A stretch of 33,369 nt of DNA, taken from the IMG/VR virus record IMGVR_UViG_3300025890_000010; one strand, given 5' to 3'. This DNA comes from a virus. The notes beneath the pieces were generated by a model. It did no database searches, was not told the origin of the DNA, and worked only from the letters and a program-made list of their open reading frames with translations. The position numbers and the translations under genes are program-made. Below, piece after piece: positions 1-33,369 of the stretch (its first letter is position 1; every line of letters starts with the position of its first letter).

Positions 1-99
1 TTCTGCGATTTCTTGTAATGCTGTTTCAACAACGCCTGTCGCGTATTCTAATGCTTCTGTGTCAAGCGTGTGGAAGTGCGCAGGGTAGGGCCATTCTTT
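1..99. repeat. Terminal duplication: 1..99 is identical to 33271..33369 (circular-assembly overlap or terminal redundancy)
   Basis: Base-by-base comparison of both ends shows identity over all 99 bp. One minus-strand reading frame continues across the junction. Confidence 0.95.
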
Positions 100-747
100 C
101 TCTACGGCCATTAGCCCAAAATATTGAACTTCGACGCCTAAAAGCTTGGCACAAAGCAGATAATGCGCAGCTTGAAAGTGATACCCCAAGCGAAAAATGG
201 CCTTGCCAAAGTTCTTGGGATCAGCTTGGGCGGCTGTTTTCACGTCTCCCATAACTCTGAGCTTTGGCGAGTAAATATCGGGCCTACATTTCAGCAAGAG
301 ACCAGTGCTAGGATGTTCTACAAAGTAGCTATGCTCTACTTGCTTATCTTTTTGCTGTAGAAGCTTGCCGCAATGCTGATCGTTCATCAAGCCGCCTACA
401 ATCTCGCCATAATCAGCCTCAACGCCATGCACCATCCCCTTGACCATATCGTAGTCTTTGCGGGGCAGAACAACCTTGCCTTGCGCTTGGGCTAGTGCAT
501 CGAGTTCTTTGAAAGCTTTTGTTGCGCGTGACTTCTCATCTGAGACTAAAACATTGCCTAATTCATCTTCTAAAGCCATGCTATGAACGGCTGTTCCCAC
601 GTCTGCAACATGCTTGGCGAGGTTGAACTGATTATGCATCGCATGGAACGGTGACTTGGTGATCCATTGCTTTAAGAAAGAAGCGTTAACCCCTGTTTCT
701 GCATGATAATCTGCGTTTGTTATATCTTTGTATATGCCTTGTTTCAT
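1..747 (-). CDS. PD-(D/E)XK exonuclease (RecE/YqaJ-like), N-terminal 249 codons; the ORF runs off the left edge and is completed at 33193..33270
   Basis: Absent from the ORF track because it has no in-window stop. The ATG at 747 overlaps the methyltransferase stop (ATGA). All in-frame triplets from 747 down to 1 were checked and none is a stop. The translation starts MKQGIYKDITNADYHAETGVNASFLK and contains RPDIY, GDVKT (D-x-K) and FQAAHY (QxxxY) nuclease-type motifs. Confidence 0.8.
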   Translation of the reverse strand, partial: MKQGIYKDITNADYHAETGVNASFLKQWITKSPFHAMHNQFNLAKHVADVGTAVHSMALEDELGNVLVSDEKSRATKAFKELDALAQAQGKVVLPRKDYDMVKGMVHGVEADYGEIVGGLMNDQHCGKLLQQKDKQVEHSYFVEHPSTGLLLKCRPDIYSPKLRVMGDVKTAAQADPKNFGKAIFRLGYHFQAAHYLLCAKLLGVEVQYFGLMAVEKEWPYPAHFHTLDTEALEYATGVVETALQEIAE

Positions 748-1541
748 TGCTGCTCTTTCTCAAAAACCATTGCATCTTGCGTAGGTATTTGTTGTGTTTT
801 TTCATTGCTAATAAATAAATCGGGTTGCCGCGTAGCTTCATCAACGCGCTTGCAAGCTATCTCAAAATAATCAGGATCTAGCTCTATCCCTGTGCCTTGC
901 CTGCCAAGCTTTTGACACGCAACTAACGTTGTTCCGCTTCCTAAAAAAGGGTCTAAAATGGTTTGTGTTTCTGCTGTGAAGTCTTGCAAAATTTCAACTA
1001 ACAAACGCCAAGGTTTTTCTGTTGGATGCTTTCCATGCCTGTCGATTGCGTTAGTGTTGTGAATGTAAACACCGCGTTTACCACCGGCAAACCATTTTGC
1101 ATGACCGTTGCCATTCCAAGTAGTGATGAACGGTTCATAGCCTACTGCCGGCCCTTGTGCGTTTAGCTTTGGTAAGCAATCTGGTTTTACCCAAATACAA
1201 GTTGTTTTAAATTTTATTTTAGTATTATTAACAATTTCGGACCGCCAATTTCCAACCCCCTCTGCACTACAAAACGCTAGAAACCAACCGTTACAAAATG
1301 ACTCAATAAATTTAATAAGTTGTGGCCGTATTTTATCAACAGATTCAAAGTTAAGATTTTTTCGTCTTGCGCCACCATCTATTCGTCTTAATTTTGTATT
1401 CTCGTAATTTTTATGAAATATAGCCTCGTAAGGAGGATCGGTTACAACGGCGTCAAATCTGCCAAGCAAGGGCATGACTTTTAAGCAATCGCCTAAGATA
1501 AGCCTTTGGTTTCCTATTCTTTCTTCTTTTACGATAGCCAT
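744..1541 (-). CDS. DNA methyltransferase, N6-adenine/N4-cytosine type, beta-class motif order; orphan (no nuclease partner)
   Basis: DPPY catalytic motif near the N-terminus (VVTDPPYEA). AdoMet motif DPFLGSGTT near the C-terminus. 265 aa. Confidence 0.85.
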   Translation of the reverse strand: MAIVKEERIGNQRLILGDCLKVMPLLGRFDAVVTDPPYEAIFHKNYENTKLRRIDGGARRKNLNFESVDKIRPQLIKFIESFCNGWFLAFCSAEGVGNWRSEIVNNTKIKFKTTCIWVKPDCLPKLNAQGPAVGYEPFITTWNGNGHAKWFAGGKRGVYIHNTNAIDRHGKHPTEKPWRLLVEILQDFTAETQTILDPFLGSGTTLVACQKLGRQGTGIELDPDYFEIACKRVDEATRQPDLFISNEKTQQIPTQDAMVFEKEQQ

Positions 1542-1720
1542 GCAAATAGCCTCCGCAAAATGTATGACCTTGCAAAACTTAAGACAAAAAACGTTAAGGT
1601 GATTTCAGCAGCAACAACTGGATTAGGTTGAAAGCCCCATAGAGGGAACAGCCAATAAGTTGCAGCCCACGACACAAGCAAGCCAATAGTTGCATTACTA
1701 AATGCCTCTAAAGATGCCAT
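1529..1720 (-). CDS. Small two-TM membrane protein, unknown function
   Basis: The ATG at 1720 overlaps the RuvC stop (TGATG); the track start at 1723 is GTG. Two hydrophobic helices: IGLLVSWAATYWLFPLW and ITLTFFVLSFARSYIL. Confidence 0.55.
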   Translation of the reverse strand: MASLEAFSNATIGLLVSWAATYWLFPLWGFQPNPVVAAEITLTFFVLSFARSYILRRLFAWLS

Positions 1721-2190
1721 CACTCTACTGCCCTCGCATATGCAGCCATGAGCAACGCTTCGGCTCTGTGTTCATCTTTCTTGCGCTTTAGTTGGTCGCT
1801 TACTTTGGGAAACTGTTGGATTGCTAGGCGTCTTGCACCGTCTTTATCTGCCGGTATGTGCAACGCTTTTTTCCAACTTGCTGGCGTAACAATCTGGTGC
1901 TTGATGTTAAGCACGCCTACCGTTGACAGAATTTGACCGTAGCCCATACCAATTTTAAAGGCAGAGCTAACGCCTTGCTTCGGTCTTGCGCCTTGCTTCT
2001 CTATTATTAAGAAGTCGATCTGCGTGCTTTGCAGTATGTCTTTCAATTCGTGAGCGTTTAAGCCACCTTCTGCAAATGTAGGCAGATCATAGACTTGGCA
2101 CCAATCGCCACAGAGTAGGGCAACGCCACCAGTTTTGTAGCCAGGGTCGATGCCGCAATAGGTTCTATCTAGCCCCATTTTCGGCCTCAT
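1720..2190 (-). CDS. RuvC-like Holliday junction resolvase
   Basis: N-terminal CGIDPG motif, FLIIEKQ acidic motif, about 150 aa. An alternative start is at M5 (2178). Confidence 0.75.
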   Translation of the reverse strand: MRPKMGLDRTYCGIDPGYKTGGVALLCGDWCQVYDLPTFAEGGLNAHELKDILQSTQIDFLIIEKQGARPKQGVSSAFKIGMGYGQILSTVGVLNIKHQIVTPASWKKALHIPADKDGARRLAIQQFPKVSDQLKRKKDEHRAEALLMAAYARAVE

Positions 2191-2317
2191 AGCGGTGCTT
2201 TAATATTTGCTGAAGCAAGGACGCTACGCTGCGCCGATCCTCTTTTGCTTCGTTTTCAAGCTGTGTTTTTAAATGCCCATCAATTCTGACGAACAACGTA
2301 ACCTGTTGATTTTCCAT
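2165..2317 (-). CDS. 50-aa ribbon-helix-helix (Arc/CopG/MetJ-like) DNA-binding protein, hidden below the ORF-track size cutoff
   Basis: Manual translation gives MENQQVTLFVRIDGHLKTQLENEAKEDRRSVASLLQQILKHRYEAENGAR. It shows a beta-strand (VTLFVRID) followed by two helices. GAGAG lies 8 nt upstream of the ATG. The 3' end overlaps the RuvC start. It is the first gene of the leftward operon. Confidence 0.65.
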   Translation of the reverse strand: MENQQVTLFVRIDGHLKTQLENEAKEDRRSVASLLQQILKHRYEAENGAR

Positions 2318-2355
2318 GTAAAACTCTCGTGTTTGTCGTTTTATTGTAAAATACT

Positions 2356-2454
2356 GTATTTAGTACTTGTATAATGATAGCAGTTTGCTATATAGATAAA
2401 GGAGACAGTAACAACACAGGAGCAATACACAGATACTTTACAAGTACTAAATAC
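2356..2454. promoter_or_regulatory. Divergent control region with a perfect 16-bp inverted repeat (GTATTTAGTACTTGTA at 2356..2371; TACAAGTACTAAATAC at 2439..2454)
   Basis: Both arms were verified base by base. They lie between the leftward RHH gene (ATG 2317) and the rightward operon (ATG 2474). A TATAAT hexamer sits at 2370..2375 and TTTACA at 2437..2442. Confidence 0.6.
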
Positions 2455-2473
2455 TAGAAAAAAAGGAGAAACA

Positions 2474-2659
2474 ATGAAACACATTATTGATTACGACCAC
2501 GTTTGCAGGGTTTGCCAAGGCAAGCAACGCATCTTTAGGTGGGAGTATTCACCAACAACGGCCAAGCAAGTCTTGGTAGGTGAGGACTGTGATTATTGTG
2601 TAGGCGGTTATCGCGCTATCACGATAGGCAAGCGAAATAAAAATAGACATCAAGATTAA
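2474..2659 (+). CDS. Small zinc-ribbon protein (CxxC...CxxC)
   Basis: CRVC and CDYC pairs. AAGGAG RBS lies upstream of the ATG. First gene of the rightward operon. Confidence 0.6.
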   Translation: MKHIIDYDHVCRVCQGKQRIFRWEYSPTTAKQVLVGEDCDYCVGGYRAITIGKRNKNRHQD

Positions 2660-2694
2660 CATTCATATGCTAAAAAAAACTGGAGGAAATAGCC

Positions 2695-3423
2695 ATGAAG
2701 TATGGAGGCTTCATTTTTGGTGCGTCGGAAGATCACCAGAAACAGCAACGCATTGGGATTAGAGCATTAGCCAAAGCCCAAAGCGCAGAGGTTAAATGGT
2801 TTGTAGAAGAAGAGGGGCGTCAGAAGCGCGATACAGAGGACAGAGAGGAGCTACAAGCGTGCGCTAGGTATTGCCGCACCAACAACGCCACTTTCGCACT
2901 CAGTTCGCTCTCTGGATTCACCAAACGCAAATGGCAAGGCATGACGTGGCTCAAGCATCAGATCGAAATGCATGACATGACGTTTGCGATTGCAGATGAC
3001 CCAACAATGACAAAAGGGTCATTGCATGTGCTCAGTGCGGCAGCAGACATTCAACGCGCACGTATTGCAGAGAAAAGCAAAGCCGCGTTGGACAATATAA
3101 AACGCAAACTTGATGCCGGTGAGGAGGTGATTGCCAAACGCTCTGGCAAAAAGGTTGAGAAGCTAGGCACGCATAAACACATTAGAAAATCTGCAAAGCT
3201 AGGCAACAAAGCCCAAGCGGAAAGAGCCGCAGAACGTGATGCACAAGTCTGGCCTATGATAGAGCAATATCTTGCACAAGGGCTAGGCTACAATGCGATT
3301 GCAAGGCAACTCAACATTCAAGGAATACCCACGCCCAACGATAAGGCACGGTATAAAAGAGACACGCTAGGGGTTTGGTATGCCTCAACAGTTCGCAATA
3401 TTGTATTACGGAGGCAAAAATGA
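2695..3423 (+). CDS. Serine-recombinase-like protein (resolvase-type N-domain plus a recombinase-domain-like C-terminal HTH), possibly catalytically degenerate
   Basis: The N-terminus FIFGASEDHQKQQ resembles the YxRVSTxxQ motif but has G where Arg is expected. LHVLSAAADIQRARIAEKSKAAL resembles the E-helix. The C-terminus GYNAIARQLNIQGIPTP...WYASTVRNIVLRR resembles the recombinase domain. GGAGG RBS. Confidence 0.55.
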   Translation: MKYGGFIFGASEDHQKQQRIGIRALAKAQSAEVKWFVEEEGRQKRDTEDREELQACARYCRTNNATFALSSLSGFTKRKWQGMTWLKHQIEMHDMTFAIADDPTMTKGSLHVLSAAADIQRARIAEKSKAALDNIKRKLDAGEEVIAKRSGKKVEKLGTHKHIRKSAKLGNKAQAERAAERDAQVWPMIEQYLAQGLGYNAIARQLNIQGIPTPNDKARYKRDTLGVWYASTVRNIVLRRQK

Positions 3424-3911
3424 ATAAGCCAACAGATTTTATCAAGCATTCTAAAAATGAGTTAAGCATAGAAGAACACGCAAAATTTGATTTTCTAGAC
3501 GCTCAGGCCAAGTTCGAGCTCCAGCTATTTAAAGACCGCGAACGATGGATTAAAGAAAGCAGCATGAGCGCATACTTTCAGTCTACCAGAATTAAGGCCG
3601 CATTTGCACGACAGCTTATTCTTTCGGAGCATCGTCAGTTTGGTCAGACGGTAAAGATGATCGTCGTTTCGCTTGAAATACCAAGGGAGACGGTCAGTCG
3701 TATTGTGACGGAGTGTCACGCCGCTAACTACATCTATCGTAACCCTAACCCAGACTATCAGCGTTACTGGCTACCATCAGAAAAGCTAGTGGATGACATG
3801 GCAAAATACGCGGAATATATAGCTAAAACGTGGCTCGACAGCGGCTTTTACGAGAGCTCAAGTATCTACCCAGAGCTTCTTAAATACCTCGAAATGAAAC
3901 GAAAAGCGTAA
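3420..3911 (+). CDS. Putative winged-helix DNA-binding protein
   Basis: The ATG at 3420 overlaps the upstream stop (ATGA). The segment IPRETVSRIVTECHAANYIYR looks like an HTH recognition helix. Confidence 0.45.
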   Translation: MNKPTDFIKHSKNELSIEEHAKFDFLDAQAKFELQLFKDRERWIKESSMSAYFQSTRIKAAFARQLILSEHRQFGQTVKMIVVSLEIPRETVSRIVTECHAANYIYRNPNPDYQRYWLPSEKLVDDMAKYAEYIAKTWLDSGFYESSSIYPELLKYLEMKRKA

Positions 3912-3985
3912 TGTTATAAGGTGATGTTGCGTCACATTGTTTTATATTTTTGCCGTGTTAACTTAGATACAGGAGAAAGACAGCA

Positions 3986-4354
3986 ATGAGACATAAACGA
4001 CGCAAAAGCAATCCAACAGTCCTAAAGATGGGGATGGGATTAATGCGTTTCAAGAGACGGGTTGATATTCCCATGTGGCATGTAGATCATATCCAAAAGA
4101 CCGTTAACATTCTGCGTGAGTATGCAGATCGCATAGAATCTACGTTAGAGAGCAATTCTATGCGAAACTCAGACAAGACGTTGGCGGCTCAGTACATGAT
4201 CCAATCTATGAATACGGACATGGCTTGTATGACTCCAAAAGACCCCAGAGAACGTGGGGCAGAACGCGGTGGGTATAATCACGGCTACGGACGCGGTTAT
4301 CTCGATACAAACGGCTTTGACGAGTTGTTAGCGCGGGAAGATATGGATGACTAA
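3986..4354 (+). CDS. Hypothetical protein (basic N-terminus, acidic C-terminus)
   Basis: AGGAGA RBS 8 nt upstream. 122 aa ORF. Confidence 0.55.
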   Translation: MRHKRRKSNPTVLKMGMGLMRFKRRVDIPMWHVDHIQKTVNILREYADRIESTLESNSMRNSDKTLAAQYMIQSMNTDMACMTPKDPRERGAERGGYNHGYGRGYLDTNGFDELLAREDMDD

Positions 4355-4383
4355 ATACTACGTTTAGTAAGTACAAAAAAGTG

Positions 4384-4399
4384 TTTAGTACTTGGATAA
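4384..4399 (+). promoter_or_regulatory. Copy of the recurrent 16-mer (TTTAGTACTTGGATAA); a related half-site TTTAGTAAGTAC lies at 4363..4374
   Basis: Matches the motif at 2359, 10279, 11223 and 20862 (plus strand) and 2436 (inverted). It sits in the 62-bp gap inside the rightward operon. Confidence 0.5.
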
Positions 4400-4416
4400 A
4401 AAAAGAAAGGACTACA

Positions 4417-4683
4417 ATGTTTAGGCAACAAAAACATTATAGTGAAGTATTAGAGGGCAGTAGCAGTAGAACTTCACGTAATCAGACTAAGGAAAATGTA
4501 TATCGTTTTCGCATAATATATATTATCTCTCTATATACTATACGAACTAAAAACCAGTACAGACAGGTTAAACTGTACTGTCAGAACAGTCAAGTCTGTG
4601 GAATACTTGGGGATATCGTAGGAGGGCTTTCAGTATTTGCCCTCTTATTCCTTGCCCTTATCTTTGGGGGAGTTTTGCTATGA
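4417..4683 (+). CDS. Possible tail-anchored membrane protein (88 aa); coding status uncertain
   Basis: AAGGA lies 7 nt upstream of the ATG at 4417. The stop overlaps the next ATG (ATGA). The C-terminus has a TM-like stretch GILGDIVGGLSVFALLFLALIFGGVLL. The middle is AT-rich with odd composition and hairpins. Confidence 0.4.
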   Translation: MFRQQKHYSEVLEGSSSRTSRNQTKENVYRFRIIYIISLYTIRTKNQYRQVKLYCQNSQVCGILGDIVGGLSVFALLFLALIFGGVLL

Positions 4684-4949
4684 ACGTTATAAAAGTAAAA
4701 TTCCGCAAAGAAGATGAAGAAGCAACGCTACGGCCAGACTTTGAAGACAGCATGATTGATCTTGCTGAAAACCTCGCAATTTGTATGGCAGAAATACGCA
4801 AGTGGGAAGGATTTAAGCTTGCGGCAGCTTCCGCTTTAAGTGAGGGCATGGACCTTTTAGATATTGCAGAACTGCAAACTGAAAACCATGTCTTTAAAAT
4901 TAGCAATGGAGAGCTTGAAGTAGATTTTTACAAGGGCAGTGTGCATTAA
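4680..4949 (+). CDS. Hypothetical acidic protein
   Basis: 89 aa. Translationally coupled at both ends. Confidence 0.55.
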   Translation: MNVIKVKFRKEDEEATLRPDFEDSMIDLAENLAICMAEIRKWEGFKLAAASALSEGMDLLDIAELQTENHVFKISNGELEVDFYKGSVH

Positions 4950-5200
4950 TGAGACACCCACTTTCCCCTGTGCAAAAAGAAATCTATGACTTTATCGTTG
5001 ATTTTTACAAGCAGAATGACAACGTAAACCCTTCACTTCGCATTATTGCAGACGGTCAAATCAACGGTAAGCAAGTCATTAAAAAACGTGTGAACCGTGA
5101 AAACATCAGACGCAGAATAAAAACGCTTTGCGAGAAGGATTACTTAGAAGAACGCTTTTTTCGCAACGTTGCTTACTGGGTGCCAAAAGATGTCGGGTGA
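4949..5200 (+). CDS. LexA-N-terminal-like winged-helix DNA-binding protein
   Basis: LSPVQKEIYDFIVDFYKQN...SLRIIA...RRIKTLCEKDYL resembles the LexA DNA-binding domain layout. The start overlaps the upstream stop (TAATG). Confidence 0.5.
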   Translation: MRHPLSPVQKEIYDFIVDFYKQNDNVNPSLRIIADGQINGKQVIKKRVNRENIRRRIKTLCEKDYLEERFFRNVAYWVPKDVG

Positions 5201-5489
5201 GGAAGAAGGTGAAGCACCCGAAAGCCTTTCAGCAATAGACTTGATGTTAGCAATGGCACAAGTTGAAAACCGAGCAATGCATAGGCTGTTTGGCGGTAGG
5301 CGAACTAAAGTAAGTCAGCCGGTGGATCGAAACAAAAAGCTGAAGCTTACGACAAAAGCACGGATGGTTAATCGGATGCTCCATATGGATATGACTGACA
5401 CGCAAATAGCAAACGTGTTGGACACTACCAGGCAGTCTGTTAGCCAGATTAGATCACGCTATGATTTACCTCGAAAGTCAGAGCTATGA
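5190..5489 (+). CDS. HTH protein (C-terminal helix-turn-helix)
   Basis: DTQIANVLDTTRQSVSQIRSRY is HTH-like. The start was chosen at the ATG at 5190; the track start at 5169 is also possible. Confidence 0.45.
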   Translation: MSGEEEGEAPESLSAIDLMLAMAQVENRAMHRLFGGRRTKVSQPVDRNKKLKLTTKARMVNRMLHMDMTDTQIANVLDTTRQSVSQIRSRYDLPRKSEL

Positions 5490-5719
5490 TTACATATTAT
5501 ACCGCGCTTGTTTTGGGCTACACGCTGCAAAAAGAGCCTGTCACTGTCACGTTTTGGTTAAACAGTTATGACCAATGTTTAGACGCAATGGATAGCATGG
5601 AAGACATGTATGATTTTCTTGCTGATCATGTAAGCGACAATCGTATTTTTATGATCTGCGATAAATCAAACGTCAAAAGCAATGATCTGGTTAAACCAAG
5701 GCTACGGCCTAATAGTTAA
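5486..5719 (+). CDS. Hypothetical small acidic protein
   Basis: 77 aa. ATGA overlap with the upstream gene. Confidence 0.5.
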   Translation: MITYYTALVLGYTLQKEPVTVTFWLNSYDQCLDAMDSMEDMYDFLADHVSDNRIFMICDKSNVKSNDLVKPRLRPNS

Positions 5720-5731
5720 AGGGAGTAAAAA

Positions 5732-6079
5732 ATGAAGTGGCGAATAGATAACAAAGAAAAGTTATTAATTCTTGATGAAAATTACGAAATAGATTTTGAC
5801 CGATTAGGTGAGACTGATTGGTTTGGTCATTTAGCTTCAAAAAATTGGGTTGATATGGATGAGCTATTCAGCGCTTTTGTCAGCGCATTTAGAGCGGCAG
5901 AGTTACCCTTAACTAAGGACTTCTTTGCTAAATTTAAACTGGCGTATCTGCGAAATGTCGATGATAAATTTTACGATTTAATACTGAACTTACGTTACGC
6001 AAACGATGAGCGGATACTTTTTAGAAAAGTCAGCGAGTTAAAATCAGAACAAGAATTAATAAAAGAAATCGTCGCTTAA
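5732..6079 (+). CDS. Hypothetical protein, low-GC terminal gene of the early operon
   Basis: GGGAG RBS. 115 aa. Spot counts of the first 120 nt give about 31 percent GC, against roughly 45-50 percent in structural genes. Confidence 0.6.
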   Translation: MKWRIDNKEKLLILDENYEIDFDRLGETDWFGHLASKNWVDMDELFSAFVSAFRAAELPLTKDFFAKFKLAYLRNVDDKFYDLILNLRYANDERILFRKVSELKSEQELIKEIVA

Positions 6080-6175
6080 AATTATGGTAAGCTATGAGTG
6101 CCGGGTTTTATCGCAATACCCTAACCATAGCAGTCTAGGTTTTCTTTGATATAGTAGAAAATGACTAGACACTAA

Positions 6176-6199
6176 GGGAGGTTGCAGCCTCCCTTTTTT
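6176..6199 (+). terminator. Rho-independent terminator at the convergence of the rightward operon and the late operon
   Basis: GGGAGG-TTGCAG-CCTCCC followed by TTTTTT. It lies directly after the endolysin stop on the other strand, where the stem is followed by UUAGUGU. Confidence 0.8.
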
Positions 6200-6740
6200 A
6201 TACAATAGACAAGGCGAGCTCTAAGGTTTCTTTATTACGCCTTGTCCAACCCTTCCCATAATGCTGGAAGTCATCTAAACCCTCATAAAACTTCTGCCGG
6301 CCATAATAGTAATTATCCAAAACTTCTTTCGGATCACGATCATGCACGGCGGCAATAGTCATTTTACCAATAGCCCCGTCCACAGTAAGCCCACCAGTAG
6401 CCTTTTGCAGTATTTTGGCAGCTCTACTCGGCCCGGCGTTCACACACATGTCAGCGGTGCTTATATCGACTCCTGACGGCAAGTTGTCAGCTTTAACTAC
6501 GTCCCAATAGTTTTTCTTGTACAAGGGCTTCACGTCTTCCTCGGTCAACGCCTTCATAACCTCAATTGGGGCTGGCTTCCCGGTATACTCTGCCCACGTC
6601 CAGGCAGTGACGCCCAACATCGTTGAGCCCTTGTTTCCGTGGCCGTCACCCTTGGCATTTCCGTTGTCACGTTCGTCGTCTGTGAAGCCTCCCTCATGCT
6701 TTATGAGCATCTTAAAAAACATGTACCAATTTTCTTTCAT
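6198..6740 (-). CDS. Endolysin, GH108-like lysozyme with a PG_binding_3-like C-terminal domain
   Basis: LIKHEGGFTDD...GVT N-terminal motif. C-terminus LQKATGGLTVDGAIGKMTIAAV...GKGWTRR. Start moved to the ATG at 6740 (GGAG RBS, TAATG overlap with the upstream stop). Confidence 0.8.
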   Translation of the reverse strand: MKENWYMFFKMLIKHEGGFTDDERDNGNAKGDGHGNKGSTMLGVTAWTWAEYTGKPAPIEVMKALTEEDVKPLYKKNYWDVVKADNLPSGVDISTADMCVNAGPSRAAKILQKATGGLTVDGAIGKMTIAAVHDRDPKEVLDNYYYGRQKFYEGLDDFQHYGKGWTRRNKETLELALSIV

Positions 6741-7006
6741 TACTCTGTCTCCACTTCCTTGGTTCCCCATTGTCTTTGGTAGCCGTCGGCGTCATACGCG
6801 GCCCCCCATTTATTCTCCGTAAATTCAGCGAATTTTATGAGAGCCTCGGTGTCGGCGTAAAGTTGGTCGATCCAGCCGTTGTTTTCTTCGACCTGAGCTT
6901 CTAAATGGTAAAGTTTGTGCATTTGCGAGCTGACCCACCACACGCCAGCCACAGTCTGCAACAGTATTGCCCCCACGAGCACAATTGGAATTTTGAGATC
7001 ACTCAT
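6740..7006 (-). CDS. Type-II membrane protein with a coiled-coil periplasmic part; i-spanin (Rz-like) candidate
   Basis: Start MSDLKIP at 7006 (TAATG overlap). N-terminal TM IPIVLVGAILLQTVAGVWWV, then a helical region. Located between the holin candidate and the endolysin. Confidence 0.4.
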   Translation of the reverse strand: MSDLKIPIVLVGAILLQTVAGVWWVSSQMHKLYHLEAQVEENNGWIDQLYADTEALIKFAEFTENKWGAAYDADGYQRQWGTKEVETE

Positions 7007-7389
7007 TACTTTTTCCCCATAAACTGTTTTGTGCCTTTGAGACCTATGGCGGCCAGGCAAACCACGTAGACCAGATAGGTATACCACTCGGGCAACTCAG
7101 CTAGGCGGGCAAACCCGTTTTTGACTGTTTCTTCCATGCCAGGCACAAAACAGAGACACACGGGCGCCAATACCAAAATTGTGACAACTTCATCCTTCCA
7201 GCTATTGTGCGTGCCCTGGGCCATAATCTTCTCCCAGTCCGCCGTTGAGGTTTCTTTCGAGAGCAAAATTTTTGCTTTGGCCTCAGCCTCCGTTAATTTT
7301 AATTTAGCGTTGGCAGCTTGCGCTTGAGTTTTGGCACTTAGCCATCCACCCGCTAATTCAGCTACTGGGCCGATCAGTGCTTGCAGCAT
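7006..7389 (-). CDS. Holin candidate (multi-TM; resembles the GTA-type 3-TM holin family)
   Basis: Strong GGAGG RBS 6 nt upstream of the ATG at 7389. Hydrophobic segments VVTILVLAPVCLCFVPG and YTYLVYVVCLAAIGL. Positioned in the lysis cassette. Confidence 0.45.
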   Translation of the reverse strand: MLQALIGPVAELAGGWLSAKTQAQAANAKLKLTEAEAKAKILLSKETSTADWEKIMAQGTHNSWKDEVVTILVLAPVCLCFVPGMEETVKNGFARLAELPEWYTYLVYVVCLAAIGLKGTKQFMGKK

Positions 7390-7684
7390 TTTTAGCCTCC
7401 ATCATGTTAAATCCAAAATAACTAGCAATTACCCCGGAGCTTCCAATGACATAAACGCTTGCTATGTCTGTAATGAGCTCTGCCGCCTGCGATAAGCCGA
7501 CGTAAGAGGCGAAAAGGATTGCTACCGGGTAAGCGAGCATCCCAACAGTACACGCCACCACAAGGCGTCTCTGCACGTCTCTTTTCTTGTCCATGTCTTC
7601 CATGTTACGGCGTCGATCCTCAAGCATAATTTCGCGCTCATCTGGGTCAATTTTCCCGTTGCCGTTTATGTCGTATTCGCTCAT
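7358..7684 (-). CDS. Two-TM membrane protein with an N-terminal EF-hand-like calcium-binding loop
   Basis: MSEYDINGNGKIDPDE matches D-x-N-x-N-G-x-I-x-x-x-E. TMs are LVVACTVGMLAYPVAILFASYV and VYVIGSSGVIASYFGF. ATG at 7684; the track start at 7687 is TTG. Confidence 0.55.
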   Translation of the reverse strand: MSEYDINGNGKIDPDEREIMLEDRRRNMEDMDKKRDVQRRLVVACTVGMLAYPVAILFASYVGLSQAAELITDIASVYVIGSSGVIASYFGFNMMEAKNAASTDRPSS

Positions 7685-7789
7685 CAATTCGCCTCGCTAT
7701 TTTTAGGGCTATGCCCCGGTCCCTTGTAATTACAATTACCTTCCCGTTTTCGTCGTAAATTATGTATTTTCCGCGCCATTCTCTCAGTG

Positions 7790-7984
7790 TCACAACTCAA
7801 TTTTTATGCACACGACCTTTGATTTTTCGTTCGTTACAAGTACTTCAGCTTCCTCTTTGGCGATCTCGCACACCTCTTGCTTGGTGTAGCTGCCGACATG
7901 ATAATGCTCAAATTCACCACCATTGGCCGCGCTTGTTGTTAATTGAACCCAAAGTAGAACCCACATCACCAACGCCCTTGCCAT
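7790..7984 (-). CDS. Small secreted protein candidate (signal-peptide-like N-terminus)
   Basis: MARALVMWVLLWVQLTTSAANG. 64 aa. Overlaps the upstream gene by 19 nt. The RBS is weak. Confidence 0.35.
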   Translation of the reverse strand: MARALVMWVLLWVQLTTSAANGGEFEHYHVGSYTKQEVCEIAKEEAEVLVTNEKSKVVCIKIEL

Positions 7985-8442
7985 TTGCCTAAGAAGTAAA
8001 AGCCTGCAAACAAAATGCCTCCACTCAACACAAAAATGACCGCGCCAATTGCAAAGTTGATAGCCGCATCAATCTGTTCTTGCTTACGGTAAATCTCATC
8101 TTTGCGTTGCTTACGCATTTGAGCCTCAATCTGTAAAACTTCTTTCCATGCGCTAGGACCATAGTTCCAAGAGATATGATCTTTTATTTCAGCCCTCATT
8201 TGTTCCATTTTTTTCTTGTTTGCAAAGATTTCAATTGCTGTTTCTTCATCAGAGCCTTTGAAGGTTTTTTTCCAAAATGGGGGATCTTTTTCTCGCTTTT
8301 CTAATTCGTTAAAATCGCTAAAAGCCTTGCCCCAAGTTGACAGTTGGCTTGTCATATCTTGAAAATCACGCCCTGCACTTACTGCACCCTTGAGAGCCTT
8401 AAATGCGCCTGTTGCTAAAGCTACGCAGCTAACCGGGTCCAT
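7966..8442 (-). CDS. Hypothetical protein with a C-terminal TM anchor
   Basis: 158 aa. C-terminus AIGAVIFVLSGGILFAGFYFLG. Confidence 0.55.
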   Translation of the reverse strand: MDPVSCVALATGAFKALKGAVSAGRDFQDMTSQLSTWGKAFSDFNELEKREKDPPFWKKTFKGSDEETAIEIFANKKKMEQMRAEIKDHISWNYGPSAWKEVLQIEAQMRKQRKDEIYRKQEQIDAAINFAIGAVIFVLSGGILFAGFYFLGKWQGRW

Positions 8443-8446
8443 TGTC

Positions 8447-8644
8447 CTAGCTAAAAAACGTCATTCGTAGGAGTAACAGCAAGCTTGCGCCAGTAATGGA
8501 AATCATTATTGCTTCCATTTTCTTAATGCGATTGTACAAGTCCTTTAGCTGTATTCTCATTTCAGTTTTGATTTCCACCACCTCTTTTTCCAATCCATCA
8601 ATACGGCTATGGGCAGAGGCTACGGTACGCTTGTCAGTGCTCAC
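8447..8644 (-). CDS. Small coiled-coil protein with a C-terminal TM anchor
   Basis: GTG at 8644 is preceded by GGGAGGG (6-nt spacer). The track start at 8659 is TTG and would lie inside that RBS. Confidence 0.45.
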   Translation of the reverse strand: MSTDKRTVASAHSRIDGLEKEVVEIKTEMRIQLKDLYNRIKKMEAIMISITGASLLLLLRMTFFS

Positions 8645-8690
8645 CAAGAACCCTCCCAAATGCGTAGCTTGATCTTAAAATTCAACATTT

Positions 8691-8975
8691 CTAATATCCG
8701 TTTGCTACTAATTTTGAAAAATCACCACTGAGAAGCTTCTTTTTGACGTATGCTAGAAACTCCTGTGAACCAAGTGTTGTTCCTGACTCCCTCATCCACA
8801 TTTCAGCCACGACTAAAGGTATAGAACCGGCTAACCGTAGATCGCTGTTTCTGTTGTGGCCATCTATGTTTCGCTCTTTGTTGAAATCGAGTATGCGTTG
8901 CACGTCCTGAGAACGTTTTATGATGAGCTTGTTATCTTCAGTGTGGTAAGTGGTGTTTAAAAGTGTATTGCTCAT
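8691..8975 (-). CDS. Hypothetical protein
   Basis: The ATG at 8975 overlaps the upstream stop (ATGA). 94 aa. Confidence 0.55.
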   Translation of the reverse strand: MSNTLLNTTYHTEDNKLIIKRSQDVQRILDFNKERNIDGHNRNSDLRLAGSIPLVVAEMWMRESGTTLGSQEFLAYVKKKLLSGDFSKLVANGY

Positions 8976-9214
8976 TTTGGTGCCTCTCCACCTTCCCAAG
9001 CTTCATTGACGTTTGGGGTACTAGGACAATCTGCCATAAGTTGCCCTTTGTTGTTTCTTGCTCGCTTTGGTTTGCTTGTTGTTTTCACTTCTTCTGCAAA
9101 TCCATTTTCAATAAAAGTCGCAGCGTCTTCTGCACTCACCTCAACTACATCGCCCATGTTTTTAGGCTCATTGTTTAAAAACGGTTGGCGGTCTGTTGTT
9201 ATCTTTATTTTCAT
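8972..9214 (-). CDS. Small protein following the capsid gene (unknown; head-associated by position)
   Basis: 80 aa. AGGAGA RBS. Begins MKIKITTDRQPFL...GDVVEVSAEDAATFIENGFAEE. Confidence 0.55.
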   Translation of the reverse strand: MKIKITTDRQPFLNNEPKNMGDVVEVSAEDAATFIENGFAEEVKTTSKPKRARNNKGQLMADCPSTPNVNEAWEGGEAPK

Positions 9215-9231
9215 CTCATTCTCCTTGAAAG

Positions 9232-9256
9232 AGGGGCATTTCTGCCCCCCTTTTTT
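9232..9256. terminator. GC hairpin between the capsid gene and the next gene (GGGGCA-TTTC-TGCCCC), with the T-run on the plus strand only
   Basis: The plus strand reads GGGGCATTTCTGCCCCCCTTTTTT. On the coding (minus) strand the stem is followed by TCTTTC. It is a possible partial terminator after the capsid mRNA or a block to antisense transcription. Confidence 0.5.
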
Positions 9257-9258
9257 GG

Positions 9259-10251
9259 TTATGATGCGTTTACATCTGCCACAACGCCGTGGGCTTTTTG
9301 CGACGTTACCTGGAGTCCATATTCGCAGCTGATTAATCGCCGCTCTGATAGTCCGGTTTTCGCTAATGGCTCTTGCTTTGCTGTTTGTAGATAAGCAACT
9401 TCCGCATAGTTTGGATCAAGAACAAAAACATCTGGTGTATAATCTACACTAGACACTGTTCTTACGCGCATATGACGATTTGGCACTATCTGAAGCTCAC
9501 CAAAGTCACCAATATAAACATCAATAGCAGCGTTTAGTTTGCTATCTTCTGCCTCTTTAAAGCGTGTTGCGTTACCTGTAAAAGCAGATATTTTTTGCTT
9601 TTGTGCAGAACCACACATTACAACAGATGGTTGTGCTCCACTATCCCAACAGCCCTTGATAACATCTTTGAGCAATGTTTCTGTCAATGGTCTAAGAGTA
9701 CCGTCTGTCGCTGCTGCGTTAACAGAACCCGATTCACCTGTCCCAGATGTAGTACCGTTGGCACCACCAGAACCGCGTGAAACGTTAGAAGTTAGGTAAG
9801 CCGGTAAGCCTGCTGTTTGTCTAGCTGTACCAGATGACCCTGCTGCTGCTGCAACGTTTGCAAGCAACATAGCTTCCATGTCTCTTTTTAGTTCAGCTAG
9901 TTTGTAAGCTACTTGCTTCGCTACTGTTTGCGCGTTTGCTACACCATTAACAGCTTGGTTTGTAGATGATACCTCTACAACTTTTGCTGAAATTTGTGTG
10001 TAACCACCTTTGCGAACAGCGTTAGTGGGTGCCGTATTGGAAAGCCCCACATCGCCCTCTATTTGCCTATTTGCGCCAGTTGCCGCTAGGTCAACTTCAC
10101 TCCACTCAAAGTAAGTGTTGTCAACATTGCGAGAACCAATTGTGCTCATAAAAATAGTTTCAGTTGGGCTTATCGATGCCATTGCTTTACTCAAATCCTC
10201 GCGGATTGTTGTGACATCATATGTCTCATTTGTATTTGCTGTAACGGCCAT
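9259..10251 (-). CDS. Major capsid protein (HK97-fold; SU10/DUF5309-like by N-terminal pattern)
   Basis: 330 aa. N-terminus TIREDLSKAMASISPTETIFMSTIG...YFEWSEVDL. Lies immediately downstream of the scaffold gene. Confidence 0.8.
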   Translation of the reverse strand: MAVTANTNETYDVTTIREDLSKAMASISPTETIFMSTIGSRNVDNTYFEWSEVDLAATGANRQIEGDVGLSNTAPTNAVRKGGYTQISAKVVEVSSTNQAVNGVANAQTVAKQVAYKLAELKRDMEAMLLANVAAAAGSSGTARQTAGLPAYLTSNVSRGSGGANGTTSGTGESGSVNAAATDGTLRPLTETLLKDVIKGCWDSGAQPSVVMCGSAQKQKISAFTGNATRFKEAEDSKLNAAIDVYIGDFGELQIVPNRHMRVRTVSSVDYTPDVFVLDPNYAEVAYLQTAKQEPLAKTGLSERRLISCEYGLQVTSQKAHGVVADVNAS

Positions 10252-10278
10252 TGCTTTTTCCTTTCGCTAAATATACCG

Positions 10279-10294
10279 TTTGGTACTTGTATAA
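10279..10294 (+). promoter_or_regulatory. Copy of the recurrent 16-mer (TTTGGTACTTGTATAA) in the scaffold-capsid gap
   Basis: Identical 16-mer to 11223..11238. Lies 27 nt upstream (minus-strand sense) of the capsid ATG. Confidence 0.5.
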
Positions 10295-10297
10295 AAA

Positions 10298-11278
10298 TTA
10301 CGGGTTTAAGAGATAATTAGCTATGCTATCAATATCACCTTTCGCCCTCATTACTGCTTCTGCCTTTTTACTTGCAGCAGCCTTTCCTTGGCTAAGACGT
10401 TTTTTTGCACCGGCTTTAACAGGGGCAATGCTTTCTTTTGAAGAAGTTGCTTTGCCGCGCTTTTGCACAAGCTTACGAAAACGCATGGCATCATACATTG
10501 CTAGTATATACCTGTGATCTCGCACGCTCTCCAATTCCTGTGACGTAAACCCATAGTGCTCTCCTACTTCCATCAAGCCTTTTTTTATTGCTTCGCCTTT
10601 TTCTGGGTCTGCAAGAACGGGTAATCTTTCTGTTAGTAATTGAGTTTGCTGTTGGGTAAACGCTTGCAATTGTTGCTGCTTTCGTTGTGCACTCTGCTGC
10701 TCCATCTGCAAAAAATGTTGTACGTTGGTATCATATTCAGCCTTGGCCTCGTCGTAAGACAACTTTGCTTCCATATAAGCTATGGGATCATTGTTGAATA
10801 ACTCTTTTGACGGTGGGGTAGGCTCAGATAGACCATTTTGTTGCGCTTTTTTAAAAAACTCTGCCTGTTGGTTTTGCTGTTGTGCTAACGCATTTGATTG
10901 CTCTTGTACTTGTTTTTCAAGCTGTGCAATCTCTTGCATTCGCCTTTGGATGTAATCTTGACCGGCGTTATTGCGCTTTAGCTCCCCAAGGGTTGCTTTC
11001 TTCATCTGACCATCGGCTTTGTATTCAATTTCGAGGTCATCAGAAAGCTCTAGAGGGGCGGCGGTTTCTTCCTCAAGATCATCCGCATCTAATTGATCGA
11101 GTAGATCATCGTCTGCATCATTCTCAGCTTGTTCAACTACGTCAGTCTCTTGTTGAGGTTCTTCAATAATTTCTTCGCTAGATGCTTCTACTACTTCTTC
11201 TGTAGTATCTTCAGTCCTAGTATTTGGTACTTGTATAAGCTGCTCAACGGCAGCATCAATTGTGTTAGGCGTGTTCAC
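10298..11278 (-). CDS. Scaffolding protein
   Basis: 326 aa. Very acidic N-terminal third, Q/E/K-rich coiled-coil centre. Lies between the portal and capsid genes. Confidence 0.6.
   Translation of the reverse strand: MNTPNTIDAAVEQLIQVPNTRTEDTTEEVVEASSEEIIEEPQQETDVVEQAENDADDDLLDQLDADDLEEETAAPLELSDDLEIEYKADGQMKKATLGELKRNNAGQDYIQRRMQEIAQLEKQVQEQSNALAQQQNQQAEFFKKAQQNGLSEPTPPSKELFNNDPIAYMEAKLSYDEAKAEYDTNVQHFLQMEQQSAQRKQQQLQAFTQQQTQLLTERLPVLADPEKGEAIKKGLMEVGEHYGFTSQELESVRDHRYILAMYDAMRFRKLVQKRGKATSSKESIAPVKAGAKKRLSQGKAAASKKAEAVMRAKGDIDSIANYLLNP
11223..11238 (+). promoter_or_regulatory. Copy of the recurrent 16-mer (TTTGGTACTTGTATAA) inside the 5' end of the scaffold CDS
   Basis: Exact 16-mer. On the minus strand it encodes QLIQVPNT. 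Confidence 0.4.
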
Positions 11279-11282
11279 GGTG

Positions 11283-11519
11283 CTAACCTTTCCTTAAATC
11301 TAGAAATGTCTCTGCCGCAATAGCAGCGTCAAGGTTCATTTCAATTGCTTGTAATGCACGAATTATTGCGTGCGCTTCTTCACGACGCTCAATTTCTGAG
11401 GCATCGCTAGTTGCAAAAACGTCTTTCTGACGCTCTCGAACATCCTGAACAAACTGCTTGAATGCAGTATCGTTTTTTAACCTTTTGGCTTCGTTGGCCG
11501 TTATGCGGATATTGGTCAT
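11283..11519 (-). CDS. Hypothetical small helical protein
   Basis: 78 aa. ATGA overlap with the portal stop. Confidence 0.55.
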   Translation of the reverse strand: MTNIRITANEAKRLKNDTAFKQFVQDVRERQKDVFATSDASEIERREEAHAIIRALQAIEMNLDAAIAAETFLDLRKG

Positions 11520-13591
11520 TGTCCTCTAGCAATCCCTGCAACGGTTCTAAGCTTATCTTGCTCTGCTTTTACTCTAGCCACGTCTACAGCAGTGCCGTAC
11601 TGACCCGCAACTTTTGCTGCATCAACAAGTAAATCTTGCGCCATCTGATCGCGTTTCAAATCATCATCTGCTGCTGCTTTGGTTGCGTCTAGCTGTAGCT
11701 TTGCCATGTCAGATTGCATCTTGGCTTGGGCTTTCATTTGCTCTGCTTGTAAAAATGCAGCGTTGGGGTCTTGTTGCTGTTGCGCCATCATTGCTTGTTG
11801 CTGCTGTTGTAACGCCAACATTTGCTGTTCGATCTCCTGGTTGATCGGCGCAAAGTATCTATCTGAGTTACGCACCCCGGCAACTGCCATCATATCAGTA
11901 ATTGTATTGCGTATGTTTGTTAGGCTAACCAAGCCATTCATAGGGCCATACTGTTGATATACTTGGGTCTGCATTGTTAGTGCTTGCTGTAAGGCAGCTA
12001 CCTTTTCATCTTCGCGTCCAGTACCCAAGCCAACATTTACGCTTACATCCATTGATATATCCCAGACTCTAGGATCAACTGGAACAAACTGACCGTTCAT
12101 ACGCATCATTTTTTCTTCGTTAAAGTTCTTGTGCATGATACGCAGAATAATTTTAAACAAGTCTCTTAGCCCATCAGCAAGATTACGGACCATAACTTCA
12201 ACTTGGCCTGCTGCTGCCTCTACACTTGCTGTAACGGCTGCTTTGGTTGTGGACTGTAAAGCATCAGGATTAAGTGCAAGGTTCTGGGTAACGCCTGTTT
12301 TTTGTTCTACAAGCTTATCCATATACGTTAGGGCGCTAAGTGTCTGGCCTGCTGTAAACGGCACGCTTAAATCTTGTATACTGCCTTGCTGCCTCATTCT
12401 GATTAAGCCGCCAATCTCTGCGTTCATAAGGTCATCTACGTTTACGCTTCCTTCGAGAAAACCAAGTCTAGGGCTGTTTGTTAATGCTACGTTATCGAGT
12501 ATGCCACGCAATATTGCAGTACTTGCGTCTTGGTCATCTGCAATAAGCTCACAAAGGCTACGCCCATAAAACGAATGAGGCTCTGGGTCTATTTCAAGCT
12601 TGACCATTGGCACTTCATCACAAGGCTCAAAATCTAGTAATTCATAGGAAGTACCACCCAACAGGAACTTGTGCAGAACAGGCACACCAGTACCGTCCAC
12701 ATCAATTCTCATATAAGCCTCACTTATTGCTATATTTTTCATTGTTGGGTCTTGCTCATTCTCATCAGCAAAATCTTCATTATACCCTTGCCGCGCCTGC
12801 ACCTCTGTTTCGGTCATCTCAAAACCGCTAATAATACCGTCAAGGCCCAATACTATGTCTGGGTCATAACCCATTGCGATTACATCACCGGCACGCATTT
12901 CAGTTCTATGGGCTACAATGTACGCATCCTCTATCGTTCTGGCATCTCGATTTACGAAAAACTCCTCTGGCGGTACGCTTTCTATGCAAAGATCGCCCTT
13001 CATTTCTTTTCGGCTAAGTTTTACTGCAAAAATTGGCGCTTCTATATCCATGCCAAACTCATCCATTTCCATACGCATTTCCATGCTTTGCTCAAGCACT
13101 TCAACGTCGGGATCGCTTGTAAGTAAGCTTAACTCATCTTCCGAAAGGTCTGATAACGTGTATATTTTTGCTGTTGAGTATTCCTTATGATACGCCTTGA
13201 TAATGCCTTGTTTTTTAACGAGCGCGTCATGGATTGCATCAGATAAAACACGGTAGCCATTTAGTCTGTTAAACTCATGGTTTATAAAGTCTGTGGCTTG
13301 TTCTGCCATCGCAACATCTTCTGGGCCGTGCGGAACAAACTCAACGGCTTTGCTTGTAGACATAAACACACGCATAATTGATGGTTTGACGCTGCGCACA
13401 ACATCTCTCACAGAGGTCTTAACCACCTTGCTTCTGCCATCTTCATAGCCAATATCTACTTCGCCATCGTAATAACGTTGCGCTTTTAGTCTTGTGTCGC
13501 TTATTTCGCTTTCAACAAAATCAACTGCGTTTTGCATAGCGTCTTGGACAATTGCAGATATTTCTTGTTCTGTTTTAGGTTGTATTTCCAT
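11516..13591 (-). CDS. Portal protein
   Basis: 691 aa. Lies upstream of the scaffold and capsid genes. Q-rich helical C-terminal region (QQMLALQQQQQAMMAQQQQ). Confidence 0.75.
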   Translation of the reverse strand: MEIQPKTEQEISAIVQDAMQNAVDFVESEISDTRLKAQRYYDGEVDIGYEDGRSKVVKTSVRDVVRSVKPSIMRVFMSTSKAVEFVPHGPEDVAMAEQATDFINHEFNRLNGYRVLSDAIHDALVKKQGIIKAYHKEYSTAKIYTLSDLSEDELSLLTSDPDVEVLEQSMEMRMEMDEFGMDIEAPIFAVKLSRKEMKGDLCIESVPPEEFFVNRDARTIEDAYIVAHRTEMRAGDVIAMGYDPDIVLGLDGIISGFEMTETEVQARQGYNEDFADENEQDPTMKNIAISEAYMRIDVDGTGVPVLHKFLLGGTSYELLDFEPCDEVPMVKLEIDPEPHSFYGRSLCELIADDQDASTAILRGILDNVALTNSPRLGFLEGSVNVDDLMNAEIGGLIRMRQQGSIQDLSVPFTAGQTLSALTYMDKLVEQKTGVTQNLALNPDALQSTTKAAVTASVEAAAGQVEVMVRNLADGLRDLFKIILRIMHKNFNEEKMMRMNGQFVPVDPRVWDISMDVSVNVGLGTGREDEKVAALQQALTMQTQVYQQYGPMNGLVSLTNIRNTITDMMAVAGVRNSDRYFAPINQEIEQQMLALQQQQQAMMAQQQQDPNAAFLQAEQMKAQAKMQSDMAKLQLDATKAAADDDLKRDQMAQDLLVDAAKVAGQYGTAVDVARVKAEQDKLRTVAGIARGQ

Positions 13592-13604
13592 GCTTTGCCC
13601 TTAC

Positions 13605-15197
13605 TTATTGCGCTATAGCTTGACCTGATAAATATGTAGCTAATGCTGCTCTTGCACGCTCTCGACCAACAGGCGTTAAGTTACGCCCTTGTAAAATGCC
13701 GTTTATCAAATTATCTACGTTTCTTTTTTGCAGTTGTGAGCCTGTTGCTTTACCGGCAATACCTAAACCTGCGGTGCTTGCTGCAACCGTGCCTAAAACA
13801 GCAGGGTCATTAGAAATGTTTGTAGCTAATGCAACTGGAACACCAGTGCCCAAACCTAAAGAAACAACTCCCGTAGGTGCTAATTTACCAACAAAGCGAG
13901 CAATGTTTTCTGCGCCGCCACCCTCTACTATTTGCCTAAGTTGTTGAAACTCATCTTGTGTCCAACCCACTTCTTTACCATCTATAATGCGCCTTACTAA
14001 TGGGCGAAACTCTGCACGAATTGCATTTTCTAAATCCATATTTGCAGTTGCAGATCGAGTTCTAGCTAACTCTAACAAGGTTTCAATTTGCTCTGCTTTC
14101 ATTGCTTTTGCGTACATAGCATTTGCAACTTTAATATTTGGAGCAATGCTTGCAGTTTGTTGGTCAAATTCTCTTAACAAATTACGCAATGCATTTTTTT
14201 CTGAACCTTTTGCATCCTGGTAACGACTGTTCAAACCTTTACGTATTGCCAGAATATTTGCGCCTGTCATGCCTTTGTCTTTGTATGCATCAAGTAATTT
14301 GAAGGCACCGCGCAACTTTGGATAATCGGGATCAATTACAATACGATTATCTGATCTTGGCAAAAGCAAACCGTTACGATTTAAAATATTATAGGAGTTT
14401 TCAAATATAGTTTCTGTTATTTCTGGCTGCGCTGATAAACCTTCATCAATTTGGTTTTCATATAGGTTGCCGGCTTGTCTTTTTAGTTCCGCAGACGTTA
14501 AAGGGCCAGTAGGTGCTTTTTTCACTAATCGTTCTGCAACTGAGACTGATTTTGCGCCACCTAATGCACCAAGAATATTTCCTACCATTTGTGCAGTTGG
14601 ATTATCTGGTAAAATTTCCTCAACAGCTTGCTCCGATGCACCACCCGCCAAAGAAGCTGCCGCATCAGTTGCTGCAAACATTGCAGGCGCTTTTACTGCT
14701 TCTGTTTTAACTTGGGCTAATGCATTTTTTCCCGCTTGTATAACTGTTGGCGCTGCATTTACGGCTGCTTTTGGCGCTAATGCTAATATACCCGCAGCAG
14801 CAGGTATTGTTTCTCCTAAAGTTTCAGTGCCACCCCTTACGATACGCTGTGCTCTTGTCTGAGGCGCTACATCTGTCATGGCGCTATCATTACTAAGCAT
14901 TTGAAAGAGATTTCTTATGCTTTGCGAACCACCAACAGGAGCATCACCAGTATCAAGCCCTAATTTATTTAATCCAGATGAAATAATATCTACCGGCGCA
15001 CCGGCTCCACGCGCAACACCTTCATAAAACCCTGTTAGGGCTTGCTCTGTCATATTTGTAGAAACTGGATTAACTGGCTTTTCATTCCTTTTTGATATTT
15101 CTTGCTCAATAATTAAAGCACTTGCAGCATCTTTGGCAGCAACCGCCTTACTCAACGCATTTTGCAATTGGTCATCTGTTTTTGTGCTTAAATCCAT
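13605..15197 (-). CDS. Ala/Gly-rich virion protein, unknown function (internal/ejection protein candidate)
   Basis: 530 aa ORF in the structural operon. No motif recognised. Confidence 0.5.
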   Translation of the reverse strand: MDLSTKTDDQLQNALSKAVAAKDAASALIIEQEISKRNEKPVNPVSTNMTEQALTGFYEGVARGAGAPVDIISSGLNKLGLDTGDAPVGGSQSIRNLFQMLSNDSAMTDVAPQTRAQRIVRGGTETLGETIPAAAGILALAPKAAVNAAPTVIQAGKNALAQVKTEAVKAPAMFAATDAAASLAGGASEQAVEEILPDNPTAQMVGNILGALGGAKSVSVAERLVKKAPTGPLTSAELKRQAGNLYENQIDEGLSAQPEITETIFENSYNILNRNGLLLPRSDNRIVIDPDYPKLRGAFKLLDAYKDKGMTGANILAIRKGLNSRYQDAKGSEKNALRNLLREFDQQTASIAPNIKVANAMYAKAMKAEQIETLLELARTRSATANMDLENAIRAEFRPLVRRIIDGKEVGWTQDEFQQLRQIVEGGGAENIARFVGKLAPTGVVSLGLGTGVPVALATNISNDPAVLGTVAASTAGLGIAGKATGSQLQKRNVDNLINGILQGRNLTPVGRERARAALATYLSGQAIAQ

Positions 15198-15206
15198 TAT
15201 ATTACC

Positions 15207-16214
15207 TTATTGAAAATAATCTTCTACACTTGAACTAGCGGCAAAAGGGTCTGTACGATCTAAAAGCTCTTGAAATGCTTGTGTTTGCGTAATATCGCCA
15301 CGTCTGTATTTTTGAATAATAGTTGCGCCTTGTGCATCATATTCAGCAATTCCGCGCATAGTTTTTAGAATTAATTGGTTGCCGCCAGGTAAATTGATAA
15401 GTCTTGGAAGCGACTGTTTAAATAATAGCAAATCAGCATCAGACATTGGCCCAGAACCTGGCGTTCTTTGTTGGGGCACAAGTTGATTTATTAATGCTTG
15501 GGCAGCTTGTAAATCGCTTAAACCTTCTGTTTCTATGCCAAAATTACCAGCAGCAAATTTAAACGCAGCAGCGGGGCCAGTATCGGCTCGTGATAAAAGT
15601 TGCTCCAATCTATTTATTTTATTGAGACTGCTTTGCGCTGTTGCGCCCACCTTAAAAGCCTCAGATAAAATTTTACTATCTTCTTCTGCAAACTTTGTAG
15701 CGCCTTTATTGTCTGCTGTATTCACATTTACAGTAGAACCACCACCACCAACTTGAGAAATTTTGCCTGTTGAAGATACATTGAACAAAGACTCTGCTGG
15801 TAAATTAGTGCCTTGCGCTTGGTTAAGCTGCGCACCAGTAAATGTTTGAAAGTTTTCTTTCGGAGATTGAAACATTTGGCCATAATATAAAGCCATTGCA
15901 TCTTTTAAGCCTAAACTGCCCGCCTCCAAAGCGCCTACAATTTGACCAGCAGTAGCATCACCGCGTTGTGCTCTCGATTTAAGAAAAGCTGTAGTTTTAT
16001 TTACTTTATCTTGCGCCTTACGTTCTTGTATATCACTTGCCGCCATATTCATCAAAGGCCGTAGCTGTTGTGGGTTGCCAGACAAGCTCATCAAAGCAAT
16101 TGCTAATTTATCGCTTGCGTTTTGATCTCGACCAGTAATTGCATCACCTAAACGACCAAACCCACGCTGCACGCCTTGACCAATATTTGCAAGTAATCCT
16201 CTTTGTTCAACCAT
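15207..16214 (-). CDS. Hypothetical virion protein
   Basis: 335 aa ORF, tightly packed in the structural operon. Confidence 0.5.
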   Translation of the reverse strand: MVEQRGLLANIGQGVQRGFGRLGDAITGRDQNASDKLAIALMSLSGNPQQLRPLMNMAASDIQERKAQDKVNKTTAFLKSRAQRGDATAGQIVGALEAGSLGLKDAMALYYGQMFQSPKENFQTFTGAQLNQAQGTNLPAESLFNVSSTGKISQVGGGGSTVNVNTADNKGATKFAEEDSKILSEAFKVGATAQSSLNKINRLEQLLSRADTGPAAAFKFAAGNFGIETEGLSDLQAAQALINQLVPQQRTPGSGPMSDADLLLFKQSLPRLINLPGGNQLILKTMRGIAEYDAQGATIIQKYRRGDITQTQAFQELLDRTDPFAASSSVEDYFQ

Positions 16215-16223
16215 ACTTAACTC

Positions 16224-16958
16224 CTAAAACGGTACTGGCATTCCAATATATTTAAGTGCTCCAAGAGTACCCAATATGCCTGGATTGTTTGTTTGCGTTT
16301 GCGACTGTGGTGTAGGCGCTGCACCTAACGCAGCAAGTGGCGCGGATAGGCTTTGCATTGGGCTGTTTGAGTAGCCCGCGAAATCACCCCTAGCGGCGTC
16401 AATGAGTTGCTGTTGGAGCATTTGCTGTAGCAAGCCTTGTTGCATCATATCCTGGTTAAGCGTGCGACCAGTTGTAAATGCCTGGTTAGCCAAACCGCCT
16501 AACTGATTAGCTGCTGCAACTCTTTGCGCTCGATCAGTCATTGCGTTGCTCGTAGCAGTGTTAAAAGCATCACGTCGCATAGGCGCTATTAGGTTGCCTG
16601 CCATACGACCAAATTCAGCATTAGTAACACCTTCCGCAACGCCTTGCCTCGAACCGCCAAAAGCGTTTGCCCTTGTTGCTGCTGCGCCCATGTTGTTGAT
16701 CGCCATTTGCCTTTGTCGTTCAATATCGCTTTGCGTGCGGTCAATGACGTTTTGCGTGTACGGGTTCATGTAAGCGCCCACATTCAGCGGGGCTGCAATT
16801 GCTTGCTGCGTTGCGCCCATTGCACCCTGCAACCCAGTTGACGCAGCTTGATTTACGTTAAACCCTGGCTGCGGTTGCATAGGCGCTACTGTCATTGCGT
16901 TTGGCTGTTGATTTACTGGCTGTACTTGACCGCCGCCCTTTGATCCTTGGCCTGCCAT
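16224..16958 (-). CDS. Hypothetical Q/M/A-rich virion protein
   Basis: 244 aa. The start overlaps the upstream stop. Confidence 0.5.
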   Translation of the reverse strand: MAGQGSKGGGQVQPVNQQPNAMTVAPMQPQPGFNVNQAASTGLQGAMGATQQAIAAPLNVGAYMNPYTQNVIDRTQSDIERQRQMAINNMGAAATRANAFGGSRQGVAEGVTNAEFGRMAGNLIAPMRRDAFNTATSNAMTDRAQRVAAANQLGGLANQAFTTGRTLNQDMMQQGLLQQMLQQQLIDAARGDFAGYSNSPMQSLSAPLAALGAAPTPQSQTQTNNPGILGTLGALKYIGMPVPF

Positions 16959-18622
16959 TATGTTGTCACCTTTGCTGCTGCGATTTTTTCAATGTCTTTT
17001 AGTATTGCGCTACTTATGCCCGTTTTTTCTTGGAAGGTACTTAAATCTCCCCCAAATTTTGCCATGAAACTTTCGGCGTAGGCTCCCAAGTTTCCTTCAC
17101 GAGCCGCTTTATCTAAAACTTTTCTTGTGGCTTTCACGTTGCCTTTACCAGTTGGAATACCTTTACCCGCTAACGCAGCCTGCTCTGCCACTTCAGTTGT
17201 TGTTAATGTTCCAAACTGCCTTTCGAGAGCCATTATTTGATCCCCGGCTAAATTCGTGCCCTCGTCAAGCAAGGCTTGGCCGCCGACTGTCTCAATTGCG
17301 CTATTTAGCTCGCTTGCCCTACGTTGCGCTGAATTTTCAGTACTTGCAGTTCTAGCCGCTATTTCATCTGCAAGCCTTGCTTTAGCCTCTGGAGTTGCAG
17401 AGCCAAAAATGTTTGATAAAACACCCGGTTCAGGAGTTGTGTAGCCTGCCGCCGCCGCGAGAGCAGGGTCAACTTGGCCTGCGCCATAACCCACACTTAC
17501 GCTTGATCCAAAATCGTTTGTGAATGTATTGTTACGACCTTGCTTAGATGGGTCTGCGTAGGTTGAAAAATCATAGCCCTGCGTGCTTAATCCTAAGTTA
17601 AAATCACTTGCTGATCTTATGTCTGGGCCTTCTGTGTAAACCTCTGGGCTTACGCCGTAGGCTGCTTCCATTGCCTCCAAACCCTCTGCGCTTGGTTCAA
17701 GTGTACCGACAAATTGCCCTGTGCTTGGGCTTTTATAGGCTGGTCTACCATAATCATCAAAATAATTTATGTCAGGATTATAGAACTGATACTTTTGCCC
17801 TGGCACGTCTGGTATTTCAAAACCAGTGCCGATGAGGTTTGCGTTTAGTGCATCCAAATCTGTTTCTGCAATAGCATCGCCAGGTTGAGCGTCATTCAAC
17901 GGCACAATCGGAGGCGTGGTGTCAGGCCCAAATATACCAGGTATAAATCCTGGCTGAAACTCTGGCGGCGTATATGGGATCACTGGAACCTCTGGCACTG
18001 GTGGTGGTCCAGGTGGTATTACTGGAGGCACTACAGGTGGTATTACTACAGGTGGTATTAGGCCACCACCGCCACCACCGCCGCCACCGCCGCCACCGTT
18101 TCCACCGCCACCGTTTCCACCGCCGCCACCGTTTCCACCGCCGCCACCGTTTCCACCGCCGCCGCCGCCACCACCGTTTCCACCGCCGCCACCGCCGCCG
18201 TTGCCTGGGACACCTGGAACTACGCCAGGGGGTAGCGCAAATGGAGGACTGCCAGGGTCGATGAACATATCATTGATTGCAGAGAATTGGTCTGGTCGGT
18301 TATACGCAAAATCTGCCATTGACTGATTAAACAAAGGCGCGGCGCTGTAGGCTCTAATTCCGTTCGCGTATTCTGTTGGAGCGCCCATGCCGCCGTATAT
18401 GTCTGCGCCTGCCGGGGTGCCTAAACCAAAAGCATCAGCAGCTTGCGCCGTGTTGCCAAACGCAGACATCTGCATAGGCGTGAAAGCAGCCGTCGTTGCG
18501 CCAAAGCTTTGCGGAACGTAACCTAATTTAGAAATTATGTCTGCTCGCGCTAAATTTGCTTTTGCCGCATCCTCAATGTATTGAGGTATTTCAACCTGTG
18601 TCGTGCTGCCGCCCTTGCTCAT
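16958..18622 (-). CDS. Virion protein with a 48-residue Gly/Asn tract and a 35-residue Pro-rich tract (internal/ejection or tail protein candidate)
   Basis: 554 aa. Residues 140-187 are G/N only. Residues 188-222 read LIPPVVIPPVVPPVIPPGPPPVPEVPVIPYTPPEF. Confidence 0.55.
   Translation of the reverse strand: MSKGGSTTQVEIPQYIEDAAKANLARADIISKLGYVPQSFGATTAAFTPMQMSAFGNTAQAADAFGLGTPAGADIYGGMGAPTEYANGIRAYSAAPLFNQSMADFAYNRPDQFSAINDMFIDPGSPPFALPPGVVPGVPGNGGGGGGGNGGGGGGGGNGGGGGNGGGGGNGGGGNGGGGGGGGGGGGLIPPVVIPPVVPPVIPPGPPPVPEVPVIPYTPPEFQPGFIPGIFGPDTTPPIVPLNDAQPGDAIAETDLDALNANLIGTGFEIPDVPGQKYQFYNPDINYFDDYGRPAYKSPSTGQFVGTLEPSAEGLEAMEAAYGVSPEVYTEGPDIRSASDFNLGLSTQGYDFSTYADPSKQGRNNTFTNDFGSSVSVGYGAGQVDPALAAAAGYTTPEPGVLSNIFGSATPEAKARLADEIAARTASTENSAQRRASELNSAIETVGGQALLDEGTNLAGDQIMALERQFGTLTTTEVAEQAALAGKGIPTGKGNVKATRKVLDKAAREGNLGAYAESFMAKFGGDLSTFQEKTGISSAILKDIEKIAAAKVTT
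18062..18205. repeat. Imperfect tandem repeat (CCACCGCCGCCACCGTTT-type units) encoding the Gly/Asn tract
   Basis: The plus strand shows repeated CCACCGTTTCCACCGCCG units. This also creates the artefactual plus-strand ORF 17974..18264. Confidence 0.85.
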
Positions 18623-18982
18623 TTAAATCTCCTTGACGTAGGATGTGTGCATTGGCTCCCATCCGTGTTTTGCTAGTGGTTTTTTCCAACCAAAACGCCC
18701 GGTCATATTTAACGCCGTGCAGCCCTGCTGTTTTGCCCAACTTATTACATCCTCGTGCATGGTCAAAATTTCCGTGAGATCTCCACCACCTAGAAAAACA
18801 TTGAGCACCTTTTTCTTTGGATATTTTATGATCTCAGTGACCAAACAGCTTTTCTCGGCAGGCCATAGTTGCATGGTGCCGTTATGCAAGCCCTCGTAAA
18901 TATCAATAATGTCGTGGGTGCCGCCGCTATATTGTAAGGCTGCTTCTATGTGTGGCTTGCAACGCTCGAACTCCGGGTGCAT
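18623..18982 (-). CDS. Hypothetical conserved-looking phage protein
   Basis: The ATG at 18982 overlaps the upstream stop (TGATG). 119 aa. Confidence 0.55.
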   Translation of the reverse strand: MHPEFERCKPHIEAALQYSGGTHDIIDIYEGLHNGTMQLWPAEKSCLVTEIIKYPKKKVLNVFLGGGDLTEILTMHEDVISWAKQQGCTALNMTGRFGWKKPLAKHGWEPMHTSYVKEI

Positions 18983-19341
18983 CAAAAGGCACCGCCAGAC
19001 AAAGCTACGCGCTTCCAGATATTTGCACTTCCATCATGTGACGCCGTACAAACGTAAATGTAATTTGCATCCCAACTGACTAAACCCGCCGTATCGCCAG
19101 ACGCGCCAACGCTAGACGCAGGCACCGATTGCTTCACGACAACTTCCTTAAAAGCACCAGATTGGCTTATCACTGGCTTAACGGTAGAACGGTCAAACAT
19201 CAGATAACCGTTTTCTTTTGCGCTTTCACCGCCTGTTTGCTGAACAAGAGCAGACTGAGTACGATTTAAAAACACGTTTAAACGTCTGGCCCAATCCTTC
19301 CAATCTCCACCATACGGCTCTGGCGCTGCGTACTGGCTCAT
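18982..19341 (-). CDS. Hypothetical virion-associated protein
   Basis: 119 aa. Overlapping stop/start on both sides. Confidence 0.55.
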   Translation of the reverse strand: MSQYAAPEPYGGDWKDWARRLNVFLNRTQSALVQQTGGESAKENGYLMFDRSTVKPVISQSGAFKEVVVKQSVPASSVGASGDTAGLVSWDANYIYVCTASHDGSANIWKRVALSGGAF

Positions 19342-20819
19342 CTGCGCCCTCCGGCTACCGCGTCAACTCTGTTTATTCCCACACGCCAATCGGTTAACTT
19401 TTGCCCCTCAACCCTTAAACGCAACTGTCTACCAGTAAACCTGACGCTCGTGGGGTTAGTAAGGGAGAAGGGGCCGTAGCTGCGCTCAGTGCCGTTGGGG
19501 TAAAACCTTGACTTAAATATCGCGTTGACGTCGCCTTGGTTTTTCTCATCTGGGATCAACTCAGTAACGCTAATGACATTATCGCCAGTGCCAATCCTAA
19601 ACGGTCCAGTTTCAGCAAAAGGCGTAAGCGTGCCGTAATCAAAGCCAACTTCATGTTCGTAAATGTACATATCACTAGCATCAGCAAGCATGGGCTGTCT
19701 AAACGCGCCTCGATCTGCGCCTGCTGTACGGTCAAGCTCTCCGATATACCAAGTGTTTTCTGAGTAGTTATAAACAACGTATCGGTCATTTTCTGTAGAG
19801 CCGCTAGATGGGTAGTACCACCAAATCTCGTTATACAAGCTATTAGATACGCCAAACACCTTGCTTATTTGCGCTTTGTTTATGTCGTTAAATACGTAAT
19901 CAGAAACTTCGCTATTTAGTTCTGCAACTGAGCTACCATTATACGCAAAAAATGAGTTTACCCCCATCCACACCGCGCCTTGATCGACAACCACGCAAGC
20001 TAATGCAGCCGCCAAACCGCAAGCAGTACCAACGCGCTCTATCCCATAAACATACGGTGGGCCTTGGTATGTTGCGAAATGCGCATCTCTGCTTGTTAAG
20101 ATTAAAGAACCACCACGCACGTTTACACCCGCCATAATCGTGCCAGTAGTCGCAAGCTCTAAATCACCGGCCTCATTTGTCGTGGCAGGCGTCCATGTGT
20201 TGTTATCTTCCCGATCTGACCATTGCACCTTTCTAGGATTGCCGCCTGCACCCAACGCAAAAACAAATCTTTCCTCAGTAACAAGGATTGCTTCGTTACC
20301 AGTTGGGGCATTGCTTAGTAGCGCAGCGGGGGTGCCAGTGTTCAAGGCCCACTCATATATTTTACCGTCATCTGCATTTTGAGCTAACAGATTTTGACCC
20401 CAAGGCTGTAAATTCCACACCGTTGCAGGCTGTATGTTTGTTGTGTCTTGTCTTGCTACGCCGTAAGCCAGGGAGCCATAAAAGCCAGAACCGTATGCAG
20501 TAAAGGCGGCTGCATCCTCTCGACCCGCGCTTAACCCAGCTGGCGTAATGTCATACTTCACGCCTGCGTTGGTGTAAGCAAAAAGCTTGTTGTAAGTGCC
20601 AGACGCTATGTATCGGTTGCTACTATTATCTGTCCAAGCAAGCATACCTCTAAGTTTGTTAGGTGCAGCAGAGGTAGATTTCTTACGCCAACCGCCAATG
20701 GGGCGCATCAAACCGTCATGCCACCTGACAAGGTTAACGTCGCGCCAACGCCCTTCGCCCTGCAAATCCGTTCCGTTTCGATATACTCCGGGTGGGATTT
20801 TAAGGTCTACAAGTGCCAT
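19338..20819 (-). CDS. Large tail structural protein candidate
   Basis: 493 aa. N-terminus MALVDLKIPPGVYRNGTDLQGEGRWRDVNLVRW. Located after the tail-fibre genes. Confidence 0.4.
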   Translation of the reverse strand: MALVDLKIPPGVYRNGTDLQGEGRWRDVNLVRWHDGLMRPIGGWRKKSTSAAPNKLRGMLAWTDNSSNRYIASGTYNKLFAYTNAGVKYDITPAGLSAGREDAAAFTAYGSGFYGSLAYGVARQDTTNIQPATVWNLQPWGQNLLAQNADDGKIYEWALNTGTPAALLSNAPTGNEAILVTEERFVFALGAGGNPRKVQWSDREDNNTWTPATTNEAGDLELATTGTIMAGVNVRGGSLILTSRDAHFATYQGPPYVYGIERVGTACGLAAALACVVVDQGAVWMGVNSFFAYNGSSVAELNSEVSDYVFNDINKAQISKVFGVSNSLYNEIWWYYPSSGSTENDRYVVYNYSENTWYIGELDRTAGADRGAFRQPMLADASDMYIYEHEVGFDYGTLTPFAETGPFRIGTGDNVISVTELIPDEKNQGDVNAIFKSRFYPNGTERSYGPFSLTNPTSVRFTGRQLRLRVEGQKLTDWRVGINRVDAVAGGRR

Positions 20820-20861
20820 ACGCGCCTCACAACATTGCTACACCTACAAAATAACATAGTA

Positions 20862-20877
20862 TCTAGTACTTGTATAA
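20862..20877 (+). promoter_or_regulatory. Copy of the recurrent 16-mer (TCTAGTACTTGTATAA)
   Basis: Lies in the 58-bp gap, 42 nt upstream (minus-strand sense) of the ATG at 20819. Confidence 0.5.
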
Positions 20878-21378
20878 TTACGGCGCGGTAGGCCAATCGG
20901 CATCTTCCAAGTTAGGCCAGTTGTCATGCGCTGTAATATCTCGCAAGGCTTGGCGATACGTTGTCATTTCGCTAGACATTGTTACGTCTGACATGCCATG
21001 CCAATCAGTCTCTGCAAGCTTGCTGTCTCTAGTTGCTCTGTGACCTTCAGCAGTGTTAGCATCTAGAGTTGACTGATACGCAGCCTCATGTTGAGCTTTT
21101 GTAGTCGTTACGCCATCGTCATCCGTAGTGTCAGCGAACATGTCACGAGCTACAAAGCGCTCCACCCAATCACCGTTTGCATTTTGTTCAACACCATCAC
21201 GAGCAGATGTTTGGTATGCTGTTGTCGTAGCGGCAGGGCTTGCCAGTACTGGGTCAATGTTCATTGCGTCACAGACGTTGCTTGTCCACACCCTAGGCAA
21301 AGACATATTAGGAAATGCTGCTCTCCACTCGCCTTGCGATTTAACTTCGCCTGTTGTTCTTTCTCTGTATTCTGACAT
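20878..21378 (-). CDS. Tail-fibre assembly/chaperone-like protein
   Basis: The C-terminal pattern RDSKLAETDW...YRQALRDITAHDNWPN...DWPTAP resembles the phage tail assembly chaperone domain. It lies directly downstream of the fibre gene. Confidence 0.55.
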   Translation of the reverse strand: MSEYRERTTGEVKSQGEWRAAFPNMSLPRVWTSNVCDAMNIDPVLASPAATTTAYQTSARDGVEQNANGDWVERFVARDMFADTTDDDGVTTTKAQHEAAYQSTLDANTAEGHRATRDSKLAETDWHGMSDVTMSSEMTTYRQALRDITAHDNWPNLEDADWPTAP

Positions 21379-21408
21379 TAGTTGATACTCCTTTTTGTCA
21401 GTTGATTG

Positions 21409-23346
21409 TTATGCTATTGCGTAAAAAAGAATGGTAGCCCCTCCTGCAAAATTTAAACCACCACCATTTTTTACTTTAAAACCACTGGCGTGAGGTTCAA
21501 TATTATTACCATCTGTTGCTGCTGCATCAGTAGTATTCAACTCTAAAAATTGATCACTGCCAGTTGAAATTCCACGACCTACATCAAAAATAAACCAGTT
21601 ATCCCAATTAGCAGATCCACTAGTAGTACGTTTTAAAAGCACAAACCTTGCTCCTGCTGAAAAGCCACAATCAACTATTAAATCTGAAGAGCTTGTTGAA
21701 AATGTACCAACTTTACTGACACCTGGGCAAGTAGCAAACAATAGGGCTATTGGTTTAGAATATGGGTTTGACACAAGACCTGTGACATTTAGATCGGTGT
21801 CCGTTGTACTTGCCATATAATCAGTACTATTTATTATACCACCATTGGTATTAAGTGTCATAAGCTGACCACCTGTTGTTGCACTGTTATATACATACCA
21901 AGAGTCTGAAGTTCCTCTATACTTCAAAATAACTAAATCTGGTTTGACCCCTAGATTATGCTTGACTGAATTAAGAGTTCCTGATGCCCCCTCCCAAGTT
22001 ACCACATCAAAAAAACCTGGTGCACGCTTCCACATCCATGCTGTATAACTTCCACCTGATCCACGTTCCCACACACCATTATTATAATCCCAAAGCATGC
22101 TGTTGCTGTTAAGTTCAGCAGCAGTTGTGTTTGTTGACATATACTTTGTGCCTACTAGTCTTGAGTTAGAAAGCCAATCGCCACTAGAACCTGGTACTTT
22201 TGCAATCATGTGATCTGTAACAAAATTAGATTCAAAAGCAGGTTGACCTACCACGTTTGCTTGCGCAGCATCAATAGCAAAAACCTTTGTCGCATCATCT
22301 GGCACATTTAGACTGCCTCTGCGTAGTGCCATGAAGATAAAAGTTTGACTTGCAGCAATATAACCATCGTGAAAAAAACCAGTTGAAGTAGGAACAATAC
22401 CTGACGTACCTCCTGTTGAAGATTCAGCACCACTTGTGTCTGCATAAAGACGAGCATTTTCTACAGGATTATCGTGATACATACCTCTTATAGTATCCAG
22501 TAAATACCAGTTTGACGTTGCAGTTGAACATTTTACAAGCACAAATTGAGGTTCAAAACCTAAATTAACAGTAGCATCTCCATTTCCATCAGTATTATAA
22601 CTCCCACACTTAATAATATCTTGGTCACTATCAGGGCCGAACCCACCGTCATTGTTGTTGTGAGCAAAAACATACATTACATATGTAGAGCCAGTAGCAT
22701 TTACGCCACTATCAGAACCAAGCGTAACTGTTGTTGAAGATGGGGTAGTGTTATTCCAAAAAATGCCACCGTCAGAATAAGCTGGAGAAGTGTTATTTAT
22801 CTGTAAATATTTATTGTTTGCAATACCTCTGTGCCAACATATCCAGTTGTTAGAAGTATTAGTTCTTTTTACCCAAACTTGGCCTACTGCACACCCTAGA
22901 TTATGGCTTATCGTTCTACCTGCTGTTGAATTTCCTGAGTATGTAATACACTGAAAAAATTTAGGGGCTTTGCGAAATGTCCAAGAAACCACGTCTTCAT
23001 TATTAAAGAACGAGTGAGAAAGATCAGAAACAAAACCATTAGAGTTAAAAGAACTTACACCAGATGGTATACCTGCTGACGGATTAGCTGTCCATTCTGC
23101 ATAAGTATTACTTGCGTCTAACCCTTTTCCTGCACCTCGTGCAGTATCTGTTAGCCTATGATTGTCAGCTACACTTCTAGTCTTAGTCCAAACCAAGCCA
23201 CCTTCACCACTTAGGTCAATGTTGTTTGTAATCGTTTGCGTAGAGCTATTACCAGTGTATAAATAAGTGCTAAACACGTCATCTATATCAAGAGTTGCAC
23301 CACCTGCACTAGAGGCCGCTGCCGCTACTATTTTAGAAGCTGTCAT
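21409..23346 (-). CDS. Tail fibre / receptor-binding protein with 5-6 internal domain repeats
   Basis: 645 aa. Repeated units include WTFRKAPKFFQCITYSGNSTAGRTISHNLGCAVGQVWVKRTNTSNNW, WMWKRAPGFFDVVTWEGASGTLNSVKHNLGVKPDLVILKYRGTSDSW, the CGSYNTDGNGDATVNLGFEPQFVLVKCSTATSNW unit and the VGTFSTSSSDLIVDCGFSAGARFVLLKRTTSGSANW unit. Confidence 0.65.
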   Translation of the reverse strand: MTASKIVAAAASSAGGATLDIDDVFSTYLYTGNSSTQTITNNIDLSGEGGLVWTKTRSVADNHRLTDTARGAGKGLDASNTYAEWTANPSAGIPSGVSSFNSNGFVSDLSHSFFNNEDVVSWTFRKAPKFFQCITYSGNSTAGRTISHNLGCAVGQVWVKRTNTSNNWICWHRGIANNKYLQINNTSPAYSDGGIFWNNTTPSSTTVTLGSDSGVNATGSTYVMYVFAHNNNDGGFGPDSDQDIIKCGSYNTDGNGDATVNLGFEPQFVLVKCSTATSNWYLLDTIRGMYHDNPVENARLYADTSGAESSTGGTSGIVPTSTGFFHDGYIAASQTFIFMALRRGSLNVPDDATKVFAIDAAQANVVGQPAFESNFVTDHMIAKVPGSSGDWLSNSRLVGTKYMSTNTTAAELNSNSMLWDYNNGVWERGSGGSYTAWMWKRAPGFFDVVTWEGASGTLNSVKHNLGVKPDLVILKYRGTSDSWYVYNSATTGGQLMTLNTNGGIINSTDYMASTTDTDLNVTGLVSNPYSKPIALLFATCPGVSKVGTFSTSSSDLIVDCGFSAGARFVLLKRTTSGSANWDNWFIFDVGRGISTGSDQFLELNTTDAAATDGNNIEPHASGFKVKNGGGLNFAGGATILFYAIA

Positions 23347-23350
23347 AGTA

Positions 23351-24205
23351 TTATCCCATCGCCTGACCTAGAGTGAAGCCATAATAATTACTGCCCCCAT
23401 CAACCGTAATAAACGCAAATACATCAACGCCGCCTGACGTAGCAGTCAAAGTTGGCGCTGTGGCTGCTGCCCAATCAACGCTAGGCCAAGTGATTGTTCT
23501 TGCGCTACTGTCTTGCGTAACCTTCAAGATAAACGCTGAAGCTCTGCCAGATGCGGCAGGGTTGCTAAACGTGTAGGTTACATTCTCAGAGAGGGTGTGC
23601 GTAAACACGTTGCCATCTCTTAGGTTTATTGTAGCTGCGTTGGAGCTAGAGGTTACTACTGTGCTTTCCTCAGTTGTGCCGTTGTCAAAACTTACAACAC
23701 CGTTAGCATCTGCTGTTACTACCGCGCTTGCATTTGTTAACCCTAGAGCGTTTGGCAGTGCCACTTCATATGTTGCGCTTGCGCTGTGCGGTGGGCTTGC
23801 AAGAGTTACGCCGTGGCTGTTGTTCTCACAGTTGAGCACAATCTTACCTGAGTTAGTGTTGCCTCGCACAACCACCTTGCCCGTGCCGTTGGGTGCTAGG
23901 TCAAGGTCTGCGTTGGATGTGGTAACAAGGTCAAAGCCATTTGTGCTAAGATTAGCCGCAAGGCCAGTGCTTAGATTTAGCGTCGTGCCAACCACCGTGG
24001 TAAACGCGCCAGTGCTTGCTGAGTTTGCGCCGATGGGCGTGCCATCAATAGAACCTGAGTTTATGTCTATGCCAGTGACCGGGGTTGTGCCGTCTAGAAG
24101 ATCATCAATCGCATCTAGGTTGCTGTTGATGTAACCACCCCAGGCGTCCTCATCTCCCCCAACGGTAGGCTTTTGTAATGAATAAGTTGTGGTGTTAGTT
24201 GGCAT
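23351..24205 (-). CDS. Tail fibre protein
   Basis: The N-terminus YSLQKPTVGGDEDAWGGYINSNLDAIDDLLDG is a pattern common at tail-fibre N-termini. The rest of the protein is T/S/A/N-rich. Confidence 0.55.
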   Translation of the reverse strand: MPTNTTTYSLQKPTVGGDEDAWGGYINSNLDAIDDLLDGTTPVTGIDINSGSIDGTPIGANSASTGAFTTVVGTTLNLSTGLAANLSTNGFDLVTTSNADLDLAPNGTGKVVVRGNTNSGKIVLNCENNSHGVTLASPPHSASATYEVALPNALGLTNASAVVTADANGVVSFDNGTTEESTVVTSSSNAATINLRDGNVFTHTLSENVTYTFSNPAASGRASAFILKVTQDSSARTITWPSVDWAAATAPTLTATSGGVDVFAFITVDGGSNYYGFTLGQAMG

Positions 24206-24320
24206 AAATAAACTCCTCAGTTACGTTTTTGCTACGCACACTTTTCCATCAATGTAAGGGAAACAAGCGGCCTAGCTCGTTAACGCGACTATCGCACAGT
24301 TTGGCTGTAGCTCCAAAAAA

Positions 24321-24980
24321 TCATGCGGCGCGTGAATCTGTGATCGGCGTCCAGGTTTCGCTTGTGGTTGCAACTGGCGTCCACGTTTCCGGCGTGCCTG
24401 CAATGGGCTCCCACTTCTCTATGGCAGAGCTTGATAACGTAAGCGCAATGGTTGAGGTTGAACTGCTTAACAAGACACGCTGAACGGACGTAGATATTGA
24501 CAAAGAAAGGGCTAAATTCACAGCCCCAACAACGTCAAACACACCGCTTGCAGTTGTGGTTGCAGATGGGCTAATCGAGGCGGCTACATTTCGCGTTAAA
24601 CCTGCGGTGGCTGTCATAGACGCAGCAATAGCAATCGTAGCCGTGCTTTGCTCTATGCTGTCGTTACGGCCATAAATATTGGTGCCATACGTTCTAAGAC
24701 CATACCCAGGTCTAAACCCATCAGAGGCAACGTACTCCTCGGCAACGCTAACTGTCGCGCTCTGTAATGTAATTGTGGCGCTTGCATCATTAACTGTGTC
24801 TGGATCAACCACGCTCACAGATAAGGCACACGCAATAGCTGCCGCGCCATCCCTTACAACTTGCGCGGAACAGGCAAGACTAAGCGCAGGCGTTACAGTA
24901 GCGGCGGCGTCAATCGCACCAGTAACACCATACAACCCACTGCCATATAAGTCGGCACCATATGATGCGCGATAAGCCAC
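24321..24980 (-). CDS. Ala/Ser/Thr-rich fibre-like structural protein
   Basis: 219 aa. C-terminal ETWTP repeats (TPETWTPVATTSETWTPI). Confidence 0.45.
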   Translation of the reverse strand: MAYRASYGADLYGSGLYGVTGAIDAAATVTPALSLACSAQVVRDGAAAIACALSVSVVDPDTVNDASATITLQSATVSVAEEYVASDGFRPGYGLRTYGTNIYGRNDSIEQSTATIAIAASMTATAGLTRNVAASISPSATTTASGVFDVVGAVNLALSLSISTSVQRVLLSSSTSTIALTLSSSAIEKWEPIAGTPETWTPVATTSETWTPITDSRAA

Positions 24981-25366
24981 TAGTCTAGCGTAATATCTAG
25001 ATCGCCGGTTGGAATGCGGAACACATCCCCAGTTGCAATGGCCTTGCTTGCAGATAACGCAGAGTAAGCAATCAAGTTGCCGCTTGTGCTTGCGTCAAAA
25101 ACGCCAATATGCGTTACGGTGCCAAAACTAGCGGTAGCCGTCGGAAACTCTATCGCTGCGTTGTTAGTTGCCAAGTTGCCAGACACAGTAAACGCGACTG
25201 TGCGCCTCGCATACGCAGTGCCAGAAGTAGAAACCTCTGTGCCGCTACCATCTTCAGCCGGATTGCTCGTGAATAGCGCCACATACCAAGCTGTCGGCCT
25301 TGTTACGCTTGTTGCAGTAAACACGTAGTTTAAAACGTGCGTTTCAAAAGTATTGCTAAAACTCAT
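24980..25366 (-). CDS. Small conserved-looking virion protein
   Basis: 128 aa. Start/stop overlap with neighbouring genes. Confidence 0.5.
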   Translation of the reverse strand: MSFSNTFETHVLNYVFTATSVTRPTAWYVALFTSNPAEDGSGTEVSTSGTAYARRTVAFTVSGNLATNNAAIEFPTATASFGTVTHIGVFDASTSGNLIAYSALSASKAIATGDVFRIPTGDLDITLD

Positions 25367-25368
25367 GG

Positions 25369-25989
25369 TTAATACGCCTTTATTTTCATGCGACGGCCAG
25401 AACCGCCAAACTTAGTTGCCTCAGATTCGCTGTTAATATCAGCAAGTGTTTGCGCGTAAGTATTTCCCCAAACCGCAACACGCGCATCGTCTTTTAAGTA
25501 AGGGGCAGAGTGAACCAGTGCGCCATACAAATACACATCTGGGAAATACGTTAGAATATCATTGGTTGTATTACTGTCGCTCAAGGCGCTCACACGCTTA
25601 TAGTAATACAACTCTGTTGAATAAGTGCCGTCTGGCGTTGGGTAGACCTCAATCTCACCCGCTGTAATTGCATAAAACGCAGGCTTGCCAGTGGCATCAG
25701 AACTAGACTTACGACGCTTTAACATCTCAGCTTTGCTCAACAACTCGATCTGCGCCAAATCGCCAGACGTTACGTGAAATGTTAAAGCTTCTGCAAAATC
25801 GGCGGGCAGGGCGCTGAACTGCGTATCAATCTGCGCTGTAGAACGGCCCTCCATACGCCAATGTCTCACACGCCTGTTTATATCTGCTTCTGCAAGAGTA
25901 ATAAAATCTGGCGCAACGCTTGTTAAATCATCACGGTTAAGAAAGTCACCTATCGCTGTTTTAAGCTCTGCGTATGTCGTTAATGCCAT
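25369..25989 (-). CDS. Putative head-tail adaptor / virion protein
   Basis: 206 aa. The N-terminus MALTTYAELKTAIGDFLNRDDL...FITLAEADINRR is a pattern I associate with phage adaptor-type proteins. This is recollection only. Confidence 0.35.
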   Translation of the reverse strand: MALTTYAELKTAIGDFLNRDDLTSVAPDFITLAEADINRRVRHWRMEGRSTAQIDTQFSALPADFAEALTFHVTSGDLAQIELLSKAEMLKRRKSSSDATGKPAFYAITAGEIEVYPTPDGTYSTELYYYKRVSALSDSNTTNDILTYFPDVYLYGALVHSAPYLKDDARVAVWGNTYAQTLADINSESEATKFGGSGRRMKIKAY

Positions 25990-26208
25990 CTACGTCCTCA
26001 CTGAATTTTTACCACGGCAACCCCATGCCTTACGCCGTACTTTAACTTTAGGCGTGCGCTTCTGGCTCACCGTTCTTGCGCAATATGCCTTGCCTCGCTT
26101 TGTGCCTGGAGACGATACGCGCCGCCGCGTTTTGCCATCGCCATCCTTATATGTTGTGCCATCTGCAAATTTTTTGCTTGCAGGTATTTTTTTGCGCTTG
26201 GTGGGCAT
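25990..26208 (-). CDS. 72-aa hyper-basic protein
   Basis: MPTKRKKIPASKK...KVKVRRKAWGCRGKNSVRT. About one third of residues are K/R. The start overlaps the upstream stop (TGATG). Confidence 0.55.
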   Translation of the reverse strand: MPTKRKKIPASKKFADGTTYKDGDGKTRRRVSSPGTKRGKAYCARTVSQKRTPKVKVRRKAWGCRGKNSVRT

Positions 26209-26852
26209 CAGTTGTAAGGCCTTGAATTTGCTACCATTTGCATTGCCCTTCGTATTTCTTCGTCTGTCGCATCTGGAAACCTACGGCGCAACTGAGCTTC
26301 AATATCAGACATACCGGCAGGCGTTGCTAAAATATTTGCAGATTGCGTATTAATGCTTGGCGGCATAGGCGCTTCTGGCAAAACAGGAATAACTGGTGGG
26401 AAATCACTTATTTTTTTTAATCTTGGATCAATTTGAGAGCTTGGTTGCGTAAACTGCATAGGGGCAGAGGGTGTGTTTAGCATTGGGTCCATAACAGGTT
26501 GCATTGCAGAAGGAAAAAACTGCGCCATAACAAGCGCCTCTTTCTCTGCCTCAGTTAGCATCCTTGGCTCTGTTCCTCTTGCAAAATTTCTAGGGTCAGA
26601 AGTAACTCTTGGCTCAACCATCTGCGCCGCATTGTTCTGCATAGGCATAGGTCTGCGCATAGGCTTCTTTGCAAAATATGCAGAACGTTTGCCCATGTCT
26701 CGACCAAGCACCGAATTAGCTAGGTTGCCGATCATGCTCAACAAACCGCCACCTTGAAAACGACCACCACGCGCCATAGCACCGCCGCCGTCAAACATAT
26801 CACGCGCATTATAATAACCGCCTGATCTTGCCAATTCGTCAAATATGCTCAT
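26208..26852 (-). CDS. Met/Pro/Gly-rich hypothetical protein
   Basis: 214 aa. ATGA overlap with the upstream micro-ORF. Confidence 0.55.
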   Translation of the reverse strand: MSIFDELARSGGYYNARDMFDGGGAMARGGRFQGGGLLSMIGNLANSVLGRDMGKRSAYFAKKPMRRPMPMQNNAAQMVEPRVTSDPRNFARGTEPRMLTEAEKEALVMAQFFPSAMQPVMDPMLNTPSAPMQFTQPSSQIDPRLKKISDFPPVIPVLPEAPMPPSINTQSANILATPAGMSDIEAQLRRRFPDATDEEIRRAMQMVANSRPYN

Positions 26853-26980
26853 TTTTTCTTAGCCTTTTTCTTCTTGCCACGCGCAACAGCAAGATTAGAC
26901 CACGCATTAGGATATTTCACGCCGCGACGCTTCGACATTGCCTTTGCTCGCGCTTTCTGTTGAGGCGTAAGTTTAGCCAT
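26849..26980 (-). CDS. 43-aa hyper-basic micro-protein (not in the ORF track)
   Basis: Manual codon-by-codon translation gives MAKLTPQQKARAKAMSKRRGVKYPNAWSNLAVARGKKKKAKKK. The start overlaps the upstream stop (TAATG) and the stop overlaps the downstream ATG (ATGA). Confidence 0.55.
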   Translation of the reverse strand: MAKLTPQQKARAKAMSKRRGVKYPNAWSNLAVARGKKKKAKKK

Positions 26981-27087
26981 TACTTCTTCTTCATCTTCAT
27001 TTTCTTGCCAGATTTTTTTGCTGCCTTTTTAGCCGCAGCCATACCCTTTTTGCCGTAAGAGTACTTCTTACCGTTCACCATAGGCAT
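26980..27087 (-). CDS. 35-aa hyper-basic micro-protein (not in the ORF track)
   Basis: Manual translation gives MPMVNGKKYSYGKKGMAAAKKAAKKSGKKMKMKKK. GGAGG lies 8 nt upstream of the ATG at 27087. Confidence 0.55.
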   Translation of the reverse strand: MPMVNGKKYSYGKKGMAAAKKAAKKSGKKMKMKKK

Positions 27088-27150
27088 CACAAAAACCTCC
27101 ATGTAAGTTACGCCACCAACTTAACACAGAGAGCCTAGACGCCCAAAAAT

Positions 27151-28554
27151 TCACGCAATACCAAGCAAATTTCGCTTTAACTCGCCGCGCCACGTCTTAA
27201 ACGCGCCAGACAATGCAGTTGCAGCATCACTCGCCATCGTCAAACAAAGCGCATCAGCCAAGTCTGGTGAACCCAAGCCACGCTTGCGCATCTCATCCTT
27301 GGATTCAGCTTTCATTTTACCAGAGGACGTAAAGCTATACCTTATCGCCGTTAATTCAGCAATTAGCTGGTCATCTTTGGGCAATTTGCAACTCCGATCC
27401 TCTAACCACGCCTTGCACTTAAACCATAGCTCTGACCGCAAGTTCATATACGTATCACCCATAGATGGGCTTTCTGCTACGTTCACGCCACGCACCGGCA
27501 AACCCAATTCTTGCAAACGGTCAACAACGCCTGACCCCACGCCAATGCTGTCTACCAATATCTCAGCAGGGCGCTTAGACGGTGCCAATGCCTCATATTC
27601 TGCCACAATCCGACCCGTGGTCTGCATCAAGTCTAGCCCACGCCATGACCGTAGCTCAGTCACAATCGGCCCCTGACGCTTGCACAACGCCGTTGCATCA
27701 GAGCCAAAACGCGCAACGTCCAAGCCCCACACAACCGTTGCCTCATCGCTCACAACAACATCACGGTTTTGCGCAGCCTCAACCAAGTGATACGGAATAA
27801 TCGTGTTATCATCAGAAAGCGGAAACTCACCCAACACTCTCACCCGGTATGCATTGCTCTCAGGGCCATACCGTAGCTCCATCTCATCAACAAACTCATG
27901 GCTCACCAACGGGCTATCCTTGCACGACCATGTGCGCGTCCACCAACTATTCGCCATACGATTGTGACTCTCAAAAAACGTGCCGCTAGACCGCGTAGGG
28001 TTCGACAACATCAACGTCGTAGCATTATGGCCGGACATCGAGCCTGCCGCCGCCTCATACACTTGCTCTGGCACGCCTGACGCCTCATCAATAATCAGCA
28101 AAACATGATCGCTGTGCACCCCTGCCAAGGCTTCTGGCGTCTCTGCGCGTGCCGTTCTGCAAGATATAAATGCTTCTGCCGGGGCGCTCACTAGCTCTAC
28201 ACGGTCAGACTTCACGTTTAACAACTGCTGCAACTCTTTCGGCAACTCGTTGATCCACCGCTTTAATTCAGCAAACATCGCGTCAAATAACTGGCTACTC
28301 GTCGGCGCTGTCACAACAACCTTGCACGGATACCGCAACAACATAAACCACAACATAGCCCAACTTGCCGTTGTACTCTTGCCGGTGCCATGTCCAGATT
28401 TTACGCTCATCTTTCGTTCATCAAGTAAAGCACGCAAAAACTCAGCCTGATAGTCAAACGGCTGTGCGCCCAACATCTCCTCAACAAAAAGCACTGGATC
28501 ATTGCCATAAACAGCAACAAATTCCTCCATAAAGTTGCTCGGCGCACTACTCAT
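27151..28554 (-). CDS. terL: Terminase large subunit
   Basis: Walker A KSGHGTGKST, Walker B LLIIDEASGV, nuclease-domain VWGLDVARFGSD. The start at MSSAPSNF (28554) overlaps the terS end by 8 nt. Confidence 0.9.
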   Translation of the reverse strand: MSSAPSNFMEEFVAVYGNDPVLFVEEMLGAQPFDYQAEFLRALLDERKMSVKSGHGTGKSTTASWAMLWFMLLRYPCKVVVTAPTSSQLFDAMFAELKRWINELPKELQQLLNVKSDRVELVSAPAEAFISCRTARAETPEALAGVHSDHVLLIIDEASGVPEQVYEAAAGSMSGHNATTLMLSNPTRSSGTFFESHNRMANSWWTRTWSCKDSPLVSHEFVDEMELRYGPESNAYRVRVLGEFPLSDDNTIIPYHLVEAAQNRDVVVSDEATVVWGLDVARFGSDATALCKRQGPIVTELRSWRGLDLMQTTGRIVAEYEALAPSKRPAEILVDSIGVGSGVVDRLQELGLPVRGVNVAESPSMGDTYMNLRSELWFKCKAWLEDRSCKLPKDDQLIAELTAIRYSFTSSGKMKAESKDEMRKRGLGSPDLADALCLTMASDAATALSGAFKTWRGELKRNLLGIA

Positions 28555-29056
28555 CGTTGTGCTCAATCGTCTTGGTCGTGTCTTGCACAAGCTTGGCCTT
28601 GCGCAACGCATCCAAATGCATATCCCCAAGGTTTACGGTAATCTGCGTCTGGTTTGCCGTGTTGCCATATCTGCTGCGGTTCCAAGCCTCTGCAATAAAG
28701 CGATGCTGTGCAGCTTCCTCCTTGGCAATACTTACGTCCAACGCAGATAGCTCAGAAGTCTTGCTCCCAGGGTCGGCGTTTCTGCGCTCTGCCTTGCGCT
28801 CCTCGCGTAGCCTCCGCATAATCTCAAAGCCTGCTTCTGCATGGGCATCCGCGCCTTGCTCACGGGCAGCTTCCATAGCACGCTTGTAGTCATCGTGATT
28901 GTTCACCAACCTCTGCAAAAAACCACGGTCCAAGTCTAGCTCACGCGCCAAGCCAGTTATGGTGCCGCCACTAAGTAAATATTCTTCAAGATAAGTTGCG
29001 CCTCCGCGTGCTTCCACTTTAGCAATCGCTGCGCGTCGTTTAGGTCTGCCAGGCAT
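28547..29056 (-). CDS. terS: Terminase small subunit
   Basis: 169 aa directly upstream of terL. N-terminal HTH-like GGTITGLARELDLDRGFLQRLV. GGAG RBS. Confidence 0.65.
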   Translation of the reverse strand: MPGRPKRRAAIAKVEARGGATYLEEYLLSGGTITGLARELDLDRGFLQRLVNNHDDYKRAMEAAREQGADAHAEAGFEIMRRLREERKAERRNADPGSKTSELSALDVSIAKEEAAQHRFIAEAWNRSRYGNTANQTQITVNLGDMHLDALRKAKLVQDTTKTIEHNDE

Positions 29057-29226
29057 GATTTTTTCTCCGTGTTATGGTCAAGTTATACGATAGGGGCGTG
29101 GGGGGGCAAAAATAGGTGCAGAATGTGTGTGGGGTTACACACAGACACACCCACCAAAAGCCGAGGGCGGGGGGGGTTTTTGCGCTCAATTTTGCCCAGA
29201 TTTGGCGTTTTGTTAACATAATGTTT

Positions 29227-29253
29227 ATTATAGACCGTTTGAAAATGGCGTAA
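29227..29253 (-). promoter_or_regulatory. Candidate late promoter: TTACGC (29253..29248), 15-nt spacer, TATAAT (29232..29227)
   Basis: The minus strand reads GGTTACGCCATTTTCAAACGGTCTATAATAAAC, about 170 nt upstream of terS. The spacer is shorter than the sigma-70 optimum. The -35-like element is part of a repeated TTACGCCATTTT box. Confidence 0.35.
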
Positions 29254-29333
29254 CCTATTGATATTGCTACGCTTTGATCTCAGAGCATAACAAACGCGCA
29301 AAATGGCGTAATTATTGCCATGCGCAAAATGCA
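29241..29333. repeat. Direct repeats AAAATGGCGTAA (29242..29253 and 29300..29311) and GCGCAAAATG (29296..29305 and 29322..29331)
   Basis: Read directly from the sequence. The two AAAATGGCGTAA boxes are 58 bp apart. Confidence 0.8.
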
Positions 29334-29401
29334 TAGCCAACGGCAAAAAAGGGGTCGCGTGCGCGTGCGAGGCTGAGCTAATGTGCTCACGCGCTTTCCA
29401 A

Positions 29402-29451
29402 CAAAAAAGCAGTACCAAGGCCAAACTGGAGGAGAAAACCTTAGTACTGCT
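29402..29451 (-). terminator. Rho-independent terminator ending the leftward early/replication operon
   Basis: The minus strand reads AGCAGTACTAAGG-(18-nt loop)-CCTTGGTACTGCT followed by TTTTTG. The stem pairs at 12 of 13 positions. It lies 83 nt downstream of the last gene of the operon. Confidence 0.7.
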
Positions 29452-29533
29452 AGTTGGAGCAACGCAGGGAGAAACACAACGCTTACTCTCAGACAAACAC
29501 AGAAAAAGCTTCTGTAATGCCATCATACACCAT

Positions 29534-29839
29534 TTAGTCATCCCACGTAAAAACTCGTGCATCTTCACCGGCTAAACGATAGGCAATCACCAAATAGTTT
29601 ATCTGGTCAATCAAGCTATCCTCATGAAACCCATTGTCATCCATACGCGCTGCCTTCAGTTCTGCCATCATCCTTGCAACATCGTAGGCCGACAGAGAGA
29701 CTCCCTGAGTGAGCTTTTCTTTCAACACGCCGTTCCACCTATCTGCAATGCTTTGGTGCATTTCTCGGGCGTCTCCGTAGCTCTCCTGACGTTCTGCAAC
29801 TATTTGCTCCGCTTTGTTAAAGATCTTCTTGTAGTTCAT
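29534..29839 (-). CDS. Small conserved phage protein (DUF6378-like pattern)
   Basis: 101 aa. RQESYGDAREMHQSIADRWNGVL...DVARMMAELKAARM...HEDSLIDQINYLVIAY. Confidence 0.5.
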   Translation of the reverse strand: MNYKKIFNKAEQIVAERQESYGDAREMHQSIADRWNGVLKEKLTQGVSLSAYDVARMMAELKAARMDDNGFHEDSLIDQINYLVIAYRLAGEDARVFTWDD

Positions 29840-30167
29840 CTATCTCATCCTTTGTTCTAGCTCGATATTTTGCGTAGCCTCTTTCACTGACTACCTTGAC
29901 GTATTGTCGATCTATTAAACTCAGCAACACTTGCATCACGTCTTTCAACTCTTCATCCAATGCGCCTGCTAGGTCTTTTGCTGTGATGACACCGTGACTA
30001 CGCATAAAGTCGAGAATGTGTAGCTCTGGCTTTGTAAGTGGTTCACGCCAAACCCTACGCCGTTTGTCATCTGGCAAAGCTGCACGTAAACCCAGACGCG
30101 CACGTTTTCGCTCAAACGTCATCATTCGCTTTTTTAGCATTTCCTCATCCATGCCGTTGAAGCTCAT
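29817..30167 (-). CDS. Winged-helix DNA-binding protein candidate
   Basis: 116 aa. LTKPELHILDFMRSHGVITAKDLAGAL...LLSLIDRQYVKVV resembles a MarR/wHTH layout. Confidence 0.45.
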   Translation of the reverse strand: MSFNGMDEEMLKKRMMTFERKRARLGLRAALPDDKRRRVWREPLTKPELHILDFMRSHGVITAKDLAGALDEELKDVMQVLLSLIDRQYVKVVSERGYAKYRARTKDEIDELQEDL

Positions 30168-30369
30168 ACTTGCGTTGGAGAATGATTTGCTTTTGCGCCT
30201 CGCTCCAGGTTGAGAGGTTAGGGTTGTTCAAAACACGCCGACGATTGGCAACACCTTCCAACTCAGCGAGTGATTTTACATCAGCAATAGCGCGTTTAAA
30301 TTCTTCATTCTGCAACTTGGAATAATCAGGAGCCTTCCAACGTAATTTCTTTACATCTTCTAAGCTCAT
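30145..30369 (-). CDS. Hypothetical small protein
   Basis: ATG at 30369 (MSLEDVKKLRWK). The track start at 30402 is TTG and would run into the iteron region. Confidence 0.45.
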   Translation of the reverse strand: MSLEDVKKLRWKAPDYSKLQNEEFKRAIADVKSLAELEGVANRRRVLNNPNLSTWSEAQKQIILQRKYELQRHG

Positions 30370-30388
30370 GGCTTGCCACCATTTAGCA

Positions 30389-30565
30389 ATACCAGTTCGC
30401 AAGCTATACCACTACCAATACCTATAGGTATTTGGTATTGGTGGTATACCAAGCCTTGCCTAATACCAAATGAATACCAAACGTATACCAAAAATACCAT
30501 TTGTGTAATTTTATGTAATAATATCAATGACATAATTTTGACCATTTTTGGTATACCATTGGTAT
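30389..30565. promoter_or_regulatory. Iteron cluster plus AT-rich tract: candidate replication origin (or dense operator array)
   Basis: At least 13 copies of ATACCA/TGGTAT. They include four direct copies starting at 30463, 30474, 30485 and 30494, two TGGTATACCA palindromes (30442..30451 and 30549..30558), and the 16-bp palindrome AATACCTATAGGTATT (30417..30432). A roughly 48-bp AT-rich stretch lies at 30500..30548. Confidence 0.55.
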
Positions 30566-30570
30566 AGTCC

Positions 30571-32475
30571 TCATAATTTGTACTTTTGCCGTACCAACCA
30601 GAAAAACCCTTGATTTTTGCTTATTTCGCCTTTTTGAAGCAGCCCATCGACGGCTCTGACATAGGCTTGGCTTTTGTTGGTAGCGGTTACTTTTCCGTAA
30701 AAATGTTTACGCAGATCATCTTCCTCAATGACCCATCTTGACCCCCCATCAGGCCATCCAGTACCACCGGGATTTTGCTTGCCAACGTGCTCTGACCAAA
30801 GCTGTTTAAAGCAGCTCATCACAAGGTTTTCATTTTTGGTAAACTTTACTTTTGCGTCTTGTTGCCGTTCCTCATCCACTGGCACGACATAGCAGCTAGT
30901 GACAGGATCACCGTCCTCATCTACACCTAGCTCAACAGCGTTCAACTCAAATGCAAACTCTTTGCCGCTTTCAATGTCTCTTTGTTTCGTTGCTTTGGCA
31001 AAGCGCATTTTTGCATCTTCGTCATATGTAAGCTCGATTTCTGTATCCGTTGCAGCGCGTAAGCTACTATGACCTCTTGCAGTATCGGTTGATTTGCCTG
31101 AGTGATGCACTGTAGCGACAGCACAAGCGGCATGTTCTCGCAGCGCATCAACGTTGGCTATATATGCGGTCATATCTTCGGGGCCGTTTTCATTGCCGCC
31201 TGAGAGTGCTCTACTTAGTGTGTCTACGACGATTAGTTCTATCTTGCCGTGTTTTTCTGCTACGGCGTCGATCAATTGTTTTAGCTTTGGCAAGTCTGCT
31301 TCTGGGTTTAGCAAGTTGACAGGGCAGGGCCGTATTGCAAGCTTTACGTTTTCGTCTTGGTAATGGTCTTGCAGAACTCTTGCTCTGTTGAGATAGCCGT
31401 TGCCACCTTCTGCTGCGAGATAGATGGTTACGCCTTGTTTAACTCTTTGCCCATGCCAATCTCTGCCTGCTGCAATGTGGTAGGCCATATCTAGCATTAG
31501 GAACGATTTGCCTGTGTTGCTTTGGCCGTAGAGCACTGCCATTTGTTCGCGCCCTAGCCATCCTTTTATGAGATAGTTTGATCTTAGTATGGGTTGCGCG
31601 TCATTTATCCAGACAAGCTCATCTAGGATGTTTGGCTCAACATAAGCATCGTGCAGCCGCTCTAAGCCTTGTTTAACGCTGTCTAAGCCTTCGCTAACGT
31701 GTATATCGTTCCAATCTGCACCATTTATTTCGGGAAGTGCATACTGCCTCTTTGACGCTTTAGCGGCTGCAATTCCTGGCGTATCATTATCTGCTGCAAT
31801 CTGCAACATAATATCTGGCCATTGTATAGCAAACGCATTGCAAATCTTGGGGAGGGTGCCTGCATCGAGCGCAAAGATCACTGGCACTTGCTGATCTAAC
31901 GCCATGTGCACGCTAACCCCAGTTGCATAACCTTCTGTGACCCATGCTGTACAATCGCCTGTGAGCGTACCTATAACGCCAAAAGCCTGATCTTTGACCA
32001 AACCTTTGTTGAACTTCTTTAGCCCATTGGGTGATATTCTTTGATGCCCAACAACCTCTTGCTCAAAATTATACAAAGGGATTACAACCGTATCACCATC
32101 AAGTTCAGCATTTATTAGCTCGATTTGTTTTGCCTCAATGTAGTTTGTCATATTGCTGCCCGGTTTTAGCTTAATTATGTTTTCAAAATCGCTTGCAGTT
32201 GGTTTATGCTCAAACGCATTTTCTTGTTTAAAAACAGGCCACACGCCGTCGTGCTTCATCTCATCTGTGATGCTACGGAAGTCGTTACACTGTCTGCAAT
32301 GCACTTTGACCATGCCCTGATATTCGTTGATGCGAAACCTATCTGTGCCACCGCATGATGGACACGCAGAATGATATTCAGCTTTTGAATTACCACCAGA
32401 GACGCGCTTCATGTTGTATCTGGTGATAATCAAGTCTGACCATTCTGACCAATATGGCTGTTCGTAGTCAGGCAT
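30571..32475 (-). CDS. Bifunctional primase/helicase: zinc ribbon, Toprim and a RecA-like (AAA_25/RepA-type) NTPase
   Basis: CPSCGG...CRQC zinc ribbon. Toprim TEGYATG...AADNDTPG. Walker A GQSNTGKSF. Walker B ELIVVDTLS. Start chosen at MPDYEQ (32475), after TAGGAC; the track start at 32499 overlaps the SSB gene. Confidence 0.85.
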   Translation of the reverse strand: MPDYEQPYWSEWSDLIITRYNMKRVSGGNSKAEYHSACPSCGGTDRFRINEYQGMVKVHCRQCNDFRSITDEMKHDGVWPVFKQENAFEHKPTASDFENIIKLKPGSNMTNYIEAKQIELINAELDGDTVVIPLYNFEQEVVGHQRISPNGLKKFNKGLVKDQAFGVIGTLTGDCTAWVTEGYATGVSVHMALDQQVPVIFALDAGTLPKICNAFAIQWPDIMLQIAADNDTPGIAAAKASKRQYALPEINGADWNDIHVSEGLDSVKQGLERLHDAYVEPNILDELVWINDAQPILRSNYLIKGWLGREQMAVLYGQSNTGKSFLMLDMAYHIAAGRDWHGQRVKQGVTIYLAAEGGNGYLNRARVLQDHYQDENVKLAIRPCPVNLLNPEADLPKLKQLIDAVAEKHGKIELIVVDTLSRALSGGNENGPEDMTAYIANVDALREHAACAVATVHHSGKSTDTARGHSSLRAATDTEIELTYDEDAKMRFAKATKQRDIESGKEFAFELNAVELGVDEDGDPVTSCYVVPVDEERQQDAKVKFTKNENLVMSCFKQLWSEHVGKQNPGGTGWPDGGSRWVIEEDDLRKHFYGKVTATNKSQAYVRAVDGLLQKGEISKNQGFFWLVRQKYKL

Positions 32476-32479
32476 TGTC

Positions 32480-33178
32480 CTAGAATGGTATTTCATCATC
32501 TAGATCATTGGTTGCAGCTTGCTTATCTTTCTTGCCAAGATCATCACCAAAAGCAGACTTTTTAGGTGCCTTTGGTTCATCCTTTTTGCCGTCTAGCAAG
32601 TCTGCAAATTCGTTTACGATTGCATCAACTGGCGCTTCAACAAGGTCATTAAATGGATTGCTTTGTTCTTGCTGTTCACGTTCTGCAAGCTCAACCACCA
32701 TCACGCCTTCTGGCCGTAGCTGCACCCCTGTTTTACCTGCGAATGACCAAGGGTAGATTTTAAGCATAACGTGTATTGTGCTATTGGTCGTTAGCTGAAA
32801 ATCGTCTGCTGCTTTGCTGCCATCTTTCATGTATTGGCGTGGCTTACTATTGGCGTCCTGGTAGGTTTTTTTGACAAGCTTGGCGATACGTCCAGTATTA
32901 TCCTCGTTTTGCGGAAATATATCTTCAATATCAGTTGCGTAAAACGGCTCTGACTTTGTTTTGTCGCTTTCTTTCCAAGCTTTGCGCATTTGGTTGGCAA
33001 GGTCTTTGGCTTGCTCGTGATCCATAATGACGTGCATTTCATACTTGCCGTCTGGGTCCGTTGCATCGCAAGGCACACTGCCACCTTTGGGCCTGTTTTC
33101 AGTAGGGGTTGGGTCAAATTTGTATGCTCTGTCCAGTTTCGGCCAAAGTGCTTTGACGTTTGTTAATCGATAATCCAT
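32480..33178 (-). CDS. T7 gp2.5-like single-stranded DNA-binding protein
   Basis: LKIYPWSFAGKTGVQLRPEGVMVVELAE parallels T7 gp2.5 VKYSLVPYKW...VKLQLESVMLVELAT. Acidic C-terminal tail ends in DDEIPF. AAGGAGA RBS. Confidence 0.7.
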   Translation of the reverse strand: MDYRLTNVKALWPKLDRAYKFDPTPTENRPKGGSVPCDATDPDGKYEMHVIMDHEQAKDLANQMRKAWKESDKTKSEPFYATDIEDIFPQNEDNTGRIAKLVKKTYQDANSKPRQYMKDGSKAADDFQLTTNSTIHVMLKIYPWSFAGKTGVQLRPEGVMVVELAEREQQEQSNPFNDLVEAPVDAIVNEFADLLDGKKDEPKAPKKSAFGDDLGKKDKQAATNDLDDEIPF

Positions 33179-33192
33179 GTTTGTCTCCTTTT

Positions 33193-33369
33193 TTATTGGT
33201 CTAGATAATCGGGTAGGTTATGCATCGTGAAGCTTCCCCAACGCGTGCTATACGTGCCGGTTTCTTTTGCTTCTGCGATTTCTTGTAATGCTGTTTCAAC
33301 AACGCCTGTCGCGTATTCTAATGCTTCTGTGTCAAGCGTGTGGAAGTGCGCAGGGTAGGGCCATTCTTT
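33193..33369 (-). CDS. C-terminal end of the PD-(D/E)XK exonuclease; 33271..33369 duplicates 1..99 and 33193..33270 encodes the last 25 residues plus the stop
   Basis: The frame continues from 1..747 across the junction: ...QEIAE-AKETGTYSTRWGSFTMHNLPDYLDQ, then TAA at 33195..33193. The full protein is 274 aa. Confidence 0.8.
   Translation of the reverse strand, partial: KEWPYPAHFHTLDTEALEYATGVVETALQEIAEAKETGTYSTRWGSFTMHNLPDYLDQ
33271..33369. repeat. Second copy of the 99-bp terminal duplication
   Basis: Identical to 1..99. Confidence 0.95.

Follow-up and report, generated by a model that had tools for sequence, protein, structure and literature searches.

A 16-bp element that recurs six times in a viral genome was originally predicted to define a phage-wide regulon, which raises the question of whether its copies form a true family and what kind of signal they would carry. 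The sequence analyzed (the window; 33,369 nt) is the complete 33.3-kb genome of a small, marine, SU10-type podophage. It has portal, capsid and adaptor families of the SU10/phiEco32 type, its largest ORF is the 691-aa portal, and its genes include one for a serine recombinase and several for small DNA-binding proteins. No close relative was found in GenBank, and the comparison set consists of IMG/VR relatives with a portal identity of at least 79% and GC contents of 41–57%. In genome layout the window is similar to Octadecabacter virus DB2 and Roseobacter phage CRP-823, two cultured relatives, and CRP-823 additionally has a replication module in common with it. The motif is absent from both; their intergenic regions, including the divergent region, contain TTGACA-type promoter-like hexamers.

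A one-directional 21-nt motif

A search for the 16-mer allowing 0–2 mismatches returned exactly six copies in the window, where shuffled sequences are expected to give 0.07 and none reaches six; the original count and positions are thereby confirmed. Conservation runs 5 nt further in the gene-sense orientation, giving the one-directional 21-nt motif TTATACAAGTACYARAYACTA, and the 21-mer with up to three mismatches finds the same six sites versus 0.00 expected. With a weight matrix the six copies score 23–32 bits, compared with 17.2 bits for the top match in 30 shuffles. A borderline seventh match (CTATACAATGGCCAGATATTA, 31809..31829, minus strand) inside the primase-helicase gene scores 17.4 bits against this shuffle maximum of 17.2 and is probably without function.

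Copy 1 (TTATACAAGTACTAAATACAG; 2354..2374, minus strand, 28.0 bits; 16-mer 2359–2374, plus) points at the RHH (Arc-like) gene (2165..2317, minus), which is the first gene downstream of it and the first of a long leftward operon. The end of the 16-mer lies 41 nt upstream of the RHH ATG. Copy 2 (CTTTACAAGTACTAAATACTA; 2436..2456, plus, 26.3 bits; 16-mer 2436–2451, minus) points at the first gene of the rightward operon, which encodes a 61-aa CxxC...CxxC zinc-ribbon protein (2474..2659, plus), and the SD begins 6 nt past the motif. Copy 3 (TTATCCAAGTACTAAACACTT; 4379..4399, minus, 23.2 bits; 16-mer 4384–4399, plus) occupies the gap after a 122-aa gene and is antisense to the rightward operon. Copy 4 (TTATACAAGTACCAAACGGTA; 10274..10294, minus, 25.9 bits; 16-mer 10279–10294, plus) is 10 nt upstream of the SD of the major capsid gene. 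Copy 5 (TTATACAAGTACCAAATACTA; 11218..11238, minus, 31.7 bits; 16-mer 11223–11238, plus) lies within codons 14–20 of the scaffold gene and is one of the two top matches in the window. Copy 6 (TTATACAAGTACTAGATACTA; 20857..20877, minus, 31.8 bits; 16-mer 20862–20877, plus) begins directly behind the tail-fibre assembly gene's stop codon and precedes the 493-aa virion protein gene, with 42 nt from the end of the 16-mer to the ATG. Five of the six copies are intergenic and four have a start codon downstream, at distances of 22, 27, 41 and 42 nt, as first reported; 'phage-wide regulon' is a fair description.

The original prediction had proposed conservation in related genomes as a check, and the motif, the kinds of position that it takes and its orientation are indeed kept in the IMG/VR relatives, across GC contents from 0.41 to 0.57. 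A sister subclade carries a diverged form, WTTTAMAAGTACCAGAYAY. Over all 69 portal-matched loci, counted with or without a motif, the portal-gene strand has 45 matches with up to three mismatches and the opposite strand has 4. In 78 distinct contexts the motif is sense to the local genes throughout, save for one orthologous antisense group; copy 3 keeps its position and orientation in L017/L152, L071 and L059/L074. Copy 1 has an orthologue, always preceded by a palindrome, in every relative that covers the region. Copy 2 is confined to window-type relatives. It is missing from L009 and L074, whose divergent gene has no motif copy, so another type of promoter is also used there. Copy 4 is also found in L003, whose capsid type equals that of the window, and copy 5 is kept in about 20 relatives and duplicated in L009, L011 and L054.

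Positions in the relatives include the long RHH-replication-structural operon, where the motif precedes the first gene, and the 5' end of the scaffold gene. Given the amino acids, the rare codons that spell the scaffold-internal copy in GC-rich relatives have a joint probability of about 1e-5 to 1e-6, which indicates selection on the nucleic acid. In L097 and L092, successive small genes each have their own motif copy and SD. A GC-rich hairpin follows the capsid gene of the window (9233..9248, minus), and in relatives with the other capsid type a motif copy comes directly after the equivalent post-capsid hairpin and has an SD behind it, an order that would suit termination followed by restart. 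The breakpoint of the capsid-module swap is not at the motif.

The SD begins between −2 and +10 nt from the motif end in 26 of the 78 contexts, and within 2 nt in 17. It overlaps the motif end in L013 (ACTAGGAGG) and is immediately next to it in L081 (CAGACACGGAGG). The interval from motif to SD cannot hold a separate promoter and, if the motif is a promoter, the start site must therefore be inside it.

Sigma-70 geometry around the motif

We asked of a canonical sigma-70 promoter that it have −35- and −10-like hexamers 16–18 bp apart and conserved bases at −11 (A) and −7 (T). A consensus scan flagged no such pair in the sense orientation at any motif copy, and genome-wide matches were at or below the shuffle expectation (16 versus 19.4 and 25 versus 29.0). 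Positions outside the motif block carry at most 0.5 bits each, and where −7 would be there are 41 G, 14 C, 10 A and 5 T. Given the unconserved flanks and an SD that adjoins the block, the motif is not a canonical sigma-70 promoter. The TAT(A/G/T)TT hexamer proposed to follow at near-constant distance finds no support as a general feature: it is unconserved among non-orthologous copies (at most 0.4 bits at offsets 21–27), and the RHH copy reads TACAAGTAC-N9-TATTTT rather than N8.

A sigma-70-like promoter, P_div (2367..2394, plus strand), can nevertheless be read from the sequence pointing into the rightward operon, although the strict consensus scan did not flag it. Its −35 (TTGTAT, 2367–2372) is the reverse complement of motif copy 1, its −10 is TATATA (2389–2394), and its 16-nt spacer contains the palindrome ATAGCA-GTT-TGCTAT (2377–2391). 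The TTGTAW-16/17-TAT... geometry is found in all relatives, even those with a differing palindrome, and L092 and L097 show it once more, at a second switch region. From relative to relative the palindrome beside copy 1 varies, as would be expected of an immunity operator, while the motif is constant. Copy 2 lies inside the predicted P_div transcript, downstream of its start site and ahead of the SD.

A putative compact core promoter and its reader

We give an even chance to the reading that the motif serves the clade as its own core promoter, compact and non-canonical, and that a putative specificity factor reads it. The original prediction had named three options: promoter of an unusual holoenzyme, operator and RNA-level signal. 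The first is best supported, owing to co-orientation with genes, location at the heads of transcription units and after terminators, SD abutment and the lack of sigma-70 geometry; the operator survives as a rival and the RNA signal is weak. The single contiguous block of ~21 bp would be the whole promoter, with a start site within its 3' third, probably around the invariant A residues at offsets 13–17, and mRNAs would then begin a few nucleotides before the SD. Copy 1 would fire the long leftward operon, from RHH through recombination and replication, packaging, tail and head to lysis, and copies 6, 5 and 4 would restart or boost transcription before the 493-aa gene, within the scaffold gene and before the capsid gene, respectively. 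Copy 2 would drive the rightward regulatory operon in tandem with P_div, and copy 3 would give rise to an antisense RNA against that operon. With P_div overlapping copy 1, unmodified host polymerase could express the rightward operon first; its products include small clade-restricted proteins, the zinc-ribbon ORFan among them, and one of these could be the factor.

Several features fit a promoter less easily, among them the lack of a motif copy at the divergent gene of L009 and L074. The scaffold-internal copy has no internal start codon nearby, so that a promoter there would give an untranslated leader of roughly 900 nt. Upstream of the 493-aa gene homologue in L008, L010, L012 and L150, a strong intrinsic terminator comes only a few nucleotides after the motif copy, and a sigma-70-like TTGCGT-16-TAATAT comes next, an order that is odd if the promoter is productive.

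The shape of the motif recalls the promoters of the T7 group (T7, T3, SP6), in which a contiguous conserved block of 17–23 bp includes the start site. The motif is likewise one contiguous, oriented block of 21 bp whose SD abutment, if it is a promoter, demands an internal start (in its 3' part by our inference), and copies recur ahead of gene blocks and behind the post-capsid terminator. Its 5' half resembles the T7 promoter (TAATACGACTCAC versus TAATACAACTACC), which we treat as a lead only. In contrast to the T7 group, the −4 to −1 TATA and +1 GG are absent from the motif, and no single-subunit RNA polymerase gene was found in the window genome or in relatives. Searches with Pfam and PHROGs found no RNA polymerase gene in the complete 33.3-kb genome, and hence no cognate polymerase for a T7-type promoter, nor any Sigma70_r2/r4 or PHROG sigma match, even at E values up to 5. 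Neither a polymerase nor a sigma factor was found in the 27.7 kb covered of the 37.7-kb relative L074. The reader of the putative promoter is therefore hypothetical; a T7-like block shape without an encoded polymerase leads us to infer host RNA polymerase carrying a specificity factor that is invisible to homology searches.

Phage sigma-like factors of the gp36, gp55 and gp28 type are very divergent, and the window genome has several small ORFans without an assigned family. T4 gp55 is such a factor that uses promoters without a −35. The phiEco32 gp36 promoter also has no −35, with AATGTA centred at −11.5 (PMC12276001). The motif is similar in that it lacks a −35 and that its 5' part, TAcAAn (TAaAAg in the sister subclade), looks like a −10 hexamer that lacks the final T and is spaced from the inferred start roughly as such an element should be, and the SU10/phiEco32-type portal, capsid and adaptor families are common to phiEco32 and the window phage. 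It differs in consensus and in length (21 bp versus 6–8 bp), no gp36- or sigma-like protein is detectable, and its presence at both early and late genes means that it defines no temporal class, unlike phage-sigma promoters. The 61-aa zinc-ribbon protein, an ORFan restricted to the clade of the window phage, is a speculative candidate for the specificity factor. Its AF2 model was of too low quality for use.

Alternative readings

The main alternative, possible though doubtful, is that the motif is an asymmetric repressor site. The operators and stoperators of mycobacteriophage L5 (Cluster A) are asymmetric, multi-copy sites at the early promoter and in short gaps, with an orientation that correlates with transcription (PMC9283540). 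The motif shares each of these defining features, with one antisense exception. A phage repressor bound at the early lytic promoter and at intergenic sites would block initiation or elongation in an orientation-dependent manner and keep the lytic genes silent. The serine recombinase and the several small DNA-binding proteins of the genome suit such a model, and copy 2, between the P_div start and the SD, could act as a roadblock that autoregulates the operon. At the 493-aa and RHH copies one can also make out a −35-like TATACA and, 17 or 19–20 bp downstream of it, a −10-like hexamer (TATACA-17-TATTTT at the 493-aa copy, with TAATTT in orthologues; TATAAT, TACAAT or CATAAT 19–20 bp past TATACA at RHH copies). 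This fits an operator that overlaps, and could cover the −35 of, host-type promoters. Repression explains the motif-terminator-promoter order of L010 and L012 at least as easily as a core promoter does.

Against repression, the RHH copy lacks a consistent −35/−10 geometry across relatives, which would leave the lytic operon without an evident host-type promoter, and the many sites with a hairpin before them and an adjoining SD would leave genes to be expressed only from read-through transcripts. The motif is constant though the regulators have diverged strongly (RHH proteins are only about 51% and MarR-like proteins 26–43% identical among relatives), whereas immunity specificities usually diverge, as the neighbouring palindrome does. 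An L5-like two-domain monomeric repressor was not found in the genome. The one larger HTH protein, of 163 aa (3420..3911, plus), models as a winged-helix dimer of the MarR type and is a candidate binder of the palindromic operator rather than of the asymmetric motif. At 21 bp the motif is also long for a monomer site, compared with 13 bp in L5, and one copy is conserved antisense to local transcription.

It is improbable that the motif is an unstructured 5'-leader RNA element upstream of the SD, where the RNA is processed or a translational regulator or enhancer binds. Such an element would account for the sense-only orientation, for an SD very often 0–10 nt downstream and for the location of copy 2 within the predicted P_div transcript, and cleavage right after 3' hairpins would leave a stable upstream mRNA. 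However, the strongest and most conserved copies are in the scaffold ORF with no start codon near, one copy is conserved antisense, no promoter is detectable upstream of the RHH copy to transcribe it, and in L010 and L012 the motif comes before the terminator rather than after it. The motif is not a known structured RNA either: an Rfam search gave zero matches at the gathering score, and folding z-scores of −1.8 to +1.2 predict no stable fold.

We consider it very improbable that the opposite strand of the motif is an ordinary sigma-70 element (a TTGTAT −35 or TATAAT −10) producing antisense transcripts. P_div at copy 1, with its spacer operator, conservation in all relatives and paralogous switch region, does have this form, and the consensus scan flags ATAACA-16-TATAAT at 20851–20878. 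This accounts for one copy, not the family: late copies have no partner hexamer at 16–18 bp, and the most conserved bases would fall in the promoter spacer. The perfect antisense TATAAT of the original prediction is present in only two of the six copies and is not conserved at the late ones (orthologues read GTACAT and similar, with the last T in about half of sites). At the RHH-directed copy alone, the opposite strand appears to belong to a sigma-70-like promoter, which is directed into the rightward operon and not antisense into the late genes.

The core promoter proposed here also resembles the PeSL cassettes of T4-type phages, in which sigma-70 early promoters and stem-loops mark recombination junctions, in coupling a promoter-like motif to a stem-loop terminator in small intergenic gaps. 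It differs in that the capsid-module swap does not break at the motif and the motif is not a sigma-70 early promoter. Finally, the motif is neither a replication iteron nor a DnaA box (TTATNCACA), its copies being dispersed and carrying an invariant A where the DnaA box needs C. The TTTGGTA heptamer that was thought to link it to the iterons (30431–30553) is the core of a distinct unit, ATACCAAA, repeated at 11-bp spacing over 30384–30566, and the overlap is coincidental because most motif copies in relatives read CCAGA, not CCAAA.

A 21-bp element shared by a clade of uncultured phages

All six predicted copies of the motif are present (16-bp cores at 2359–2374, 2436–2451, 4384–4399, 10279–10294, 11223–11238 and 20862–20877), and a 16-mer search allowing up to two mismatches finds 6 sites, where shuffled sequences predict 0.07. 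Read in gene-sense orientation, the motif has five further conserved bases that extend it to the full element TTATACAAGTACYARAYACTA; the 21-mer, with up to three mismatches, recovers the same six sites against an expectation of 0.00. With a weight matrix trained on the window and its relatives, the six copies score 23–32 bits, compared with a maximum of 17.2 bits in 30 shuffles, and the sole extra site (31809–31829, inside the primase gene) is borderline at 17.4 bits. The spacings of 22–42 nt between motif and start codon in the original prediction are also correct. Several of its finer details require revision: TATTTT follows the RHH copy at N9 rather than N8, the TATNTT hexamer after the motif is kept between orthologous copies only, and the opposite-strand TATAAT, offered as a general feature, occurs at just two copies.

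The TTTGGTA heptamers at 30431–30553, which had been linked to the motif, belong instead to a separate iteron, ATACCAAA, repeated at 11 bp spacing. Several copies, some of them inverted, make up a cluster at 30384–30566 that is probably the replication origin; it follows the primase-helicase gene closely and is itself followed, after ∼220 bp, by a small winged-helix gene (29817–30167).

The window phage has many relatives in IMG/VR, and the proposed check for the motif and its positions in related genomes was positive: it is a 21-nt element conserved across a clade with portal identities of at least 79% and genome GC of 0.41–0.57. In a sister subclade its diverged form is WTTTAMAAGTACCAGAYAY. 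The motif is absent from groups with 70% and 62% portal identity and from the cultured relatives DB2 and CRP-823, and no alternative over-represented motif was seen in any of these. DB2 and CRP-823 have a genome layout similar to that of the window, CRP-823 also has the replication module in common with it, and the intergenic regions of both, the divergent region included, contain TTGACA-type promoter-like hexamers.

Among all 69 portal-matched loci, motif-bearing or not, 45 matches (up to three mismatches) lie on the portal-gene strand versus 4 on the other. The 78 distinct sequence contexts fall into a few positional classes. The motif is found before the RHH gene, where a palindrome always precedes it, before the zinc-ribbon gene or other small early genes, at scaffold-gene codons 14–20 (in some cases as two copies 30 bp apart) and before the 493-aa virion protein gene. 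In phages with the window type of capsid it stands before the capsid gene; with the other capsid type it comes directly after a GC-rich post-capsid hairpin, 1–2 nt before the next Shine–Dalgarno (SD) sequence. A single copy is antisense to the rightward operon, in a position kept from the window to the GC-rich relatives L059 and L074. The SD sequence starts −2 to +10 nt from the motif end in 26 contexts, and within 2 nt in 17; it overlaps the motif end in relative L013 (ACTAGGAGG) and follows immediately in the sister subclade (CAGACACGGAGG).

The scaffold-internal copy is maintained in GC-rich relatives at the cost of rare codons (CTT, 3%; ATA, 5–10%; GTA, 8%), whose joint probability given the amino acids is ∼1e-5 to 1e-6. 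Selection therefore acts on the nucleic acid here, and not on the peptide alone. The nearby region of ∼8671–10400 (the capsid gene, with the end of the scaffold gene before it and two small genes after it) is a mosaic module that is swapped in most relatives; the incoming capsid type is 30–34% identical, while the module flanks are 82–95% identical in DNA. We rejected the motif as a recombination junction because the breakpoints lie at ∼10400 and 8671, not at the motif.

Genome organization and the divergent control region

Bases 33272–33369 are identical to bases 1–98. The window is therefore a complete genome of 33,271 bp that is terminally redundant or circularly permuted, and a PD-(D/E)XK-type exonuclease ORF (from 747, minus strand; 256 aa as reconstructed) spans the junction. 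The virus is a podophage whose portal, capsid and adaptor proteins are all of SU10 type, and the largest ORF is the portal (691 aa). A megablast search found no close relative among GenBank phages. The best portal match among cultured phages is Octadecabacter virus DB2 (45%), and the replication module is closest to those of pelagic Roseobacter phages of the CRP-822 type (PMC12629253). Judged by these nearest cultured relatives, phages of the window clade probably infect marine proteobacteria; a portal scan of GTDB genomes gave no match and no prophage copy.

The genes form two units. A long leftward unit runs from the RHH gene (2317) across the junction to the endolysin (6198), encoding in order RHH, a RuvC-like resolvase, methylase, exonuclease, single-strand-binding protein and primase-helicase, and then terminase, tail and internal proteins, portal, scaffold, capsid and lysis genes. 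The short rightward unit (2474–6079) encodes the 61-aa zinc-ribbon protein, a serine recombinase, a MarR-like protein and several small HTH proteins and ORFans; among its other products are proteins of 122, 89, 83 and 106 aa. At only 242 aa, the recombinase (2695–3423), which combines a resolvase domain with a partial 'Recombinase' domain, does not reach the length of a typical large serine integrase; the stop codon of its gene and the start of the MarR-like gene overlap (ATGA). Where the two units converge, a strong hairpin flanked on either side by T-runs (AAGGGAGGTTGCAGCCTCCCTT, 6174–6195) is probably a bidirectional terminator. Pfam and PHROGs searches of the complete genome, relaxed thresholds included, found neither an RNA polymerase nor a sigma factor.

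The two units diverge at a sigma-70-like promoter, P_div, which lies on the strand opposite the RHH-directed copy and points into the rightward operon. Its −35 hexamer, TTGTAT (2367–2372), is the reverse complement of part of the motif, its 16-nt spacer contains the palindromic operator ATAGCA-GTT-TGCTAT, and its −10 hexamer is TATATA (2389–2394). The TTGTAW-16/17-TAT geometry is conserved in all relatives despite differences in the palindrome, and it is found again at a second, paralogous switch region in L092 (∼4870–4940) and L097 (∼10230–10300). In L009 and L074 no motif copy accompanies the divergent gene, which evidently uses a host-type promoter. The suggestion that the motif, read on the opposite strand, is a sigma-70 promoter holds only for copy 1, the RHH-directed one.

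Between the divergent motif copies are three CTGTNT repeats (2402–2433; plus-strand GAGACAG, AACACAG and TACACAG, spaced 11 and 14 bp). Relatives have CTGTCT-N5/6-CTGTCT, which in some overlaps the divergent gene SD, and the repeats bear a superficial likeness to a Pho box.

A proposed compact promoter and its rivals

Several established signals do not account for the element. Its copies lack an accompanying −35/−10 pair, which excludes an ordinary sigma-70 promoter; genome-wide, sigma-70-like matches are at or below shuffle expectation (16 versus 19.4; 25 versus 29.0), and positions flanking the motif block carry at most 0.5 bits. There is no Rfam match and no significant fold to indicate a structured RNA. 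Compared by eye with consensus sequences, the conserved positions do not fit DnaA box, IHF, LexA or sigma-54 sites, nor sigma-E, CtrA, Bacteroidetes-type promoter or archaeal TATA elements. A scan of 596 Gb of genomes returned 19 scattered single matches in unrelated taxa, none near phage genes. Since a rough estimate predicts ∼35 by chance, the motif is not a common cellular promoter or site. A literature search with the motif string returned unrelated primers only, and a keyword search for comparable motifs in marine podophages found nothing relevant. In public assemblies the capsid-gene contigs have their motif copies internally and not at their ends, which makes them uninformative on transcript ends.

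The best explanation, to which we give about even weight, is that the motif is a compact, non-canonical, phage-specific core promoter. Where the SD sequence abuts the block, often with a terminator hairpin upstream, any promoter for such genes has to be the block itself, with transcription starting inside it. A −10-like TAcAAn, or TAaAAg in the sister subclade, precedes the invariant A residues at offsets 13, 15 and 17 by 5–9 nt; T3 and C5 are invariant as well. A promoter would suit the placement of the block at the head of the long lytic operon and after the post-capsid terminator, as well as its presence, one copy per gene, before a run of small genes in L097 and L092, and the conserved antisense copy could be an antisense promoter. 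The palindrome beside the RHH copy varies among relatives, as an immunity operator might, but the motif is constant.

The strongest rival, which we consider fairly unlikely, is an operator/stoperator of the L5 type. L5 sites are asymmetric and oriented with transcription, and their many copies occupy the early promoter and short intergenic gaps (PMC9283540). Such a role would fit a phage that encodes a recombinase and many DNA-binding proteins, and some copies have suitable surroundings: the 493-aa gene copy reads TATACA-17-TATTTT, RHH copies have a TATAAT-like hexamer 19–20 bp after TATACA, and copy 2 (before the zinc-ribbon gene) falls downstream of the predicted P_div start site but ahead of the SD. 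However, the lytic operon has no conserved promoter geometry, an L5-like repressor was not found, the site is 21 bp long, and the motif stays constant although the regulators of the relatives are only 26–55% identical. An RNA-level leader element, suggested by proximity to the SD, is very doubtful because the scaffold-internal, antisense and RHH copies do not fit it.

One arrangement is poorly explained by either the promoter or the stoperator. In four GC-rich relatives (L010, 1178–1290; L012, 1014–1120; L008, ∼1735–1850; L150, ∼5100–5200), the motif copy ahead of the 493-aa gene homologue overlaps the stop codon before it. Only a few nucleotides further on stands a strong intrinsic terminator, with a sigma-70-like TTGCGT-16-TAATAT after it. 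As a promoter, this copy would yield an RNA of only 35–45 nt; it could specify a small RNA, an attenuated late promoter like lambda pR'-tR', or be a relic.

Candidate specificity factors

The motif resembles T7-type polymerase promoters in its overall single-block shape, but the window phage encodes no T7-type polymerase. We infer that the motif would be read by the host polymerase with an unrecognised specificity factor. Tentatively, and with less confidence than for the promoter itself, we propose a previously unrecognised specificity system in which a clade of marine podophages lacking an RNA polymerase retargets that of the host through a small factor without detectable sigma homology. The candidate source would be the rightward operon, whose own expression would start from the host-type promoter lying across the motif on the opposite strand. 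The host polymerase could express this operon first, via P_div, and one of its small products, perhaps the clade-restricted zinc-ribbon protein or a different ORFan, could go on to activate the motif promoters.

If the promoter interpretation is right, widespread uncultured marine podophages run nearly their whole lytic programme from one non-canonical promoter type and, as they encode no known polymerase or sigma factor, must direct host RNA polymerase in a way that has yet to be discovered. As a promoter, the 21-mer would also flag the starts of transcription units in metagenomic contigs from the clade and serve as a defined DNA bait for the factor, and it could yield an orthogonal promoter/factor pair. 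A stoperator-like silencer would instead widen the range of a mechanism documented to date in Cluster A mycobacteriophages so that it includes these phages. The interest of the motif is moderate at present and would be high if a new specificity factor lies behind it.

A sigma-like factor was not found among ten small unknown proteins (Pfam, E up to 5), and a search for T7 motif-B-like patterns gave nothing convincing. The two virion proteins of 530 and 554 aa (13605–15197 and 16958–18622) have no meaningful sequence relatives in the PDB that would betray a hidden polymerase, and we rejected them for this role because they are not conserved across motif-bearing relatives. Located among the virion genes near the portal, and almost without homologues even in close relatives, they represent hypervariable cargo within a structural block that is otherwise conserved. 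A Gly-rich low-complexity stretch is present in the 554-aa protein. The zinc-ribbon protein occurs only in this clade, and its predicted structure (pLDDT 53) is too low in confidence for a fold search. The 163-aa protein (3420–3911) models as a dimeric MarR-type regulator, which would suit the palindrome rather than the asymmetric motif.

Follow-up and report, generated by a model that had tools for sequence, protein, structure and literature searches.

We propose that the 201-bp intergenic gap at 30370-30570 of the window, the whole 33,369-nucleotide stretch of viral DNA analysed here (IMG/VR record IMGVR_UViG_3300025890_000010), is a replication origin, whose 6-8-bp iterons would be bound by the adjacent primase/helicase via its predicted winged-helix C-terminal domain (CTD, residues ~555-642). 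Judging from sequence comparison, we give this reading a probability of about 70%. The repeats are enriched in the gap, their architecture and position are conserved, the iteron word changes together with the CTD, and the CTD has a predicted winged-helix fold. An earlier note on this DNA had named the region a candidate origin beside the primase/helicase gene; the conserved array, the co-variation of word and CTD and the likeness to the experimentally characterised Rep-ori systems of SaPIs (Staphylococcus aureus pathogenicity islands) support that proposal.

The repeat array beside the primase/helicase gene

The genes at this locus lie on the minus strand. The gap is bounded by the stop codon (30571-30573) of the 642-aa primase/helicase (30571-32499, minus) and by the start (30369) of a 74-aa gene (30145-30369, minus), the first after the array, which has no Pfam or PHROG match and is considered as a neighbour only. 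Its non-coding stretch 30389-30565 carries 12 exact copies of ATACCA/TGGTAT, compared with 34 in the 33.4-kb window; at the rate outside the gap, 0.117 copies are expected per 177 bp (Poisson P(>=12) = 1.3e-20). Over the whole window, the 34 copies observed compare with 13.5 expected, and none of 100 shuffles reached 34. The earlier count of at least 13 copies in the array fails for exact matches and holds only when copies with one mismatch are included (CTACCA at 30412, ATACCT/AGGTAT at 30418/30426 and ATATCA at 30521).

The remaining copies in the window are scattered, with local groups only at 17810-18058 and 21836-21900, both within coding sequence; the former group lies in a coding tandem repeat. 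A second iteron cluster considered at 18014-18058 was rejected because its copies sit inside a coding GGTGGTATTAC repeat. The only equally dense hexamer cluster elsewhere in the window, CCACCG near 18066, is a coding tandem repeat unrelated to the array.

Read from the primase/helicase gene, the array begins 5 bp past the stop codon and so adjoins the 3' end of the gene, as had been noticed. A proximal pair (30549-30565) comes first, both copies directed away from the primase gene and including the 10-bp palindrome TGGTATACCA; relatives have equivalent pairs directly 3' of the stop codon. It is followed by a 49-bp AT-rich spacer (30500-30548), a candidate DNA-unwinding element, whose G+C content of 18% (45% for the window) falls in the lowest 0.08% of all 49-bp segments. 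Four direct ATACCA iterons (30463-30499) are inverted relative to the proximal pair and start at 30463, 30474, 30485 and 30494, with spacings of 11, 11 and 9 bp, about one helical turn. A second inverted unit opens with a left arm of two iterons (30433-30451; TGGTAT at 30433, TGGTATACCA at 30442), passes through a central dyad, AATACC-TATA-GGTATT (30417-30432), and closes with a right arm (30389-30417) that holds CTACCA at 30412 (one mismatch), ATACCA at 30406 and a distal ATACCA at 30389, just upstream of the 74-aa gene. The four phased direct repeats, the two copies of the 10-bp palindrome (30442-30451 and 30549-30558), the perfect 16-bp palindrome of the central dyad and the AT-rich tract beside the iterons were all found as the earlier note had described them. 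Moreover, each half of the array, when single-stranded, folds as a large hairpin (z = -4.8 and -4.5).

Further scans returned no DnaA box (<=2 mismatches) in 30370-30570, no tRNA in the window, only a spurious miRNA match to Rfam over 29500-31500 (E = 0.21), and no DNA match to the region among GenBank phages by blastn. GC skew follows gene orientation and is therefore uninformative on the replication start.

Conservation of the layout in relatives

The comparison with related genomes suggested earlier found repeats at the same locus, with words that vary by lineage. In about 80 related loci, some hexamer is present 8-14 times in the 450 bp past the primase stop codon, and the position and architecture of the array are kept in more than 60 non-redundant relatives, in which the repeated word differs (ATACCA, CGTACCA, CGTAACA, GTCCTAAA, ACTACAAA and others, depending on the lineage). 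The shared order from the primase stop codon is two repeats, an AT-rich spacer of ~45 bp, four inverted repeats, two repeats, a small dyad, and two plus one inverted repeats. Across 35 non-redundant arrays, iteron spacings are 9-12 bp, with a mean of 10.2. The spacer measures 39-52 bp and is richer in A+T than the genome in most lineages, and IHF-like sites occur in it in some relatives; one group of relatives (L017-type) and the high-GC relatives are without a long AT-rich spacer, which counts against calling it a firm unwinding site.

The core of the dyad, C-T-W-T-A-G, is invariant across lineages, and the outer arms vary yet stay complementary: 90.5% of cells are paired versus 69.9% in shuffles, with a covariation of 0.509 versus 0.148, and none of 500 shuffles matched these values. 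The same core occurs in Rhizobium phage 16-3, in a Methylobacterium element and in a high-GC integrative element.

An invariant dyad of this kind could also be a host-factor site, and short phased repeat clusters around a central region resemble ParR/parC-type centromeres, the basis of the likeness being parC of plasmid R1. We nevertheless consider a role as a centromere-like site for partition, or as another protein-loading site served by, for example, a host protein, highly improbable. No ParA/ParM-type ATPase and no ParB/ParR-like gene was found among the genes scanned, and a host factor cannot account for a change of word between near-identical phages.

That the array is part of a real small gene, with the repeats as a by-product, is equally improbable. 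A 59-aa ORF at 30366-30545 (minus) overlaps the 74-aa gene at its end by an ATGA, a frame in the gene direction runs uninterrupted across the array in 31 of 63 non-redundant lineages, and gene callers have called ORFs there in public contigs. However, half of the lineages lack the ORF, and the opposite strand is open as well (a 64-aa ORF at 30373-30567). The peptides rich in W, Y and G that result merely spell out the repeats and change non-conservatively between close relatives that share an iteron, whereas the symmetry of the dyad, the orientations of the copies and their helical phasing constrain the DNA. ORFs annotated across such arrays in public contigs are probably spurious.

On the evidence of sequence, the layout of the proposed origin is repeated across a large phage family from sea and soil. 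It is present in the cultured Roseobacter phage CRP-811, whose gene order (nuclease, SSB, helicase, array) matches that of the window. A tblastn search with the primase/helicase gave 45-51% identity over helicase and CTD in CRP-811, CRP-821, CRP-822, CRP-823 and CRP-831, all cultured Roseobacter phages, and the window belongs with the CRP-822-type roseophages by common replication and structural genes. In the paper describing that group, the words primase, iteron and repeat are absent, and "origin" occurs only inside "originate". Rhizobium phage 16-3 has the same layout, built on CGTGACA (15 copies versus 0.57 expected); our literature search for a mapped origin of this phage found none. The layout also occurs in a 35-kb circular element of Methylobacterium and in a high-GC integrase-linked element. 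PLSDB plasmids were searched for small replicons built on this helicase; the 17 records obtained are mostly large replicons or prophage-like, and one of them, this 35-kb circular element, has the same array.

The iteron word and the helicase C-terminal domain

The primase/helicase consists of a Zn-ribbon, a Toprim primase, a RecA-type AAA_25 helicase and the CTD. Pfam matches were obtained for AAA_25 (E = 9e-37), Zn_Ribbon_Prim (1.6e-7) and Toprim_3 (2e-5), the protein matches PHROGs primase/helicase families, and its only sequence match in the PDB is the RSF1010 RepA helicase (1g8y). The proposed iteron-binding domain, residues 555-642 (30574-30837, minus), is predicted at the level of fold to be a winged helix. 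Its AF2 model has a pLDDT of 88 and the topology H-b-H-H-b-b, and the top Foldseek matches are nearly all winged-helix domains, with probabilities of 0.85-0.99 but E-values that are all at least 0.01 (0.01-0.2). Searches of the CTD sequence against Pfam and of a CTD profile against the PDB gave nothing meaningful, with no known DNA-binding domain emerging from them as a homologue by sequence. The putative recognition helix, KSQAYVRAVDGLLQK, spans residues 609-623 (30631-30675, minus; helix 97-111 of the model). The CTD family comprises 999 clusters at 50% identity. The domain sits at the C-terminus in every match listed, with an AAA_25 helicase domain upstream in all 10 members scanned against Pfam. 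In more distant relatives an AEP primase is fused to the helicase, as in gp43 of BFK20.

More importantly, the iteron word tracks the helicase CTD and no other neighbouring protein. Three close relatives, L005, L007 and L008, have the iterons CGTACCA, (A/C/G)TACCA and CGTAACA, respectively. Their primase/helicases are 96-100% identical over ~550 aligned columns and only 76-90% identical in the last ~100 residues, so that the CTD is the sole part of the protein diverging when the iteron word changes; at the DNA level, identity among the three falls only between -300 and +200 around the stop codon. The L017-type relatives represent a larger exchange. They have in common with the window the primase N-terminal ~250 aa (92-100% identity), SSB (78-96%), the 116-aa winged helix-turn-helix (wHTH) protein (96-99%), DUF6378 (93-97%), terS (99%) and terL (98%), whereas helicase and CTD differ (16-43% identity) and the iteron, (C/A)TGTCG, differs too. 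Among ~1000 locus pairs, compared on the basis of one multiple alignment, none with truly different iterons has CTDs at least 88% identical.

The association extends to a single residue. Ser610, the second residue of the predicted recognition helix, varies in step with the first base of the iteron: S or N accompanies ATACCA, and R accompanies CGTA(C/A)CA. The arginine rule held in all four loci fetched afterwards. A further rule, linking N before NK to A at iteron position 5, did not hold in one of the new loci (P0002) and was dropped. As the CTD adjoins the array, joint replacement by recombination would alone give part of the co-variation; the argument therefore rests on break-points at domain boundaries, repeated independent switches and the residue-level rule.

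The same comparisons bear on the other candidate binders. The 116-aa wHTH protein, terS and SSB are excluded as specificity determinants because they stay 96-99% identical while the repeats change, and the same three, with DUF6378, were dismissed as proteins that read the iterons, each being near-identical across different iterons. The iterons are unlikely to be bound by the 74-aa protein, which barely differs among L005, L007 and L008 although their iterons do, and whose gene is missing from distant lineages that retain the array. One reservation is that the ~25 aa at its N-terminus are exchanged as part of the L017-type cassette. Among the three binders that the earlier note had proposed, the evidence on the word and the CTD thus favours the primase/helicase and goes against the 116-aa wHTH protein, with the 74-aa protein unlikely; its remark that no dedicated initiator is recognisable agrees with our scan of the neighbouring genes, in which none was found.

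The array has the replication genes on one side and, directly downstream on the other, the 74-aa/116-aa/terS/terL operon, all on one strand. This raises the alternative that the repeats are promoter operators timing this downstream packaging/late operon, with replication starting elsewhere or, in a milder form, with a dual role as origin and operator. We regard this as unlikely, albeit the most serious of the alternatives. A promoter/terminator scan of the gap found no terminator after the primase gene, and a -10-like TAAAAT in the spacer is common to close lineages, but the scan found no sigma-70-type promoter on the gene (minus) strand, and in the spacer sequences the -35 region is not conserved and its spacing is wrong. 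A wHTH protein is encoded two genes downstream; it is, however, 96-99% identical in phages with entirely different repeats, and it is the helicase CTD that the word tracks. In addition, the array is kept where the downstream genes differ.

Binding of the array by the small terminase, as a pac or cosB-like packaging site, is very doubtful on similar grounds. Short-repeat arrays, with an IHF-like site in some relatives, resemble cosB of lambda, and terS/terL lie ~1.3 kb downstream. Nevertheless, four genes separate the array from terS, terS is 99% identical in L018 and L030, where the repeats are unrelated to those of the window, and the array is also present behind helicase homologues in elements whose downstream genes are different.

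Comparison with known origins and proposed mechanism

The closest parallel to the proposed origin is found in SaPIs. Their origins comprise 6-12 penta- or hexanucleotide iterons immediately downstream of rep, around an AT-rich centre with at least two iterons per side in opposite orientation; the CTD of Rep carries a WH domain that reads the iterons, and pri is fused to rep in SaPI5 (PriRep5) (PMC9371898). Elements differ in their Rep/ori specificity, a separate loader is lacking, and Rep falls in the superfamily-3 (SF3) helicase clade (PMC9371898). Correspondingly, the window has 12 exact hexamers from 5 bp past the helicase stop codon, arranged as two copies, a 49-bp spacer at 18% G+C and four inverted copies. 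Its word and helicase CTD change together, with two natural cassette swaps, and the primase, fused or adjacent in SaPIs, is fused. The window helicase, however, is of the RecA type (AAA_25) rather than SF3/AAA+, with RSF1010 RepA as its only PDB match, and the window is therefore an analogue of the SaPI Rep-ori type, not a member of it. The two CTDs are without sequence similarity, the window family has a second inverted iteron unit around the invariant CTWTAG dyad, and its hosts are tailed phages, whereas SaPIs are satellites.

In gp-alpha of phage P4, a single polypeptide carries a primase of the DnaG/Toprim type, a helicase and, at its C-terminus, a winged-helix domain that binds the origin by reading short repeats (PMC4889955). 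The window polypeptide likewise joins primase, helicase and a predicted winged-helix CTD; the helicase of P4 alpha, in contrast, is SF3 (D5-type). P4 depends on a further cluster of repeats, crr, several kb from ori, whereas the window, which is less than a whole genome, has no ATACCA cluster outside coding sequence besides the array.

In helicase class, the window protein resembles T7 gp4, RSF1010 RepA and gp43 of corynephage BFK20, all of the RecA-type DnaB/RepA-like class (SF4); a Toprim primase is fused to the helicase in T7 gp4 and an AEP primase in BFK20 gp43. In RSF1010 the iterons are bound by a separate initiator, RepC, and the primary origin of T7 relies on promoters, whereas the window helicase carries its own putative origin-binding domain. 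A 2016 survey of dsDNA virus replication lists origin-binding-domain fusions for SF3 and only primase fusions for SF4 (PMC4889955).

Two further systems share single features with the window. In plasmid pRN1, the gene of the multifunctional primase-helicase ORF904 is followed by an essential downstream region with a long stem-loop (PMC4234260), comparable with the large hairpins of the two array halves; pRN1 is archaeal, with a prim-pol and an SF3 helicase, and hexamer iteron arrays are not the feature described for it. In classical iteron plasmids (pPS10, R6K, RK2, F, P1), winged-helix initiators read repeats beside an AT-rich unwinding element; the window has a predicted winged-helix CTD and an AT-rich candidate element beside its repeats. 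The plasmid iterons are direct repeats of 17-22 bp, bound by a dedicated Rep that recruits host DnaA/DnaB. In the window, by contrast, the words are 6-8 bp long and occur in both orientations, no DnaA box was recognised in the gap and no separate Rep among the genes scanned, and the binder appears to be the helicase itself.

The reading that we favour is an iteron origin where a fusion of primase, helicase and initiator would load itself, in the manner of SaPI Rep-ori or P4 alpha-ori. Helicase subunits would dock on two oppositely oriented iteron sets, which flank the 49-bp AT-rich spacer and also the small CTWTAG dyad. Gathered on one helix face by the ~10.2-bp spacing, the subunits would assemble as rings on either side, the AT-rich tract and/or the dyad would melt, the RecA-type helicase would thereby be loaded without a separate initiator or loader, and the fused Toprim primase would lay the first primers. 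We infer that binding, melting, loading and the start of replication take place at the gap. Self-loading is documented for SF3-type Reps; no description of it for RecA-type RepA-like helicases was found in the literature searched.

We also lean, by a little more than even odds for all its parts jointly, towards a broader reading. The window protein would represent a large unannotated family (~1000 clusters) of RecA-type (SF4, RepA/DnaB-like) helicases with their own winged-helix origin-binding domain, spanning roseophages, rhizobiophage 16-3 and integrative or plasmid-like elements. One polypeptide would be initiator, helicase and often primase, and would self-load at a bipartite inverted-hexamer origin around the CTWTAG dyad. 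A few recognition-helix residues would re-program iteron specificity (Ser/Asn for A, Arg for G), and the cassette of helicase, CTD and origin would be exchanged between otherwise near-identical phages.

Helicases that act as their own initiators are known from SF3 (SV40 LTag, papillomavirus E1, P4 alpha and SaPI Rep), and the usual view of RecA-type bacterial-style helicases is that they depend on an initiator and a loader separate from themselves. If our reading is true, the principle extends from SF3 to the RecA-type helicases, and the abundant CRP-822-type marine roseophages, together with rhizobiophage 16-3, gain a defined origin and initiator. The matched CTD/iteron pairs across lineages form a natural data set from which a code of protein-DNA recognition could be read. 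That the helicase-CTD-origin cassette can be swapped suggests diversifying selection on replicon specificity among co-circulating phages, and exchange of the cassette could, if the reading is true, set replicon incompatibility or immunity between co-infecting phages.

An iteron array with a conserved architecture

The genes around the array all lie on the minus strand: a Gp2.5-like SSB/annealing protein (32480-33178), the 642-aa primase/helicase (30571-32499), a 201-bp gap holding the array (30370-30570), a 74-aa gene next after the gap (30145-30369) and a 116-aa protein with a weak wHTH (29817-30167), followed by a DUF6378 protein, a 161-aa protein, a small-terminase-like protein, the large terminase and structural genes. 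The window's far end carries a DNA methyltransferase (744-1541) and a RuvC-like resolvase (1720-2190), both on the minus strand. A 242-aa protein (2695-3423), encoded on the opposite strand to its neighbours, has weak DNA-invertase/serine-recombinase similarity, and the window has no tRNA genes.

The gap contains 12 exact ATACCA/TGGTAT hexamers at 30389-30565, compared with 0.117 predicted from the rate elsewhere in the window (Poisson P = 1.3e-20). An earlier note, which proposed a candidate origin of replication here, had counted at least 13 copies, a number reached only when near-copies are included; four copies with one mismatch are present in the gap. Re-examination of the sequence bore out its other details, namely four direct repeats at 11, 11 and 9 bp spacing, two TGGTATACCA palindromes, a perfect 16-bp palindrome (30417-30432) and an AT-rich tract (30500-30548; 49 bp, 18% G+C), which ranks in the top 0.08% of 49-bp windows for A+T content. 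As a single strand, the gap forms two large predicted hairpins (z = -4.8 and -4.5) because of its two inverted-repeat units. Elsewhere in the window, only one hexamer cluster exceeds the iterons in density. It is a tandem repeat in coding sequence (17990-18110, inside the minus-strand ORF 16958-18622), with three copies of GGTGGTATTAC and then repeats of the CCACCG type (as many as 14 per 177 bp); its product is a Gly/Pro-rich stretch within a 554-aa probable structural protein.

Scanning IMG/VR with the primase/helicase yielded 80 loci. In the comparison with related genomes that the earlier note had suggested, the repeats are kept at the same locus: almost all relatives with enough downstream DNA carry 8-14 copies of some hexamer within 450 bp past the stop codon. 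The hexamer itself differs by lineage, examples being ATACCA, CGTACCA, CGTAACA, (C/A)TGTCG and GGAGGA, as well as GTCGGAAA, TGTATGAAA, TGTAGAAAA, ACTACAAA, GTGTAAAA, ATGTGAAA and ATGTCCTAAA. The aligned arrays share one architecture. From the primase stop codon onward, a pair of copies in one orientation precedes a spacer of 39-52 bp, richer in A+T than the genome, and then a block of four inverted copies at 9-12 bp spacing. Some 12 bp further on, a second pair, oriented like the first, and an inverted pair flank a small dyad; a single copy follows after another 10 bp or so, before the next gene's start codon. Spacing within the four-copy block averages 10.2 bp, and its three spacings total about three helical turns (35 arrays). 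The same architecture was found in the cultured Roseobacter phage CRP-811 (word ACTACAAA), in Rhizobium phage 16-3 (15 CGTGACA in 367 bp versus 0.57 expected in 4 kb), in a circular 35-kb Methylobacterium element with only 26% helicase identity, and in a high-GC element beside an integrase, where the array lies within the 3' end of a called ORF.

Good matches (AATCAATGGGTTA) to the IHF consensus WATCAANNNNTTR occur in the spacers of many relatives (loci L043-L080, e.g. L049, L072 and L078), and phage 16-3 has one, TATCAATGACTTG, at 2580-2600 of its locus. The window carries an IHF-like ATATCAATGAC at 30520-30535, but this is inverted and lacks the TTR part. We regard these putative sites as a lead only.

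It is very improbable that the array encodes a real small protein. A frame is open through it in 31 of 63 non-redundant lineages, and gene callers have annotated ORFs there in public contigs; however, the translations are W/Y/G-rich, unconserved read-outs of the repeats, and an open frame also exists on the opposite strand. The corresponding 59-aa ORF of the window (30366-30545, minus strand) is probably spurious for the same reason. Its stop codon overlaps the start codon of the 74-aa gene (ATGA), and the equivalent frame stays open across lineages with different iterons.

The 16-bp palindrome proved to be one instance of a second conserved element. Its core, C-T-(A/T)-T-A-G, is invariant in 30 distinct lineages, while the flanks vary by lineage yet stay complementary (AATACC/GGTATT, CACTCC/GGAGTG, CCAGTC/GACTGG, CCCCCC/GGGGGG). 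In the dyad alignment, 90.5% of cells are paired versus 69.9% in shuffles, and the covariation score of 0.509 (0.148 in shuffles) was reached by 0 of 500 shuffles. Further instances lie in phage 16-3 (2880-2905 of its locus) and in two other related loci (L089, 3655-3672; L082, 3115-3130). The core persists through changes of iteron, helicase type (L017-type), primase type and host, and is still present in the Methylobacterium element; therefore, the dyad may either be bound by a conserved component or act as a structural element, such as a hairpin/cruciform or a nucleus for melting placed exactly halfway between inverted iterons. A host-factor site is another candidate role.

Co-variation of the repeat with the helicase C-terminus

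Two sets of loci indicate which protein may read the repeats. In the first, the word is CGTACCA (L005, L006, L016), a mixture of A/C/G-TACCA (L007, L029, L069) or CGTAACA (L008). Primase/helicase identity is 96-100% across the first ~550 aligned columns versus 76-90% in the last ~100 residues, DNA identity drops only between about -300 and +200 relative to the stop codon, and the downstream 74-aa and ~110-aa proteins are a handful of conservative substitutions apart.

In the second set (L017-L021, L023, L026, L028 and L030), the phages are otherwise near-identical to the window (SSB 78-96%, 116-aa wHTH protein 96-99%, DUF6378 93-97%, terS 99%, terL 98%), as are the N-terminal ~250 residues of the primase (92-100%). 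In contrast, identity is only 16-43% over the helicase and C-terminal domain (CTD), and (C/A)TGTCG replaces ATACCA as the repeat. Therefore, the exchanged unit comprises the helicase, the CTD, the array and the first ~25 codons of the 74-aa gene. Compared with window 30300-31700, the break-points of the L017-type mosaics fall where the primase and helicase domains join (about residue 270-290) and ~25-30 codons into the 74-aa gene. The 74-aa N-terminus is thus exchanged together with the helicase type, a hint that the two may be functionally linked. The 74-aa gene is invariably first past the array, and its product's motif ELE(G/A)(V/I/F)ANRR(K/R) is strongly conserved across the Toprim-clade phages; Pfam and PHROG searches with this protein gave no match.

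The wHTH protein, terS, SSB and DUF6378 lie outside the exchanged unit and were excluded as determinants of iteron specificity. Among the binders suggested in the earlier note, this removes the 116-aa protein in that role, and the 74-aa protein is an unlikely reader because it barely changed in the first set and is missing from distant lineages in which the array is kept; the primase/helicase stands, as the word tracks its CTD. Across all pairs of 46 distinct proteins, none with truly different iterons had CTD identity of 88% or more, the apparent exceptions being register shifts of one same word, and same-iteron pairs have more similar CTDs at matched helicase-core identity. Linkage contributes to this co-variation, since the CTD adjoins the array. 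Nevertheless, break-points at domain boundaries, repeated independent switches, zero counter-examples and a residue rule that held on new data point to the CTD as the putative reader.

The same comparisons bear on other roles for the array. The main alternative is that it serves as operators for the downstream operon, possibly as a second function beside an origin, but this is unlikely: a scan of the gene strand detected no promoter, the repeats change independently of the nearby wHTH regulator, and the array is kept where downstream genes differ. A pac/cos site is highly unlikely, given that terS is 99% identical across different repeats. A centromere or host-factor site, equally doubtful, cannot account for a word that changes between near-identical phages.

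A predicted winged-helix domain

The last 130 residues were modelled with AlphaFold2 from an alignment of 30 sequences. The model has a mean pLDDT of 88 and shows a beta-hairpin linker followed by helix, strand, helix, helix and beta-hairpin, a winged-helix topology. Foldseek returned nothing from the PDB at E <= 0.001; although all lie above this threshold, the top matches are almost all winged-helix domains (probability 0.85-0.99), including those of CRP/FNR, MCM4, Hel308, Rpa2 and DNA-bound KAT6A. Because sequence-level searches of Pfam and the PDB gave no match either, we consider the CTD an unannotated sequence family with a predicted generic DNA-binding fold.

The third helix (KSQAYVRAVDGLLQK; 30631-30675, minus strand) is the most variable portion of the domain and co-varies with the iteron: NK-S/N-QA pairs with ATACCA, and NK-R-QA with CGTACCA or CGTAACA. 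All four loci with the arginine that were fetched later have CGTA(C/A)CA iterons and the same architecture. This rule is plausible because the reading of guanine by arginine is chemically ordinary. One of these four loci contradicted a second residue rule, proposed for iteron position 5. In L007, L029 and L069, which have Ser rather than Arg at the co-varying position, the first 210 bp past the primase stop hold mixed arrays, with outermost copies GTACCA, matching the sister lineage L005, and inner copies ATACCA or CTACCA; these arrays may be midway through a specificity switch, or their first base may be read loosely.

Searched against 1.84 billion representative proteins, the CTD profile matched 999 clusters at 50% identity and was C-terminal in all matches listed. 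The Pfam AAA_25 helicase domain was present in 10 of 10 family members scanned, whose N-termini had either no Pfam match (including ~375-aa helicase-only proteins) or a DnaB N-domain; closer relatives have Toprim or AEP Prim-Pol primase there. The primase module is interchangeable before the same helicase and CTD (proteins P0104-P0119; loci L042-L080, CRP-811, phage 16-3 and L089), its variants being a Zn-ribbon/Toprim fusion (window), an AEP Prim-Pol and PriCT_2 fusion, a separate Toprim or Prim-Pol gene, a DnaB N-domain, or none.

A candidate origin and its proposed initiator

Taken together, the gap is a candidate iteron origin with the primase/helicase as its own initiator, a reading to which we assign a probability of roughly 0.7. 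The unwinding site is uncertain, since some relatives have no long AT-rich spacer. SaPI origins, directly downstream of rep, have an AT-rich centre and 6-12 iterons of five or six nucleotides, at least two per side in opposite orientation, and the Rep C-terminal domain reads these iterons through a winged-helix domain; SaPI5 has pri and rep fused, and no loader is known for SaPI Rep (PMC9371898). The likeness lies in a helicase acting as its own initiator, known for SaPI Rep and proposed here, and P4 alpha is a second analogue (PMC4889955). However, SaPI Rep and P4 alpha are SF3 helicases, whereas the window helicase is RecA-type (Pfam AAA_25), its only PDB sequence match being RSF1010 RepA. 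A 2016 survey of dsDNA virus replication proteins described origin-binding-domain fusions for SF3 and only primase fusions for SF4 (PMC4889955), and the words primase, iteron and repeat are absent from the paper describing the window's closest cultured relatives. The window system would work like a self-loading origin of the SaPI/P4 type, but because its helicase class differs it would not be a member of that family.
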